Assembly (NCBI GenBank): GCA_963845535.1
Contig: CAWJSK010000019.1
Coordinates: 443,358 to 507,357 of the forward strand
Source: an uncultured Spirochaetota bacterium
GTDB taxonomy: Bacteria; Spirochaetota; Spirochaetia; SZUA-6; Fen-1364
Direction of reading: 5' to 3'
Length of the DNA stretch: 64,000 nucleotides
Shown here: one piece after another, positions 1 through 64,000 of the stretch
How the letters are laid out: each line of letters starts with the position of its first letter
Numbering within the stretch: position 1 is the stretch's first letter
The notes under the pieces: model-generated
Database searches by the model: none
What the model was told of the DNA's origin: nothing
The model's input: the letters and a program-made list of their open reading frames with translations, nothing else
Position numbers and translations under genes: made by a program

Positions 1-12
1 TCCTGTTCCCCC

Positions 13-375
13 ATGACGATCGTTTCGACTGTGGAGGAGTTCCCTCCGGATCGCCTGGAAGCGATCCTTGCCGACCTGCCGACAGACTCGGGCTACAGGC
101 TGGAGGTCACGCCGCTTCGATATCGCACCAAGCCCCACCTGCGGGCCCTGTGCGACTGGGCGAACAAGGCGATCAAGGTGCAGGTTCCTCAGCCTTTTCG
201 GCCATTTCGTGAGCGCGTTCCCGTTCTGTTTCGAACGAAGACGGAAGTCATCCGTTACCTGTACTGCCACGAGTACTATCACTACTACCTCCATGACGTG
301 CTCGGCAGGAAAGGGCTGGCGGAGACGGCGTGCGATCGATTCGCCCTCGAAAACTTTAGAAGGCGAAAAAGGTGA
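13..375 (+). CDS. Small hypothetical protein with HExxH zinc-metallopeptidase-like motif (ImmA/IrrE-like)
   Basis: 120 aa ORF containing CHEYYH followed by AETACDRFA, resembling the HExxH...ExxAxxFA zincin pattern. Confidence 0.55.
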   Translation: MTIVSTVEEFPPDRLEAILADLPTDSGYRLEVTPLRYRTKPHLRALCDWANKAIKVQVPQPFRPFRERVPVLFRTKTEVIRYLYCHEYYHYYLHDVLGRKGLAETACDRFALENFRRRKR

Positions 376-459
376 GCATCAAGCTCGGGACGCGAGGAGG
401 GCTCCGATCGACATGTTCACGAGGGATCACTGGGCGCTATATTTGCGCTGGGAGAGATC

Positions 460-2889
460 ATGCCTGAAAATCCTTCAGCCGAGCTTGGAACCGCCCAATA
501 CAAAACGATGACCATTGAGGATGCCATCCGAGAGCAGGGATCAGCCCTCGAGGGTCTCAGCGAGCTCGAGGTCGAGAGGAGGCTGAAGGAATACGGCAGG
601 AATGAAGTCGCCTCCAGAAAGAGAAGTCCGATCCTCGAGTTCTTGTCCCGGTTCTGGGGACCAATGCCGTGGCTGCTGGAATTGGCTATCGCGCTCGCCG
701 TTTTCCTGGGACATGACCTGGAAGCCGTCATCATTGCCATCCTGATCGTCACGAATGCGATCATAGGCTACCTGCATTCTCGAAGCTCCCAGAGATCCCT
801 CGAGCTGCTCAAGGAAAAGCTGGCCGTTGATGCCGTGGTGCGCCGCCAGGGCAGGTGGGCAACCATAAACGCATCCGAGGTCGTGCCGGGAGATGTTGCG
901 GCGGTCCAGATGGGCGACATCGTTCCGGCGGACGCCAAAGTCCTGAGCGGCGAGCTTTCCGTGGACCAGTCAGCGTTGACGGGCGAATCGCTTCCCGTGG
1001 AGGTCGGCCCTTCGGACATTCTGTACTCAAGCTCGGTCGTAAAGCGCGGAGAGGCTCAGTGCCTTGTGGTCAACACGGGGGGCGGAACCTACTTTGGCAG
1101 GACCGCGGAGCTTGTGCAGATTGCCCGACCGAAGTCCCACCAGGAACAGATCATGCTGTCCGTCGTGAGGTACATGATGTACCTCGGAATCGCGGCGCTC
1201 GCAGCGGTTGCCGTAGGTGCTCTTCTTTTGAAAATCGGCGTTTTGTCGGTTGCCACCTTTGCGGTGATTTTCCTGATGGGCGCTGTGCCCGTGGCCTTGC
1301 CGGCGGTTCTCACCATTGTGCAGGCCGTTGGGGCAATGGAGCTTGTCAAGAAAGGGGTGCTGATCACCCGCCTCGACTCCATGGAAGACGCGGCATCCCT
1401 TGACGTGCTCTGTCTGGACAAGACGGGCACGCTGACAATGAACCAGCTTTCCGTGACCGAGGTCATTCCCTACGCGGGACATCAGGTGAACGACGTCCTC
1501 GCCACCGCGGCTCTCACCGCAAAGGCAGAGAGCAAAGACGGCATCGATATCGCGGTTCGAGAGAAAGCCGAGGCAGCGGGCATCAAGAACGCGGAGTACC
1601 GCCAGATTTCGGTTACGCCATTCGAGCCTGCCACCAAGCGCTCAGAGGCCGTCGTTCAGGCGGGAGACAGCCGCTTCCGGGCGGTGAAAGGCGCCCCTCA
1701 GGTCGTACTCTCCCTCTCCCGCCTCACGGACAGCGCTGTTGTGAGGGCTGCCGGGGAAATGGTGGAAGTCCTCTCTCGCAAGGGATCCAGGACTCTGGCG
1801 GTGGCAAGGTCCCGCTCCGCGGAGGGGGATGACTTCGAGCTGGTGGGTCTGCTGGCCCTGGCTGATCCCCCCCGGCCCGACGCGCGGCAGATGATAGCGG
1901 AGGCTATGGACCTCGGCGTGAAACCTATCATGGTCACCGGCGACAACATCGCAATTGCCCGACAGATGGCCCTTGAATTGGGCATCGGCAACAACGTCAT
2001 GCGTATGGGGGATCTCGCGGCCTCCCCTGAGCCCGAACAGATGAGGATTGTACAAGGATGCAGCGGGTTGGCCGAGGTCTATCCGGAGGACAAGTACAAG
2101 ATCGTAAAACTTCTGCAGGCGCACGGGCACACCTCAGGGATGACGGGTGATGGCGTCAACGATGCGCCTGCCCTGAAGCAGGCGGAGGTCGGCATCGCTG
2201 TCATGGGAGCCACCAACGTGGCGAAGGCATCCGCGAGCATGGTCCTCACTGAGCCGGGCATCAGGGTCATCATGAACGCACTTCGGACGAGCAGGCAAAT
2301 CTATCAGAGGATGCTTACGTGGGTCATCAACAAGGTTACAAAAACGATCCAGCTCGTCGGCATTCTGACCATAGGCTTTTTCTGGCTGCACGATCTTGTG
2401 ATTTCTCTCCTCGGCATGGCCCTTCTGGTGCTCGCCAATGACTTTGTGACGATGTCGCTCTCTACGGACAACGTGAAGTACACCAGAAACCCAAACGCCT
2501 GGAACGTGAGGAATATCACTCTCGCTTCAGCCGGAATTGGGGTCTTTTTCGTTCTGCAGGGATGGCTCACCATCCTGATTGCCAGGAACCTTCTGCATCT
2601 GACCGCAGACGAGCTGCGCAGCTTCGTTCTCCTCATGCTCGTCTTTACCAGCCAGTTCAGGATTTACCTTGTGCGTGAGAGGCGTCATTTCTGGGATTCC
2701 CGGCCGGGCTGGGGGGTCCTGATCTCCTCTGCGGCGGCCATTGTCGCCTTTTCCCTCCTGGGCATCTTTGGAGGAATCATCCAGAGGCTTGGCTTTTTGC
2801 CGGTGCTTTTCCTGGTGGCTTTCTCGGGGCTTTTTACATTCGCGGTAGAGCTGCCCAAATACTATATTTTCAGGAAACTCGGGCTTTAA
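460..2889 (+). CDS. Plasma-membrane proton-efflux P-type ATPase (P3A-like)
   Basis: TGES, DKTGT phosphorylation site, KGAP, TGD and GDGVNDAPALK motifs; FWGPMPW, PVALPAV and TM6 ANDF typical of P3A; 809 aa. Confidence 0.9.
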   Translation: MPENPSAELGTAQYKTMTIEDAIREQGSALEGLSELEVERRLKEYGRNEVASRKRSPILEFLSRFWGPMPWLLELAIALAVFLGHDLEAVIIAILIVTNAIIGYLHSRSSQRSLELLKEKLAVDAVVRRQGRWATINASEVVPGDVAAVQMGDIVPADAKVLSGELSVDQSALTGESLPVEVGPSDILYSSSVVKRGEAQCLVVNTGGGTYFGRTAELVQIARPKSHQEQIMLSVVRYMMYLGIAALAAVAVGALLLKIGVLSVATFAVIFLMGAVPVALPAVLTIVQAVGAMELVKKGVLITRLDSMEDAASLDVLCLDKTGTLTMNQLSVTEVIPYAGHQVNDVLATAALTAKAESKDGIDIAVREKAEAAGIKNAEYRQISVTPFEPATKRSEAVVQAGDSRFRAVKGAPQVVLSLSRLTDSAVVRAAGEMVEVLSRKGSRTLAVARSRSAEGDDFELVGLLALADPPRPDARQMIAEAMDLGVKPIMVTGDNIAIARQMALELGIGNNVMRMGDLAASPEPEQMRIVQGCSGLAEVYPEDKYKIVKLLQAHGHTSGMTGDGVNDAPALKQAEVGIAVMGATNVAKASASMVLTEPGIRVIMNALRTSRQIYQRMLTWVINKVTKTIQLVGILTIGFFWLHDLVISLLGMALLVLANDFVTMSLSTDNVKYTRNPNAWNVRNITLASAGIGVFFVLQGWLTILIARNLLHLTADELRSFVLLMLVFTSQFRIYLVRERRHFWDSRPGWGVLISSAAAIVAFSLLGIFGGIIQRLGFLPVLFLVAFSGLFTFAVELPKYYIFRKLGL

Positions 2890-2959
2890 GTCAGCGGTAG
2901 TTTCTCATGAGACCGCTCTCGCTCATATCCGACGCGTCTGTTCGTGGTATAGTCTGACG

Positions 2960-3760
2960 GTGGACCATCGAAATGGGAAAGAAGCCCTCCGTCTGGAGGA
3001 CGTCTCCCTCGACATCGACGGGAGGCCCATCCTGAGAGACGTCACCTGGACAGCCTCGCGCGGAGAGAAGTGGATCGTTCTGGGCCGAAACGGAAGCGGC
3101 AAGACCTCCCTCATGCGGCTGCTCTCCGGATTCGGCTTTCCCTCGCGCGGACGGATGCTGGTGCTGGGAGAGCTCCTGGGAAGGACGGACCTGCACCTGC
3201 TGCGCCGGAGGGTGGGATGGATCCATGGGGACCTTGCCTCGGACATCCCCTCCTTCATGACCGGGCTGGAGGTCGTCCTCTCGGGAGCGGAGGGCAGCCT
3301 CGTAGTCTACGACGAGGTCCCGGGCAGCGAGGAGGAGATGGCCCTGGGAATGCTGGAAAAGCTGGGCATGAAGGAGTTCGCCAACCGGAGCTTTTCCCGC
3401 CTTTCCACCGGTGAGAGGCAACGCGTGCTCATTGCCCGCGCGCTGACCGCCGGGCCCGAGCTGCTCCTCCTGGATGAACCGTGCCAGGGGCTTGATCCGC
3501 GCGCCCGGGAGGAGTTCCTCGAATCCCTTTCCCTGCTGCTTGCTTCCCATCCGGATCTCAGCGTCGTGTGCGTGACGCACCACGTGGATGAGATCATCGA
3601 GGGGTTCTCCCATGTGCTGGTCCTGGAGGAGGGAAACGTGATTGCCCGAGGCCCGCGGAAGACCGTCCTCACGCCTGACATGATCAAACGGCTGTTTGGT
3701 GACGGCTGCCGCCTCCATTCCCGCGGCGGCAGGTACTTCCTCAGCTTCGGCAAGGAGTAG
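2960..3760 (+). CDS. ABC transporter ATP-binding protein (ModF/YlmA-like, orphan)
   Basis: Walker A GRNGSGKT, signature LSTGERQR, Walker B LLLLDEP, H-loop VTHH. Confidence 0.85.
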   Translation: MDHRNGKEALRLEDVSLDIDGRPILRDVTWTASRGEKWIVLGRNGSGKTSLMRLLSGFGFPSRGRMLVLGELLGRTDLHLLRRRVGWIHGDLASDIPSFMTGLEVVLSGAEGSLVVYDEVPGSEEEMALGMLEKLGMKEFANRSFSRLSTGERQRVLIARALTAGPELLLLDEPCQGLDPRAREEFLESLSLLLASHPDLSVVCVTHHVDEIIEGFSHVLVLEEGNVIARGPRKTVLTPDMIKRLFGDGCRLHSRGGRYFLSFGKE

Positions 3761-3763
3761 GGC

Positions 3764-4207
3764 ATGGACAGGAAGCCGGTCGTTTCCAAGCTCACGCGGG
3801 GACAGGATGCCTACTACACCGTCAGCTGGTCGAGGCTGAAGAAAAGCGACAAGTACGAAATCGTGAAGTCCGTCCCATCGGAGGCCGGTATCTACGAGCT
3901 GTACTACATGGATGAAAAGGGCAAGCTCTGCCTTTTCCACGTGGGCAAATCATGGTACGGGGGGCTTCGCAATGAGATCAGGCTCCGCACGGACATCGAG
4001 CTGGAGAAGGACGAGGCTCATCGCGCCATCCTGGATGAGCACGATTGCTGGTACCGCTGGTCCCTGGTGAGCGCAAGCGACGACATGGCGGACATCATCT
4101 TTTTCTTCGCAAGCACGTACCGGTTTGCGGCGAAAGTGCATCATTCGGGCCGCTATCGGAACATCTTCGTCAACGAGGTGAGCGCGGACAAGATCGTCTC
4201 CATCTGA
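3764..4207 (+). CDS. Hypothetical protein, possible degenerate GIY-YIG-like fold
   Basis: 147 aa, 3 nt after upstream stop; PSEAGIYEL...FHVGKS...GLRNEIR. Confidence 0.7.
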   Translation: MDRKPVVSKLTRGQDAYYTVSWSRLKKSDKYEIVKSVPSEAGIYELYYMDEKGKLCLFHVGKSWYGGLRNEIRLRTDIELEKDEAHRAILDEHDCWYRWSLVSASDDMADIIFFFASTYRFAAKVHHSGRYRNIFVNEVSADKIVSI

Positions 4208-4235
4208 GCGCCGGCGCTCGCAGCACCTCTCCGCC

Positions 4236-4655
4236 CTAGAGGCTCCCGAGCTTCTCCACCATGAAGCGGATCCGTTTTGCAAGGGAGACCATGAGCCGGC
4301 GCGGCCACTGCGGGCTGGCTGCGTAAATGTCCGCGAAGTTCTCCTTGGAAAACTCGAGGGCTTCCATCTCGCCCTTGGCGATGACGGTGGCTGATCGCAC
4401 GGACTTGTCGAAAAAGCTCATCTCCCCGATCACTTCGCCTTTTCCCAGGGTGGCCATCACGCGGTATTTCTCCCCGACCTTGCGGGTGACGTAAACCTCC
4501 CCCGAGGTGATCCAGTAGATCTTCTGCTGGATTTCCCCCTCCCTGATGAGGACCTGCTTGTCATGGAACTTCTTGCCGAACTTCTCCATCACCGCGGCGT
4601 CGAGGGCTTCCTCCGCCTGAAAGGCGATCTTCATGATTTCGTCATAGCCTTCCAT
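4236..4655 (-). CDS. Stand-alone cyclic nucleotide-binding domain protein
   Basis: Start reassigned to MEGYDEIMK, overlapping upstream TGA; GEVIGEMSFFDKSVRSATVIA is a canonical cNMP phosphate-binding cassette. Confidence 0.85.
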   Translation of the reverse strand: MEGYDEIMKIAFQAEEALDAAVMEKFGKKFHDKQVLIREGEIQQKIYWITSGEVYVTRKVGEKYRVMATLGKGEVIGEMSFFDKSVRSATVIAKGEMEALEFSKENFADIYAASPQWPRRLMVSLAKRIRFMVEKLGSL

Positions 4656-5062
4656 CAGCGTTTTCCTTCCTCGCGCCTGCCCAGGCGTTCTCCGAACTCC
4701 GCATTCATGATCCTGAGCTCGCGGGTCAGGCCGGTGATGGCCGCAAAGCCCAGCTCCCAGGAAACGCTGGACGCCAGTTGGAACCCCTCCATGTTCCAGC
4801 GGTACAGGATTATCCGTTCGGCCGACTGGACGGAGCCCAGCCGCGCGCATTCGGCAAGCGGCTCCACCAGCCCGAAGAGACTGTCCGGCATGATCCAAAG
4901 GGGAAACGATGCCGCGGCAAGCGGATACTCGAGCTTGGCCATCCCGGCAATCACGTAATAGATGGGCTTGTCCCCAACCGGGTCACCGGCGCTGAAAATC
5001 TGCTCGTGCGCGGGAAAGGTGACCTCTTCTCCGTACTGCAGGAAATGCGGATGATCTTCCAT
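4655..5062 (-). CDS. Cyclic nucleotide-binding domain protein (divergent, no HTH)
   Basis: IFSAGDP...IYYVIAG...SLFGLVEPL...R pattern of a Crp-like cNMP domain; coupled to downstream gene. Confidence 0.7.
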   Translation of the reverse strand: MEDHPHFLQYGEEVTFPAHEQIFSAGDPVGDKPIYYVIAGMAKLEYPLAAASFPLWIMPDSLFGLVEPLAECARLGSVQSAERIILYRWNMEGFQLASSVSWELGFAAITGLTRELRIMNAEFGERLGRREEGKR

Positions 5063-5166
5063 TCTGCTAGAAATTTCGACATTTTGGGAGCTTTTTATTG
5101 AATTCTTTTATCTTTTTGTCTATACTGACGCCATTCCGGAAAACCTTCCAACAGCGGGAGTTATGC

Positions 5167-6330
5167 ATGGATCAAGTGAAGCAAAGCCACGCCGAGGAGT
5201 ACGGCAAGGCGCCCGAGATCATAGCCTGCGCTCCCGGTCGGGTGAACCTTATCGGTGAGCATACCGACTACAACGACGGCTTTGTTTTTCCCATGGCCAT
5301 TGATTTCATGGTCCGCGTTGCCATCACCCGCAGGAAGGACAACCATCTCCGGTTCTATTCCGTGGATTACAAGGACAGGAAGCGCGCCACGCTCCCCACG
5401 CTGCGCTACAGAAAGGAAGATCGCTGGGCAAATTACCCCAAAGGCATCATAGCTGAGTTCCTTGCCCGCGGCCATGAGCTGAGCGGGATGGACATAACCA
5501 TCCAGGGGGACATCCCCCAGGGCGCCGGGCTGTCCTCCTCCGCCGCCCTCGAGGTGGCAACCGGCATCGCCATCCAGGAGCTCTACGGGATAGAGATCGG
5601 CAGTGAGGATCTGGCCCGCCTGGCCCAGCATGCGGAGAACGAGTTCGTCGGCGTGAAATGCGGCATCATGGACCAGTTCATTTCCCGCCTTGCCAGGGAG
5701 GGGCACGCCATGCTCCTCGACGCCCGGTTTCTCGCGTATCACTTCGTGCCTCTTGCCCTCAAGAGCGTCAAAATACTCATCACGAACTCGAAAGTCCCGC
5801 ACGGCCTGGTGGACTCGGAATACAACAAGCGCCGGGAGGAATGCCGCAAGTGCGTGGAGATCCTCTCCGTCAAGAAGCCGGGGACGGCCCTGCGCGACTA
5901 TACCTCCAACGACATCCGTGACAGCATGGGGGTGATCCCGGAAGGCACACGGAAGAAATGTCTCCACGTGGTGGAAGAGAACCAGCGCGTGTTGGACGCT
6001 GAGGAAGCGCTCAAGAAGAGGGACCTTGTCACGTTCGGCAAATTGATGAACCGCTCCCATGAAAGCCTGCGGGACCTGTACGAGGTGTCCTGTCCCGAGC
6101 TGGATTGGCTCGTGAAAAGGGCATGGGAGACGGAAGGGGTCTACGGCTCCCGCCTTACCGGAGCCGGCTTCGGCGGGTGCACCGTCACGCTGATAGAGGA
6201 AGAAGCCATCCCCCTGTATAAAGAGCACATCGTGCAGTACGAGCGTATCTTCGGGTTTCGTCCGGAGCTCTATATCTGCAAGCCGTCGCCCGGCGCCCAT
6301 GTCCTGGAAAGCCGGTTGCAGCGCACATGA
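5167..6330 (+). CDS. galK: Galactokinase
   Basis: APGRVNLIGEHTDYNDG, PQGAGLSSSAA, CGIMDQ and GAGFGG motifs; start at MDQVK after a GGGAG RBS. Confidence 0.95.
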   Translation: MDQVKQSHAEEYGKAPEIIACAPGRVNLIGEHTDYNDGFVFPMAIDFMVRVAITRRKDNHLRFYSVDYKDRKRATLPTLRYRKEDRWANYPKGIIAEFLARGHELSGMDITIQGDIPQGAGLSSSAALEVATGIAIQELYGIEIGSEDLARLAQHAENEFVGVKCGIMDQFISRLAREGHAMLLDARFLAYHFVPLALKSVKILITNSKVPHGLVDSEYNKRREECRKCVEILSVKKPGTALRDYTSNDIRDSMGVIPEGTRKKCLHVVEENQRVLDAEEALKKRDLVTFGKLMNRSHESLRDLYEVSCPELDWLVKRAWETEGVYGSRLTGAGFGGCTVTLIEEEAIPLYKEHIVQYERIFGFRPELYICKPSPGAHVLESRLQRT

Positions 6331-7070
6331 GGATTCTCGTTACCAATGATGATGGAATAGAGAGCCAGGGGATCCGCCAGCTCGCCGAAAGGCTCGCGGA
6401 CGGGCACGAGACGTGGCTCGTTGCCCCGGAAGGGGAGAAGAGCGGCCAGTCCCACTCCATCACGCTGAGGGACTCCATCCGCATCCGCTGTCTTGGGGAG
6501 CGCCGTTATGCGTGCAAGGGGACCACCGCGGACTGCGTCATCGTCTCCCTGCTCGGGCTCATACCCCCCAAGGTGGACATGGTCATCTCCGGCATCAACC
6601 ACGGGCCCAACCTCGGCACGGACATCCTGTTCTCCAGCACTGCGGCCGGAGCGCGCCAGGGCGCTCTCATGGGCGTGCCGTCGGTCGCGGTTTCCCTGGG
6701 GGCGTACGCGCCTCCCTTCGATTTCTCCAGCGCCGCTGATTTTGTGGCGCGCAACCTGGAGACCTTTCGCGACTTGTGGACGGACGACCATTTCCTCAAC
6801 ATCAATTTCCCTCCGGTGAATGCGGATCATCCGGAGCCCACCATCACCTTCCCTTCCCGCAGGATCTACCGGGACAAACTGAACACCTACCGCGCCCCCA
6901 ACGGAGATACATTCTGCTTTGTCTATGGAGCGGTGCCTGAGGCCCACTACGAGGCCGGGTCCGATTGCCAGGTGCTGTCGGAAGGGAAGATCTCCATCTC
7001 CCCCATCCATGCCCATCCGCGCAACTGGGTCTCCATCGAGGAAAGGTACCGCCGGGTGAGGTTCCTATGA
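6327..7070 (+). CDS. surE: 5'/3'-nucleotidase SurE
   Basis: MRILVTNDDGI, SGQSHSIT, SGINHGPNLG motifs; ATGA overlap with galK. Confidence 0.95.
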   Translation: MRILVTNDDGIESQGIRQLAERLADGHETWLVAPEGEKSGQSHSITLRDSIRIRCLGERRYACKGTTADCVIVSLLGLIPPKVDMVISGINHGPNLGTDILFSSTAAGARQGALMGVPSVAVSLGAYAPPFDFSSAADFVARNLETFRDLWTDDHFLNINFPPVNADHPEPTITFPSRRIYRDKLNTYRAPNGDTFCFVYGAVPEAHYEAGSDCQVLSEGKISISPIHAHPRNWVSIEERYRRVRFL

Positions 7071-7873
7071 ACGAGAAGTTCGAACGCGCGGTGAAGCTCT
7101 ACCATTCCCACCGCTACGAGCAAGCCCTCGCGGCTCTTGCGGAGGTGGAGGGCGAAACGGGCCCGACCCCTGAGCTGGACTACTACACGGGCCTCACCCT
7201 CACGCAGCTGGGCAGGTTCGAAGACGCCCTCCTGGCCCTGGAGAAGGTGGTCAACTCGCACTTCAGCTTCTTGCACATCATGCAGGCGCGCATGGTGCTC
7301 GGGTACATCTACTCCGTGACGGGGCGCTACCGGCTGGCCGAGTTCGAGTTCACGAAGGTGAGCGAGCTTGGCGTGCAGTCCTCCCAGGCGCTCGCCGCGT
7401 TGGGATTCGTCTACTACGCGCAAAAGAAAGTGAAAGAGAGCATCGAGACGCTGAAAAAGGCGCTGGAGATGGAGCCGAAGAACGCGAACGCGCTGAACTC
7501 TCTCGGGTTCATCTATGCGGAGGAGAGGGTCGACCCGCAGAAAGCCGTGTCCCTGTGCCGCCAGGCTGTGGAAGTGGCGCCCCGAAACGCCGCCTACCTG
7601 GATTCACTGGGCTGGGCGCTGTACCGCGTGGGCGGGTTCGACGAAGCGCGCGTGCTGTTCCGCCAGGCGCTCGACCTTGCGCCGGGGAACAAGGACATTG
7701 CCGCCCACATGCGCGCGCTCCTGGACGTCATGAAGGACGTCTCGCGCCCCGGCTACGCCGCGGTAGTCCGCGCGGGGCGCGGTAAGCCGCGCGGAGGGGC
7801 GCAAAGCCCCCTAAAGTTTCTTTCATTTCTTTGGGCAAATCCGTCGAAAATACAATCAGGAGTGAGCCTATGA
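7067..7873 (+). CDS. Tetratricopeptide repeat protein
   Basis: Start at MNEKFERA (ATGA overlap with surE); multiple TPR motifs (ALNSLGF, YLDSLGW); C-terminal ~40 aa may be spurious. Confidence 0.85.
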   Translation: MNEKFERAVKLYHSHRYEQALAALAEVEGETGPTPELDYYTGLTLTQLGRFEDALLALEKVVNSHFSFLHIMQARMVLGYIYSVTGRYRLAEFEFTKVSELGVQSSQALAALGFVYYAQKKVKESIETLKKALEMEPKNANALNSLGFIYAEERVDPQKAVSLCRQAVEVAPRNAAYLDSLGWALYRVGGFDEARVLFRQALDLAPGNKDIAAHMRALLDVMKDVSRPGYAAVVRAGRGKPRGGAQSPLKFLSFLWANPSKIQSGVSL

Positions 7874-8031
7874 AGGTTGATAGCGTAGCTCTTCCTGCAG
7901 TGTCGAACGCTCAGATGAACGATCTTCCGATCATGAACGCGGAGGAGATCAAAAGCATTCTGTATCTCGGCATCAGGGGAGAGGTCAAGCTCGATCAGGG
8001 CACAAAGCACGCTGTAGATACGTACGCCTGA
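7870..8031 (+). CDS. Small hypothetical protein (53 aa, ends VDTYA)
   Basis: AGGAG RBS upstream of ATG 7870; fills the gap between the TPR and NHL genes. Confidence 0.65.
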   Translation: MKVDSVALPAVSNAQMNDLPIMNAEEIKSILYLGIRGEVKLDQGTKHAVDTYA

Positions 8032-8049
8032 TTTCTCTATACTCGGCTC

Positions 8050-10059
8050 GTGAAACTGCGACCGCTGATCGCGTCCTTTCTTTGCCTGCTGCCCGCCACC
8101 ATTCAGGCCCAGACGCTCGATTTCAACGCAGTCCGTTCCTCGGAGCAGTTGCGCCGCGGAGTGCAGGCTTTCCACCGCGGGTTCTTGAGCGACGCAATCG
8201 TCTCCCTCGAAAAAGCCATAAGCTACCAACCTTCAAATACCCTGGCTCAGAAATGGCTGGGGCGCTCGCTATGGAAGTCCGGGTATGAGCAGGAAGCAAT
8301 AAGGACCTGGAACCAGCTTGTCTCCTCCAACGCCGGGGACCCCCTCCTTCGTGACTGGGTCTCGGTCACCGAGCTTCGCCGCGGCCTTGGGCGGGACGTC
8401 GACGGAAAAGCGAAGTGGGTGGTCTCCGCGGAGCTGGACGGCGCGCTCAAAGGCGGGTATGCCTTCCGGCGGCCAACCAGCGTTCGCTCGCGCGCGGACG
8501 GGAGCTTCTGGGTGGTCGCGTTCGGGTCGAATGAGGTCCTGCGGTTCGACGCGGACTTCAAGCTCCTTGGCGTGGTCCGCGGCGGCATTGCGGGGCTCGA
8601 CCATCCCTATGACGTGGCGGAAGCGGGTGACGGAACACTTTACATCTCGGAATACGGGGCCAACCGTATTGCCAAATGCACGCCCGCGGGTGACAAGATC
8701 ACCACCTTCGGCGGGACCGGGCGGGCCGACGGCAAGCTCGTCGGGCCCCAGTACCTCGCGCTGGACGGCAAGGGATACCTGTGGGTGACGGACTGGGGCA
8801 ACGCCCGGGTGGTTCGATACGACCTTGACGGCAAGTTCATCCAGGCCATCGAGGGGATTGGCGGCCCGACGGGCATCGCCGTCTACGAGGACCGGCTCTA
8901 CGTGTCCGACAAGACCTCGAAGCAGGTCCTCATCTACGATCTCAGCGGCAATCCCCTCGGCTCACTCGGTGACGGTGTTCTGACCGGCCCTGAAGGCATC
9001 TCCTTCACGCCTGACGGGCAGCTCTTGGTAGCGGACGCCAACGGCGTCAGGCAGTGCGACGTCGAGAGGGAGGTCTGGACCAGCCTCGGCGACATGAGCG
9101 GCCATACGAAGCGCCTGGTCCAGCAGGCCGCCACGCCCAACGGGCAGGTGCTCGGCGTGGATTTCGACTTGAGCAGGATCGTCCTCATCACGGATACCAC
9201 CTCCCTGTACGCCGGGCTTTTCGTGCACGTGGACCGAATCAACTCCGTGAAGTTCCCTGAAGTCTATGCCGACATTTCCGTGGAAACACGGCTGGGGAGG
9301 CCGGTGGTCGGCCTCGGCGTCGACAATTTCATCGTCACGGAAAACCACTTCTCCGTTGGCCCGACAATCATGGCGCTCGCGAACAAAGACGTGAAAACCT
9401 CGGATGTGTCCCTTGTCATCGAGAGGTCACCAGACTTCGAAAGCGCCCTTTCGGACGCGCGGCAGGCGGCAGGAGACCTCTACGACCTTGCAACAAGGCG
9501 CGGGAGGATCGAGGCCATCTCCGCGGGGGAAACACCGGAGAAAGAAGCCGATTTCGGGCAGACCCGCCTGCGTTTCATTTCGAGCTCCCTCCAAGGGGGG
9601 GCTTCCCCGCAGTGGAAGCTCGGAGCGGCCGTCCGGATGGCCGGGGATGACCTTCTCACCTCGGTCACAGGAGCCAGGCGGGCAATCGTGTTCTTCACCA
9701 CGGGCGCTCCCAACGGCGCGGTCTACGCTCCGTATTCTCTTACCGAGCTGGCCGCATATCTTCGCAACAATTCGATTGCATTCTGCCCGGTTGTTTTTGG
9801 CGAGAAGGAGGCGGGGGACGAGCTGGGCTATCTGGCCTCCGAATCAGGCGGAAAAGTGTTCCAAGCATTCGCGCCCGGCGGAATGAAAGACGTCATGACC
9901 GAGGTGAGCTCAAGGCTCGTGCCCACCTATACCATACGCTATTCTTCTCCAACGCCGCCGCAGTTCGGGGACGCCTACATTCCCTTCGAGGTCGAAGTGA
10001 CCGTGCAAAAGACAAGCGGTCGGGACGAGTTGGGCTACTACGCTCCGCCGAGTCCGTAG
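8050..10059 (+). CDS. Secreted TPR + NHL-repeat beta-propeller + vWA-like domain protein
   Basis: N-terminal signal peptide; NHL repeats (PYDVA..DG.LYISE, PQYLALDG.G.LWVTD, PTGIAV...LYVSD); C-terminal RRAIVFFTTG vWA-like region. Confidence 0.8.
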   Translation: MKLRPLIASFLCLLPATIQAQTLDFNAVRSSEQLRRGVQAFHRGFLSDAIVSLEKAISYQPSNTLAQKWLGRSLWKSGYEQEAIRTWNQLVSSNAGDPLLRDWVSVTELRRGLGRDVDGKAKWVVSAELDGALKGGYAFRRPTSVRSRADGSFWVVAFGSNEVLRFDADFKLLGVVRGGIAGLDHPYDVAEAGDGTLYISEYGANRIAKCTPAGDKITTFGGTGRADGKLVGPQYLALDGKGYLWVTDWGNARVVRYDLDGKFIQAIEGIGGPTGIAVYEDRLYVSDKTSKQVLIYDLSGNPLGSLGDGVLTGPEGISFTPDGQLLVADANGVRQCDVEREVWTSLGDMSGHTKRLVQQAATPNGQVLGVDFDLSRIVLITDTTSLYAGLFVHVDRINSVKFPEVYADISVETRLGRPVVGLGVDNFIVTENHFSVGPTIMALANKDVKTSDVSLVIERSPDFESALSDARQAAGDLYDLATRRGRIEAISAGETPEKEADFGQTRLRFISSSLQGGASPQWKLGAAVRMAGDDLLTSVTGARRAIVFFTTGAPNGAVYAPYSLTELAAYLRNNSIAFCPVVFGEKEAGDELGYLASESGGKVFQAFAPGGMKDVMTEVSSRLVPTYTIRYSSPTPPQFGDAYIPFEVEVTVQKTSGRDELGYYAPPSP

Positions 10060-10079
10060 CGCGCGGGAACCGTGCGGCT

Positions 10080-10718
10080 CTACGCCCTCAAAAACGCCTT
10101 GAGCTTCTCCGACGCGCTGGCCGCGTCCGGGGCATAACCGTCAGCCCCTATCTCCTTGGCGTACTGGTCCGTGAGGGGCGCTCCGCCAACCATGATCTTC
10201 ACCTTCTTGCGCAGACCTTCCTTCTCGAACCTGTCAATGACGTCTTTCATTCCCGTCATTGTCGTGGTCAGGAGCGCCGACATGCCGATTGCTTTTGCGT
10301 CGGGATTGTCCTTGAGACCCTGGATGAACTTGTCCGCCGACACGTCGATCCCCATGTCGACAACCTCGATGCCGGCGCCCTGCGCCATCATCTTGACCAG
10401 GTTCTTCCCGATGTCGTGCAGGTCCCCCTTCACGGTCCCGATGAGCATTTTCCCCACGGGCTTGACGCCGGCCTTGACGAGCTCCGGCTTCAGGATATCC
10501 ATGCTGGCGTTCATGGCCCGCGCCGCAATGAGGACTTCCGGGATGTAGATCTCGTTGCATTTGAAGCGCTGCCCGACTTTGTCCATTCCGTCCAGGAGGC
10601 CTTTGTTCAGGATGTCCCCGGCCCCGTTCTTGTCCGCCAGGAGCGCTGAGGTGAGCTCCTTCGCCTTGGGAGCGTTGCCCTTCTGGATAGCTTCCGACAG
10701 TTCCTGGAAAGTTGCCAA
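10080..10718 (-). CDS. Corrinoid (cobalamin-binding) protein, MtaC/MetH cap + B12 domain
   Basis: GDLHDIGKNLV (DxHxxG), MSALLTTT, MVGGAP, GADGYA; TTG start after GGAGG RBS. Confidence 0.92.
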   Translation of the reverse strand: MATFQELSEAIQKGNAPKAKELTSALLADKNGAGDILNKGLLDGMDKVGQRFKCNEIYIPEVLIAARAMNASMDILKPELVKAGVKPVGKMLIGTVKGDLHDIGKNLVKMMAQGAGIEVVDMGIDVSADKFIQGLKDNPDAKAIGMSALLTTTMTGMKDVIDRFEKEGLRKKVKIMVGGAPLTDQYAKEIGADGYAPDAASASEKLKAFLRA

Positions 10719-10857
10719 GGCAGTCCTCCTGTGTGGGCTTCGACACTCTGAGGAGCGCGCTGCCTTGCGAAAATCTTGCCGCAGCAGCATTCTCTTGGTT
10801 GCCAGAAAGTGCCGAACGTGATACTCTGATATATCATTCTGATTCAGGAGAAACCCC

Positions 10858-11091
10858 GTGTCAAGAGGACGCCCGGAAATCGACCACGAAAGGTGCAAGG
10901 GCTGCACCCTCTGCGTCGGCGCATGCCCTGAAAAAATCATTACCATGTCGAAAGAGGAGTTCAACCGCCAGGGACTTCCCTTCGCCGTGTGCTTTGACGA
11001 ATCGCGGTGTACCGCTTGCATGTCCTGCGCAATCATCTGCCCGGACTCCGCAATCACGGTGTTGAGGTTTGCCGCAGCCTCGGGAGAGTAG
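10858..11091 (+). CDS. 2x[4Fe-4S] ferredoxin, delta subunit of 2-oxoacid:ferredoxin oxidoreductase
   Basis: CKGCTLCVGACP and CTACMSCAIICP; first gene of the OFOR operon. Confidence 0.92.
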   Translation: MSRGRPEIDHERCKGCTLCVGACPEKIITMSKEEFNRQGLPFAVCFDESRCTACMSCAIICPDSAITVLRFAAASGE

Positions 11092-11094
11092 CTC

Positions 11095-12165
11095 ATGGAG
11101 ACCATCACAGAAACCGCGCCCGTGCTGATGAAGGGCAACGAGGCAATCGGCGAAGCTGCCATCATTGCCGGCTGCCGCTTCTATTTCGGATATCCCATCA
11201 CCCCGCAGAACGAGCTTCCCGCGTACATGGCGCTGCGCCTTCCCAAGGTCAGTGGGACGTTCATCCAGGCGGAGAGCGAGGTTGCAGCCATCAACATGGT
11301 GTTCGGCGCCTCTGCCGCGGGCGCGCGCGCCATGACCTCTTCGTCATCACCCGGGATCAGCCTGAAGATGGAAGGCATTTCCTACCTGTCGGGCGCGGAG
11401 CTGCCAGCGGTCGTGGTGAACATGATGCGTGGCGGGCCCGGGCTGGGCAATATCGCCGGCGCCCAGGGGGATTATTTCCAGGCCGTCAAGGGAGGCGGCC
11501 ATGGAGACTACCGCTGCATCGTGCTTGCTCCCAGCTCGGTGCAGGAGCTGGCGGACCTCACCGTGAAGGCATTCGACCTGGCGGACAAATACCGCATGGT
11601 GGTCATGATCCTCGGTGACGGGTTCATAGGCCAGATGTCGGAGCCCGTCGTCATGCCGAAGCCCTCCGGAGAGAGCTTCGACAAGAGCGGGTGGACGCTG
11701 ACCGGGGCACGAGGGAGGGAGACGCACATCATCGCCTCCCTGCGCCTGAACCCCGAAGATGCCCTCCTGAAGCTGAACCTCCGGCTCCAGGCCAAGTACC
11801 AGGAGGTGGCGGGGAAGGAGATCCTCTGGGAGGAAACGGAGGCCGCTGACGCGGACTACCTCCTGTGCGGGTTTGGTCTTTCCGCCCGCATCTGCCGTTC
11901 CGCGGTACATGATCTTCGCAAGGAAGGTGTCAAAGCGGGACTCTTCCGCCCCATCACGCTATGGCCTTTCCCGGAGGCGGCTCTCGCAAAGGCCGCCAGA
12001 GGGAAGAAGAAGCTGCTCGTCGTGGAGATGAACGCCGGGCAGATGGTGGAAGACGTGAAGCTCGCCATCGGTTCCTCACTTCCTGTGGATTTCCTGGGCA
12101 CCCTGGGAGGCATCACGCCGCAGGTGGATGCCATCGTCGAAAGGATCAGGTCATATGCCCGTTGA
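11095..12165 (+). CDS. vorB: 2-oxoacid:ferredoxin oxidoreductase alpha subunit (VorB-like)
   Basis: MKGNEAI, GYPITPQ, QAESEVAA, TSSSSPG, RGGPGLG. Confidence 0.85.
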   Translation: METITETAPVLMKGNEAIGEAAIIAGCRFYFGYPITPQNELPAYMALRLPKVSGTFIQAESEVAAINMVFGASAAGARAMTSSSSPGISLKMEGISYLSGAELPAVVVNMMRGGPGLGNIAGAQGDYFQAVKGGGHGDYRCIVLAPSSVQELADLTVKAFDLADKYRMVVMILGDGFIGQMSEPVVMPKPSGESFDKSGWTLTGARGRETHIIASLRLNPEDALLKLNLRLQAKYQEVAGKEILWEETEAADADYLLCGFGLSARICRSAVHDLRKEGVKAGLFRPITLWPFPEAALAKAARGKKKLLVVEMNAGQMVEDVKLAIGSSLPVDFLGTLGGITPQVDAIVERIRSYAR

Positions 12166-12910
12166 AACAGCTCCTGCGCGGTTGGTGTACAAAAGACCGG
12201 AATCCCTCGCGGACGTCCCCAACCACTACTGTCCCGGGTGCGGCCACGGAATCATTCACAAGCTCCTCGCGCAGTGCATTGACGAGCTGGGCATCCGGGA
12301 GACCACCATCCTGGTGGCGCCCGTGGGGTGCTCCGTCCTTGCGTACAACTACCTGCGCGTTGACGGATGTGAAGCGGCGCACGGACGCGCCCCCGCCGTT
12401 GCCACGGGGCTCAAGCGGGTCCATCCCGACCGCATCGTCATTTCCTACCAGGGAGATGGGGACCTGCTCGCCATCGGCACCGGGGAAACCATCCACGCCG
12501 CAAACCGCGGAGAGAAGATCACGGTCGTCTTCGTGAACAACGCCATCTACGGAATGACGGGCGGGCAGATGGCGCCCACCTCGCTGCAGGCGCAGAAGAC
12601 CAAGACCTCGCCGTACGGGAGAAACCCCAACGAAGCGGGATACCCCATTCGGGCGTGCGAGCTGCTCAACACGCTGGAATCGCCCGTGTTCATCGAGCGC
12701 TGCGCCGTCAACACGGTGAAGAACGTGCTGCGGACAAAGAAGGCGCTGATGAAGGGCCTGCGCAACCAGACGGAAGGCAAGGGCTATTCATTCATCGAGG
12801 TGCTCTCCATGTGCCCCACCGGTTGGGGGATGGAGCCGCGAGACGCTGCTGCCTGGGTGGATTCCGACATGGTTCCGTTCTTCCCGCTCCGAAACTTCAG
12901 GGACAAGTAG
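12155..12910 (+). CDS. 2-oxoacid:ferredoxin oxidoreductase beta (ThDP-binding) subunit
   Basis: YCPGCGH, HGRA, GDGD...NNAIYGMTGGQ ThDP motif, SMCPT. Confidence 0.92.
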   Translation: MPVETAPARLVYKRPESLADVPNHYCPGCGHGIIHKLLAQCIDELGIRETTILVAPVGCSVLAYNYLRVDGCEAAHGRAPAVATGLKRVHPDRIVISYQGDGDLLAIGTGETIHAANRGEKITVVFVNNAIYGMTGGQMAPTSLQAQKTKTSPYGRNPNEAGYPIRACELLNTLESPVFIERCAVNTVKNVLRTKKALMKGLRNQTEGKGYSFIEVLSMCPTGWGMEPRDAAAWVDSDMVPFFPLRNFRDK

Positions 12911-12919
12911 GGGGCCGTC

Positions 12920-13456
12920 GTGTACGAAGACATTTTCATTGCCGGTTTCGGCGGCCAGGGAGTCATCCTTGCCGGGAAAATCATCTGCCTTGCCGCGATG
13001 GGGGAGGGCAAGCACGTATCCCATATCCCCGCCTACGGGGCGGAGATGCGCGGCGGAACGGCCAACTGCTCGGTGGTGGTTTCCGACGGCGAAATCGCTT
13101 CCCCTCTGGTGCCGTCCCCATCGATCTGCATCGTCCTGAACACGCCGTCCCTCATCAAGTTCCAGCCCATTGTCCGCGCCGGGGGGCTTTTGATCTGGAA
13201 CAAATCCCTCATAGACATGAAGCCTGATCGGACCGACATCGAGGTGCTGGCCATTGCCGCCAACGAGCTCGCGGAGGCGGCCGGGTCCTACAAGGCCGCC
13301 AACATGGCGGCTCTGGGTGCGCTCCTCAAGAGGCGCCCCTCCATTGCCTCCCTGGACGCCGTGGAGGCATGCCTGGACAAGGCCGTGTCCGCGCGGCACC
13401 GCGAGCTCAACGAAATCAACCGCAAGGCCCTTGCAAAGGGTTATGAAGCCGCCTAA
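12920..13456 (+). CDS. 2-oxoacid:ferredoxin oxidoreductase gamma subunit
   Basis: AGFGGQG, YGAEMRGG, ANMAALG. Confidence 0.92.
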   Translation: MYEDIFIAGFGGQGVILAGKIICLAAMGEGKHVSHIPAYGAEMRGGTANCSVVVSDGEIASPLVPSPSICIVLNTPSLIKFQPIVRAGGLLIWNKSLIDMKPDRTDIEVLAIAANELAEAAGSYKAANMAALGALLKRRPSIASLDAVEACLDKAVSARHRELNEINRKALAKGYEAA

Positions 13457-14147
13457 GGGGGCAGACGCCCGGTTTCGGTTCCTTTTCTGGCGGACTGACT
13501 TCGTCGGCATCGCCATGATCGTGAGCGGGCTCTTCTTCCTGCTCGTCAACTTCAAGCTCGTCCCCGTCAGCGCATTCGTTCTTCCCCGCGTGCTCGGGGT
13601 GCTGTTCATTGTCGTGGGACTGATCTTCCTGTTCCTCTCCGGGGCGGGGAGCTGGATGTCATGGTTCGTCATCCCCGCGGGAGAGCTTATAACCTGCGGC
13701 ATTGTGACGCTCATCCTGGGGCTCGGGGGAATTTTTACCCTGGATTCAGCAGGGTTCTTCGCGCTGGGACTCGGGCTTTCGTTTTTGACCCTTTTCTTTT
13801 CCCTGCGCAGCCACTGGTGGATGCTGATACCGGCGGGCTTCTCCATAGGGGCCGCGGCAGGGATCCTGGTTGGCAGCCACTACGCGCTGATCGGCTGGCA
13901 TCCCGTCATTCCCCTGTTCTTCCTTGGCGTGGCATTTCTCGTGATCTACCTGTACTCAGTCCAGCGGCAGCGTATGCGCTGGAGCCTCCTGGTCGGCTTC
14001 ATCATCGTTTCCGTCTCCTTCCTGTACCTCCTGGGAATCCTCCTTGCCCGCTGGAGCATCCTCTGGCCCGTGGTGCTGCTCCTGGCGGGGCTTCTCATTC
14101 CGATTTGGATCGTATTCATCGACAGGCGGGCCGGAGGCAGGATCTGA
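13443..14147 (+). CDS. Multi-pass membrane protein with repeated W-x-x-IPAG units (LiaF/LiaI-like)
   Basis: About 8 hydrophobic segments; WFVIPAG and WMLIPAG repeats, LWPVVLLLAG; overlaps genes on both sides. Confidence 0.7.
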   Translation: MKPPKGADARFRFLFWRTDFVGIAMIVSGLFFLLVNFKLVPVSAFVLPRVLGVLFIVVGLIFLFLSGAGSWMSWFVIPAGELITCGIVTLILGLGGIFTLDSAGFFALGLGLSFLTLFFSLRSHWWMLIPAGFSIGAAAGILVGSHYALIGWHPVIPLFFLGVAFLVIYLYSVQRQRMRWSLLVGFIIVSVSFLYLLGILLARWSILWPVVLLLAGLLIPIWIVFIDRRAGGRI

Positions 14148-15553
14148 TGCCGACCCGTCTTGTGTTCCTGGGGGCAGCCCGGAGCGTTACCGGATCCCGT
14201 TTCCTGCTGGAATCAGACGGCGCCATGATCCTCGTGGACTGCGGTCTTTCCCAGGAGCGGGACTTGCAGGCAAAAAACTGGGAGCCGTTTCCCATTGCGC
14301 CGGACCGCATAGACGCGCTTCTCCTGACCCATGCCCACCTGGATCACTGCGGGCTGATCCCCCGGCTGGTAAAAGAAGGCTTCCACGGGAAGATATTCAC
14401 CACCGGACCAACCGCGGAGATCGCGCAGATCGTGATGGCGGATTCCGCGCGTCTGCAGGTTGAAGACGCGGAGAACAAGAAGTCGCGCCACGCCCGGGAA
14501 GGGCGTGAGAGTCCCCGACCTCTTGCGCCCCTGTACACGGAGAAAGACGCCCAAAACGCGTCATCTTTGTTTCAGACCGTGGAGTTCCAGCAGAGCGTCA
14601 GCGTGGCTCGCGGCATCCAGGCTGAGTTCTTCGAAGCCGGGCACATCCTGGGCTCCGCTTCCATCAGGGTCAGGTTCGGCACAAACTCTGACGCGCGGAC
14701 GGTGCTTTTTTCCGGAGACATCGGCCGCTGGGACAGGCCCATCATCAATGATCCCAGCCCCTGCGACCAGGCGGACTACGTGCTGATGGAATCCACCTAT
14801 GGGGACTCCCTGCACGGCAGTGACGCCGAGATAACACAGACGCTGGAGAAGGTGGTCACGGGAACCGTTGCGGCGGGCGGGAACGTGGTGATCCCCAGCT
14901 TCGCCATCGAGCGGTCCCAGGAGGTGTTGTACTATCTCAACAACCTCCTTCTCGCGAACAAGATCCCGCATCTGCTCGTCTTCCTCGACAGCCCCATGGC
15001 CTCGAAGGTCACAGACGTTTTCAGCCATTGGCCCGACTTCTTTGACACCGACATGCGTGAGTTGATCCGCCAGAACCGCTCGCCCTTCGATCTGCCAGGG
15101 CTCGTCATGGCCCGAAGCAGGGAAGACTCCAAGGCAATCAACAGGATAGCCGGCAGCGTGGTCATCATTGCAGGGGCGGGCATGTGCACGGGAGGGCGGA
15201 TCAAGCATCACCTCGTCAGGAACATCTCACGCCCGGAAAGCGCGGTGCTTTTTGTCGGATACCAGGCGCAGGGGACTCTTGGCCGCCAGATCGTGGAAGG
15301 AGCCGCGGAGGTCCGCGTCCTCGGGGAACGGCAGGCGGTAAGGGCAAAAATAGCGCGAATCTCGGGGTTTTCGGGCCACGCGGACCGTGAAGAGCTCCTG
15401 CGCTGGGCGTCATTCATCAAGCGGCCGCCGCGGACTGCGTTCATCATTCACGGTGAGCCGCAGGTTTCAGAGCATTTCCGTTCGACGCTTGCGGAGAAGA
15501 AGGGGTGGAACGCCATTGTTCCATCACCCGGCCAATCGGTTCAGCTGAGCTGA
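14147..15553 (+). CDS. MBL-fold beta-CASP ribonuclease (YSH1/TTHA0252-like)
   Basis: VTGS, VDCG, THAHLDH, AGHILGS, SGD, ESTYG, FSGHAD; TGATG overlap start. Confidence 0.92.
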   Translation: MPTRLVFLGAARSVTGSRFLLESDGAMILVDCGLSQERDLQAKNWEPFPIAPDRIDALLLTHAHLDHCGLIPRLVKEGFHGKIFTTGPTAEIAQIVMADSARLQVEDAENKKSRHAREGRESPRPLAPLYTEKDAQNASSLFQTVEFQQSVSVARGIQAEFFEAGHILGSASIRVRFGTNSDARTVLFSGDIGRWDRPIINDPSPCDQADYVLMESTYGDSLHGSDAEITQTLEKVVTGTVAAGGNVVIPSFAIERSQEVLYYLNNLLLANKIPHLLVFLDSPMASKVTDVFSHWPDFFDTDMRELIRQNRSPFDLPGLVMARSREDSKAINRIAGSVVIIAGAGMCTGGRIKHHLVRNISRPESAVLFVGYQAQGTLGRQIVEGAAEVRVLGERQAVRAKIARISGFSGHADREELLRWASFIKRPPRTAFIIHGEPQVSEHFRSTLAEKKGWNAIVPSPGQSVQLS

Positions 15554-15587
15554 CAGAAGAAGCCTCTGCTCGCGGAGGTGAAAACCC

Positions 15588-17246
15588 TCAATATTTGAAG
15601 GCGCTCTCTCCGATGAACTCACGCAGGATGGAGGTGGCGGGCACCCATTGGGGGTGAAGCGGCGCGAAGTTTTCCAGGAAGGAAAGCAGGCGGCGCGCCT
15701 CCTGGTATTCCGGGAGGTCCGGCTTGACGGATGCGAGCAGCGGTTCGGCGTACACCTTGAGCACGGCCAACTCGTAGTCGAGCGCCGAGTTGAAGGCCGA
15801 GTCGGCGGCGTTCTGGAAAGGAAAGATGTTTCGATCCTCACCCCGCCGCACGGAAGGCCACATGGTAAGCGTTTGCCCCGCGGAATGGCCTCGGAACTGG
15901 TTGTCCCTCACCATCCTTCTGATGAGCCGGTTGTCCGTGGTGGCAATCCTGTTGTGGTCGTCGAGGTTGAGCTGCGTCAGCGCGGAGACGTACACCTTGT
16001 GCTTCTGGTCCCGCGGAACCAGCGGCGTGAGGGCATCGTTCAAGCCATGGATCCCCTCCAGGATGAGGATTGCGCGCTCGGGAAAGCGCATGCGCAATCC
16101 AGCGGGCTTGCGCTTGCCGGCGTGAAAGTCGAAAAGCGGCGTCTCCACCTCTTCACCGGCGAGCAGACCGACGAGGTGCTTGTTCAGCAGCTCGACGTCC
16201 AGGGCCTCCAGGGATTCAAAGTCGGGCTTCCCTTCCTCATCCAACGGCGTGAGCTCATGAGGTTTGTAATAGTCGTCCAGGGAGATGGTGACGGGATTCC
16301 TGCCTACAACGCGAAGCTGGATCATCAGTTTCTTGGAGAACGTGGTCTTGCCGGACGATGAAGGGCCGGCAATCAGGACGCAACGGACGGCTTCCCTTTT
16401 CGCCGTGATCCTGTCCGCGATTTCCGCGATCTTCTTGTTCTGGAGGGCTTCCGCCACCTGCACGAACTCCTGGATCCCGCCATCACGTATCAGCTCGTCG
16501 AGCCTTCCGACGGAGCCCACCCGGAGTATTTTTCCCCAGTTTTTGTATTCCCGGTAGATGGAGTACAGCACGGGGTTGTCCTGGAACGGGCCGAGGTCCT
16601 CCGGCGCGTGCGATGACGGGTAGCGCAGCAGGAATCCCGGCGGATACCCTTTGATCCCGAAAACGGAAAGCAGCCCCGTGCACGGTACGAGCGGGCCGTG
16701 GGACAGGTCCAGGTATCCCTCGCAGGAGTTGACCCTGATGGACGGGTCGTTGCGATTCTTCAGGAGCAGGACGGTGTCGGGCTGGTTGTGCTTCTCGAAA
16801 TACTCCACCGCCTCCCGGTAGGAAAGCAACAAGGAGATGATTGGCGCGTCCCGTGCGACGATTTCCCGCATGGCGCTTTCGAGGCGCTCCACATCCGAAG
16901 CGGAAAGCCCCTCCATTCCGTCCAGGTAGTAGAAGTAGCTCTGCCCTAATGAATGCCCAATAATGAGCCTGTGCCGGGGGAACGCCTTCTTTGAAGCCAT
17001 GGACAGGAGGAAGCACAGCGACTTCCTGTAGATGAGAACCCCTTCCTTGCTTTCCAGGTCCACGGGTTCCAGCGTGCAGTTCACCGTCAGGGCGGATTCC
17101 AGGCTCACCACTTCGTTGTTGAGCCGGGCGGCAACCGCGGCATGCGCGCTCCTGGGAAAGCAGGGGTCTGCGGCGGCCTCCCGTACGGGAGTGCCGGCCA
17201 GGAACTCACGCGCCTGCCCGTTGGGGTAGGTCACCCGGACATTCAT
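15588..17246 (-). CDS. Nucleoside (uridine) kinase with N-terminal TGS/ThrRS-like domain
   Basis: N-terminal ThrRS-like region (YRKSL..LL, IGHSLG); AGPSSSGKTT P-loop; LDDYY; EGIHGLN. Confidence 0.88.
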   Translation of the reverse strand: MNVRVTYPNGQAREFLAGTPVREAAADPCFPRSAHAAVAARLNNEVVSLESALTVNCTLEPVDLESKEGVLIYRKSLCFLLSMASKKAFPRHRLIIGHSLGQSYFYYLDGMEGLSASDVERLESAMREIVARDAPIISLLLSYREAVEYFEKHNQPDTVLLLKNRNDPSIRVNSCEGYLDLSHGPLVPCTGLLSVFGIKGYPPGFLLRYPSSHAPEDLGPFQDNPVLYSIYREYKNWGKILRVGSVGRLDELIRDGGIQEFVQVAEALQNKKIAEIADRITAKREAVRCVLIAGPSSSGKTTFSKKLMIQLRVVGRNPVTISLDDYYKPHELTPLDEEGKPDFESLEALDVELLNKHLVGLLAGEEVETPLFDFHAGKRKPAGLRMRFPERAILILEGIHGLNDALTPLVPRDQKHKVYVSALTQLNLDDHNRIATTDNRLIRRMVRDNQFRGHSAGQTLTMWPSVRRGEDRNIFPFQNAADSAFNSALDYELAVLKVYAEPLLASVKPDLPEYQEARRLLSFLENFAPLHPQWVPATSILREFIGESAFKY

Positions 17247-18406
17247 ATCATGTCCCTGATGAGCTTCGACTCCTCCGTGCCGAGCACCCGCGCGATTCCC
17301 AGCCCTTTTCCTTCCGTGATCTGGACGAGGGGCGGGTCATCGAGCTTCATCCCTTGCGGGTCCACCACGACCCGGACAACCGGGCAGCGCGGCCGCGCCG
17401 GGTCAGTCCGCGTCACAAGACCCTTGCTGTTGTTGGTGAGCAGCACCGCGGTTCCCACGGGGTACACCGACAGCGTGTACACGAAGGCCTTGAGCACCTT
17501 GTCATCGTAATGGCCGCGGTGCTTCTGGAGGAGGTCTTTGATGGAGGAATGGCCGTCGAGAGGCTCCGATTTGAACGGACGGCTGGAGACCATTGCATCA
17601 TACGAGCAGGCCACGGCAATGATCTTGGCGTACTCTGTGATCTTGTCTCCCGAAAGCCCGCGCGGGTAGCCGGTCCCGTCCACCCTTTCGTGATGCTCGA
17701 GAGCGGCGAGCGCGACGTTCTCAGGCGCCGAGAAGCCCTTCAGGATCCTGTACCCCAGGAGCGTGTGGGTGGCGAGGACTTTCTTCTGCTCATCGTTCAA
17801 GGGGTCGGAGGATCGGCGCAGCTCCACGGGAAGCTTGAACATGCCGATCTCGTGCAGGAGGCACGCGTTACCCAGCTCAATGAGGCGATGCGGAGGAGCC
17901 TTGAGGAACTCCCCGATGGCGATGGAAAGGATGGTCGTGTTGACCGCGTGGCTGATCAGGTACCGGTCCCCTTCCGCGTTCCTGTCGACGAAGCGCAGGA
18001 GCGAATCCCGATTGTCGTGCACCATCTGGATGGTCTTCTTGACCCACTCGGTGATTTCTCCCAGGCGCATGACACCGTCCGCCACGTAGTTGGCGAACAG
18101 CGCGGATGCGAACCCTGAGAGCTCCCGGTAGAACGTACGGGCGGCCGCCGCCTGCTTGTTTGCCGCGATGTCTTCGTCGATTGTCTGCGGCGCCACGCTT
18201 GTGGACTCCGAGCCGGAGAGGTAGCTCGGGACATCTTTCCTGGTCCCGTCAGAAAAGACTTCCGTGTACTTCCACTTCCTCAGCCTGTTGGTCAGCTCCG
18301 GCGTGACAGGGGAATCCGGCGTGAGGAGGATGAACCCCTTGTCGAGGAAAACGGGTTGATCGAAATAAATGTTGGGCGTCAACTCCGATAGTGACATGCC
18401 CCTCAT
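17243..18406 (-). CDS. HD-GYP domain protein (degenerate metal ligands)
   Basis: HAVN, LLHEIG, HHERVDGTGYPRG, ACSYDAM, YPVGT.V.L. Confidence 0.88.
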   Translation of the reverse strand: MRGMSLSELTPNIYFDQPVFLDKGFILLTPDSPVTPELTNRLRKWKYTEVFSDGTRKDVPSYLSGSESTSVAPQTIDEDIAANKQAAAARTFYRELSGFASALFANYVADGVMRLGEITEWVKKTIQMVHDNRDSLLRFVDRNAEGDRYLISHAVNTTILSIAIGEFLKAPPHRLIELGNACLLHEIGMFKLPVELRRSSDPLNDEQKKVLATHTLLGYRILKGFSAPENVALAALEHHERVDGTGYPRGLSGDKITEYAKIIAVACSYDAMVSSRPFKSEPLDGHSSIKDLLQKHRGHYDDKVLKAFVYTLSVYPVGTAVLLTNNSKGLVTRTDPARPRCPVVRVVVDPQGMKLDDPPLVQITEGKGLGIARVLGTEESKLIRDMI

Positions 18407-18492
18407 GGTCTGTAGTCCCTTCTCCCCTTTACTGGGGACCCCTTTTCTCCTACTATATCGCGCCTAGTCTACTCTCAGTATAGGGGTTTTTC

Positions 18493-19308
18493 ATGAAATT
18501 GAAAGCCATCTTCGTGATACTCAATGTCGTCCTTGGGGTTGCATTCCTCGTGATCTTTCTTACGCCCGTCTTTATGCTGGGGGGGGACTGGTCCTCGCTG
18601 TTCTGGTCTCGGAACTGGCCCATCGCGCTTGTGTTCCTCGCCGCCCTCGCGGCGGTCGACGCTTATTTCATCCTCAACTGGAGGCTCTTCGACGGGCTGG
18701 AACGGGAGGATTGGACGAGCGTGGCGGGTTTTTTGGAGAAGAGGATATACCACCACGGCTGGGTGTCCGCCATGCGCGTCCGACTGCTCCTCAACACGTA
18801 CCTGGTGACCTCCAACACGGAGAGCATCCGCGCGCTGGAGACTTTTCTTCGAGGCCGAAAACCGCGCCTCATCCCCCAGTTCAGCCTTCAGTTCGGCATC
18901 CCCTATCTGCTGGCGAAAGACCCCAAGGAGCCCGAAACTTTTTTCCGCGGCCTCCTGGCAACAAAAAAGGTGTCGGACAGGGACTGGGTCAGATGGAACC
19001 ACGCTTTCAGCCTGCTGCAGATGAAATCCGCGGAGGAGGCAAAGGCCGAGCTTTCGGAGCTTTCGAAATCCGATCGGGACCCCGTGCTCCAGCTTCTCTC
19101 CCTCTACCTCCTGGACGTGGTTGCCAAGGATGATCCTGCCCTCGAAACGGAAGTGTCAGCGCTGCGTGAAAACCTTCGCGCGCGCTCGACGCGGGAGCAG
19201 ATCATCAAGGCAATCGAAAAAGCCGGCAACAACATGGAGGTCATCGTGCTCTCCCGGATGCTGCACGACGCGGTGGAGTGGCTTTTCGCGGCGCCCGCCG
19301 TGACGTAA
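18493..19308 (+). CDS. Hypothetical membrane-anchored protein
   Basis: 271 aa with two N-terminal TM helices and a helical soluble region; host-like codon usage. Confidence 0.75.
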   Translation: MKLKAIFVILNVVLGVAFLVIFLTPVFMLGGDWSSLFWSRNWPIALVFLAALAAVDAYFILNWRLFDGLEREDWTSVAGFLEKRIYHHGWVSAMRVRLLLNTYLVTSNTESIRALETFLRGRKPRLIPQFSLQFGIPYLLAKDPKEPETFFRGLLATKKVSDRDWVRWNHAFSLLQMKSAEEAKAELSELSKSDRDPVLQLLSLYLLDVVAKDDPALETEVSALRENLRARSTREQIIKAIEKAGNNMEVIVLSRMLHDAVEWLFAAPAVT

Positions 19309-19319
19309 GGTCGGCTCGC

Positions 19320-20357
19320 ATGCCCGTGAAGAAGAAGCGGGGACTCGCCTTCCTTGCGCTCACCGTTCTTCTTTTTGCCGCGGTCATTGCCGGCCTCTGC
19401 GTCGGAACCGTGCCCATCAAACCGCTGTCCGTGCTCGCCATGGCCGCGCGGTCACTCGGCCTGCCCCTGTTCGCGGCGCCGGACGCCACCACGGTCACCA
19501 TCGTCAGCGAGCTGCGCCTGCCGCGCGTGATAGCGGCGGTGCTCGTGGGCTGCTCCCTCGCCGTTTGCGGCGTGGTCATGCAAGGGCTGTTCAGGAACCC
19601 GATGGCAAGCCCGGAAATCCTCGGCGTTTCCGCGGGCGGCAGCCTGGGGGCCGTCATCGCCATAACGACGGGCTTCGTGGAAACGTCACAGCTTCTCATG
19701 CCGGTATTCACAATCGCGGGGGCGTTTCTTTCAACGACCCTGATCTACCTCCTTTCCAGCTCGCGGGGAACAACGTCTCTTTTTTTCATCATCATTTCCG
19801 GAATGGCCATTTCCGCGCTCTGCGGCGGGGTGACCTCGGGTCTGCTTTTGTTTGCCCGCCAATACGAGGTGAGCCAGTACGTCTTCTGGACCATGGGGGG
19901 CCTTGACGGCCGCACCTGGCAGCACGTGCTGCTCTCAGCGCCAGTCCTTGTTCCCGGAGTCATCGCGCTCTCCCTTTTCTCCCGCGAGCTGAACCTCTTC
20001 AGCCTGGGGGAGGAAGGAGCGCATTCTCTCGGCGTATCCGTGGAGACGGTCAAGCGCATCCTGCTGGCGCTCAGCGCGGTTGTCACAGGGGTCGCAATTT
20101 CCGTGACAGGCCCAATCGGTTTCATCGGGCTCCTCGTGCCGCACCTCTTGAGGATGCTGATTGGTCCCGATCATCGGCGGCTGATCCTCGCCTCTGCGTT
20201 GGGAGGCGGGCTGTTCCTCGTCGTCTGCGACCTGATTGGCCGCTCCATTGCGCCGCCGTTCGAGATACGGGTCGGCATCATCACTGCCGTCATCGGCAGC
20301 CCGTACCTCCTGAGCCTCGTCCTGCGCGCGCAGAGGCGTGCGGTGAGTGTGCAGTGA
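19320..20357 (+). CDS. FecCD/BtuC-family iron-chelate or cobalamin ABC permease
   Basis: LRLPRV, QGLFRNPMASP.ILGVS.G, GPIGFIGLLVPH, GSPY. Confidence 0.92.
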   Translation: MPVKKKRGLAFLALTVLLFAAVIAGLCVGTVPIKPLSVLAMAARSLGLPLFAAPDATTVTIVSELRLPRVIAAVLVGCSLAVCGVVMQGLFRNPMASPEILGVSAGGSLGAVIAITTGFVETSQLLMPVFTIAGAFLSTTLIYLLSSSRGTTSLFFIIISGMAISALCGGVTSGLLLFARQYEVSQYVFWTMGGLDGRTWQHVLLSAPVLVPGVIALSLFSRELNLFSLGEEGAHSLGVSVETVKRILLALSAVVTGVAISVTGPIGFIGLLVPHLLRMLIGPDHRRLILASALGGGLFLVVCDLIGRSIAPPFEIRVGIITAVIGSPYLLSLVLRAQRRAVSVQ

Positions 20358-21618
20358 GCGCAGTGAGCGAGCAGTGACGGCCCTTGTCGAGGCGGCCGGG
20401 CTTGTATGGTCCGCGGGCCCCAAGCGCATCATCGACTCGATCGACCTTTCGGTGGACCGAGGGGAGCTTGTCGGGATCATCGGACCCAACGGCTCCGGAA
20501 AAACCTCCCTTCTGCGGCTGCTGTCGGGAGCCCTTCGTCCCACAAGCGGCGAAGTGCGTCTTTGCGGGCGCCTGCTCCCGGAAATGAGCGCGCGCGAGCG
20601 TGCCCGGCTCCTTGCCTGGATGAGCCAGGAGGCCCTTTTTGCCCCGGCGTTTACGGTGATGGAAGTCCTGCTCATGGGCAGGTATCCGTACCGGGGAAGA
20701 TTCGACCCGGAGTCCGCCCAGGACAAGCAAATGGCCCTGGACGCCCTGTCAGTGGTCGGGCTGCCGGGCCTCGAAGACAGGGTCATGGGGGAGCTCTCCG
20801 GCGGTGAACGCCAGCTCGTGCTTTTTGCGAAGACTCTGGTTCAGGACACCGACATTTTTCTGCTGGACGAGCCGAGCTCGAGCCTCGACATTGGCCATCA
20901 GGACCGGATTTTCTCCATGACGCAGGAGATGGCCCGTTCCGGCCGTGCCGTGATTGTCTCCGTTCACAACCTCAGTGTGGCCGCCGAATACTGCACGCGC
21001 CTTGTTTTGCTGGACAAAGGGGCCATAGCCGCATCCGGCGCGCCTGAAGCGGTGCTGCGGCCTGAGCTGCTTGACCGTGTCTATGCGGTTCGGACGCTGA
21101 TCTCAGCGAGCTCCGCCACGGGAAGCTTGACGGTGACCGTTGTGCCTGGCCGCGCCGTTTCCCGGACGATGAGAGTGCACCTCATCGGCGGGGCGGGCAG
21201 CGCGGTGAACCTGACGCGTGAGCTGTATCGCAGGGGGTTCCGTCTCTCGGGAGGAATTGCGCACGAATACGATTCTGATGAGAAGCTTTGGCGAAGCCTT
21301 GCTTTGCCCGTGGAATCCGTGGGCGCTTTCTCGCGGATAGACGATGCGGACGTGGCCCGCGCATCCCGCCTTGTCCGTGAAGCCGATGTGACAATCCTTT
21401 GCCCGTTCCCCGTTGGCACGGGCAACCTTGGCAACCTGCGGCTTGCGGGCCACGCGCGCCGGCTCATCATCATGGAGCCCGGTTCTGGAGAGGTGGAGAG
21501 GGATTTCTTCTCCCCTGAGGCGGGGGAGATTTTCGAAGAGCTTCGGGCCGGGGCCACGCTGCTCGGCTACCCGGAGATCGTTTCCCGGCTGACGGCAGAG
21601 ACTGAAGCCGCGCAGTAG
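20347..21618 (+). CDS. BtuD/FecE-like ABC ATPase with ~160 aa C-terminal extension
   Basis: GPNGSGKT, LSGGERQ, LLDEP; extension begins RVHLIGGAGSA; true start may be the GTG near 20374. Confidence 0.88.
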   Translation: MCSERSERAVTALVEAAGLVWSAGPKRIIDSIDLSVDRGELVGIIGPNGSGKTSLLRLLSGALRPTSGEVRLCGRLLPEMSARERARLLAWMSQEALFAPAFTVMEVLLMGRYPYRGRFDPESAQDKQMALDALSVVGLPGLEDRVMGELSGGERQLVLFAKTLVQDTDIFLLDEPSSSLDIGHQDRIFSMTQEMARSGRAVIVSVHNLSVAAEYCTRLVLLDKGAIAASGAPEAVLRPELLDRVYAVRTLISASSATGSLTVTVVPGRAVSRTMRVHLIGGAGSAVNLTRELYRRGFRLSGGIAHEYDSDEKLWRSLALPVESVGAFSRIDDADVARASRLVREADVTILCPFPVGTGNLGNLRLAGHARRLIIMEPGSGEVERDFFSPEAGEIFEELRAGATLLGYPEIVSRLTAETEAAQ

Positions 21619-21629
21619 GGCGGCTTCAG
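21602..21629. terminator. Perfect 10-bp stem hairpin spanning the ATPase stop, between convergent genes
   Basis: CTGAAGCCGC-N8-GCGGCTTCAG; no strong U-tract. Confidence 0.4.
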
Positions 21630-21664
21630 CCGTATTCGGCGCTCTTCCCGCCCGCTCCCAACGC

Positions 21665-22276
21665 CTAAACGCCCGTGATCCCGAGGCTTGCTTTCAGGCG
21701 ATTGATCTCAGCTCGCAAGGACGACGCCACGGGCTTGTACTTCGACTCGCGATAGGCGCGCAGGTAATCATCCGTGGCCTCCAGGAGCTTTTTCTCCGCT
21801 TCGTCGAACTGACGGCAGGCACCGGCGGCAAGCTCTTTGCGCCCCGTGGCGTTGTAGTAGACGGCGAGGCCCTTGTATGCGGCAAGGAAGTACGGGTCAC
21901 AGAGGATGGCGGAGTGGAATGAGAGCTCCACCAGGCCGGCTGCCTGGACCTGACGCGCCGAGCCTTCCGCCATGTCTCCCAGGTGCTGGATGATGTCTCC
22001 GGCAAGGCCGACGAACGTGGCAGCGAACGCCGAGAGCGCCTGTGCCGGGTCCTGCCAGATCTTGGCGAGGTCGACGAAGTTGTTCTTCACGCAATCGTGG
22101 TACTCCGCGACGAATACGAGGCGGCTGATCTTCAGAACGTCGCCTTTGGCATTGTCAATGATTGCCTTCAGGACTTCAGCACGGATGAGGCTCCAATGCG
22201 CGCGGCTGGAGAGCGCCCGAAGGAGCTCGTGACTGTCCTTTATATTGAAGAGTTTTTCACTTCCGAATAATGCCAT
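21665..22276 (-). CDS. Hypothetical helical protein with a TPR-like C-terminal segment
   Basis: 203 aa from MALFGSEK; AILCDPYFLAAYKGLAVYY TPR-like helix pair. Confidence 0.65.
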   Translation of the reverse strand: MALFGSEKLFNIKDSHELLRALSSRAHWSLIRAEVLKAIIDNAKGDVLKISRLVFVAEYHDCVKNNFVDLAKIWQDPAQALSAFAATFVGLAGDIIQHLGDMAEGSARQVQAAGLVELSFHSAILCDPYFLAAYKGLAVYYNATGRKELAAGACRQFDEAEKKLLEATDDYLRAYRESKYKPVASSLRAEINRLKASLGITGV

Positions 22277-22479
22277 TTCTGCTCCGCAACCCAATAATGC
22301 GCTTCAGGCCCAGGAAAGCGTACGATCCCGGGTGCGTACGGGCAAACTCCACTTTATTGGAGCAACAAAGTATTTTGGATTATGTCCAAAAGCAGTGAAA
22401 TAGACAAGCGGCTTCTCGGAAAGTACTTCTCGGAGAGTATCTCGCCTTTCCAGGAATCCTCAAGCTCGTGTCATTTCAT

Positions 22480-22640
22480 AGAAAGGCATTTACTCCCTAG
22501 AAATATTGCATGCTGAGCAGCCTGACCATCTCCCGTGCGGATGCCTCTCCGCGATAATGCCGGGCAACCTCAATAAAACCGTGAATGAAGTTATCCGCGA
22601 GGATGTGATAGAAAGCTTTGCTCTTGTGATGAAGTTCTCA
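22480..22640 (-). pseudogene. Possible remnant of a TetR-family regulator C-terminal domain
   Basis: Manual translation ELHHKSKAFYHILADNFIHGFIEVARHYRGEASAREMVRLLSMQYF*GVNAFL; no start codon, internal stop. Confidence 0.3.
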
Positions 22641-22709
22641 AAGCCCGGTTCCGCTGTGCTCTCTTCCTTCTCCACCATTTGGCTCACGAGGTAGTATGTA
22701 GGCTTATTA

Positions 22710-22736
22710 GCTCGCCTGTCGCAGCCACAGGCGAGC
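22710..22736. repeat. Perfect inverted repeat (10-bp stem)
   Basis: GCTCGCCTGT-CGCAGCC-ACAGGCGAGC. Confidence 0.6.
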
Positions 22737-22779
22737 CCGGAGCGGGCGCTGGCCAACCGGGAACAAGCGGAGGCCAATC

Positions 22780-23071
22780 TGTCCGGGGTCACATAGAATC
22801 CCCAGCTGAGCGGGAGCTGGGGTCACGTCAATTCCCCACCCCGACGATCGCCGGTAGGGTGTCTCCAGAGGGGAGACATCAAGGATGGGCTATCGAAGGA
22901 TGAAGAAGCGCGACCTATGGGAGATCTACCGCAGATGGCAGGCCGGGCAGTCGCTCTCGCACATCGCCGCCAACGAGCGGCGCGATCGTAAAACCGTCCA
23001 TGGACGATCAACAATTCTACGAGGTAGTTCAGAAGCTGCTGCCCAGTCGAAACGAGCGTCCAGCTCCTTAA
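22780..23071 (+). mobile_element. IS21-family remnant: left end plus truncated istA 5' fragment
   Basis: TGT terminus followed by repeats GGGGTCACATAGAATCCCCA and GGGGTCACGTCAATTCCCCA; ORF MGYRRMKKRDLWEIYRRWQAGQSLSHIAANERRDRKTV is an IstA-like N-terminal HTH that then breaks. Confidence 0.75.
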
Positions 23072-23105
23072 AGCCTGAAAAGAAAGAATTTAAATAAAAT
23101 TTGCA

Positions 23106-23903
23106 ATGTTATACATTATGACAATGGCAGCACGCTCAAAAGCAGGAGACGGCTTTACTCTAAAAATAGAGGGTCGGACAAGGAAGTTCCCGGTGCAGGA
23201 ATTGCCTAAGGATTTTGTCGAGTGGAACCTGGGCCAGCGGATCGTTAATCTGAAAAAGATGCGCGCGGCATTAGAAGGCAAAGAGCACTCGGCAATGGGG
23301 GGAGGCGGAGTTGGATCTCACTTACCGGTGTATATCACCCCCAATGCAAAAGAGAGCGCGCTTTTCCCCGTAAACGCGGCAACAAAAGGGACTGGATTCG
23401 TCGTCAAAGAGGAATACTTGGAGTACTACCTCAAGAAGTTTCGAACCATCTATGAGCAAACCGTGATTAAGGGCGAGGCGTCTTCCGAAGCAATAGCCGA
23501 ATCTGCCCGCGCTCGTATCGAAGCCATCCTGGAGTTTTATGAAGATACCGATAAAATAGATTTTCGCTGCATGGCCGGCTTGGAGATTTGGCCCGGAAGA
23601 ACGACAGAAAACTTCCATGCCGATCCGCGAGTCTCGATCCACTTTTTAGGGATGTCGTTGCCAGAGCGGCCCACGCGATACAATCAATGGCAGGTAAATT
23701 GCATTTGGGAAAAAATCGAACCCAACGATAGGCGATTTGAGTTTGGCGTGGCGCTGCGCCGATTAACACTAGGCAATGTGGGGGAATCGTTCGTGCCGGG
23801 ACATATCCCCACCGAACATACGCCGACGCGAGGCAACTACCCCTTCGGCTGGATACTCTGGGTGATCGAGACGCTCGACAAAGGCATCGATAACCTCCCG
23901 TAA
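23106..23903 (+). CDS. Hypothetical protein, probable FMN-binding split-barrel (PNPOx-like)
   Basis: LPKDFVEWN, HLPVYIT, NAATKGTGF, GLEIW.GRT.ENF..DPRVSIHF; lower GC than core genes. Confidence 0.55.
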   Translation: MLYIMTMAARSKAGDGFTLKIEGRTRKFPVQELPKDFVEWNLGQRIVNLKKMRAALEGKEHSAMGGGGVGSHLPVYITPNAKESALFPVNAATKGTGFVVKEEYLEYYLKKFRTIYEQTVIKGEASSEAIAESARARIEAILEFYEDTDKIDFRCMAGLEIWPGRTTENFHADPRVSIHFLGMSLPERPTRYNQWQVNCIWEKIEPNDRRFEFGVALRRLTLGNVGESFVPGHIPTEHTPTRGNYPFGWILWVIETLDKGIDNLP

Positions 23904-23940
23904 TGAACCTTCGGCGTCTGATTGATATCTAGACCGTACT

Positions 23941-24081
23941 TTCCCCCAGGATCTGGAGGAGTCGGCGATGATGGACGGCCTGTCGCACTACGGGATCTTT
24001 TTCCGCATCATCGCTCCCCTGTCCACGGCCATCGCGGTGACGCTGGCTGTCGCGTTCTTCGTCGCGAACTGGAACAGCTAC
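23941..24081 (+). pseudogene. Internal fragment of a carbohydrate ABC permease (MalG-type)
   Basis: FPQDLEESAMMDGLSHYGIFFRIIAPLS...FFVANWNSY (EAA loop) with neither N- nor C-terminus. Confidence 0.8.
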
Positions 24082-24301
24082 CTCTTGCTGCGCGTCAAGG
24101 GATCGAAGAGAAGGTATACCTCGAGCTCTATATCGATCAGTATGGCACCATCGCAAGGTGGTCGTGCTGAAAGATCCTGGCTACGGTTTTGCCGAAGCGG
24201 CAATCAAGGCACTCAAGGGGGTGGTAGCAAAGCCGGTGCAGGCCAACGGGTAACCCGTGGCCGTGCGCTTTCGGTACCCCATCCGCTTCAAGCTGAAATA
24301 G
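24081..24301 (+). pseudogene. tonB: TonB C-terminal domain relic
   Basis: PLAARQGIEEKVYLELYIDQYGTI / VVVLKDPGYGFAEAAIKALKG...ANG*PVAVRFRYPIRFKLK*; one frameshift and an in-frame TAA at 24251. Confidence 0.8.
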
Positions 24302-25625
24302 GACTCCCCGCGATGGCCAGCAACTGAAGAGGGTCGCCTTTTCCTTTGACGCGCGTGGCCGGCAGCGGCTGCACGGGCAGGGATTTCCGCGCCTTCACGT
24401 CCAGATTGTCGTACACTGCCCGCGAGACAATGAGGTCCCTCCCGAAGGTCTTGCACAGGTCCTGGATCCGGGATGCCGTGTTCACGGCGTCTCCAATCAC
24501 GGAGTATTCCAGAAGGTCGCCTTTTCCAATGTTTCCCGCAATCACCTCTCCGCAGTGGACACCCATGCCGATCCCGATCGGCGCAAGATTGTCTGAAAGT
24601 CGCCGGGCGTTTATTGCGCTCAATTCCCGTCGCATCCCCAGGGCCGCTCTGACTGCATTCCCGCTGTCCACGCCGGCCGATGGGGAAGGCCGGGGCGTGC
24701 CAAAAGTAGCCAGGATGGCGTCACCGATGAACTTGTCGATGGAGCCTCCCGTGGCAAAGATCACCCGTGACATGCGTTCCCGGAACTCCGCAAGAAATGC
24801 GACAAGCTCATCTGGGGATATCTGCTCGGAAAGCCCGGTGAAATCGCGTATGTCCATGAACAGAACGGCCACCTTCTGCCGCCGGCCACGGCGCAGGACC
24901 TCGGGGTTTGCTGTGATTTCTTCCACGACCCCCGGGGAAAAGTACCGAGAAAGCACAACTTTCTGCTGTTGCGCGTCAGCAAGGCGCCGCACCATGGACA
25001 CGGCTCTGTAAATGCTATAGATCGTGACAAGGCCAACGATAATCACGATCACGGGACGTTTCAGCAGCGCGTCCAGGAGATACAGTTTCCCGCTCATGCG
25101 CGCCTCAGGAAAGCTGGTTGTCAGGTCAGCATGGCCGGAGAGGGCAAGACCGACAAGGAAGTACTGGATGGCGAGCATGAAGCTGATGGTGAGGACAACG
25201 GGCTTGATCCTCAACTGGAGGACCTGCAGAATCAGGGGGAAAAGAAGGATCCAGTAGTTTTCGTTTTTTAATGCGAGCACGTAGTCGGTACGGCCATCAG
25301 CCCCTGCGGACTGCATCAGGATCATCGCGAAAATGATCGAGCAATCGAGCACGACGATAAGATAGTTGAAGGCCAGGGACCACGCCAGCTCGTGCTTGCG
25401 CAAAACGACCGTATTGACAATGGTCACGGTCCAGAACACAAGGAGCGCGATGATCGACGGCGCCGCGGTGCCGTCCTTGCGGAAAACGAACATCATCACA
25501 GTGAGGAGAAGCAGGAAGACATAGCGGAAGCGGTTCGCCATCATCATAGCGTTCTCGCTTTCCTTCTCCAATGCGACGCGGACAACCGCCCCAGACGTCC
25601 TCTTCCCTGACCCAGCATCCTCCAT
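24288..25625 (-). CDS. Membrane-bound class III adenylate/guanylate cyclase
   Basis: About 6 TM helices, then VLFMDIRDFT, DKFIGDA, GDAVNTASRI, VKGK. Confidence 0.92.
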   Translation of the reverse strand: MEDAGSGKRTSGAVVRVALEKESENAMMMANRFRYVFLLLLTVMMFVFRKDGTAAPSIIALLVFWTVTIVNTVVLRKHELAWSLAFNYLIVVLDCSIIFAMILMQSAGADGRTDYVLALKNENYWILLFPLILQVLQLRIKPVVLTISFMLAIQYFLVGLALSGHADLTTSFPEARMSGKLYLLDALLKRPVIVIIVGLVTIYSIYRAVSMVRRLADAQQQKVVLSRYFSPGVVEEITANPEVLRRGRRQKVAVLFMDIRDFTGLSEQISPDELVAFLAEFRERMSRVIFATGGSIDKFIGDAILATFGTPRPSPSAGVDSGNAVRAALGMRRELSAINARRLSDNLAPIGIGMGVHCGEVIAGNIGKGDLLEYSVIGDAVNTASRIQDLCKTFGRDLIVSRAVYDNLDVKARKSLPVQPLPATRVKGKGDPLQLLAIAGSPISA

Positions 25626-25650
25626 TTTTTCCTCTGACCTGATGCTCTGC

Positions 25651-26325
25651 TCACGCCCCACGGGTCGCCTTGAAGTACAGCAGCGTGCCGTTTTTGAGCT
25701 CCTGCGCCGAGAAAGAGAACCCATGAGACTTGAAAGCCTCTGAAAGCTGCTTTTCAGAACGCAGCTCGCCACGGAAGCTTGTGCCGCGACGGTTGCGCTC
25801 CGGCACCGGAATGCTGCAGATGAAGCTGCCGCCTGGCTTCAAGACGCGCCTGAGCTCCCCAAGAACTTTTTCGAGGGAGGTAAAGAAATTTAACGACAAG
25901 TTGCAAACCGCAACGTCGAAGCTATCCGAGGCAAAAGGCAGATCCTCGGCCGCACAGGCGTACAGCTCGAAGGATGCGATGCGCGCTTTTTCAAATTTCC
26001 TCTTCGCCAGCCTGAGAAGCCCCTCACTCACGTCGATCCCGAAATAGCGATTGTCGGGAGGCAACACTTCGGCGAGATTCCCGCTGCCGGTCGCAAGCTC
26101 AAGCACATCGGTCCGATGGAATCCGCAGAGCTGCGATCGCAGGAACTCCAGGTGCTTTTCGTATGAAGCTTCGAACTTCTTGGGGAACATCGATCCGGTC
26201 ATGATGGGGTCATAGAGAAACGCTATCAGATCGCCCATCCATGGCTTCGGACTCTTCTCGTCCCCCGAACGGTGGACGCGGCCGATACCACCTCTATGTT
26301 CGATGCTAACTCCCTCTTTCAGCAT
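25651..26325 (-). CDS. Class I SAM-dependent methyltransferase
   Basis: VLELATGSG, GIDVS, AEDLPF..DSFD, RVLKPGG. Confidence 0.88.
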   Translation of the reverse strand: MLKEGVSIEHRGGIGRVHRSGDEKSPKPWMGDLIAFLYDPIMTGSMFPKKFEASYEKHLEFLRSQLCGFHRTDVLELATGSGNLAEVLPPDNRYFGIDVSEGLLRLAKRKFEKARIASFELYACAAEDLPFASDSFDVAVCNLSLNFFTSLEKVLGELRRVLKPGGSFICSIPVPERNRRGTSFRGELRSEKQLSEAFKSHGFSFSAQELKNGTLLYFKATRGA

Positions 26326-26421
26326 GTTTTCTCCTTTCGTTTCTCCGCCTTCAAAGCACATGACGTACGAGGTTGTTTCTTATTGCATCGAGTGCGTTTT
26401 GCGACGGTAATCAATTGTTGA

Positions 26422-26635
<214 letters not shown>

Positions 26636-26684
26636 TCAAGGACGCGCTCTTCAAGGCTTCGGCTTGAAGTACGAGAGATCCGTG

Positions 26685-28718
26685 CTAGTCTTCCCGTACT
26701 ACCGCCACCCCGAGAGCCTCAAGTTCCAGCACGCCGTGCACCGTGGCGCCCGTTGTCATTTCACGTCCACTTTGAACCAGATGCACGGATTTCTTTGAGG
26801 TATCATGGTTCAGATAGAAACGGTAGGTTGCATGGTCGGTGCGCCGAACGCAGATTTCAACACCAGGGTCCAGGTCCTCGACAGTTGGGATTCCGGCTTC
26901 GTGGAGCGCCGGCCGGAGAAACGCTCGAAGCCCTCCCCTGTCGAGATAGGTGCCCAAGTAGAACGAAGCGCCCCGACCGAACGAGTTCCGCAGCGCGGCC
27001 GCGGTGCCCGAATAGTAGCGGCCTGAATAGGTAAGGAGCACTGAGGCTCCAGCGTCCGGCGTGACCAGCTCGGCAAGGTGCGCGGCGGGAAATCGTGCCC
27101 CGTTGGCAGAAATCACTTCAACGGGCTCAGTGGCCAGGTAGGAGAAGGTATCATAGTCTTCAACCCGGCCGCCTACGATATGGCGCAGGCCTGCAGGAAG
27201 CTGTTCCTCGTGTACCGCATTTTCCTCGTCCTTGACACTGCTTCGCGCGCCGATCACTGCGATGCCTCCCGCCTGGATATATTCCTGCAGCTTGTCGGCA
27301 AACTGGGGGCTGGACACGTGTTGTGCCGGAAGGATGAGCAGCTTATAGGAACCGAAGTCTCCGTCGGCAGAGACGATATCGGCCACTATTCCCAGGCGCG
27401 ACAGCGCCGTTGCGTAGTCGTTCGCGAGCTGGTAATAGGAAATCCCCTCCATGCTATGAGGCTGTATCTCGAGCGCCCACAAGCTGTCGTAATCATAGAG
27501 AATCGCAACATCGGTTGGGACGTGGCTTCCCGCGAGCTCCGAGCTGAGCGATCTCACTTCGGAGGCAAGCTGCGTGAGCTCCTGGTAGCGATATCCCGGC
27601 TGTCCATGGTGAGGCAGGATCCCGTGCCAATATTGCTCGGTGCCGAAACGGGCGGTGCGCCAACGGAAGAAACTGACGTAATCAGCCCCGTGCGCGATGG
27701 CTTGGTAAGCCCAGATTTTCATCCGGCCGGGTTCTGGAGTAGAATAGAACCGATCCCAGCCTCCCGGCCCCGACGCTTGCTCCATGACCCATACGTTGCG
27801 GCTTTTCAAGCCGCGCATGAGATCGTGGGGCAAGGGAGACGGCGGCTGATGAGCGGTTTGCGGTTGGAAAAACGGGTAGTTGTCCCACGATACCACGTCG
27901 AGGTCACGCGCCAGGTCGAAGTAGTTGATGTCGGTGAACGCGCCCATCAGATTGTGCGTGACAGGTCGTGACGGGCTGCTGGCCCGGATGATATCTGCAA
28001 GTTCGCGATTGAATGAGACCTGGACATCGGAAGAAAACCTGAAAAAGTCGAGCAGGAGTCCGGGATTTTGTCCGGCCATGCCCCTTCGATCAGCGGTGTC
28101 GCGGGGCAGTGAGATTTCGGAGAAGTCATTGTATTGCTGGCTCCAGAATGCCGTACCCCATGCCTCGTTAAGGCGGCCGATGTCTTTGAATCGACGCGAC
28201 AGCCATGATTGAAAGGCGCGCTCGCAATGGGCGCAATAGCATCTGGCGGTTCCGTGGCATCCGAGCTCGTTGTCCGTTTGCCATGCAACCACGCCCGGAT
28301 GGCACCCGAAATGCTTCGTAACAATCTCGGTGATCTCGAGGGCATGCCGACGGTAGCCAGGATGATTCTTGCAGGCATCCTGGCGCTGACCGAACTCTTT
28401 GATCTGTCCGTTGCTCTTGATCTGGTGGATGTCCGGAAACTTCCGGTGCAGCCAGGCCGGATACGTAGGCGTCGGTGTGCAGAGGATGGCTGAAAGCTTA
28501 TGATGAGCCAGCACTGCAAGGACGCGCTCGAGCCAACCGAACTCAAGCCTTCCTTCGACTGGTTCGAACATGTGCCAGGCGAACTCCGCAAGGCGGACCG
28601 TCGCAATGCCGGCTCGTACCATGAGCTCTGCATCAACCTCCCAGCGGGTTTCCGGCCACTGCTCGGGGTAATACGCTACGCCGAGATGAAGGCGTGGACC
28701 GTCACTGGCCTTTGTCAT
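26685..28718 (-). CDS. Glycoside hydrolase family 42 (beta-galactosidase / alpha-L-arabinopyranosidase-like)
   Basis: GVAYYPEQW, AEFAW, TPT..PAW, DNE acid/base, CYC..C Zn site, SWDNYP, VMEQ nucleophile. Confidence 0.93.
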   Translation of the reverse strand: MTKASDGPRLHLGVAYYPEQWPETRWEVDAELMVRAGIATVRLAEFAWHMFEPVEGRLEFGWLERVLAVLAHHKLSAILCTPTPTYPAWLHRKFPDIHQIKSNGQIKEFGQRQDACKNHPGYRRHALEITEIVTKHFGCHPGVVAWQTDNELGCHGTARCYCAHCERAFQSWLSRRFKDIGRLNEAWGTAFWSQQYNDFSEISLPRDTADRRGMAGQNPGLLLDFFRFSSDVQVSFNRELADIIRASSPSRPVTHNLMGAFTDINYFDLARDLDVVSWDNYPFFQPQTAHQPPSPLPHDLMRGLKSRNVWVMEQASGPGGWDRFYSTPEPGRMKIWAYQAIAHGADYVSFFRWRTARFGTEQYWHGILPHHGQPGYRYQELTQLASEVRSLSSELAGSHVPTDVAILYDYDSLWALEIQPHSMEGISYYQLANDYATALSRLGIVADIVSADGDFGSYKLLILPAQHVSSPQFADKLQEYIQAGGIAVIGARSSVKDEENAVHEEQLPAGLRHIVGGRVEDYDTFSYLATEPVEVISANGARFPAAHLAELVTPDAGASVLLTYSGRYYSGTAAALRNSFGRGASFYLGTYLDRGGLRAFLRPALHEAGIPTVEDLDPGVEICVRRTDHATYRFYLNHDTSKKSVHLVQSGREMTTGATVHGVLELEALGVAVVRED

Positions 28719-28784
28719 GATGTGCCGCCTCCCTCGATCGTTCTTTCATACCCATCTGTGGACGGTGCGCACCGTGTGGTGCGG

Positions 28785-29696
28785 TCACGCCTTTATGCTC
28801 CCTGTGGCAATTCCTGCCGCGATATGTTTCCGCAAGAACGGGAACAGAATAGCCATCGGCAGGACTGAAAGCGCTGAGCCGAGGATTATCAGCGGATAAG
28901 GAGGAATGCCGGTGGCCGGATTGATGAGCTTGGAAACCCACATTTGGAGCCCCAGAGTGGCGGGAAAGAGTCTGGAGCTGCTCAAGACCAGAAGGGGCAG
29001 AAAGAAATTGTTCCACGAGGATATGAAGCTTATCAGGAACAGGGTAACGAGCCCCGGGCTTATGATGGGAATTGCAATACGCCTGAAGATCTGGTAGTCG
29101 CTGGCTCCGTCGATCCGCCCGGAATCGATGAGCTCGTTCGGCATGGTTTCTCCCACGTAGACGTTCATGAAATACACTCCGAAGGGACTGGCAAGCAGCG
29201 GGAGGATGACCGCCACGTAGGTATCCATCAATCCAAGGCTCTTTATCAGCAGAAAGACAGGAATCGTGAGCGTCGCCGCAGGAAGCAAGAGCGCCACGAG
29301 CACCATGAACCTGACTGCATCCCGCAGCTTGAACTGGTATTTTGACAGTGCGTAGCCTGCCAGCGCGCTGATCAGAGTCCCCAGTCCAGCGGTCACGGTG
29401 GAATAGATGATCGAGTTGAGATACCACCGCCAATAAGCTCCCCCTTCTTTCTGACCCAGCTCCCGCAGATTGGTTACGAGGCCAGAGAGAGACGACGGAG
29501 CGAACATGGGGGTGTTGAAGAGCTGGTCGGTTGACTTTGACGTCGAAACCAGGAGCCAGAAGAGTGGAAGGATGAAGTACATCGCAAGCAGGCTCATGGG
29601 GAAGAGAATAAGAACCCCAATGACAACCCGACGGCGGGCATACGAGCGGCCGTGGTACAACCGCTGCAAAGCGGAGGAGCCGACTGGGGTGTTCAT
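28785..29696 (-). CDS. Carbohydrate ABC transporter permease (MalG-type)
   Basis: AGYALSKYQF, ELIDSGRIDGAS EAA loop, SWNNFFLP. Confidence 0.93.
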   Translation of the reverse strand: MNTPVGSSALQRLYHGRSYARRRVVIGVLILFPMSLLAMYFILPLFWLLVSTSKSTDQLFNTPMFAPSSLSGLVTNLRELGQKEGGAYWRWYLNSIIYSTVTAGLGTLISALAGYALSKYQFKLRDAVRFMVLVALLLPAATLTIPVFLLIKSLGLMDTYVAVILPLLASPFGVYFMNVYVGETMPNELIDSGRIDGASDYQIFRRIAIPIISPGLVTLFLISFISSWNNFFLPLLVLSSSRLFPATLGLQMWVSKLINPATGIPPYPLIILGSALSVLPMAILFPFLRKHIAAGIATGSIKA

Positions 29697-30619
29697 TTTG
29701 TCACCCCTCGCGCGTCATAGCTGCCATTCCTGCGACGCGCCATCCGTTGTTCCCCCGAGGTCAGGTACAGGAAGAGCAGCGACGCGCACAGCGTAACGAA
29801 CGCCAGGAAGAATGACAGAGTCGCCGAATAATGAAAATTGTAATACGCGAAGGCCATGTTGTATATGTACACATTGGGCGTAAAGTCTGAAGGGACGGCG
29901 GTGAGGCTCGACAGGATGAAGGGCTCATTGAAGAGCTGAAAGGTACCTATTATCGAGAGAATCCAGGTGAATATGATCACCGGTCGAATGAGGGGCAGCT
30001 TTATCCGAATAGCGGTCTGAAACTCGTTGCAGCCATCTATCTTGGCGGCATCGTAGAGCTCGAGCGGCAAGGATGTCAGTCCCGCAAAGTACAGGGTCAT
30101 GTTGTATCCTGTCCATTCCCAGGTCACGATGTTTACGATGCTGAAAAGGAGGTTGCTCTGGGAGAGGAGGTCGGGTGGTTTGCCATGACGAAAGATGCCG
30201 AGCACGGCAAGCAGGGGGTTGAGTTGCGGCGAATACAGAAAGCCCCACATGAGAGCAGCAATGACGCCAGGGACCGCATAGGGGAGAAAGTAAAGGAGGC
30301 GGAAGGTGGCCCTGGCTTTGATGATTGGACTGTCAAGCAACAGCGCAAGGGCAAGGGCAAGAATCAGCATGATCAGAAGTTGCATGACGCCAAATCGGGC
30401 CACGGTGAGGATCGAAGACCAGAAAGATCCGTCCTTGAATGCCGTAATGTAGTTGGCAAATCCAACAAAGGTGCCGCGCCCCGTACGGCCCGCGTACAGG
30501 CTGAGGCGGAAGGCGTAGAGCAGCGGATAGATGAAAAAGCCGAAAAAGAGAACGAGAAAAGGCGCGAGCATTATATAAGGTACGGCTCGGGAACTCCAAG
30601 AGCGCTGGCTGACGATCAT
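29693..30619 (-). CDS. Carbohydrate ABC transporter permease (MalF-type)
   Basis: FVGFANY, FLPYAVP, ELYDAAKIDG, FQLFNEP. Confidence 0.93.
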   Translation of the reverse strand: MIVSQRSWSSRAVPYIMLAPFLVLFFGFFIYPLLYAFRLSLYAGRTGRGTFVGFANYITAFKDGSFWSSILTVARFGVMQLLIMLILALALALLLDSPIIKARATFRLLYFLPYAVPGVIAALMWGFLYSPQLNPLLAVLGIFRHGKPPDLLSQSNLLFSIVNIVTWEWTGYNMTLYFAGLTSLPLELYDAAKIDGCNEFQTAIRIKLPLIRPVIIFTWILSIIGTFQLFNEPFILSSLTAVPSDFTPNVYIYNMAFAYYNFHYSATLSFFLAFVTLCASLLFLYLTSGEQRMARRRNGSYDARGVTK

Positions 30620-30669
30620 CATCAACTCCTGCAAACTAGACCCGCGTCGCTTCCCAACGAAAGGGAAAG

Positions 30670-30698
30670 GGCCCTGATCAAGGGATCAGATCAGGGCC
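30670..30698. repeat. Intercistronic hairpin between the SBP and permease genes (probable mRNA stabiliser or attenuator)
   Basis: GGCCCTGATC-N9-GATCAGGGCC. Confidence 0.55.
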
Positions 30699-30730
30699 AT
30701 GCATAAGCAACGGCAGACTCGCGAAATCAG

Positions 30731-32107
30731 TTAGTCAGCGACCTTGAATCCCTGGCTTCGCGCAAAACCCACTACCTTGTCTTGAAGGTTCTGCAGGGCC
30801 TGGTCGGTTGTGATCTTGCCGCTAAACAGATTGGTAAACTGTACCTGCATCTCGTTGTACACATAGCTCGTCCACGGGCTCCATTCGAAGCTCTTGTCGA
30901 CCCATGGCATCATCTTCGTGAAAATCGAGTTTGCAGTCTGGCCACCAAGGAACGCATTCGGGCCGGCGAAGCTTGGCAGCTTGCCGGAGCTCACCTGAGC
31001 AGTGAAGAGCCCGGATCCTCCCTGGCCGATGTCGGTGGACAGGACGGCGACAGCGTCTTTGTGCGTGTTGATCCATGCTGCAAAGAGAGCGGAAGCTTCG
31101 GGATATTTGGTCTGCGTGGTAACAGCATCCGTCGATCCTCCCCAGTTGCTGTCCACCTTGTCCCCCATGTTCCACTGCGGCATCTCGGCGACGCGCCACT
31201 GTTGCGTTGTTCCCTTCTCCATGTAGGGCTCGATCTCATAGGTTGGGGACCAGGCTGCGCCAATCACGGCGGCATAGGCTCCCTGACCGAGATTATGGCT
31301 CCATTCCGGCGTCCAGGCGTTGGCTACCTGCACATATCCCTTTTTGACAAGCCCTAGCCAGTAATTCATGACCTTCTTGGCTGCTTCGCTCGTGAAATTG
31401 ATCTTCCAGCCGTTCGGCGTGTTCTTGAATGGGAAAACTCCGCCCTGCCACAGCAGTCCGTTGATCTCGCCCTGGTCGTTCACGGCAATGAAGGTCAGGT
31501 ATTTTGTCGGGTCGGCCTGATGAAGAAGCGCTCCGGCGCGTTCGAATTCCGCCCATGTCCTCGGAACCCGGATATGATGCTTGTCGAACAGATCCTTTCG
31601 GTAAATCAGCCCTTCTGGTCCGGCGTCCTGAGGGATTGCATAGAGTTTCCCGTTCAAGAAAACCTGGTTCCACGTCCACTCGGGAAAAAGCGGCTTGGTG
31701 TCGCCAACGTACTGTGAGATATCCATGAGACCGCTGGTCTCAACGAACTGCGGCAGGGCTTGAAACTCCACCTGCACGACGTCCGGAGCGCCGCTGCCTG
31801 CCTGTATTGCGGTAGCGAGCTTTGTGTATTCGGGCTGCCCCTGTCCAACGCTCTTCAGGTCGACCTGAATGCTCGGAAAGGCCTTCTGAAACAGAGGTAC
31901 GAGCTTGTCCGCGTTCGCTATCCATGTCCAGACAGTAATCGAGGCTGGTGTGGAGAGCTCCGGCCACACTGGTTCGCTATAGCCGCTCGCATCAGTGTTG
32001 ATTTTGAGCTTCATTGCCTGGGCGGATGCGGCTTGGCCCACCGCCAATAGGAGCAAACAGCCTATGGCAACAAAAAGCACCGTAGAAAGGACTGTTCTGG
32101 TTCTCAT
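30731..32107 (-). CDS. Sugar ABC transporter substrate-binding protein
   Basis: Signal peptide after GAGGAG RBS; AGSGAPDVVQ, YAIPQD, YRKDLF, NWGGS. Confidence 0.92.
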   Translation of the reverse strand: MRTRTVLSTVLFVAIGCLLLLAVGQAASAQAMKLKINTDASGYSEPVWPELSTPASITVWTWIANADKLVPLFQKAFPSIQVDLKSVGQGQPEYTKLATAIQAGSGAPDVVQVEFQALPQFVETSGLMDISQYVGDTKPLFPEWTWNQVFLNGKLYAIPQDAGPEGLIYRKDLFDKHHIRVPRTWAEFERAGALLHQADPTKYLTFIAVNDQGEINGLLWQGGVFPFKNTPNGWKINFTSEAAKKVMNYWLGLVKKGYVQVANAWTPEWSHNLGQGAYAAVIGAAWSPTYEIEPYMEKGTTQQWRVAEMPQWNMGDKVDSNWGGSTDAVTTQTKYPEASALFAAWINTHKDAVAVLSTDIGQGGSGLFTAQVSSGKLPSFAGPNAFLGGQTANSIFTKMMPWVDKSFEWSPWTSYVYNEMQVQFTNLFSGKITTDQALQNLQDKVVGFARSQGFKVAD

Positions 32108-32120
32108 GCCATTCCTCCTC

Positions 32121-32238
32121 ATATTGGTATATGATATTGGTATATGTCCGAGCGATAATACCACCTCCATAGATATTGTCAAGCAAAAAGTTGCCAACTT
32201 GACAGTCACAGGATTGAAAGCTATAAAGCTATACCAAT
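32121..32238. promoter_or_regulatory. Probable operator sites of the AraR-type regulator in the divergent promoter region
   Basis: Perfect tandem 13-mer ATATTGGTATATG x2 (32121-32146) plus an inverted core copy TATACCAAT (32230-32238). Confidence 0.6.
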
Positions 32239-32259
32239 AGGCTATTCTATCTGGTCAAT

Positions 32260-33387
32260 ATGATGACGAAGTACAAACGCGTTCAGGAATGGATACTCGA
32301 AGCACTCGAAAGCGGGAAGTTCAAGGCTGGCGATTTGCTTCCCTCGGAGGGCGAACTGTGCGAGTTGCTTTCAGTCGGGCGGAACTCGGTTCGCACCGCC
32401 CTGAGCAATCTCTCCCACGCGGGGATTGTCGACACAAAGAAAGGCGTCGGGACTTTCTGCGTTGGGGCGCGTAAGAGCGGTACGATGACGGTGGGTTTCG
32501 TTTCCCTGTACTCGCAGGAGTATATCTTTCCTCGAATCGTGCAGGGCTGCAACAACACACTGTCGAAGAACGGCTACCACCTTGTCCTGTCCGAGTCTAT
32601 GGAAGATACGAAAGTCGAGCGCGATGTTTTGACAAAGCTATGGAATCTGAAAGTTGACGGCATTATCCTCCAGCCGGCGTACGATGGTCGGGATCCGATG
32701 AACCTGGATCTGCTACGAGATATTCAGCTTTCCGGCATCCCGATCATGCTGATCGACAATTTTTATCCCGGCCATCAGTTCAACGCCGTCGTGATGAACG
32801 ACCGCGCCGGCGGCAGGCTGGCAGCATCCTATCTCTGGCAACGAGGTCACCGTCGAATCGGTATCGTCTATCATAAGAACTACTACCCGAAGATACTGCG
32901 AATGCAGGGAGCGCTCGAGTTCCTTCGGGAGGCCGGACAGACGGCGGCGGAAGATTGGATCATCGGCTATGACAGGAAGAAGAACGCTGGCGATATCAAG
33001 GATCAAATCTCCGAGAGTTTCGCGGAGGCGGCGAAAAGAGGCCGGCCTTTTCCGACCGCTTTCGTGTGCACGAATGATCAGGAAGCAATGGAGCTCATCC
33101 GTGTGGGACGCGACTATCGACTCGCTTTTCCTCGAGACCTGTCAGTCGTGAGCTTTGACAATTCTGCGCTCGCAGATCTTCCGGACCTGCCGCTGACATC
33201 AATCAATCATCCAAGCCAATACATGGGGGCCACGGCGGCGAACCTGCTGCTCGAAAAAGTCAGGGACGGGGGGATTCGTACGAGCACTGTCACCATCATT
33301 GAACCGGAGCTGATCGAACGCAATTCGGTCACCGACCTGAGGGATCGGACTTTCCCAGTCGATCGACTCGGCGAAGGTAGAGCATGA
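32260..33387 (+). CDS. AraR-type regulator (GntR HTH + LacI-type sugar-binding domain)
   Basis: LPSEGEL...VGRNSVRTAL...GVGTF; YIFPRIVQG; VDGII; DLSVVSFDN; LTSINHP. Confidence 0.9.
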   Translation: MMTKYKRVQEWILEALESGKFKAGDLLPSEGELCELLSVGRNSVRTALSNLSHAGIVDTKKGVGTFCVGARKSGTMTVGFVSLYSQEYIFPRIVQGCNNTLSKNGYHLVLSESMEDTKVERDVLTKLWNLKVDGIILQPAYDGRDPMNLDLLRDIQLSGIPIMLIDNFYPGHQFNAVVMNDRAGGRLAASYLWQRGHRRIGIVYHKNYYPKILRMQGALEFLREAGQTAAEDWIIGYDRKKNAGDIKDQISESFAEAAKRGRPFPTAFVCTNDQEAMELIRVGRDYRLAFPRDLSVVSFDNSALADLPDLPLTSINHPSQYMGATAANLLLEKVRDGGIRTSTVTIIEPELIERNSVTDLRDRTFPVDRLGEGRA

Positions 33388-33465
33388 GTTTCGCATCCGT
33401 ATCCCGCGGAAAAACGCGCGTCGTGTTGCGTGCAAGCTGCCTGTTGGCGCCCAGGATCAGCATCT

Positions 33466-34218
33466 TCATAGGGATGTGCCTTCGTTGATCACCCTCAGCG
33501 CGTTCAGTGTACGGGGATAGCCAATAAACGGCAGCAACTGCGTCACCGTGCTGACAAGCACGGCGCGGTCATTGCCGACGGCGAGATTCGCGGCGACGTG
33601 CCCTGCAATCTGGGACTCGCACCCGCCGAGCGCCGCAAGCATCGAGAACGTCAGAAGCTCGCGGATCTTCAGATCCAACCCGGTGCGCGTATAGAAGTCA
33701 CCGAAGCAATTGGCCGTGAGGAGCCTCTGGACATGGGCCTGGTCCCTCGGAGACTCTTTGTGCATCCGGTCGATCCGATCTCCAAAGGCCCGTCTCTGAA
33801 CTTCAAGACCCTTCTCGAACCTCGTCTCGGTCGTCGTTGTGGACTGGTCCTCGAGCGGCAACGCGATCCCCCGAGTCCGCAATGCCGCGTTGGTGGCGTT
33901 AAGAAAGTCGAAGACCCGAGCCATCCCGACGTAGGGAACCGCTTGATAGACGATCTCTTTGACCTCGATCGGCGTCACGCCACCATTGAGCGCGCCGCTG
34001 AGCATGACGCTGTACTCGTTCACCGCCTGGCAGGCGATGATTGCCGCGAGTTGAACCATAAGTCGCGTCCTCTGGTCGAGGACTGACTCCTTCAGCACCT
34101 CGTCGAATGCCCAGTTGTCGAAGACTTCGACGAGCTGCGGATCGGTTCCCGCCAGGGTCGACCTGCGGTTCGCGAACAGCGAGTCGTGATTCCGCTGCGC
34201 CTCTCTGCTGATTGCCAT
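33466..34218 (-). CDS. Carboxymuconolactone decarboxylase family protein (double domain)
   Basis: YQAVPYVG, NCFGDFYTRTGLD, RELLTF, PFIGYPRTLNAL. Confidence 0.9.
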   Translation of the reverse strand: MAISREAQRNHDSLFANRRSTLAGTDPQLVEVFDNWAFDEVLKESVLDQRTRLMVQLAAIIACQAVNEYSVMLSGALNGGVTPIEVKEIVYQAVPYVGMARVFDFLNATNAALRTRGIALPLEDQSTTTTETRFEKGLEVQRRAFGDRIDRMHKESPRDQAHVQRLLTANCFGDFYTRTGLDLKIRELLTFSMLAALGGCESQIAGHVAANLAVGNDRAVLVSTVTQLLPFIGYPRTLNALRVINEGTSL

Positions 34219-34229
34219 GGCTCGCCTGT

Positions 34230-36321
<2,092 letters not shown>

Positions 36322-36381
36322 CGTCTCCTTTATACGTGTTTGCCGTTTGTGGCGTGGTACGTCAAAATTGCGCCCGCCCTT

Positions 36382-36888
36382 TCATTTGGGAGCGAGCTCG
36401 CCGTACCAATAGGCGGCGGTTACTCCGCCGTCCATGAGGAAGTCGCTGCCGGTGATGAACTCACCGTCGGAACCCATGAGGAGTGCGCCAACGGTTGCCA
36501 CCTCGTCTGGTGTGCCGGCGCGTCGCGCCGCAGACACCTCGATCATGCGCCGGTATCCTGCGCCACGCGGCCCGTCGAGCTCGTCCCTGGCAAGCGGCGT
36601 GATAATGATGCCCGGACTGATGGTGTTGAGCCGCGCACCGCGCTTGCCCCAACGAACCGCCTCGGCCATGACGCGGAGGGAGTTCCCGCGCTTCGCGAGC
36701 TGGTACGCGTGAAGGGAATCCGTCACCTGGTCGGGCTGAAGAAAGGGAAGACTGAGCAACTCCTCCGCCGCCGCACTGGCGTTGTCCTGGCGAATATCCG
36801 CCAGCAATACATGCTTGCCTGCACCAACCCGCCTGGCGATCGCTTGACCAATAAGACCTGATCCGATGACGACAATAGTGGTTCTCAT
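36382..36888 (-). pseudogene. SDR oxidoreductase with an in-frame internal deletion (168 aa)
   Basis: GSGLIG Rossmann start and LLADIR...AAAEE jump directly to LLSLPFL...YQLAK; the VD-V and xAG segments are missing. Confidence 0.75.
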
Positions 36889-37152
36889 TGCAATCCCCTT
36901 TACCGAAATGTCCGCGGCGAGCTCACGCCCTGGAGTCCACCTGCTGCCCCCCCGGACAAAGAGAATATAAAGATCGACGAAGCGAGGCGCTTGCCCAAAC
37001 CTACAAGACTTTGACCCAATCCACGAAAAGGCGGCCTGCCCTTTGGGGAGAAGAGGATGACTGGTGTTTTGGACGATTAGGCAAGGAATATGTAAGATCG
37101 TCCTATCCACGACCGCTGAATCACATGTATTGTTCACGAAAGGAGCTAAGTA

Positions 37153-37575
37153 ATGAACTCTTCGTTCGATGCGGGAGACCTTTTTCCGCGCGGCACGGTT
37201 GTCCCGGGCGATCACTTCAAGGGAACCGCATGGCTGGAAATGCTGATCGCCGATCCAGTTTTCAACTGCCCGATTGGCAACGTGACGTTTGAACCGGGTG
37301 CAAGGAACAGCTGGCACAAGCATCCGGGAGGTCAAATCCTGCTTGTGACCAGCGGTTCGGGTTTCTATCAGGAGCGGGGGAAGCCCGCCCGTCGCTTGAA
37401 CCGCGGGGACGTGGTGAAGATCCTGCCCAATGTGGAGCACTGGCACGGTGCCGCCCCCGGCAACTCCTTCTCGCACATTGCCATAACTACCAATCCCCGG
37501 AGAGGTGACGCAGTGTGGATGGAGCCGCTCAGCGACGAGGAGTATCGCGACGCGACCAGCCAGGGACCCGCCTGA
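37153..37575 (+). CDS. Cupin domain protein
   Basis: VTFEPGARNSWHKHPGGQIL, EHWHGA. Confidence 0.9.
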   Translation: MNSSFDAGDLFPRGTVVPGDHFKGTAWLEMLIADPVFNCPIGNVTFEPGARNSWHKHPGGQILLVTSGSGFYQERGKPARRLNRGDVVKILPNVEHWHGAAPGNSFSHIAITTNPRRGDAVWMEPLSDEEYRDATSQGPA

Positions 37576-37625
37576 AACCTCGCGCAAGTCATGGCCCGTG
37601 CCCGACCTCCCTGGAGATGAATGAA

Positions 37626-38141
37626 ATGAAGAACCTGATCGCTTACTTTTCGCGCCAAGGAGACAATTACGTCGGCGGCAGCCTCGAGAATCTGCCTGTG
37701 GGGAACACTGAAGTGGCCGCGAAGATGATTCAGAAGCTGACTGATGCCGACATCTTCCGAATCGCAACCGTGAAGGAGTACCCGACAGACTACACCAAGA
37801 CCACGGAAGTGGCTCGGCAGGAACTGCGTCAGAATGCAAGGCCAGAGCTTTCGAGGGATGTAGACAACCTGGACGGCTATGATGTGATTTTCCTCGGCTA
37901 CCCAAACTGGTGGGGAACAATGCCAATGGCGGTATGGACCTTCCTGGAAAAGCATGACCTCTCCGGAAAGACCATCCTCCCGTTCTGTACCCATGAAGGG
38001 AGCCGCATGGGACACAGCGAAAGCGACATCAAGAAGCTCTGTCCTCACGCCACGGTGCTGAACGGGCTCTCTATCAGGGGCGGGAGCGTCAGGGGGGCGG
38101 AGAAGGAAATCTCGACGTGGCTTCGGGAATCGGGCCTTTGA
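37626..38141 (+). CDS. Flavodoxin (Flavodoxin_4-like)
   Basis: IAYFS, GNTEVAA, GYPNWWGTMP, PFCTHEGS. Confidence 0.92.
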   Translation: MKNLIAYFSRQGDNYVGGSLENLPVGNTEVAAKMIQKLTDADIFRIATVKEYPTDYTKTTEVARQELRQNARPELSRDVDNLDGYDVIFLGYPNWWGTMPMAVWTFLEKHDLSGKTILPFCTHEGSRMGHSESDIKKLCPHATVLNGLSIRGGSVRGAEKEISTWLRESGL

Positions 38142-38148
38142 AAAGGCT

Positions 38149-39825
38149 TCATCCGCGCGTCGTAGTGGAGCTGATTTCTGCGTCGATAAGATAAGGCCCC
38201 CCGCTTGCAAATCCGCGCTGAAGCGCTGCACCGACATCGGTCGCTTTGATCACATGCTCGCCCGGCACGCCGAGAGAACGGGCCAGTGCAACGTGATCGA
38301 TGGGCGGTCGATCGAGATCCATTCCAACAAAGGTGTCATCGCACGCGGAGAAGCCCTTGAGTGAGAGCACGCGCTGTTTCAGAATGCGATAGCATGCGTT
38401 GTTGAAGATGACAAAAACAACCGCAATTGACTCCCGCGCAGCGGTCCAGAGAGCCTGGATTGTGTACATCGCGCTGCCATCACCGAGGAGAGCCACCACC
38501 GGACGACCCGGAAGCGCCAGTTTAATCCCCATCGCCGCAGGAAGGCCCCAGCCGATACCCCCGCCCCTCATCCCGAAGAGTGCCTTCGAGTCGGCGCATG
38601 GAAAAAACCAACGGATGCCTTCTACGGAGGAGAGGACTTCCTCGACAACCGTTGCGTCTCGCGGGACGTTCGCCGCGATCGCCTGAACGAGAGTAAGAGG
38701 CGAAATCGGGGTGTGCGCAGAATCCTTTGCCGCGCGATCGTTCAGTTCCTTCAGAACGCGCTCGTGCGCGGCGCCGGCCGCTGCCCTTCTTCGGGCCGCC
38801 TCCGCATGGCCATCCGGGGTCGTGTGTCGGCGAAATGCCTCTGTGAGCTCCGGCAGAGTTGCCTTTGGGTCCCCCTGAAGGGCGACGGCCGCGGGATAGT
38901 TCTTGCCCAGCTCCCATGGGTCCTGGTCGAGATGGACAACCGTGAGCCCCTGAGGCAAAGGGTCAATCTCATCGGGCAAAGAGAGGGTGAAGAGATCCGC
39001 GCCAACCGAAAAAAGCAGATCGTGGCGACTGAGAAGCGTCCGAATCTGGGGGGCAAGTCGGGACATGGACCCAGCATACTGCGGGTGAGTGAAAGGGAAT
39101 GCACACGTCGAGGCCATGCACTCGTTGATCACCGGGCAGCCGACAAGCTCCGCGAGCTCCACAAGCTCGACGAGCGAATCACTGAGGGCAACAGCGTCTC
39201 CTGCCACAATGAGTGGGCGCTCGGCGTTGGCCAAAAGACGCGCCGCCTGATCAATGGCCGAGCGATCTGCGACTGTCCCCGAAGCGATCCTCGTGGGACA
39301 TAAGAGATCGAAGTCGCGTTCGGCGTTCAGCACGTCGACTGGGAGGGAAAGGAAGACTGGTCCTCTCGGATGAGAAAGAGCCGTTTTTGTTGCGCGACGC
39401 AACAGGCGCGGAAGGTCCTCCGCCCTGCGGACTTCTGCGGACCATTTCACGAAAGGCGCCGCCATGGGAGGAAGATCGGCCCACACAACAGGCTCGGTGG
39501 CGGTGAAGGACTGGTCGTGTTGGCCCGCTGTCAGGAGAAGGGGAGCTCCTGACTTCTGAGCGTTGTAGAGCATACCGAGAGCGTTGCCGAGTCCCGGAGC
39601 GATATGTACATTCGCGACCGCGAGGTCACCGCTCGCTGTGGCGAACCCGTCCGCCATTGCCACGGCCACTGACTCGTGGAGAGCCAGCACGTAGCGGATG
39701 GCCGGCTCACGGACAAGAGCGTCCATGAGCGGCAGTTCCGTCGTGCCAGGGTTGCCGAAAATGAATCCGACCCCTTCCTGTTTGAGAATCTCGAGGAAAG
39801 CCTGCTTCCCGGTCATCTGAGCCAT
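38149..39825 (-). CDS. ThDP-dependent decarboxylase, benzoylformate decarboxylase-like
   Basis: FGNPGTTELP, HE..AV.MADG, H.APGLGN, GDGSAMY...NNACY. Confidence 0.9.
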   Translation of the reverse strand: MAQMTGKQAFLEILKQEGVGFIFGNPGTTELPLMDALVREPAIRYVLALHESVAVAMADGFATASGDLAVANVHIAPGLGNALGMLYNAQKSGAPLLLTAGQHDQSFTATEPVVWADLPPMAAPFVKWSAEVRRAEDLPRLLRRATKTALSHPRGPVFLSLPVDVLNAERDFDLLCPTRIASGTVADRSAIDQAARLLANAERPLIVAGDAVALSDSLVELVELAELVGCPVINECMASTCAFPFTHPQYAGSMSRLAPQIRTLLSRHDLLFSVGADLFTLSLPDEIDPLPQGLTVVHLDQDPWELGKNYPAAVALQGDPKATLPELTEAFRRHTTPDGHAEAARRRAAAGAAHERVLKELNDRAAKDSAHTPISPLTLVQAIAANVPRDATVVEEVLSSVEGIRWFFPCADSKALFGMRGGGIGWGLPAAMGIKLALPGRPVVALLGDGSAMYTIQALWTAARESIAVVFVIFNNACYRILKQRVLSLKGFSACDDTFVGMDLDRPPIDHVALARSLGVPGEHVIKATDVGAALQRGFASGGPYLIDAEISSTTTRG

Positions 39826-39930
39826 GATCAGCTATCATATGCCCGATGCCAAGAACACGCCACTCAAACGTGAAAAACCCCGATCCGCGATGAAGGGCTC
39901 CACGATGCTGAATACGTTTATATTATCGCC

Positions 39931-40167
39931 ATGGCCAATGGACGCATTAAAATCCGCCTGCATGCCTCCCTGCGGAAATGGGAACCGATTCCAGCCGTCA
40001 GCTGCGAGATAATGGGAGAGAAAACGGTTCGAAGTTTCCTTCTGGATGCCGGTATACCGGAACACGAGGCAGTCATTATAATCGTCAATGGCAGACGCGC
40101 CAGGCTTGAGACGAAACTATCGGATGGCGACACGCTTAGCCTGTTCCCTCTTATTGGAGGCGGCTGA
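39931..40167 (+). CDS. MoaD/ThiS-family ubiquitin-like protein
   Basis: 78 aa; IIVNG, LSDGD.LSLFP, C-terminal IGGG. Confidence 0.85.
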   Translation: MANGRIKIRLHASLRKWEPIPAVSCEIMGEKTVRSFLLDAGIPEHEAVIIIVNGRRARLETKLSDGDTLSLFPLIGGG

Positions 40168-40185
40168 GACCAGCCGAGGTGGAAA

Positions 40186-41316
40186 ATGCAGGTTCCTTTT
40201 GATGCGGCCAAACTAGACCGTTTGATGGAAGATGCAGACCTGTCTCTGGTGCTTGCGAGCAGCCGTCACAATGTGAGGTATCTGACCGGCGGGTATTACT
40301 ACCACTTCCACGCGAACTCGACGCGAATGGGGAGGAGCCGATATCTCCCCTTTGTGGGAGTCCCCGCGAAACGCATACCGGACTCGTTTTACGTCGCTCG
40401 GGCGGAGGAACGTGGCCAGCTGGAATCCGAAGGGCTGTGGGTCCCTACTGTCGTGGAAGCGATTCGAGGGACCGTGACGGCCGCCAAGGGCGTCATGACA
40501 ATGATACGCCGTCTCGGCTTGACGTCGTCGCGAATGGGCGTCGAGTTTCCGTTCCTCCCCGCCGACGCGTTTATTGCGTTGCGGCAGGAGCTTCCTGAAG
40601 CTGTGTTCGTGGATGCGACGCCGATCTTTGATGAGCTCAGGGCCGTGAAGAATGAAAGGGAGGTGTCGATTCTGAGAAACGTCTACGCCGGGGTCGCTGA
40701 ATCCATTCAAGCTGCATTCCGTGGCAGCCATGCAGGAGAGTCTACTCTTCAGATTGCCCAGCGCGTCGAACGAGAGATGGCCGCGAGGGCAATCTCATTC
40801 CTGTTCTCCTTCGTGTGTGCCGGTCCGGGATTCTTGAGGGCGCCGTCTTCCACGAAATGGGAAAACGGGCAGGTGCTCCACATTGACGCAGGTGGAAATC
40901 AGCAGGACTATATTGCAGATATTTGCAGGATGGGGTGCGTCGGCGAACCGTCTGCTCTTGCCAAAGAATTGCATCAAGCCTGCATTGAAGTGATAGATCA
41001 CGTGAGAAGCGTCGTTCGGCCAGGAGTGGCCTGCCGCAATGTCTTAGAAACGGGAGAGGCGGCCTCACGGCGCTACCGATTTTCCTCTTACGCACGTTTC
41101 GTCGTGCATTCAATCGGCATGGTTCCCTACGAGCAACCTGCGTTCTCTCATGAGACCACGCGGACCTTGGAGAAGGGAATGGTATTGTCGATTGAAACGG
41201 ATTTTCTTCACCCCCAAGCAGGTCACGTAAAAATCGAAGATGCCGTTGTCGTCACTGAAACGGGCTGCGAAGGCCTTGGCGACCTTGGAAGAGAATGGCA
41301 GATAGTCGCTGTCTGA
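40186..41316 (+). CDS. M24 (pita-bread fold) peptidase/amidohydrolase
   Basis: NVRYLTG, LRAVK, IDAGG, ADICR, HSIG, SIET, KIED. Confidence 0.88.
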   Translation: MQVPFDAAKLDRLMEDADLSLVLASSRHNVRYLTGGYYYHFHANSTRMGRSRYLPFVGVPAKRIPDSFYVARAEERGQLESEGLWVPTVVEAIRGTVTAAKGVMTMIRRLGLTSSRMGVEFPFLPADAFIALRQELPEAVFVDATPIFDELRAVKNEREVSILRNVYAGVAESIQAAFRGSHAGESTLQIAQRVEREMAARAISFLFSFVCAGPGFLRAPSSTKWENGQVLHIDAGGNQQDYIADICRMGCVGEPSALAKELHQACIEVIDHVRSVVRPGVACRNVLETGEAASRRYRFSSYARFVVHSIGMVPYEQPAFSHETTRTLEKGMVLSIETDFLHPQAGHVKIEDAVVVTETGCEGLGDLGREWQIVAV

Positions 41317-41360
41317 TCGGGCTAGAATAAATCCATAAATCCGCTACGAAAAAATTCTGA

Positions 41361-41413
41361 TTGACATGACATGGGATTACGTTGTAATATCGCAAATATA
41401 TCAGTGATATATT
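41361..41413 (+). promoter_or_regulatory. Sigma70-like promoter with a downstream palindromic operator for the GntR operon
   Basis: TTGACA (41361) - 18 nt - TAATAT; perfect palindrome AATATATCA-G-TGATATATT at 41395-41413. Confidence 0.65.
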
Positions 41414-41478
41414 GCACGTATGTAGCGGAACCTGATGGAAGCTGCGTCATGGCAACGCGAAAGGAAGGGCGAGGAGAA

Positions 41479-42165
41479 ATGGTCAGGACGAAACGCGCCG
41501 CAAGAGAGTTGGTGACGAACAAGAAGAACAGGGTCTACGAAATCCTCAGGGACAGGATCGTCAACAATGTGCTCAAGCCCCAGGAGTTTCTGAATGAGCA
41601 AGCCCTCAGTGAGGACCTCGAGGTCAGCAAGACACCTATCCGGGAGGCTTTGCAGCAACTGGAGCACAGTCGACTGGTCGTAATCATCCCCAATAAGGGC
41701 TGCTACGTTGCCAATATCAGCATAGACAGGATTCGGGAGATCTTCGAGATCAGGACAATTCTTGAATGCGCAGCGGCCAGGCTCGCCGCCTCACTGCCAA
41801 ACCGTGAAAGCTTCCTCGCGTTCTCGGAAAGCAATAACTCCGCAGATTCCAGGGATGGCGAGGAGCTGCGTCGGAGGCTCATCTCAGGATACCAGATCCA
41901 CACAAAAATCGTGGAAGCAGTCGGGAACAGCTACCTGACTGACTACTATCGGACCATCCTGGACAACATCGTCCAGATCCGCGTCTATTTCCTCAGCAGG
42001 TTCGGGCCGAAGCGACTCCATGAGACCATAGATGAGCACAAGAAGATCCTGCGGGCAATCGCGGCCGGGGATGCCAATGGCGCGGAGAATGCCATGCGGG
42101 AGCATTTGAATGCCGCGCTGAAGAACATCAACCGGCTCATGCTCGGAAGCAGGGAGGAACTATGA
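41479..42165 (+). CDS. GntR/FCD family transcriptional regulator
   Basis: VSKTPIREAL wHTH; R..LE; H..I....GN; EH..I..AI; MREHL. Confidence 0.92.
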   Translation: MVRTKRAARELVTNKKNRVYEILRDRIVNNVLKPQEFLNEQALSEDLEVSKTPIREALQQLEHSRLVVIIPNKGCYVANISIDRIREIFEIRTILECAAARLAASLPNRESFLAFSESNNSADSRDGEELRRRLISGYQIHTKIVEAVGNSYLTDYYRTILDNIVQIRVYFLSRFGPKRLHETIDEHKKILRAIAAGDANGAENAMREHLNAALKNINRLMLGSREEL

Positions 42166-42842
42166 TTCACGTTTGCAAGGAGACCCGGAGGGTAGACGCT
42201 GCTCTCGTCGAGAAGTTCCGGGCCTTGGACGTGGCAACCGTTTACGAAGCTTCCGGAAGAAAGGGCTTCATTGACAACACAATCAAGCCGGCCGCACGGG
42301 GCACCCGGGTCTGCGGCCCGGCGTTTACGGTGCAATGCGCTCCTGGTGACAATCTCATGCTTCACAAGGCCCTCCAATGCGCGACCGCCGGAGATGCCCT
42401 CGTTGCCAGCGTCGGGGCACAGCCGGACTTCGGTTATTGGGGCGCGTTGATGGCAACCGCGGCAGTGGCAAAGGGACTGGCGGGATTGGCAATCGACGGG
42501 TGCATCAGGGACTCCGCAGAGATCATCAAGATGGGGTTCCCGGTCTTCTGCCGCGGCTTCTGCATCAAGGGGACCACGAAATCCGTGCTCGGGCTCATCA
42601 ACTATCCTCTGAACTTCGGGCAAATCACCATCTTCCCCGGTGACCTGATTCTTGGGGATGACGACGGGATGGTGGTCGTTCGCTTCGAAGAATGCGAGGA
42701 CGTACTGCAAAAGTCCCTGAAAAGGGTCGAGCTCGAAGACACCAAGGCCAAGCAACTCAAAAAAGGCGTGTCCAGCGTAGAGCTGAACAGCCTGGATAAG
42801 GTGTTCGAGTCCCTCGGCATGATGGAAGAGGGCCGGCAGTGA
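42162..42842 (+). CDS. RraA family / 4-hydroxy-4-methyl-2-oxoglutarate (HMG/CHA) aldolase
   Basis: VATVYEA, CGPAFTV, GDNLMLH, YWGALM, DGCIRD, PGDLILGDDDG. Confidence 0.88.
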   Translation: MIHVCKETRRVDAALVEKFRALDVATVYEASGRKGFIDNTIKPAARGTRVCGPAFTVQCAPGDNLMLHKALQCATAGDALVASVGAQPDFGYWGALMATAAVAKGLAGLAIDGCIRDSAEIIKMGFPVFCRGFCIKGTTKSVLGLINYPLNFGQITIFPGDLILGDDDGMVVVRFEECEDVLQKSLKRVELEDTKAKQLKKGVSSVELNSLDKVFESLGMMEEGRQ

Positions 42843-43909
42843 GGATTGCCCAGAGCGCCCTGCTTGCCGCGGCCAAGGAGATTCTCGTCCTGCTGGGGGA
42901 GGAAACGGAAAGCGCGCGCGTTGCCTCGGAAGCTCTCGTGACGGCTGACATGCGCGGAATCAGCACGCATGGGGTCAACCTCTTGCGCATGATGTCAGAA
43001 CGGGTCTCGGCCAGGATGCTGGCCATGCCGACGCGCGTCGACGTCATCGCAGATGACGCGACAACCGCCGTTCTGGACGGAAACAACGGCCTCGGGCAGG
43101 TGGCAGCCCACCGCGGGTTGCGTCTGAGCGTGGAGAAGGCCAGGCGCAGCGGCCTTGGAATGGTTTGCTTGCGCAATACCAACAACATAGGCGCTCTGGG
43201 CTATTTCACGTCCTTGGCCGCTGATCGTGACGGCGTTGCATCAATCGTCATGACGAACGGGAACCCTTCGGTTGCGCCCTATGGCAGCGCGGAGCCCTTT
43301 TTTGGCACAAACCCGCTCTCCATCGGCGTCCCCGCCCTTCCAGGCCGCCCGCTTGTCCTTGATATGTCATCCAGCGTCGTCGCGCGCGGCAAGATCCGGC
43401 TGGCTTCCCTGAGCGGTGAGAGCATCCCGTCGGGCTGGGCCCTTGACGATACCGGAGCGCCCACCTGTGATCCAGCGCTTGCCCTGAAGGGTTGCCTGTT
43501 GCCTCTGGGCGGCCCCAAAGGCTCGGGTCTGGCCATGATGATCGACATTTTCTCGGGAATGATCTCTGGCTCGGCCTATGGAAGGGGATTGAAAAGCTTT
43601 CACGGGCTGGACGGCGCCACGGGCGTCGGGGCCTGCTTTATCAGCATTGATATCGAAAGGTTCGTGGGTTCCGAATCCTTCGCCGCGAAAATGGCGGAGT
43701 ACATCCAGGAGATCAAAGGACTCCGAAAGCAGGAGGGCGTAGCGGAGATCCTGCTGCCGGGCGAGGTCGAGTGGAAAAAGCAGGAGGAAAGCCGTCGCGC
43801 TGGAATCGAGATTCCGGATTCCGTGGCAAAAGGCCTGGACCAGGTGCTGGCCAGGCTTGGCAGCCGCCTGAGCCTCATTTCCGCGCCTGAGAAGGAACTG
43901 CGGGAATGA
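42839..43909 (+). CDS. Ldh_2 family (malate/L-sulfolactate/ureidoglycolate-type) oxidoreductase
   Basis: DMRGISTHG, DGNNGLG, GTNPLSIG, LDMSSS, GGPKGSGL, LPGE. Confidence 0.9.
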   Translation: MRIAQSALLAAAKEILVLLGEETESARVASEALVTADMRGISTHGVNLLRMMSERVSARMLAMPTRVDVIADDATTAVLDGNNGLGQVAAHRGLRLSVEKARRSGLGMVCLRNTNNIGALGYFTSLAADRDGVASIVMTNGNPSVAPYGSAEPFFGTNPLSIGVPALPGRPLVLDMSSSVVARGKIRLASLSGESIPSGWALDDTGAPTCDPALALKGCLLPLGGPKGSGLAMMIDIFSGMISGSAYGRGLKSFHGLDGATGVGACFISIDIERFVGSESFAAKMAEYIQEIKGLRKQEGVAEILLPGEVEWKKQEESRRAGIEIPDSVAKGLDQVLARLGSRLSLISAPEKELRE

Positions 43910-45639
43910 AGTCCATAATCCGCGTTGACACGCGCGCGCGGCGGATAGTCGCCACGGAAGCCTCCCGTGAAGAGCTGCACTGGGGAGGTCGGTCTCTGAT
44001 TGCACACTTCCTTCTTCGGGAGGTGCCGCCGGCGTGCGAGCCCACCGGAAGGAGAAACAAGCTCATTTTTGCCTCAGGGCTCCTTGCGGACACCGGCGTT
44101 ACCACCGCCGGACAGCTGTCAATCGGCGGGAAGAGCCCGCTCACCGGCGGCGTGAAGGAGAGCAACGTCGGCGGCTACGCCGGGAGAAGGCTTGCCCGAC
44201 TGGGCATACGAGCGCTGATCCTGGAGGACACGCCGCTGAGTCCGACGACGGATGTCCTGGTCATTACAGCCAAGGGAGCGCGCCTGGAGCCGGCCCCGGA
44301 CCTGGCAGGCAAGCTGGTGGATGAGACAGTCGCCGCTCTGCGCGCGAAATACGGAAGCAGCGTTGGCATTTTCTGCACTGGTCCCGCTGGTGAGATGGTC
44401 ATGTATGGGGCCGGGATCGCGTGTCCTGACAACAATGACGTCCAGATCCGATATGCCGCGCGGGGCGGGCTGGGCGCGCTCATGGGGTCCAAGGGAATCA
44501 AGGCCATCGTCCTTGACGACTCGGAAACCACCTATGCAGCCGAGCCCTTCGACAAGGACCTTCTGCAGCAGACCGGAAAGTGGATGTCGGAAGCTTTGCT
44601 CCAGGATCCCAAGACGGAAAACCGGCACCTGTACGGAACGCCCGCCATCCTGGCGCTGGCCAACGCCTCAGGTCTGCTGCCCACGCGCAACTTCTCAAGC
44701 GGAGAGTTCGAGCGGGCGGACGCGATTGCCGGTGAACGGGTGCGGGACGAGATCCTGGCGCGCGGCGGAGAAGGGCAGGCCGGCACGCCCTGCGTTGCCG
44801 GCTGCGTGATCCGCTGCAGCAACGTGTTTCCCGACAAGAGCGGAAAGAAAATCGTTGCCTCTATCCAGTATGAGAACATCTCCCTTCTGGGTTCCAACTG
44901 TGGAATCGGAAGCCTGGACGACATTGCGGAGATGAACCGTCTCTGCAACCAGGTCGGGGTGGACGCCATCGAAACCGGCGCCGCAATCGGCGTGGCCATG
45001 GAAGCGGGTGTCATCGAATTCGGAGACGCGGAAGGCGCAAAAGATCTGATCCGCCAGATCGGCCGGGGTACGTACCTGGGCCGCATCCTGGGGCATGGGG
45101 CCCAGTTGACGGGAAGGGTTCTGGGCGTGCGCAGGATTCCCGTCATCAAAGGCCAGGCCATTCCCGGGTACGACCCCCGGGCGCTCAAGGGGAATGGCGT
45201 CACCTATGTCACGTCACCCATGGGAGCGGACCACACTGCCGGGAACGCGTTCGAGACCTTGAAGACCCTGGACCCTTTGAAGCCGGAGGGGCAGATCGCG
45301 GCCTCCCGGAAGCTGCAGATACGGGCCGCCCTCCTGGACACCCTTGGGCTCTGCCTGTTCGTGAGACCGCCCTTCCTGAAAAAGCCCGAGATGTTTGCCG
45401 CGCTGCTGAAGGGAAGATACGGGTGGGAAATGACGGTGCGCGACGTCGTGGGGTTGGCCTATGACGTGATCACGACGGAGCGGGAGTTTAACAGGCGGGC
45501 GGGGGCTTCCGACGAGTTCCACCCCATCCCCGAGTTCATGCAGGACGAGCCCCTGCCGCCTACGAATTCCGTCTTCGACGTGCCGGACGCCGAAATGCGG
45601 GCCATGTGGGACGGCTACGAACCCGCTGACCAGCTTTGA
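43906..45639 (+). CDS. Aldehyde:ferredoxin oxidoreductase (W/Mo-bis-pterin)
   Basis: KSPLTGGVKESN.GG, GPAGE, AARGGLGA.MGSKG.KA, CVAGCVIRC, YE, DAIETG, YDPR, GADH, GLC. Confidence 0.92.
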   Translation: MKSIIRVDTRARRIVATEASREELHWGGRSLIAHFLLREVPPACEPTGRRNKLIFASGLLADTGVTTAGQLSIGGKSPLTGGVKESNVGGYAGRRLARLGIRALILEDTPLSPTTDVLVITAKGARLEPAPDLAGKLVDETVAALRAKYGSSVGIFCTGPAGEMVMYGAGIACPDNNDVQIRYAARGGLGALMGSKGIKAIVLDDSETTYAAEPFDKDLLQQTGKWMSEALLQDPKTENRHLYGTPAILALANASGLLPTRNFSSGEFERADAIAGERVRDEILARGGEGQAGTPCVAGCVIRCSNVFPDKSGKKIVASIQYENISLLGSNCGIGSLDDIAEMNRLCNQVGVDAIETGAAIGVAMEAGVIEFGDAEGAKDLIRQIGRGTYLGRILGHGAQLTGRVLGVRRIPVIKGQAIPGYDPRALKGNGVTYVTSPMGADHTAGNAFETLKTLDPLKPEGQIAASRKLQIRAALLDTLGLCLFVRPPFLKKPEMFAALLKGRYGWEMTVRDVVGLAYDVITTEREFNRRAGASDEFHPIPEFMQDEPLPPTNSVFDVPDAEMRAMWDGYEPADQL

Positions 45640-45657
45640 AAGGGAGGAGCGAACGGC

Positions 45658-46404
45658 ATGGAAATTGAGAGCAGCATAGTCGTTGTGACCGGTGCCGGAA
45701 ACGGAATTGGGGCCGCCATCGCTGAAAGGTTGTTCGCGGAAGGGGCCCTGGTTTCCCTCTGGGACCTCGATCTCGAATCCGTACAAAAGCTTGCCCGGGC
45801 GCTGGATCCGAAGGGCAAGAAAGCCGCGGCTTTCAAGGTCAACGTCACCGTCGAAGAGGAGGTCACCGCGGCGGTGCGGCAGACCCTGGACAGGTTTAGC
45901 CGCATTGATGTTCTCGTCAACAACGCAGGCATCTCCCGCCACAAGCCAATCGAGGAGATGAGCGTGGAGCTCTTCGAGCAGGTGCTGTCCGTGAACCTCA
46001 CGGGGCCGTTCATCTGCTGCAAGGCCGTGGCGCCTGTCATGAAGAAGCAGAACCACGGGAAGATCGTCAATATCGCATCGCTGGGGGGGAGAACGGGAAG
46101 GCCAGGCGTGGGCGTAAATTACGCCGCCTCGAAGGCAGGCCTGATTGGCATGACAAAATGTCTGGCCAGGGAACTGGGGATGAGCAACATCTGCGTGAAC
46201 GCCATCTGCCCCGGTCCCATCCTCACGGAACAGACCAAACAGTATTCGAAGGAAGTGTTCGCTTCCTGGAACGTCGGACGCGCCGTGCCAAAGGACGGCC
46301 TGCCGGCGGACGTCGCGGACGCAGTGATCTTTCTTTCGTCAAAGAGGGCGGATTGGGTAACAGGGGTTGCTCTCGATGTCAACGGGGGGATCTACATCAA
46401 CTAG
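45658..46404 (+). CDS. SDR family NAD(P)-dependent oxidoreductase
   Basis: TGAGNGIG, NNAG, YAASK, PG, DVNGG. Confidence 0.93.
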   Translation: MEIESSIVVVTGAGNGIGAAIAERLFAEGALVSLWDLDLESVQKLARALDPKGKKAAAFKVNVTVEEEVTAAVRQTLDRFSRIDVLVNNAGISRHKPIEEMSVELFEQVLSVNLTGPFICCKAVAPVMKKQNHGKIVNIASLGGRTGRPGVGVNYAASKAGLIGMTKCLARELGMSNICVNAICPGPILTEQTKQYSKEVFASWNVGRAVPKDGLPADVADAVIFLSSKRADWVTGVALDVNGGIYIN

Positions 46405-46421
46405 AGAGAGGAGATCTCAGC

Positions 46422-46787
46422 ATGTCAGGATTGAAGGTCGTGGACATGAACAAGGTGGAGCCGGAAAGAAAGACGCCTCCGCGGGCATCCTGGCTTCTCA
46501 TTTCGGAAAAGACGGTTGGCTCGAAGAACCTCGCCCTGGGCGTCAATGAGACGGAGCCCGGCTCCATGGTCCCGGAGCATCTCCATGAAAGCGAAGAGGA
46601 GGTAATGCTCTTCCTCGAAGGAGAGGGAAAGTTCATCACGAAAGACCAGGAGATCGATCTGAAGCCGGGGATCTGCGTGTACAACCCTCCGGGGTCCACC
46701 CACAAGATCGTCAACACGGGAACGACGAAGCTCAAGTTTGTGTGGGTGTACGCGCCGCAATTGAAGAGCCACCTCATTTCACACTAG
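46422..46787 (+). CDS. Cupin domain protein
   Basis: Start at MSGLKVV after GAGGAG; PEHLHESEEEV...G.G; PPG.THKIVNTG. Confidence 0.88.
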   Translation: MSGLKVVDMNKVEPERKTPPRASWLLISEKTVGSKNLALGVNETEPGSMVPEHLHESEEEVMLFLEGEGKFITKDQEIDLKPGICVYNPPGSTHKIVNTGTTKLKFVWVYAPQLKSHLISH

Positions 46788-46801
46788 AAAGGAGACCAGC
46801 C

Positions 46802-47767
46802 ATGCCGAATTGGAGCCTGCCGCCCAGAGAAGGGCACATGGAAAAGCCAACCAAGATTTACTTCCAGACAATGACCAAGTATGACGTCGAAGAGCGGTTG
46901 AGGAAGAACGATATCATCCTGCTGCCCATCGGATCCACGGAGAACCACGGACAGGCGGGTCCGTATGGAGAGGACACGTTCATTGTCACAAGGATCGCGG
47001 AGATGGTGGCCCAGGCAACGGGCTGCACCGTGGCCGAGCCCATGTGGTATGGATCGCACCCCTTTCATCATATCGGTCAACCGGGGACAGTCCCGCTTCC
47101 CGACAACGTCTTCGCTGACCATATCAGGTCCATGATTTCCGGGTTCTGGAACACCGGATTTCGGAAGCAGATTTTCCTGAGCATGCACGGCCAGGAGTAT
47201 GCCCTTCCTACCGCCATCCAGGAGTGGGGCAAGAAATACCAGGTCCCCGCCATCATCATCTTCCTTGATCTGCCCCGAATCATGGGCACGGACTTGAAGG
47301 ACAAGGCGCACGGCGGACCTTTTGAAACCCCCTTCCAGCACGCGGACGAGGCTGAGACGTCCATCTCAATGGCGCTGTTCCCGGAGATGTGCCAGCTCGA
47401 GCACGCGGAAGATACCAAGCTCGGCGGCTTCCTCCCGCCCGGGCACGTGGACAGGGGCGGAGACATCTACGGCAATCCCATACCCGGACACTGCATTGTT
47501 GGAGGAACCGGCATCGAGTGCGTCACATTCCCCGAGGGGGTCCTCGGAAAGGCCACCCTCGCGGAACCCACCAAGGCCTACAAAGCCATCGAGAACGTCC
47601 TGAACTACATGGTGAAGCTCCATGACGACATCATGACCAGGTTCCCCGTGGGCCAACTGCCGGAGATCAAGCTCATGACGCAGAGAAGCGAAGAGGAGGT
47701 CGAGTCGATCCTGCGAGGCCCCACGAAAGGCGGCCGGCATCTCTACACGATTGCGTGGCCGAGCTAG
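46802..47767 (+). CDS. iolN: Creatininase-family ring hydrolase, 3-dehydro-scyllo-inosose hydrolase (IolN)-like
   Basis: IYFQTMT, PIGSTENHG..GED, WYGSHP.HHIG.PGT, GFWNTGFRKQI, HGQE, HADEAETS, PEGV.GKATLA closely match my recollection of Thermotoga IolN. Confidence 0.8.
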   Translation: MPNWSLPPREGHMEKPTKIYFQTMTKYDVEERLRKNDIILLPIGSTENHGQAGPYGEDTFIVTRIAEMVAQATGCTVAEPMWYGSHPFHHIGQPGTVPLPDNVFADHIRSMISGFWNTGFRKQIFLSMHGQEYALPTAIQEWGKKYQVPAIIIFLDLPRIMGTDLKDKAHGGPFETPFQHADEAETSISMALFPEMCQLEHAEDTKLGGFLPPGHVDRGGDIYGNPIPGHCIVGGTGIECVTFPEGVLGKATLAEPTKAYKAIENVLNYMVKLHDDIMTRFPVGQLPEIKLMTQRSEEEVESILRGPTKGGRHLYTIAWPS

Positions 47768-47776
47768 GACGCACCG

Positions 47777-48667
47777 ATGAACATCGGCATTTTCGTTCAG
47801 ACGGTCATTGGCGGCATTGGGATCGGCAGTCTGTACGCTTTGATTGCACTTGGCTACTCCATGGTCTATCGATCCATGGGCCTGGTCAACTTTGCCCAAG
47901 GAAGCATCTACATGGTAGGCACGTACTTCGGGATCATCTGGTACGCGGGAATGGTCATGGGTCTGCACGTGCCCTATCCCATTGCGCTTGTCATCGGGAT
48001 TCTTCTCAACGCAATGCTGGGCGTGCTTCTGGAGCGCGTATTCCGTCCCCTTGCAAAGCTCGACCTGATGTTCATGCTGCTGGGGACCATCGGCCTCGGG
48101 TTCGTGCTCGACAACCTCTTTGTCATCATCTTCGGCGCGGAGGGCTTTGCCGTTGCTTCCCCGCTGCCCAATACGCCCATCATCGTCCTCGGCATCAGGA
48201 TCCTGCCCCAGATGCTCCTGCTTATTGGCGGATCCGCGCTGCTCATGATGGGCCTCCAGGTGTTCCTGAAAAGGACTCGGTCCGGCAAGGCCATGCGGGC
48301 GTCAGCCATGGACAACGAGATCGCCAGCACGATGGGCATCCCGGTCAATCGGATGAACGCGCTGACTCTTGCCATTGGGTCCGGGCTGGCCGCGGCGGCA
48401 GGCATCCTTGCGGCGCCAATCGTCTACGTAAATCCGGCCATGGGGTCCGCCGTTGGGCTTAAGGGCTTTGCCGCCGCCATTCTGGGGGGACTGGGGAGCA
48501 TTCCGGGGGCAATTGCCGGAGGCCTTCTGTTCGGTGTGCTGGAAGCCGTCTCCGCCGGATACATTTCGTCTTCCTACACGCGGGGAATTGCATTTCTTAT
48601 CATGGTGATCGTTCTCATGGTCAAGCCTTCCGGCCTCGTTGGCGAAGTCACCGTGGAGAAAGTGTAG
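47777..48667 (+). CDS. Branched-chain amino acid (LIV-type) ABC permease, LivH-like
   Basis: YALIALG, VNFAQG, GKAMRA, AAILGGLGS, KPSGL. Confidence 0.92.
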   Translation: MNIGIFVQTVIGGIGIGSLYALIALGYSMVYRSMGLVNFAQGSIYMVGTYFGIIWYAGMVMGLHVPYPIALVIGILLNAMLGVLLERVFRPLAKLDLMFMLLGTIGLGFVLDNLFVIIFGAEGFAVASPLPNTPIIVLGIRILPQMLLLIGGSALLMMGLQVFLKRTRSGKAMRASAMDNEIASTMGIPVNRMNALTLAIGSGLAAAAGILAAPIVYVNPAMGSAVGLKGFAAAILGGLGSIPGAIAGGLLFGVLEAVSAGYISSSYTRGIAFLIMVIVLMVKPSGLVGEVTVEKV

Positions 48668-48676
48668 GATGCGAAA

Positions 48677-49720
48677 TTGAACGACCAATCAGCAGGTCTG
48701 GCGAAAAGGAAATTGGGCATACTGAAAGTCTTGGCGCTTGGGATCGTCGGCTGCGTCCTGCTGGCATTCCCTTTTCTGGCCCAGAACCGTTATCAGGTAC
48801 ACATCATCAATACCGCGGGCATCTACATCCTGATCAGCCTGGGGCTGAATATCGCGATGGGCTACGCCGGGCAATACAACCTCGCCATGGGGGCGCTCTG
48901 GGGCGTCGGCGCATACACGGCGGCAATTCTCAACACGAGGCTCGGGGTCCCCTTCTGGCTGAATCTGCCCGCCGCAATGATCGTCAGCCGGCGTCATGGG
49001 GGGGATTGTTGGCCTTCCTTCGTTTAAGGTGCGATCTCACTATCTTGCCATCGTGACAATCGGTTTGGGCGAAGTCATCAACATCGTTCTGGTCAATGAG
49101 CAGCGTCTCACGGGGGGGCTGACGGCATTTCCCGCATTCAGATGCCGAGCTTCTTCGGGATCCCCATCAACACCGACGAGCGGTACTACTACCTGATCCT
49201 GGCCGTCGTCCTTTTGGGCTTTTTCGTCGCGCGGCAGCTTCTCAGACATCGAATGGGCCGATCCTTCCGAGCCATTCGCGACGATTACCAGGCGGCAAAA
49301 GCAATGGGCGTCAATATAGCGTACTACCAGATCCTTGCCTTCGTCATCAGCGCGGCATATGCGGGAGCAGCAGGGGCTTTGTTCGCGCATCTCAACACGT
49401 ATATAAGCCCCGATATTTTTGACTTCAGTTCCACTTTGTTCATCCTGACCGTAACGATGGTGGGAGGAATGGGCACTCTTGTCGGCTCCGTCGTGGGCGG
49501 GCTGGCCTTGCCGATTCTGCAAGAGTATCTGCGGGTCATCAGGAATTGGCAATTGGTGGTCTACGGTATTGCCATCATGGTGGTCGTTCTCTTCATTCCC
49601 GGTGGGGTCATGGAGCTGATGCGCCGGCTGAAGGGCTCTCGGACACTTCGATGGCTGTGGTCCCGCAGGTCCTCAGAGGAGACGCTCCAACCGGAGGAAA
49701 CGAATGTTTCTGGAGATTGA
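48677..49720 (+). pseudogene. LivM-like ABC permease split by two compensating frameshifts (possibly sequencing errors)
   Basis: LivM motifs (GYAGQ, YLAIVT, TGG, GRSFRAIRD, VGGMGT) spread over ORFs 48677-49027, 48996-49196 and 49142-49720. Confidence 0.8.
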
Positions 49721-50469
49721 AGGCCTCACAATGCAGTTTGGCGGGCTGAGCGCGCTGCGGGACGTTTCCATGAGGATCGAGGAAGGCGAGATCCATGGCT
49801 TGATTGGTCCCAACGGTTCCGGGAAGACAACCACCTTCAATGTCGTCTCAGGCTACTACAGGCCCAGCGGCGGAAAAATCACCTTTGGAAAGAAGAACAT
49901 CACCGGCCTGCCTGCGCACAAAATTACAGCAACGGGCTTCGCTCGGACCTTTCAGAACCTGCGGCTCTTCAAGAGCATGACCGTACTGGAGAACGTCCTT
50001 GTGGGAATGGGCCACCATGCAAAAACAGGTTTGTGGCAGGAGATCCTGAACCCCATCGCGGTCCGACGAGAGGAGAAGGGCTTCATCGAAAAGGCCATGA
50101 AGCTGCTCGACCTGCTTGGCATTGCCAGACTGGCAGAGTACCCCGCTACCAGCCTCTCCTACGGTCATCAGCGCCGCGTGGAGATTGCCCGTGCGCTCGG
50201 AACCGACCCGAAGATACTCCTCCTGGATGAGCCGGCGGCCGGACTCGAATGAGGTAGAGTCCGAGGATCTGCGTCAGGCCTTGGTCAAGATCCGTCAGTC
50301 AGGGGTGACGATCTTCCTGATCGAGCATGACATGAAGCTGGTCATGGGAATGTGCGACATCATTACCGTCCTGGATTATGGAAAAAAGATAAGTGAAGGA
50401 AGCTGCGAGAGCGTCAGCAACGACCCGGTGGTTATCGAAGCCTACCTCGGGAAGGAGGAGCAGCCATGA
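49704..50469 (+). pseudogene. LivG-like ABC ATPase with one frameshift near 50246 (possibly a sequencing error)
   Basis: GPNGSGKTT, RTFQ, LSYG, LLDEPAAGL, then NEVE...IEHDM...EAYLG continues in another frame. Confidence 0.85.
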
Positions 50470-51173
50470 TGGTGGTTGAGTCCCTCCACACGTACTACGG
50501 GAACATCCACGCAGTCAAGGGAATCTCTTTCGAGGTGCAGAAGGGCCAGATTACCGCCATCATCGGGGCCAACGGTGCCGGCAAGTCGACGTCCATGAAG
50601 ACCATCTGCGGTCTGCTTCACCCGCGCAACGGAAGAATCCTCCTTCATGATTCGCCCATTCACAGGCTGCGCCCGGATCAGATTGTGCGTTTGGGGATTG
50701 GATACGTTCCCGAGGGAAGGCGGGTCTTCCCGGTATTGACCGTGGATGAAAACCTCGACATGGGCGCCTACCATCGCTCTGATGCATCCGAGGTCGCCAG
50801 GGACAAGGAACGGATGTATGAGACCTTTCCCAAGCTCAAGGACCGCAGAAAGCAACTCGCCGGGTCATTGAGCGGCGGAGAGCAACAGATGCTGGTGATA
50901 GCTCGCGCCTTGATGTCCAAGCCTCAGCTACTGCTGATGGATGAGCCTTCCCTGGGTCTGGCGCCCCTCCTGGTCCGGCAGGTATTCGACATCATCGTGG
51001 AGCTGAACAGGAAGGGTTTGACCATCCTTCTGAGCGAGCAAAACGCGCGCGGCGCTTTGAAGATCGCGCATCGGGGGATCGTGATGGAGACGGGCAAAGT
51101 CCGATTTGCCGGCGCGGCACAGGCCCTGCAAGAGAACCCCGTGGTTCAGCGGGCGTACTTGGGCGTCGGATGA
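50466..51173 (+). CDS. LivF-like ABC ATPase
   Basis: GANGAGKST, VPEGRRVF, LSGGEQQM, DEPSLGLAP, EQNA. Confidence 0.93.
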   Translation: MMVVESLHTYYGNIHAVKGISFEVQKGQITAIIGANGAGKSTSMKTICGLLHPRNGRILLHDSPIHRLRPDQIVRLGIGYVPEGRRVFPVLTVDENLDMGAYHRSDASEVARDKERMYETFPKLKDRRKQLAGSLSGGEQQMLVIARALMSKPQLLLMDEPSLGLAPLLVRQVFDIIVELNRKGLTILLSEQNARGALKIAHRGIVMETGKVRFAGAAQALQENPVVQRAYLGVG

Positions 51174-51258
51174 GTCCGTCGGCCGCGAAAGGAGGTGCTC
51201 GGGGTGAGGAAGCTGTCGGGGACGTGTTGCGTCGTGGAAACATGAAGGGAGGATCATC

Positions 51259-52425
51259 ATGAAGCGAAAAGGACTTGGTATCATTCTGACGATATGTGTC
51301 ATAGCGACGATCGGCATTTCTTTTGCCGCAGCATCAGGCACCAAAGAAGGCGCCGGTGGCGCCGCCAACCCCGCTGCTGAGGCGCAGCCAATCAAAATAG
51401 CGATCATCGGTGCCATGAGTGGCACCAACGCAATCCTGGGAGACTGGCTGAAAAAGGGCGTGACCCTTGCCATTGAGCAGCAAAACGCCAAAGGCGGCAT
51501 CCAGGGCCGCCAGATTCAGCTCGTCATCTACGACGATCAGGCCAACCCCACAACGTCTGTCGGCTTGGCCCAGAAGGTCGCCACCGAAGACAAGGTCATG
51601 GCGGCGTGGGCCACAACGAACAGCAATTCAACGCTGGCGGATCTTCCGATTTTCCAGAGCTACAAGATACCGCAGCTCACGTTTGGGACGAACGTCAACA
51701 TCACGCAGCAGGGCAGCGCGTACATTTTCCGACAGTGCCCTGCCGGCCCCGCGTATGAGGATCCGCTGATCGACTATCTGGTGAAGGCAGGCAAGACGAA
51801 GTATGCCATCATCGGCGACAACTCTGCGTATGGCAAGGGAGAAACGGACTATCAGACCGCGGCCCTCAAGCGCAATAACCTGACGCCGCTGGATGCCGAG
51901 GCATACGGGATTGACGACAAGGACTTCACGGGCCAGCTTACCAAGATACTCCAGACCCAGCCCGAGGTCCTCCTGCTGGCCTCTTCCGAGGTAGCCGGTG
52001 GACTGGTGGCCAGGCAGGCGCGGCAGCTCGGCTTCACCGGGATCATCGCGGGCGGCTCCGCCATGGCCACGCCCAAGTTTACCGAGACCGCGGGGGATGC
52101 GGCCGAGGGCGTCTACTTCACATCACCGTACCCGGGCAACGCCGCGAACGAGCGCACACGCGCGTTCGCCGCAGCGTACAAGGCGCGGTGGGGGGAAGAC
52201 GCGGAAGAGCATGGGGCCAACAGCTATGACGGTGCCAGCATGCTGTTGCTGGCAATGTCGAGGGCCAACCCTTTGACTTCTGAAAACGTTGCCGCGGAGA
52301 TGCACAAGATCTCCGGCTACCAAGGCCTGCAAGGTGTCTTCAACTATGATGCAACCGGCGAAGGGATTCGGTTGACGAACGTCGGCATCATCAAGAACGG
52401 CAAGCACGCATTCCTGACAAAATAG
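51259..52425 (+). CDS. LivK/LivJ-like (PBP1) ABC substrate-binding protein
   Basis: Signal peptide; IKIAII..MSG, GGIQGRQI....DD, YG, DFTGQLTKI. Confidence 0.9.
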   Translation: MKRKGLGIILTICVIATIGISFAAASGTKEGAGGAANPAAEAQPIKIAIIGAMSGTNAILGDWLKKGVTLAIEQQNAKGGIQGRQIQLVIYDDQANPTTSVGLAQKVATEDKVMAAWATTNSNSTLADLPIFQSYKIPQLTFGTNVNITQQGSAYIFRQCPAGPAYEDPLIDYLVKAGKTKYAIIGDNSAYGKGETDYQTAALKRNNLTPLDAEAYGIDDKDFTGQLTKILQTQPEVLLLASSEVAGGLVARQARQLGFTGIIAGGSAMATPKFTETAGDAAEGVYFTSPYPGNAANERTRAFAAAYKARWGEDAEEHGANSYDGASMLLLAMSRANPLTSENVAAEMHKISGYQGLQGVFNYDATGEGIRLTNVGIIKNGKHAFLTK

Positions 52426-52485
52426 AAAGGCATGTGCACGCTCGGAGACGACTCATCGTCTCCGAGCGTGCCAGGGGAGACTGAC

Positions 52486-53517
52486 ATGAAGGCTATCGTG
52501 AAATATGAGGACGCGGCAGGCGCGGTCAAGGTGATGGATCGACCGAAGCCTCAGGTCGGCGCCAACGACGTCCTCATCGGGATCAAGGCAACCGGGATCT
52601 GCTACTCCGACATGTCCATCGTGAAGGGCGAATACAAGGGAAGAAAACCCGTACCGATTCCCGTCATTCTTGGGCACGAGGCGTCGGGGGTCGTTTCCGC
52701 GGTTGGAAAGAACGTGCGGAGCGTTGCCCCGGGAGACCGGGTGGCGTTCGAGCCCCTGAATGGCTGCGGGCAGTGCGAAAACTGCAAGAAGGGTTTCAAG
52801 AACATGTGCACGGACTGGAGCCATGTCGGCATCACGTGCGACGGGACGTTTGCCGAGTTTGTTGCGGTTCCCGAGATCCTGGTGCACGAGCTTGGCCCTT
52901 CCATATCATTCGCCGACGCAGCAGTGCTGGAGCCGTTGAGCCTCGTGGCTCGCTCCCTGGAGCACGTCGTACCGGTGGCCGGGGAATCCGCCGTGATCAT
53001 CGGACCGGGCTCCGTTGGTTTGCTCCATCTTCAGGCGCTGAAATCATCCGGGGTGGAAAAAATAGTCGTTATTGGAATTGACAAGGATGCAAAGAGGTTC
53101 GAGATCGCCGAATCCCTGGGAGCCAGCCGCGTGGTTTCGCTGCAAAAGGAAGATCCAATCAAGGCGGTCATGGAGGCAACCGGCGGTCATGGCGCAGATA
53201 TCGTCATTGAGACAGCCAACCATCCCTCCGTGTGGGACATCATCCTGGACGTTGTTGCGGCGCGGGGGCGCATTTCCACCTTTGGCCTGTATCCGGAAGC
53301 CAAGATCAAACCGATAGCTTTGCTGAGAAAAGGCGCAACCATCTACGGTGATGTGGCCCTGCTGCCCAAGCACTTCATGCGCGCCATAAGCTGGCTGGAG
53401 ACGAAAAAAGTTTCTGGCGAAAAGCTCATCACAAAACGCTTTGCCCTGGACCAGGTAGATGAGGCTTTCACGACTTTCTATGGCGGCCAGACCATCAAGG
53501 TCCTCTTTGAAGTCTGA
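52486..53517 (+). CDS. Zinc-dependent (medium-chain) alcohol/polyol dehydrogenase
   Basis: GICYSD, LGHE, CGQCENC..G..NMC, EP, GPGSVG. Confidence 0.92.
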   Translation: MKAIVKYEDAAGAVKVMDRPKPQVGANDVLIGIKATGICYSDMSIVKGEYKGRKPVPIPVILGHEASGVVSAVGKNVRSVAPGDRVAFEPLNGCGQCENCKKGFKNMCTDWSHVGITCDGTFAEFVAVPEILVHELGPSISFADAAVLEPLSLVARSLEHVVPVAGESAVIIGPGSVGLLHLQALKSSGVEKIVVIGIDKDAKRFEIAESLGASRVVSLQKEDPIKAVMEATGGHGADIVIETANHPSVWDIILDVVAARGRISTFGLYPEAKIKPIALLRKGATIYGDVALLPKHFMRAISWLETKKVSGEKLITKRFALDQVDEAFTTFYGGQTIKVLFEV

Positions 53518-53565
53518 CGACGCTTCAGTGCGGCGCGTGCGCATGCGGAAAGGGGTGGTTCTACC

Positions 53566-54936
53566 GTGAAGAAGATACGGTCCGTGAATCCGTTCACAAT
53601 GGAGGTGAACGGGGAGTTCGAGCTCGAATCACCGGCAAAGGTCCGTGAGGAGATAGAAAGGTCACGGGAGGCGTTCAAAGCCTGGAGGGTGAGCGCCGCC
53701 GAGCGCGGGAAACATATTGCCCGATTGGCCGATGTCCTCCTTGCCGGAAAACGCGGCTACGCCGAAACAATCACGCGGGAAATGGGCAAGCCAATCAGGC
53801 AATCCCTCACGGAGATAGAGCGAAGCGCCAATATCTGCAAATATTTCGGAGAGCATGCAGAAGAGCTTACTCGTGACGAAGTTGTAGAGACGGCGTTTGC
53901 AAAGAGCTACGTCACTTTCGAGCCCCTCGGTGTAATCCTTGCCATAATGCCGTGGAATTTCCCGGTCATCCAGCTTTTCCGGTTTGCCATTCCCACCATG
54001 TCGGCCGGCAATGTCGTTGTCTTGAAACCTGCTTCCATCACGCCGTTGTGCGGGAAGGCCATCGAGAGCATTTTCACGGACGCCGGGTTTCCGAAAGGAG
54101 TCTTCAGGACTCTCCTGATGGATTCCGCCACTGCGCTGGACCTCGTCAAAGATGACATGGTGGACGGCGTCTCCCTGACGGGGAGCCTTGGAGCGGGCAC
54201 GCAGGTGGGGGCGGCTGCGGGCGGCCGGATCAAGAAAAACGTGCTGGAGCTCGGCGGGTCGGATCCGTTCCTGGTCCTTGATGACGTTGACGTGGATGCG
54301 GTTGCCTCCCAAGCGGTCCAGTCGCGTTTCGTCAATTGCGGCCAGAGCTGTGTCGCTTCCAAGCGCTTCGTTGTCATGAAGAAGATCGCGCAGGAGTTCA
54401 CCGACCGCTTCGTCCACTACATGCAGGCCATGAAGGCGGGCAATCCGATGGACGAGTCGACGGACATCGGCCCCCTTGCAACGGAAGAAGCGGCGTATGA
54501 GCTCTCACGGCAGATCGCAGACGCAAAGCAGAAAGGCGCCACGGTGGTAGAAGGTCCACCCATTCCGTCACAGGGGATGTTCTTTCGGCCGGTTGCCATC
54601 CTCAATGCCAAAAAAAACATGCTCGTGGCTCAAGAGGAAACCTTTGGCCCCATCGCTCCGATCTTCGTCGTCAAGGATGAGGAGGAGATGATCGAACTTG
54701 CGAACTCCACGGAGTTTGGCCTCGGAGCGACCATCTGGAGCAAGGACATCGAGAAAGCCCAAGCGCTGGCCCGTAGGATCGAATCTGGGTTCGTCGGCAT
54801 CAACAAGCCGGTGAAATCAGATCCGCGCCTGCCCTTCGGGGGAACCAAGAAATCCGGCGTGGGGCGTGAGCTCTCACACTACGGAGTCCGGGAGTTCACC
54901 AACGTGAAGACCATCATCGTGGAGAACCCGGGCTGA
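53566..54936 (+). CDS. NAD(P)-dependent aldehyde dehydrogenase (succinate-semialdehyde DH/Sad-like)
   Basis: MPWNFP, LKPAS, LTGS, LELGGSDP, GQSC, EETFGP, PFGG.K.SG.GRE. Confidence 0.93.
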   Translation: MKKIRSVNPFTMEVNGEFELESPAKVREEIERSREAFKAWRVSAAERGKHIARLADVLLAGKRGYAETITREMGKPIRQSLTEIERSANICKYFGEHAEELTRDEVVETAFAKSYVTFEPLGVILAIMPWNFPVIQLFRFAIPTMSAGNVVVLKPASITPLCGKAIESIFTDAGFPKGVFRTLLMDSATALDLVKDDMVDGVSLTGSLGAGTQVGAAAGGRIKKNVLELGGSDPFLVLDDVDVDAVASQAVQSRFVNCGQSCVASKRFVVMKKIAQEFTDRFVHYMQAMKAGNPMDESTDIGPLATEEAAYELSRQIADAKQKGATVVEGPPIPSQGMFFRPVAILNAKKNMLVAQEETFGPIAPIFVVKDEEEMIELANSTEFGLGATIWSKDIEKAQALARRIESGFVGINKPVKSDPRLPFGGTKKSGVGRELSHYGVREFTNVKTIIVENPG

Positions 54937-54963
54937 GCGGAAGCGCGCTTCGAGGTGAGGGGA

Positions 54964-56785
54964 ATGAGGAATATCGCACTGCTGGGCAAGCTGCTGGGAG
55001 GATTCGCCGTCGTCGCCTTTCTCGTCCTGGCGGTCGGATATGTGGGGCTGAGGGGCGCTCGCAGCATGACGGGCACCGTCAATGACGTCGGGACCAACCA
55101 CCTGCGGGCAGTACAGAGCCTCCTGCTGGCAGCGGAAGCGCAGTCCCAGGTCAATGCCGCGGAGAACATTCTCATGGAAAAGGGCCTGGACGCCGGAAGC
55201 GTGCAGAGCAACTTCACGGCGTTCGACAAGGCCAGAAAAGTCATTGACGACTCATTCGCAGTCTACGAGTCTCTCCCCAAGTCGAAGGAAGGACTGGACC
55301 GCTGGAATCAGCTCAAGGTCGTGTTCGAATCGTGGTGGAAGACGCACCTGGACTTCGCCCGCATTGCCCAGGCGTATTGGAACAATCCCTCTGATGCTGC
55401 ATACACCGACATGAAAAACCAGATTCCGCAGAACAGCTCAGACGTACGCCCCTTCCAGCGGGCTCCTGCATGGTCTTGTGGAGACAAACATCCAGGAGGC
55501 GGACGCCGCGGTGGCCAGAAGCCGGGCAACCGGCTTTCGAGTGGAGGTGACCTCTCTTACCGGCATGTGCGCGGGGGTCATCCTGGCCTTGCTGGAGGGG
55601 GTCCTTCTTTCCCTGTCAATTGCGCGACCGCTTGCCAGGGCAGTGGCGTTCGCGAAAATCGTCTCCGGAGGAGACTTCACCCAGAAGCTGGATATCACTG
55701 GCAAAGATGAGGTGGGGGTCCTGGCCGACGCTCTGAATGCCATGGCGAAAAAGCTCAGCGGTGTGGTCGACTCCATCCAGCAGAGCGCGGAAGAGGTGGC
55801 TTCCTCCAGCGAAGAGATCAGCGCCACCGCGCTGAACCTGTCGGAAGGCGCGCAGAATCAAGCATCGACAATAGAACAGACCAGCGCCTCCATGGAGGAG
55901 CTTTCTGCGTCCGTGGCCCAGGTGGCGGAGAATGCACAGTCGCAGGCAAGCGCCGCCCAGCGGGGCGAGAGCTCCATGGCGAAGGTGGACAGGTTCATCC
56001 AGGACGTCGCCCGGGGCCTCCAGGAGATAGCCGGCCTGGCCGGGCAGTCAGTGGAAAAGGCGGAGAACGGGGCCCGGTCCGTCCAAAAGGTAGTGGACGG
56101 AATCGGGACGATCGCAGAGAGCTCGGAGAAGATCAGGGGAATTGTCGCGGTGATATCCGACATCGCGGACCAGACGAACCTCCTGGCGCTGAACGCGTCC
56201 ATCGAGGCAGCGCGGGCCGGGGAGCACGGCCGTGGGTTTGCCGTGGTTGCTGACGAGGTGAGCAAGCTGGCGGACCGAAGCTCCGCATCAACCAAGGAAA
56301 TCGGGGCCTTGATCAGCAAGAGCGTGGAAAACGTGAGCGACGGGGTGGAAATTGCCCAGGGCTCGAAGGAGGCCATGGAAGGGATTCGCGCGTCGTCCCA
56401 GAGGGTCAAGGAAATGATCGCAGGACTCTCCGAGTCTATCTCCCAGCAGGTGATGACCGTGGAGGACCTTTCGAAATCCCTGGGTGGGGTCAGTGACATG
56501 AGCCGTGGCATCTCCTCGGCAACGGAAGAGCAGACGACGAATGCCAAGCAGATTTCCGCGGCAATGGAAACCGTCAACGAGCTCACGCAGGTTGCCGCCT
56601 CAGCCGCCGAGGAGCTGTCCGGTTCCACGGAGCAGCTGACCACCATGGCGCAGAGCCTGCACAGGACCGTTGCGCAGTTCAAGATCGACAAGGGAAATGG
56701 CGCGGCCGGCGGGCAGGGCCGCCAGGCCCTGACGGATGGGGCGGCAGGCAGGAAGCCGCTTACACAGGAGGCGAGTTTGTCGTAG
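54964..56785 (+). pseudogene. Methyl-accepting chemotaxis protein (4HB sensor, HAMP) with a frameshift near 55437 (possibly a sequencing error)
   Basis: TM1 + four-helix sensor in ORF 54955-55710; TM2, HAMP (GDFT...DEVG) and [33 protein letters not shown] in ORF 55478-56785. Confidence 0.85.
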
Positions 56786-56826
56786 ACTGGAGAAAAGATC
56801 TGTCTCAACGTCAGGAGGGATACTCG

Positions 56827-57279
56827 GTGGCCAAGCGCGTAGCGGTAGTCCATGGGCCGAACCTGAATATGCTCGGCAAGCGCGAGGTGGGCATATACGG
56901 TGGCAAGTCAATGGAAGAGATCAACTCCGAGGTGGCTGCCGAGGCAGCATTCCTGGACGTGGCAGTCGAGTTCTACCAGTCGAACAGCGAGGGTGAGCTG
57001 GTCACCTATATCCAGCAGTGCCGGGGAGAAATGGACGGCATCTTGTTGAATGCCGGCGCCTACACCCACTATTCCATCGCTCTTCGGGACGCGGTTGCGG
57101 CCGCGCAGGTCCCAACCGTAGAGGTTCACATCTCGAACATCTACAAGAGAGAGCCTTTTCGCCATGTGTCGGTCCTCGCTCCCGTTTGCATCGGCCAGAT
57201 CTGCGGATTCGGCTCTCATGGATACGTCCTGGCTCTCCGGGCTTTGATGGAAGAGCGATTCGACCCCTGGCTGGCCTGA
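56827..57279 (+). CDS. aroQ: Type II 3-dehydroquinate dehydratase
   Basis: GPNLNMLGKRE..IYG, QSNSEG, NAGAYTHYSIALRDA, VEVHISN...RE.FRH; all catalytic residues present. Confidence 0.95.
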   Translation: MAKRVAVVHGPNLNMLGKREVGIYGGKSMEEINSEVAAEAAFLDVAVEFYQSNSEGELVTYIQQCRGEMDGILLNAGAYTHYSIALRDAVAAAQVPTVEVHISNIYKREPFRHVSVLAPVCIGQICGFGSHGYVLALRALMEERFDPWLA

Positions 57280-57295
57280 GCGCAAGGAGAAGGGT

Positions 57296-57742
57296 GTGAG
57301 GAAGGAAAGGAAATATCTGGTAATATCCGGTCCAAACCTGAACCTGTTGGGAACGCGCAAGACTTCCATCTATGGGGCGGGCTCCCTGGAGGACATCCAC
57401 AGCGGATTGCGCCAGCGCGCGGAAGAGCTCAAGGTGGCCGTTGATTGCAGGCAATTCAACAGCGAAGGCGCCATCATCGACTGCCTTCAGCAGGCGCCCA
57501 GCGAATACGATGGCGTGATCATCAACGCCGGCGCCCTGGCGCATTACAGCTACGCCCTCCGCAGCGCTATCGGCTCGATGCTGCTGCCGTGCGTGGAGGT
57601 ATTCATCTCCAACGTGCATGCGCGCGAAGAGTTCCGCCATAAATCGGTGATAGCGCCCGTGTGCGTGGGGGTCATCGGCGGTTTCGGGAAAAAAAGCTAC
57701 CTGCTGGCCCTGGAAGCCCTGTCCAAACTGAGCAAAGCATAG
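57296..57742 (+). CDS. Type II dehydroquinase paralog with substituted catalytic residues
   Basis: GPNLNLLGTRKTSIYG, NAGALAHYSYALRSA, VEVFISN. Confidence 0.88.
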   Translation: MRKERKYLVISGPNLNLLGTRKTSIYGAGSLEDIHSGLRQRAEELKVAVDCRQFNSEGAIIDCLQQAPSEYDGVIINAGALAHYSYALRSAIGSMLLPCVEVFISNVHAREEFRHKSVIAPVCVGVIGGFGKKSYLLALEALSKLSKA

Positions 57743-57757
57743 AAGGGAGATCCGCGC

Positions 57758-58510
57758 ATGGCCGTTCGCTGGGCAATGATGGTCCAGAGCTTGTCCCGCG
57801 TCACTGAAGCTGAAGGAGCAGGTTTTGATTGCGTGCAACCGACGGTGGGCTTCATCCTGGACCTCCAAAAGCGGAGGATCAAGAACCCCGGCGTGCCTTT
57901 TGAGGTAAGCCCGGTGCCTCTTCCCGCGGACGTCCGCGTGACCGAGAGAGGGTTCAACCTCTACGCATGGATGGAAGATCTGAAAAAATCCCTGCAGGGC
58001 CTTTCGGACCTTGGCTGCAAAAAGCTCGCCTGGAGTGAGGGCAGGGCGCGTCTCCTTCCTCTCGAAGGAGATCGGTCAGGAGCCAAGGAACAGGCCATGC
58101 AGTTTTTGTACATGCTGTGCGATGCAGCCGCCGAGAAGGGAATGACGGTGCTGATTGAACCTCTTGGGCCGCGACGCACAAATTTCCTGAATACGCTGGA
58201 TGAAATCAGGGATTTTCTTCCGCGGGTCGGAAAGGAAAACCTGTCAGCCATGATCAGTCTCCGTGAGCTGGAGGCAACGGGGCTTACCCTGGCATCTCTC
58301 CCCGCGTACAAAGATCTCATAGCGCACGTCCAGATGGAGAACCCTTTGTCTCCTCAAGGCGCGCGGACCTGCCCACGAGCCTCGGATGGATACGACTATC
58401 GCTCTTTCCTTGGAGCGCTCGAAACAATCGGCTACTCCGGCGTCATTACACTTCCGGAAGATTCAGATATCTTGGGATTATCTTATTGCAAGGAAATGTG
58501 GAAAACGTAG
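57758..58510 (+). CDS. Xylose-isomerase-like TIM barrel (sugar phosphate isomerase/epimerase family), divergent
   Basis: GFDCVQ, VLIEPL...TNFLNT, IAHVQ, GYSGVITL. Confidence 0.75.
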   Translation: MAVRWAMMVQSLSRVTEAEGAGFDCVQPTVGFILDLQKRRIKNPGVPFEVSPVPLPADVRVTERGFNLYAWMEDLKKSLQGLSDLGCKKLAWSEGRARLLPLEGDRSGAKEQAMQFLYMLCDAAAEKGMTVLIEPLGPRRTNFLNTLDEIRDFLPRVGKENLSAMISLRELEATGLTLASLPAYKDLIAHVQMENPLSPQGARTCPRASDGYDYRSFLGALETIGYSGVITLPEDSDILGLSYCKEMWKT

Positions 58511-58561
58511 GCTTGAAAGGGGCGAAGATCAGAGCCTGTGCTCCCCATGTAGCACAAAGGC

Positions 58562-59569
58562 CTACCGGATTCGCCGGCAGGAAGAGCGAATCTTCAGCTC
58601 GGGCTTCAACACGATCTTGCGAGGGCTCGGAATGCCTGAGAGGCGGTTCAAGATGGTGTCGGTAGTCGCGGCCGCCAATCCATCAAGAGGCTGCCTCACG
58701 GTGGTGAGGGCGGGGACGGAGTAGGAGGCATACTTTGTGTCGTCGTAGCCGCTTATTGAGATGTCCTCCGGAATGAGAACGTTGTTCTCGTAAGCGGCCC
58801 GGATTGCGCCGAAAGCCATCTGGTCGTTGGAAAAGAAGATGGCCGTTATGCCGGTCTTACGGCGATGCAGCGTGCAGAAAGCGTCGTAGCCACTCTCGAT
58901 AGACCAGTCGCCTCGGTAGACTATGCTCCTGTCAAAGGGGATGTCCATCACCTTCAGCTCGTTGCGATAGGTGTCAAAACGGTCCTGGGCGTTGATCTCG
59001 GCCATATTTCCGGAGACGAAGCCTATCCGCCTGTGGCCGAGCGCAAAAAGGTGTCTCAGGATCAGCGTGGTTCCGAGCACGTTGTCAGTATCCACGTAGT
59101 CGCAATCCACGGTATCACTCCTGCCGTGGAGAATCACAAAAGGAAGCCCCTCTCTGTTCAATCGCTCCACCTCGGGGTCACCAGTCGGGGGCGCGACCAG
59201 AATGAGTCCGTCGACCTTCCGCTCTTTTATCAGGCGGGTAGGGTCACGGTAGTCATCTCCCGTCTTCGTCATTCCGAGGAAAAGGTGGTAGCCGCGGTGG
59301 CTTAGCTGATCCTCGAGCTCAACGGACAGCTCGACGTAAAAAGATCTCGAGAAGACGTATTCCTTGCGGGGGAAGATCAGTCCGATGTTGTTCGTCTTGC
59401 GGGCGTTCAGCGCTCGCGCAGAAGCGTCAGGGTAATAGCCGAGATCACGAATTGCCTTCAGCACGCGCTCGCGGGTTTCTTTCTTCACTCTGGGATGGTT
59501 GTTCACGACCCTCGAGACAGTCATGAATGAGACTTTGGCGCGCACCGCTACGTCCTGCTGGGAAGGCAT
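58562..59569 (-). CDS. LacI family transcriptional regulator
   Basis: DVA..A.VS..TVSRVVN, YYPD..ARAL, VDGLI, LGHRRIG, SND.MA.G, GYDD, LTTVRQP. Confidence 0.95.
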   Translation of the reverse strand: MPSQQDVAVRAKVSFMTVSRVVNNHPRVKKETRERVLKAIRDLGYYPDASARALNARKTNNIGLIFPRKEYVFSRSFYVELSVELEDQLSHRGYHLFLGMTKTGDDYRDPTRLIKERKVDGLILVAPPTGDPEVERLNREGLPFVILHGRSDTVDCDYVDTDNVLGTTLILRHLFALGHRRIGFVSGNMAEINAQDRFDTYRNELKVMDIPFDRSIVYRGDWSIESGYDAFCTLHRRKTGITAIFFSNDQMAFGAIRAAYENNVLIPEDISISGYDDTKYASYSVPALTTVRQPLDGLAAATTDTILNRLSGIPSPRKIVLKPELKIRSSCRRIR

Positions 59570-59640
59570 CAGGCTGTTTCCTCCAGAACATGATTATACC
59601 CAAAGCGACAGGGACTTGGGAGATGCCCTCGAATGACACC

Positions 59641-59721
59641 TATGTCTGCGCAAATAGGCTGACAATATTGACAGATGCACGTTCCTATGGAATAGTCACA
59701 ATGTGTGCGCAAACATTGTGA
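59641..59721. promoter_or_regulatory. LacI-type operator(s) and promoter for the GH4 operon
   Basis: 26-bp palindrome TCACAATGTGTGC|GCAAACATTGTGA (59696-59721, one mismatch, CG centre); weaker copy ATGTCTGCGCAAATA near 59642; TTGACA at 59668. Confidence 0.7.
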
Positions 59722-59755
59722 TCTTAAGGCGTCAGAAGCAAGGAGTAGCAGAGAC

Positions 59756-61141
59756 ATGTCGACAAAAATCGTTCTCACAGGCGCCGGAAGCGCTATGTTC
59801 GGCCTTGGCTCTCTCGGCAACATCCTCCGAAGCAAAGTGCTCGAGGGGTGCACGGTCGTTCTCCATGACATTGACGGTGCGGCACTGCAGAAGGTGGAGC
59901 GGGTTGCGCGCCGGTTCATGCAGGAACGGAAACTCTCACACACCCTCGTCGTGACGACCTCGCGTGAGGAGGCGCTGCAGAACGCGCAGTTCTGCATCAT
60001 CGCAATCGAAGTGGGGAACCGGTACGAGCTGTGGGAGCAGGATTGGCACATCCCCCAGCAATACGGCATTCGTCAGGTCTACGGCGAAAACGGCGGGCCG
60101 GGCGGCCTCTTCCACTCTCTGCGCATCATCCCGCCAATTCTGGAGATCTGCGGTGATATTGCTCGCATTTGTCCGAATGCATGGGTTTTCAATCTGAGCA
60201 ATCCAATGACGCGGATTGTCCTGGCCATCACCCGAAAGTATCCTCAGTTGAAGACACTTGGCCTCTGCCACGAGGTCGTATCCCTGATGGAGCACCTGCC
60301 GAAAATCCTCGACACGCCGTGGTCGAATCTCGATGTCAAAGCGGGAGGCATGAATCATTTCAGTGTTCTGCTGGAGGCGCGCTACAGGGACACGGGTGAG
60401 GACGCCTACCCGAAGATTCGTGAGAGAGCGGGCGCCTACTTCGAGTCACTTCCGGAAGGGTCCTACGAAAACCTGGGGGCAACCAAGGAGATGCTCAGCG
60501 CAGCCCGGTCACAAACGGGGGCGGGCGCGCACGGCGCCGGGCGCTCTCCAGGGCGCCGTTCGATCTGGCCCGAGCGGGAGCTTTTCAAAGTGATTTTGGA
60601 GAAGTTCGGACTTTTCCCGATCACCACTGACAGTCATTTCGGCGAATATGTCCCGTGGGCGCATTCGGTGGTGGATCACAAAGGAATCCTCGATTTCTAT
60701 TCCTTCTACCGGAAGTGGTGTCTTGAGCAGGTTCCCGAGTCGCGCATCAACGGCACGCGCGAAATCGAGTATTGGCGCGATATACCGATCATTGAGGGAA
60801 TCCTTTCGGACTCGGGTCAGGAGGAGCTTGCGGTCAATGTTTCGAACATCGGTCTTATCGACAATCTGCCCAGGCAGACCGTTGTGGAGGTGCCGGCGAC
60901 AGTCGACGCGAAGGGCGTACATGGCAGATCACTCGGTACGTTGCCTCGCGGGTTTGCCGGCCTGCTCAACAACCAGGTTGCGGTGGACGATTTGACCGTC
61001 GAGGCTGTTCTCGAAGGTTCGCGAGAGCTTGCATTGCAGGCATTGCTTGTGGATCCGGTCGTGGACAGCGTGGCCGCGGCGGAGCGGACCCTGGATGCAA
61101 TCCTCTCACTGCAAGCAGGCTTTCTTTCCTACATCCATTGA
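59756..61141 (+). CDS. Glycoside hydrolase family 4 (NAD+/Mn2+-dependent alpha-galactosidase/glucosidase, MelA-like)
   Basis: KIVLTGAGS..F, GENGGPGG.F..LR.IP, SNPM, GLCH, GMNHF, SHFGEY, VVEVP, ALQALL.DP. Confidence 0.92.
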   Translation: MSTKIVLTGAGSAMFGLGSLGNILRSKVLEGCTVVLHDIDGAALQKVERVARRFMQERKLSHTLVVTTSREEALQNAQFCIIAIEVGNRYELWEQDWHIPQQYGIRQVYGENGGPGGLFHSLRIIPPILEICGDIARICPNAWVFNLSNPMTRIVLAITRKYPQLKTLGLCHEVVSLMEHLPKILDTPWSNLDVKAGGMNHFSVLLEARYRDTGEDAYPKIRERAGAYFESLPEGSYENLGATKEMLSAARSQTGAGAHGAGRSPGRRSIWPERELFKVILEKFGLFPITTDSHFGEYVPWAHSVVDHKGILDFYSFYRKWCLEQVPESRINGTREIEYWRDIPIIEGILSDSGQEELAVNVSNIGLIDNLPRQTVVEVPATVDAKGVHGRSLGTLPRGFAGLLNNQVAVDDLTVEAVLEGSRELALQALLVDPVVDSVAAAERTLDAILSLQAGFLSYIH

Positions 61142-61154
61142 CGGAGGCGCACTT

Positions 61155-62327
61155 GTGGAGCGAACCTGGATCATCACTGACGCCTGCTCTTCGTTTTCCG
61201 CATCAGACTTCGCGATACCAGGACGGGAGTTGGGACTCGACTCCAATGCGTATTGCCGAAAGAGGACGCTGAACGGCGGACGGCAAGCCGGCGTCGAGCT
61301 CATCGAGGTCTCAAACGGAATCGTGAGCCTGCGTGTTTGCCCGACCCGCGGCATGGGGATCATCGACGGCAGCTTCCTGTCCCATTTCCTCGGGTGGCAT
61401 TCGCCAGTGAGTGAAATTGTCCATCCGCAGTATGTCAATCTCTACGATCTTGGCGGACGGGGCAGCCACTATGGATTCAATGAATTCTTGAACCGTTGCG
61501 GAATCGAATGGTCCGGCGCGATGGGGGACGACGAGGTTGTCGACAACATGGGGAACCGCCGAAGTGTTTTTCTGCCGCTTCACGGAAAGGTAGGTTGGAC
61601 ACCGGCCTCTCGCGTCGTGCTCCATTCCGCGGCGGATTCCCTGGTTCTCGAGGGAGACATTCCCGAGCAGAACGTTTTCGGGGTCAACTATGTTCTTCGA
61701 ACGCGACTTACTCTGCGGCACGGCTCGTCGAGCATCGAAATCAATGACTCTCTCTGCAACCTCGGTGCAGTGCCTGGCGAATACGAGATGCTCTATCACA
61801 CCAATTTCGGTCCTCCCTTTCTCGAGGAAGGGGCACGGTTTTTCGGCACGTACAATCGCGTGATCCCCCGTGACGACTTTGCCGCGGCCGGTCTTGACGA
61901 CATGCTGCGGTTTGCCGGGCCAACGGCCGGATTTGCGGAGCAGGTCTTTCTCTTCCGCGCGGCCGGCGACTCATCGGGACGCGCTCATCAGGTCCTGTGC
62001 AACGCCGCGGAAAGCCTTGCGGCCCACGTGAGCTTTTCCATAGACACTCTGCCCTATGCAATCCTCTGGAAACGCACGGCAGCGGTTGAAGACGGCTACG
62101 TCGCGGGGCTCAACCCGTGCTCGGATCTTCCCAACCGACGCTTTGTCGAACGGAAAGAGCGTCGCGTGGGCACACTCGGCGCGCATGATGAGATTGCATT
62201 TCACCACACCATTGAGCTTGTCGAGGGGAAGAGCGCGGTAGGAAAGATGGTCGACTTCGTCAGATCCAACGAGGTGCCGGCTGAGGTGGGATCAACGGGC
62301 GACTTCAGGCATCTCGGAGGCGCTTGA
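61155..62327 (+). CDS. Aldose 1-epimerase-like protein (DUF4432-type)
   Basis: PTRGMGI, LGW.SP, RCG, LHG, LYHTNFG.PFL, EQVF. Confidence 0.82.
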   Translation: MERTWIITDACSSFSASDFAIPGRELGLDSNAYCRKRTLNGGRQAGVELIEVSNGIVSLRVCPTRGMGIIDGSFLSHFLGWHSPVSEIVHPQYVNLYDLGGRGSHYGFNEFLNRCGIEWSGAMGDDEVVDNMGNRRSVFLPLHGKVGWTPASRVVLHSAADSLVLEGDIPEQNVFGVNYVLRTRLTLRHGSSSIEINDSLCNLGAVPGEYEMLYHTNFGPPFLEEGARFFGTYNRVIPRDDFAAAGLDDMLRFAGPTAGFAEQVFLFRAAGDSSGRAHQVLCNAAESLAAHVSFSIDTLPYAILWKRTAAVEDGYVAGLNPCSDLPNRRFVERKERRVGTLGAHDEIAFHHTIELVEGKSAVGKMVDFVRSNEVPAEVGSTGDFRHLGGA

Positions 62328-63466
62328 TGCTGAGCCAATCCGGGTGCATGCATCGGAGGGAGCGCCTTTGGGGCCAGTTGCCGAAAGAAGTCGAATGGGC
62401 GCTCATTGCCGACCCGCGGCATGTCAACTATCTCTGCGGGTTCTGGGTCAACCCCTTGACCAATTCCGCCGGTGAACGTGGATTGCTGTTCCTGGAGCGC
62501 GGCGGCGAATCGATACTCATGTGTGACGACTTCGCCTTCGCATCAGCAGTTGGTGAACCACATGTTGACCGAAAGATCATCGAGCAGTGGTATGGCCGCG
62601 GGCATGAGGTCGCAAACCGCGATCACGCCCTTTTCCACGCCCTCAAGCGATTCAGCGCGACACATGATGCCCGCCCTGGCATGGTTGAAACGGAATGGCT
62701 TCCCGTTGCCGCACTTGACGTGCTTGGTCCGCTTCATCGCCTGGATCAATCCACCGGAATCTCGCTGGGTTCAATTCTTCGACGGCTTCGCCGCAGGAAA
62801 TATCCCGACGAAATCGAGCTGCTCAATCGTTGCTTTCGAGCGGGCGAAGCGGGACACCAGCGCGCAAAGGACGTAGTGGCCCCCGGCGTGAGTGAGACCG
62901 AGATATACCGGGAGGTTCAGTCCGCTGTAATCGCCCGACTGGGGACGCCGGGACTCGTCTACGGGGATTTCCGTGCCGCCACCCCGACGGATCCCGGGGC
63001 AGGTGGACTGCCTACCCCGTATGTAGTGCGAAAGGGTGACACTTTCATCCTCGACTTCTCAGTTGTGCTCGCCGGCTACCGCAGCGACTTCACCAATTCG
63101 ATAGCAGTCGGCGCGGCCGGCAGCGGGCAGCGAAAACTGATGGAGGTCTGTAAGGCGGCAATGGCCGAAGGAGAACGGGCGCTGAAACCGGGCGTGACGG
63201 GAGCGGAAGTCCATGGGGCCGTCAACGCTCCGCTTGCCGCTGCCGGATGGCCTCTTCCTTTCCACGCCGGTCACGGCCTTGGTCTCGGCCACCCCGAGGC
63301 GCCGGCATTCATTCCAGAAAGCGACGAAGTGCTGGAAACGGATGAAGTAGTAACGCTTGAGCCTGGAGCCTACGTGAAAGGCATTGGCGGCGTGCGGATT
63401 GAACACAACTACCTCATCACCCGCGACGGCTGCCAACGTTTGACGAAGCATGCGATCGAGCTCTAA
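62324..63466 (+). CDS. M24 family Xaa-Pro peptidase-like protein
   Basis: HVNYLCG, LRRRK, ILDF...YRSD.T, GHGLG...PE, TLEPG.Y, RIE. Confidence 0.88.
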   Translation: MMLSQSGCMHRRERLWGQLPKEVEWALIADPRHVNYLCGFWVNPLTNSAGERGLLFLERGGESILMCDDFAFASAVGEPHVDRKIIEQWYGRGHEVANRDHALFHALKRFSATHDARPGMVETEWLPVAALDVLGPLHRLDQSTGISLGSILRRLRRRKYPDEIELLNRCFRAGEAGHQRAKDVVAPGVSETEIYREVQSAVIARLGTPGLVYGDFRAATPTDPGAGGLPTPYVVRKGDTFILDFSVVLAGYRSDFTNSIAVGAAGSGQRKLMEVCKAAMAEGERALKPGVTGAEVHGAVNAPLAAAGWPLPFHAGHGLGLGHPEAPAFIPESDEVLETDEVVTLEPGAYVKGIGGVRIEHNYLITRDGCQRLTKHAIEL

Positions 63467-63562
63467 AGGGTGACGCGCGAGCTGACTCTGGCCGCTCTTC
63501 AAGGAAAACCATCGAGGTGCACTGTTTGTCGTGATGTGATAGATTTGGCCAGGCGGTCTCCC

Positions 63563-64000
63563 GTGAAAAAAAAGAAAGGACCGACAAAAAGACAGAAGCA
63601 GGCGGCGGCAACCCGAAAACGCATCTATGAGACAGCGATGCGCCTCATGCGGGCGAACGGCATAGCGGACGTTACCATTGCTGACATCGCCGAGACGGCA
63701 GGCGTGTCCGTTGGAGCCTTCTATCATTACTTCGAATCCAAGGACGCCATTTTCTTTGAGACATACGGTATCGCGGACGACTTTTTCCTTGAGGAGGTGA
63801 TTCACAGTCTCACCGGAAAATCGGTCAGAGACCGCATCGTGCAGTACTTCGATTACTATGCAAAGTTCAACATGGATCAGGGACTTGCCCATATCCAGTT
63901 GCTCTACAACTCGAAGAACAAGCACTTCATCGATACGAGTCGATTCATGATCTCGGCATTTCGCGCCCTCGTGCATGAAGCAATTGTGAAAGGTGAGATC
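63563..64000 (+). CDS. TetR/AcrR family regulator (truncated by the window end)
   Basis: Manual translation TRKRIYETAMRLMRANGIADVTIADIAETAGVSVGAFYHYFESKDAIF; open to the end of the window. Confidence 0.9.
   Translation, partial: MKKKKGPTKRQKQAAATRKRIYETAMRLMRANGIADVTIADIAETAGVSVGAFYHYFESKDAIFFETYGIADDFFLEEVIHSLTGKSVRDRIVQYFDYYAKFNMDQGLAHIQLLYNSKNKHFIDTSRFMISAFRALVHEAIVKGEI

Follow-up and report, generated by a model that had tools for sequence, protein, structure and literature searches.

A conserved gene cluster in the genome of an uncultured Spirochaetota bacterium may be a catabolic operon for a carboxylated cyclitol, most likely quinate or 3-dehydroquinate, in which the ring would be opened by water and without oxygen. 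We hold this reading with about even confidence. The substrate is suggested by the neighboring genes alone, and we infer the chemical steps, and the enzyme assigned to each of them, from gene families and conserved context. The cluster lies in a window of 64,000 nucleotides, the whole stretch of DNA analyzed, from a metagenome-assembled genome with 84.78% completeness and 4.21% contamination.

Using Pfam and NCBIfam, we found all genes named in a first-pass annotation of this DNA, and in the order that it gave. A GntR-family regulator is followed by an RraA-like aldolase, an Ldh_2 dehydrogenase, an AOR, an SDR, a cupin, an IolN-family hydrolase, a LIV-type ABC transporter and a Zn-ADH, with an ALDH, an MCP, two aroQ genes and a TIM barrel farther downstream (Table 1). 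The pairs GntR/RraA, RraA/Ldh_2 and Ldh_2/AOR each overlap by 4 bases, which indicates one transcription unit, and the later genes up to livH are separated by spacers of 9–35 bases. A promoter-like site that matches at 10 of 12 positions lies at 41361-41390, and the true start of GntR is likely near 41449. Also in agreement with the first-pass annotation, no family match to a dioxygenase, CoA ligase, IolG, IolE or IolD was obtained among the ORFs scanned between 38149 and 58510.

Table 1. Positions, strands and supporting evidence for the cluster genes and their upstream neighbors (window coordinates).
Feature	Position	Strand	Evidence
ThDP-dependent enzyme, benzoylformate-decarboxylase-like	38149-39825	-	Pfam TPP_enzyme N, M, C domains
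MoaD/ThiS-like ORF, 78 aa, ends in GG (Gly-Gly)	39931-40167	+	ORF list; weak call
M24 (creatinase/prolidase-like) hydrolase, M24/Creatinase_N	40186-41316	+	PF00557 + PF01321
GntR-family regulator with FCD ligand domain	41371-42165	+	Pfam PF00392 + PF07729
RraA-like class II aldolase	42162-42842	+	PF03737
Ldh_2-family 2-hydroxyacid dehydrogenase	42839-43909	+	PF02615, 351 bits
AOR, aldehyde:ferredoxin oxidoreductase, tungstopterin type	43906-45639	+	PF02730 + PF01314
SDR dehydrogenase	45658-46404	+	PF13561/PF00106
Cupin_2, small single-domain	about 46440-46787	+	PF07883
IolN-family hydrolase, creatininase fold, subfamily A	46802-47767	+	PF02633; 321 aa from true start 46802
livH	47777-48667	+	Pfam
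livM	48677-49720	+	Pfam; two frame breaks
livG	49704-50469	+	Pfam; one frame break
livF	50466-51173	+	Pfam
Peripla_BP_6 solute-binding protein	51259-52425	+	PF13458, 204 bits
Zn-ADH, Zn-dependent alcohol dehydrogenase	52432-53517	+	PF08240 + PF00107
ALDH, NAD(P)-dependent aldehyde dehydrogenase, SSADH-like	53566-54936	+	PF00171, 452.7 bits
MCP (4HB sensor, HAMP, signaling domain)	54955-56785	+	Pfam
aroQ paralog 1, type II 3-dehydroquinate dehydratase	56827-57279	+	PF01220, 195 bits; TIGR01088, 203 bits > 169.85
aroQ paralog 2, type II 3-dehydroquinate dehydratase	57296-57742	+	PF01220, 177 bits; TIGR01088, 181 bits > 169.85
AP_endonuc_2 TIM barrel, ketose-3-epimerase-like	57758-58510	+	PF01261

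From contigs representing one genome per species, we took the 80 best IolN loci and counted the core genes around them by tblastn (E<=1e-10, coverage >0.6). Cupin was found in 65 loci, Zn-ADH in 62, AOR in 54, RraA and Ldh_2 in 53 each, SDR in 39 and GntR, upstream of RraA, in 36, and the order of the core genes was the same across loci. The neighborhood analysis of IolN homologs that the first-pass annotation had proposed was thus positive, with RraA, Ldh_2, AOR, cupin, IolN and Zn-ADH forming one conserved operon in at least five phyla (Spirochaetota, Bacillota, Chloroflexota, Thermodesulfobacteriota and Methylomirabilota). Carriers include Fervidicola ferrireducens, Thermovorax subterraneus and Desulfacinum infernum. 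The gene arrangement is far beyond chance, as this core is found again in the majority of these loci from other genomes. Among the 34 RraA-type loci whose flanks are complete, 30 contain a full set (RraA, Ldh_2, cupin, IolN, either AOR or ALDH, and two or more dehydrogenases), which is exactly the seven catalytic functions that the scheme set out below would need. Loci lacking the SDR mostly carry a second Zn-ADH together with a TIM barrel.

The genes upstream of the run, which the first-pass annotation had included in the system, are not conserved with the core. Relatives of the M24 hydrolase (52–65% identity) lie near the cluster only in three spirochaete loci (L003, L007 and L008) and partially in a fourth (L013), a distribution consistent with a lineage-specific accessory gene. 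The ThDP-dependent enzyme is probably outside the system; it is encoded on the strand opposite to the operon, has a relative in one of the 80 loci (25% identity), and reached 407.8 bits against NF005485, under the cut-off of 493. The MoaD/ThiS-like ORF scored 32.2 bits against TIGR01687, short of the cut-off of 49.5, and is distinct from a 97-aa ORF on the minus strand. No support was obtained for an aminocyclitol or mycosporine, the alternative substrates suggested by the first-pass annotation.

Several of the core enzymes have informative relatives. The RraA-like protein is closest to HMG/CHA aldolases of the LigK/GalC type, with the HMG/CHA aldolase 3NOJ as its top PDB match (152.9 bits), and it passes the CHA aldolase model NF006731 (198.6 bits, cut-off 179). 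Like the LigK/GalC/ProA aldolases of protocatechuate 4,5-cleavage and gallate degradation, it has the RraA fold, the Arg-Asp pair and the Glu199 equivalent (R116-D117 and E192 align with R123-D124 and E199 of 3NOJ), and its proposed products, pyruvate and oxaloacetate, are the same. In contrast to them, it misses the stricter LigK model TIGR02798 (182 bits, cut-off 304.5) and has Ala95 in place of Asp102 of 3NOJ; moreover, the dioxygenase, hydrolase and hydratase of the aerobic pathway are not near the cluster, and the hosts are anaerobes. The AOR matches PDB 9mqx and 1aor at 205–214 bits, and in two loci (L042 and L058) an ALDH occupies its slot, which fits an aldehyde-oxidation step. The window's own ALDH has relatives in only 4 of the 80 loci, and we regard it as an accessory in this genome. 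The best PDB matches of Ldh_2 are sulfolactate and malate dehydrogenases, and this enzyme could simply reduce oxaloacetate to malate. The cupin adjoins IolN in every locus that contains it; it has no specific NCBIfam match, and its weak PDB matches include sugar and sugar-phosphate isomerases. The roles given below to Ldh_2 and the cupin are guesses. The Zn-ADH is 47–59% identical to IolN-adjoining Zn-ADHs in many loci and falls below the Tdh cut-off (214 bits, cut-off 458).

The link to dehydroquinate comes from dehydroquinase and shikimate-dehydrogenase genes. The two aroQ paralogs are the genome's only type II copies, one type I copy being located elsewhere, and the pair is also found side by side in L003, L004, L006 and L007. 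The association of such clusters with aroQ, on which the first-pass proposal depended, extends to two unrelated dehydroquinase types: 22 of the 80 loci contain one (type II in 8, type I in 13, plus L033), with at least 11 changes of state on the IolN tree, and 25 full-flank loci have no dehydroquinase gene. Shikimate-dehydrogenase genes occur in three loci (L029, L051 and L066). The cluster dehydroquinase is an additional copy in 7 of the 11 genomes that we checked; in G003, G006, G007 and G008 it is the sole one detected and so could be a housekeeping gene there. The TIM barrel follows the aroQ pair in spirochaete relatives and is 37.6–39.6% identical to its positional counterparts. Its structure model (pLDDT 84) has ketose 3-epimerases as top Foldseek matches, and no match listed to rank 50 bears a dehydroshikimate dehydratase title. 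The first-pass annotation had suggested the cupin or the TIM barrel as a ketose-aldose isomerase; the barrel resembles ketose 3-epimerases and is not clearly an isomerase.

The window's livH, livM, livG and livF products are 59–74% identical to a cluster-adjoining LIV system in five Chloroflexota loci (L053, L065, L069, L071 and L081). The binding protein is 60–64% identical to those of L065, L069 and L081, and its top PDB match is 3td9. The usual carrier is a TRAP transporter (DctP/Q/M), present in 58 of 80 loci, and this prevalence points to a carboxylate substrate.

In the scheme that we propose, the acid would be taken up by the LIV-type ABC system here and by a TRAP transporter in most relatives, and 3-dehydroshikimate could enter through the two AroQ hydratase/dehydratases. 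The C3 and C5 hydroxyl groups would then be oxidized, first by the SDR and second by the Zn-ADH, which would be IolM-like in role, giving 3,5-didehydroquinate, a cyclic 1,3-diketone. The IolN-subfamily hydrolase would add water and open the ring to HOOC-CH2-C(OH)(COOH)-CH2-CO-CH2OH. A ketol isomerase, probably the cupin, would convert the hydroxyacetyl end to a 2-hydroxy-aldehyde, the AOR would oxidize the aldehyde to the acid with ferredoxin, and Ldh_2 would oxidize the 2-hydroxy acid to 4-carboxy-4-hydroxy-2-oxoadipate (CHA). Finally, the RraA-like aldolase would cleave CHA to pyruvate and oxaloacetate, so that by our own arithmetic the sum would be quinate + 2 H2O -> pyruvate + oxaloacetate + 8 [H]. 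The conserved enzyme set fits this seven-step route from quinate to CHA, which the first-pass annotation had outlined, while the assignment of steps and the choice of quinate are conjectural. One point against the scheme is that 3,5-didehydroquinate might dehydrate and aromatize chemically to gallate. In addition, a route to the 2-oxo acid through an ADH plus AOR would need neither the cupin nor Ldh_2.

A tentative alternative, which we consider possible but clearly less probable than quinate, is that the same chemistry acts on another carboxylated or deoxy carbocycle, with the dehydroquinases serving as a side entry or acting on an analog. TRAP transporters and an FCD-type GntR regulator specify only an organic acid, the closest TRAP binding proteins of known structure form a heterogeneous group in which none is named as binding quinate, most of the loci lack a dehydroquinase, and the presence of two conserved aroQ paralogs and a TIM barrel resembling epimerases gives a hint of some function beyond simple interconversion of dehydroquinate and dehydroshikimate. 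Against this stands the repeated recruitment of both dehydroquinase types and of shikimate dehydrogenases. Quinate's two ring CH2 groups would also make a dehydratase before the aldolase unnecessary, and no other carboxylated cyclitol that is common in nature is known to us. Far less probable is an ordinary inositol pathway of the Thermotoga type. The myo-inositol pathway of Thermotoga maritima was reportedly worked out by Rodionova et al. in 2013, with the enzymes IolG, IolM, IolN and IolO (Iol enzyme names here follow NCBIfam NF041097, NF041098 and NF041099). As in our scheme, the ring is oxidized twice in succession to give a cyclic 1,3-diketone, and a creatininase-fold enzyme then hydrolyzes a C-C bond. 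The window's IolN scores 522 bits against NF041098 (cut-off 245), its close homologs are publicly named '3-dehydro-scyllo-inosose hydrolase', it is accompanied by a Zn-ADH and, at many of the loci, by a TIM barrel resembling epimerases, and 11 of 80 loci contain a GFO/IDH/MocA (IolG-like) dehydrogenase, a family typical of inositol pathways. However, the Zn-ADH reaches only 204 bits against the IolM cut-off of 450 and the TIM barrels 33–48 bits against the IolO cut-off of 300; the window has no IolG, and none of the 80 closest IolN loci belongs to Thermotogota. The Thermotoga inositol operon uses a sugar-type ABC system, whereas the clusters have TRAP or LIV carriers, attached dehydroquinases, and RraA, Ldh_2, AOR and cupin in place of a downstream sugar-acid route. 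As a control, we used 80 metagenome loci of the sister IolN subfamily (49–59% identical, same HMM score), in which RraA, Ldh_2, AOR, cupin, SDR, aroQ and aroD were each found in 0 of 80, DctP in 1 and DctM in 3, while IolG-like genes were present in 21, IolO-like genes in 32 and Zn-ADH in 59. A third IolN branch (L086) adjoins IolG and IolO genes that pass equivalog cut-offs, and RraA, Ldh_2, AOR, cupin and dehydroquinases were not found there. Eighteen fixed positions, clustered at 154–161 and 219–240, separate subfamily A from its sister. Given the core, TRAP and dehydroquinase context here and the IolG/IolM/IolO-type context in the sister subfamily, the window's IolN belongs, on this genomic evidence, to a subfamily of its own that is linked to a carboxylated substrate related to dehydroquinate, with inositol-type neighbors in the other IolN branches.

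The classical aromatizing route deserves the least credence of all. Aerobic quinate and shikimate catabolism proceeds through quinate dehydrogenase, a catabolic dehydroquinase and dehydroshikimate dehydratase to protocatechuate; here the role of dehydroshikimate dehydratase would fall to the TIM barrel, and the LigK-like aldolase would be the last enzyme of a meta-cleavage lower pathway. The conserved aroQ-aroQ-TIM unit, the LigK-like RraA protein and the AP_endonuc_2 fold of known dehydroshikimate dehydratases are in keeping with it. Features that the clusters share with aerobic quinate catabolism are a dehydroquinase extra to the biosynthetic copy and, in some loci, shikimate-dehydrogenase genes. 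Yet the interval 38149-58510 gave no family match to a dioxygenase, LigI, LigJ or LigU, the TIM barrel matched neither solved dehydratases by sequence (E<=0.01) nor the QuiC model (E<=1e-5) and in its modeled structure comes closest to ketose 3-epimerases, the AOR marks an anaerobic setting, and in most loci the core occurs without aroQ and without a TIM barrel of the window's type. Under our scheme the ring would instead open hydrolytically before aromatization. A separate and rather improbable explanation is that the operon is decaying in this genome, with transport and chemotaxis genes as pseudogenes, whatever the pathway does elsewhere. The liv and MCP genes of the first-pass annotation are present but not unbroken: there are four frame breaks in three genes, two in livM at G7 homopolymers close to 48998 and 49113, one in livG near 50247 (by tblastn with intact homologs) and one in the MCP, which is split over two overlapping frames with a frameshift between 55478 and 55710 and has a relative in 1 of 80 loci. 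The local copy may therefore not be fully functional. However, the livM breaks lie 115 bases apart with the frame restored, as is typical of long-read assembly errors at homopolymers, the aroD-aroE region of the same genome likewise looks frame-split, and the enzyme genes are all intact.

The proposed quinate route has a counterpart in anaerobic phloroglucinol degradation, where an SDR reductase is followed by dihydrophloroglucinol cyclohydrolase, a hydrolase of another family. Phloroglucinol degradation needs no oxygen and cleaves a cyclic 1,3-dione with water, as the quinate route would; its dione arises by reduction of an aromatic ring, whereas that of the cluster would arise by oxidation of a cyclitol acid. 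We found no description of an anaerobic hydrolytic quinate route in the literature. If the scheme is true, quinate would be degraded without oxygen, and CHA would be formed without any aromatic intermediate.

The operon lies in a metagenome-assembled genome (MAG) of 4.55 Mb in 23 contigs (84.78% complete, 4.21% contamination; window at C19:443358-507357). The best matches of all cluster proteins were to Treponemataceae or Spirochaetes MAGs, and the host is probably a spirochaete of this kind. The gene run named in the first-pass annotation, from the GntR regulator through the TIM barrel, was recovered in the ORF listing and in Pfam/NCBIfam scans. The regulator is of the FCD type, and 4-base overlaps join the GntR/RraA, RraA/Ldh_2 and Ldh_2/AOR pairs. 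The closest solved structure to the RraA-like enzyme is the HMG/CHA aldolase 3NOJ (CHA, 4-carboxy-4-hydroxy-2-oxoadipate). In the alignment with 3NOJ, R116-D117 corresponds to R123-D124, which we take to be the catalytic Arg-Asp pair, E192 corresponds to E199, and Asp102 is replaced by A95. Both AFOR domains and likeness to solved AORs indicate that the next enzyme but one is a member of the AOR family. Ldh_2 resembles sulfolactate and malate dehydrogenases, and because of this likeness it could act on oxaloacetate instead. The cupin matched at generic family level only, with just generic cupin clusters returned by an ESM Atlas search, and comparison with the PDB gave no close relative of the binding proteins that would tell of their ligand.

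The genes on either side belong to other groups. Upstream, the reverse strand carries redox genes for a CMD-family protein, an aldo/keto reductase, a Zn-ADH and a partial SDR, and the forward strand one for a Flavodoxin_4 protein; conservation of the cluster does not extend to any of them. Downstream is an unrelated sugar locus, where a LacI regulator on the reverse strand is accompanied by genes for a GH4 glycosidase, a DUF4432 protein and a second M24 hydrolase.

Features of the operon, its surroundings and related loci. Positions are those of the window unless a locus (L, carrying an IolN relative) or the window's own genome (G000) is named. Counts are loci of 80 with a tblastn match (E<=1e-10, coverage >0.6) to the window's protein; the SDR, Zn-ADH, GntR and ABC ATPase families are large, and low-identity matches in those counts may be non-orthologous.
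Feature	Position	Evidence or content	Loci of 80
Redox gene group	33466-38141		
MoaD-like ORF	39931-40167	78 aa, GG end; weak call	
M24 hydrolase	39931-41316 region	preceded by MoaD-like ORF	3
M24 hydrolase, spirochaete loci	L003:15885-16997; L007:2775-3899; L008:3257-4378		
ThDP enzyme	opposite strand		1
GntR/FCD regulator	first operon gene	promoter-like site ahead	36
RraA-like aldolase	after GntR	PF03737 146.8 bits; NF006731 198.6 bits (cut-off 179); TIGR02798 182.3 bits (cut-off 304.5)	53
Ldh_2	after RraA	Pfam/NCBIfam	53
AOR	after Ldh_2	PF02730 171 bits; PF01314 229 bits; PDB 9mqx 213.9 bits, 1aor 205.1 bits	54
SDR	between AOR and IolN	Pfam/NCBIfam	39
Cupin	between AOR and IolN	Pfam/NCBIfam	65
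IolN	start 46802	NF041098 522.2 bits (cut-off 245); PF02633 154.6 bits	
livH, livM, livG, livF and Peripla_BP_6 binding protein	after IolN	Pfam/NCBIfam	
livM frame breaks	48990-49120	two, both at G7 homopolymers, frame restored	
livG frame break	50240-50250	one	
Zn-ADH	after binding protein	IolM model 204 bits (cut-off 450); under Tdh cut-off too	62
ALDH	after Zn-ADH	Pfam/NCBIfam	
MCP	after ALDH	Pfam/NCBIfam	1
MCP frame break	55478-55710	one	
aroQ, two copies	after MCP	TIGR01088 203.2 and 181.0 bits (cut-off 169.85), both pass	8
AP_endonuc_2 TIM barrel	last gene, after aroQ pair	Pfam/NCBIfam	33
aroQ-aroQ-TIM unit	56827-58510; L003:17080-18756; L004:15553-17325; L006:2552-4259; L007:19031-20718		
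Sugar locus	58562-63466		
aroD-aroE region	G000 C19:224000-225500	apparent frame split	
PrpR_N/sigma-54 activator	L014:15210-17189	Pfam	
ORF of similar size	L015:15260-17185	position of L014 activator	
SMP-30/gluconolactonase-like gene	L076:15194-16069		
Lachnospiraceae variant	L062:8957-16981		

Frame breaks interrupt livM, livG and MCP. Because an apparent frame split is also found in the aroD-aroE region elsewhere in the genome, assembly error is plausible for the breaks in the operon as well. Their pattern points to indels introduced by long-read assembly, with decay of the genes the less likely cause.

To examine how the cluster is conserved, an alignment of 20 IolN homologs served as query against a set with a single genome for each prokaryote species, and the best 80 of 167 relatives were taken, each with up to 10 kb per side. 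Gene counts were based on tblastn with the window's proteins rather than on ORF clusters, because the crude ORF caller gave antisense artifacts (clusters c16, c18 and c21). In this comparison of IolN neighborhoods, which the first-pass annotation had proposed as a check, RraA, Ldh_2 and AOR were recurrent company. The recurring order was GntR, RraA, Ldh_2, AOR, a variable dehydrogenase position (SDR, GFO/IDH/MocA or a second Zn-ADH), cupin, IolN, transporter, Zn-ADH and sometimes a TIM barrel, and gene maps placed the operon in Spirochaetota, Bacillota, Chloroflexota, Thermodesulfobacteriota and Methylomirabilota. Among 34 full-flank RraA-type loci, 30 carried the complete set of RraA, Ldh_2, AOR or ALDH, cupin, IolN and at least two dehydrogenases, and 27 of these also carried a transporter. 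The dehydrogenases came in two pairings, an SDR with one Zn-ADH or two Zn-ADHs with a TIM barrel. In L042 and L058 an ALDH occupies the exact slot of AOR, and L004 has an ALDH without AOR; this non-orthologous replacement argues that the pathway substrate of AOR is an aldehyde. Within Spirochaetota, IolN scored above the cut-off in only 4 of 301 sampled genomes, the window's own included, a patchiness that suggests an accessory, mobile trait.

Organic-acid importers accompany the cluster. TRAP was the most frequent family absent from the window (DctP in 56, DctQ in 37 and DctM in 53 of the 80 loci by tblastn; DctP or DctM in 58). A LIV-type ABC system takes its place in the window. Five Chloroflexota loci have a LIV system adjoining this same cluster, with 59-74% identity to that of the window, which is therefore a cluster-specific alternative importer and not a stray amino-acid transporter. 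The M24 hydrolase, which the first-pass annotation had named as a reason to consider other substrates, was confined to spirochaete loci and falls outside the cross-phylum core. Other additions are probably neighboring operons: an activator downstream of the cluster in L014, with an ORF of similar size at the same position in L015; a gluconolactonase-like gene in L076; and urocanase with an amidohydrolase upstream in L015, L017 and probably L021 (there by ORF size).

The link to dehydroquinate was supported by type II dehydroquinases in five spirochaete loci and one locus each from Clostridia, Methylomirabilota and a deltaproteobacterium, so that an outcome which the first-pass annotation had named as refuting its scheme, clusters that never associate with aroQ, was not observed. 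Type I dehydroquinase was found in 13 loci plus L033, and either type in 22 of 80. On the IolN tree, which had 23 rows with a dehydroquinase (window included), 25 full-flank rows without one and 31 loci too short to be counted, its presence or absence changed at least 11 times; L016 and L078 had been dropped for an internal stop in the HSP. Judged from this tree, dehydroquinases are recruited repeatedly to the cluster. Genes of the shikimate dehydrogenase family occur in L029, L051 and L066. The unit of two aroQ genes and a TIM barrel is conserved in four other loci, all from spirochaete relatives, and the two paralogs are about 50% identical to each other. The window's genome has no type II copy besides these two; there is a type I gene 266 kb away, beside an aroE-like frame. 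A further dehydroquinase was present elsewhere in 7 of 11 genomes checked, and the cluster copy was the only one detected in the other four (G003, G006, G007 and G008).

We then considered whether the window's IolN acts on inositol, the reaction for which the family is named: IolN (NF041098) hydrolyzes 3-dehydro-scyllo-inosose to 5-dehydro-L-gluconate. The window's protein has a creatininase fold, with PDB creatininases matched at E 7e-13 to 3e-6, and the E, H, D, H and E of its STENHG, GEDT and HGQE motifs, presumably metal ligands, were invariant in 20 sequences. Its company differs from that of inositol enzymes: no IolG was found among the families scanned by Pfam/NCBIfam in the window, the Zn-ADH scored 204 against the 450 required for IolM, and TIM barrels scored 33-48 against 300 for IolO. 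Few full-length relatives below 60% identity were found among 1.84 billion representatives, for example the proteins P0121 (53%) and P0126 and P0132 (39-43%, extended at the N terminus), all of which pass the IolN model. One extended-type IolN in a spirochaete genome (303 bits) adjoins genes for IolG (474, cut-off 355) and IolO (349, cut-off 300), which is a canonical inositol context. Once the more distant loci (L086:392-3458 and L088-L167) are included, NF041098 covers at least three branches, with 522-535 bits for the window's branch and P0121 versus 299-346 bits for the extended branch, and only the two more distant branches, P0121-like (323 aa) and N-terminally extended (about 365 aa), sit with IolG-, IolO- or IolM-type genes.

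As a control, we turned to 80 metagenome loci whose P0121-like proteins share 49-59% identity with the IolN of the window. In these loci (0.71 Mb), RraA, Ldh_2, AOR, cupin, SDR, aroQ and aroD were all at zero, and DctP was found in 1, DctM in 3, IolG-like genes in 21, IolO-like genes in 32 and Zn-ADH in 59. The window's subfamily showed the opposite pattern over 1.29 Mb; the control loci have a lower mean length, a difference that takes only a little from the contrast. Eighteen fixed differences separate the two subfamilies (78/80 and 79/80 sequences were left after filtering for length and stops), clustered at 154-161 and at 219-240, where a Gly-His-Cys ... Gly-Ile-Glu-Cys loop is included. 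T. maritima passes NF041098, and the best 80 of the 167 relatives contained no Thermotogota locus. The window's subfamily is therefore separate from the inositol context of IolN, and the public names of its close homologs, "3-dehydro-scyllo-inosose hydrolase" and "creatinine amidohydrolase", are probably wrong for it. The Thermotoga inositol pathway would be alike in the working of its first half, but the window's operon lacks the inositol context. Similarly, the protocatechuate 4,5-cleavage and gallate pathways would share their last step, CHA aldolase, with the proposed route, whereas no neighboring gene of either was found among the ORFs of 38149-58510 or among the gene clusters that recur across the 80 loci.

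Other readings were considered and rejected or set aside. One would make the TIM barrel a dehydroshikimate dehydratase of the AsbF/QuiC type, and neither sequence nor fold supports this at the thresholds used: there was no QuiC model match at E<=1e-5 and no PDB sequence match at E<=0.01, and the Foldseek matches listed to rank 50 consisted almost entirely of ketose 3-epimerases and sugar isomerases related to them, with no dehydratase title among them. The protein appears ketose-3-epimerase-like, and the scheme below gives it no step. Another would have the ThDP enzyme open a ring in the manner of IolD. Its gene is on the strand opposite to the operon, the model it fits best is that of benzoylformate decarboxylase, and its single match among the 80 loci was at 25% identity, so it was set aside as outside the core. 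A ureide or purine pathway, prompted by a weak ureidoglycine aminohydrolase match of the cupin (25.5 bits) and the likeness of Ldh_2 to AllD, leaves AOR, RraA, IolN and the dehydroquinases unexplained. A uronate pathway of the KdgF/KduD kind fits the cupin, SDR, TRAP and an aldolase, and leaves IolN, Zn-ADH and the dehydroquinases without a role.

We consider the chances about even that the cluster serves catabolism of hydroaromatic acids in which an IolN-type hydrolysis opens the ring and an RraA-type aldol cleavage comes last; the exact assignment of steps is less certain than this overall reading. The first-pass annotation had proposed oxygen-independent hydrolytic opening of quinate or a related cyclitol acid, and this interpretation is supported in part: the association of IolN, RraA, Ldh_2, AOR, cupin and dehydroquinase on which it drew was upheld, with the chemistry proposed by analogy. 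On the model of the roles that NCBIfam gives to IolM and IolN, quinate would be oxidized by two dehydrogenases to 3-dehydroquinate and then to 3,5-didehydroquinate, which IolN would hydrolyze to a C7 hydroxy-keto triacid precursor with a hydroxyacetyl end. Isomerization would give a 2-hydroxy-aldehyde, AOR and then Ldh_2 would oxidize it to CHA, and the RraA-like enzyme would cleave CHA last. By our own arithmetic the balance would be quinate + 2 H2O -> pyruvate + oxaloacetate + 8 [H]. No dehydratase would be needed, since two ring carbons of quinate are CH2 groups from the start, and the seven catalytic functions of the scheme are those of the minimal conserved set.

A second variant around the same IolN subfamily was observed in the gut Lachnospiraceae Faecalicatena, Blautia and Hespellia (L043, L044, L051, L055-L057, L059, L061, L062, L068 and L080). 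Its order, for example in L062, is GntR, an HMG-CoA-lyase-like gene, IolN, two Zn-ADHs, a TIM barrel, an OYE/BaiCD-like ene-reductase of 673 aa, type I dehydroquinase, MFS and TRAP; RraA, Ldh_2, AOR and cupin were not found in these loci. The Lachnospiraceae variant forms one clade in the IolN tree (SH-aLRT 100); in the gut it may serve as a shorter route for quinate or shikimate.

In openly licensed PMC and bioRxiv full texts, no description of such a route was found, no paper with both IolN and quinate, and none with didehydroquinate, quinate fermentation or anaerobic quinate/shikimate. The new elements would be the substrate class and the combination, the enzyme families and the ring-opening trick being known. 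Of the plant acids that end up in anoxic soils, sediments, digesters and guts, quinate and shikimate, free or bound in chlorogenic acids, rank among the most abundant. To our knowledge, there is no gene-level pathway for the fermenting specialists on hydroaromatic compounds. Such specialists have been cultured, for example Ilyobacter insuetus, and a 2024 study proposed uncharacterized quinic-acid-responsive pathways in a coffee-associated gut bacterium.

A broader reading, which we hold slightly more tentatively than the ring opening itself, is that this is a widespread anaerobic mineralization of quinate or dehydroquinate without an aromatic intermediate, passing through didehydroquinate, a dedicated IolN, CHA and a LigK-like aldolase in anaerobes of at least five phyla, together with the Lachnospiraceae variant. 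If this is true, ferredoxin- and NAD-linked steps would oxidize the chain to CHA, and anaerobic hydroaromatic degradation would gain a gene basis in a testable route of seven enzymes. A large protein subfamily now named as an inositol enzyme would be re-annotated, and the end of an aerobic lignin pathway, the CHA aldolase, would be combined with the start of an inositol pathway for oxygen-free carbon cycling.
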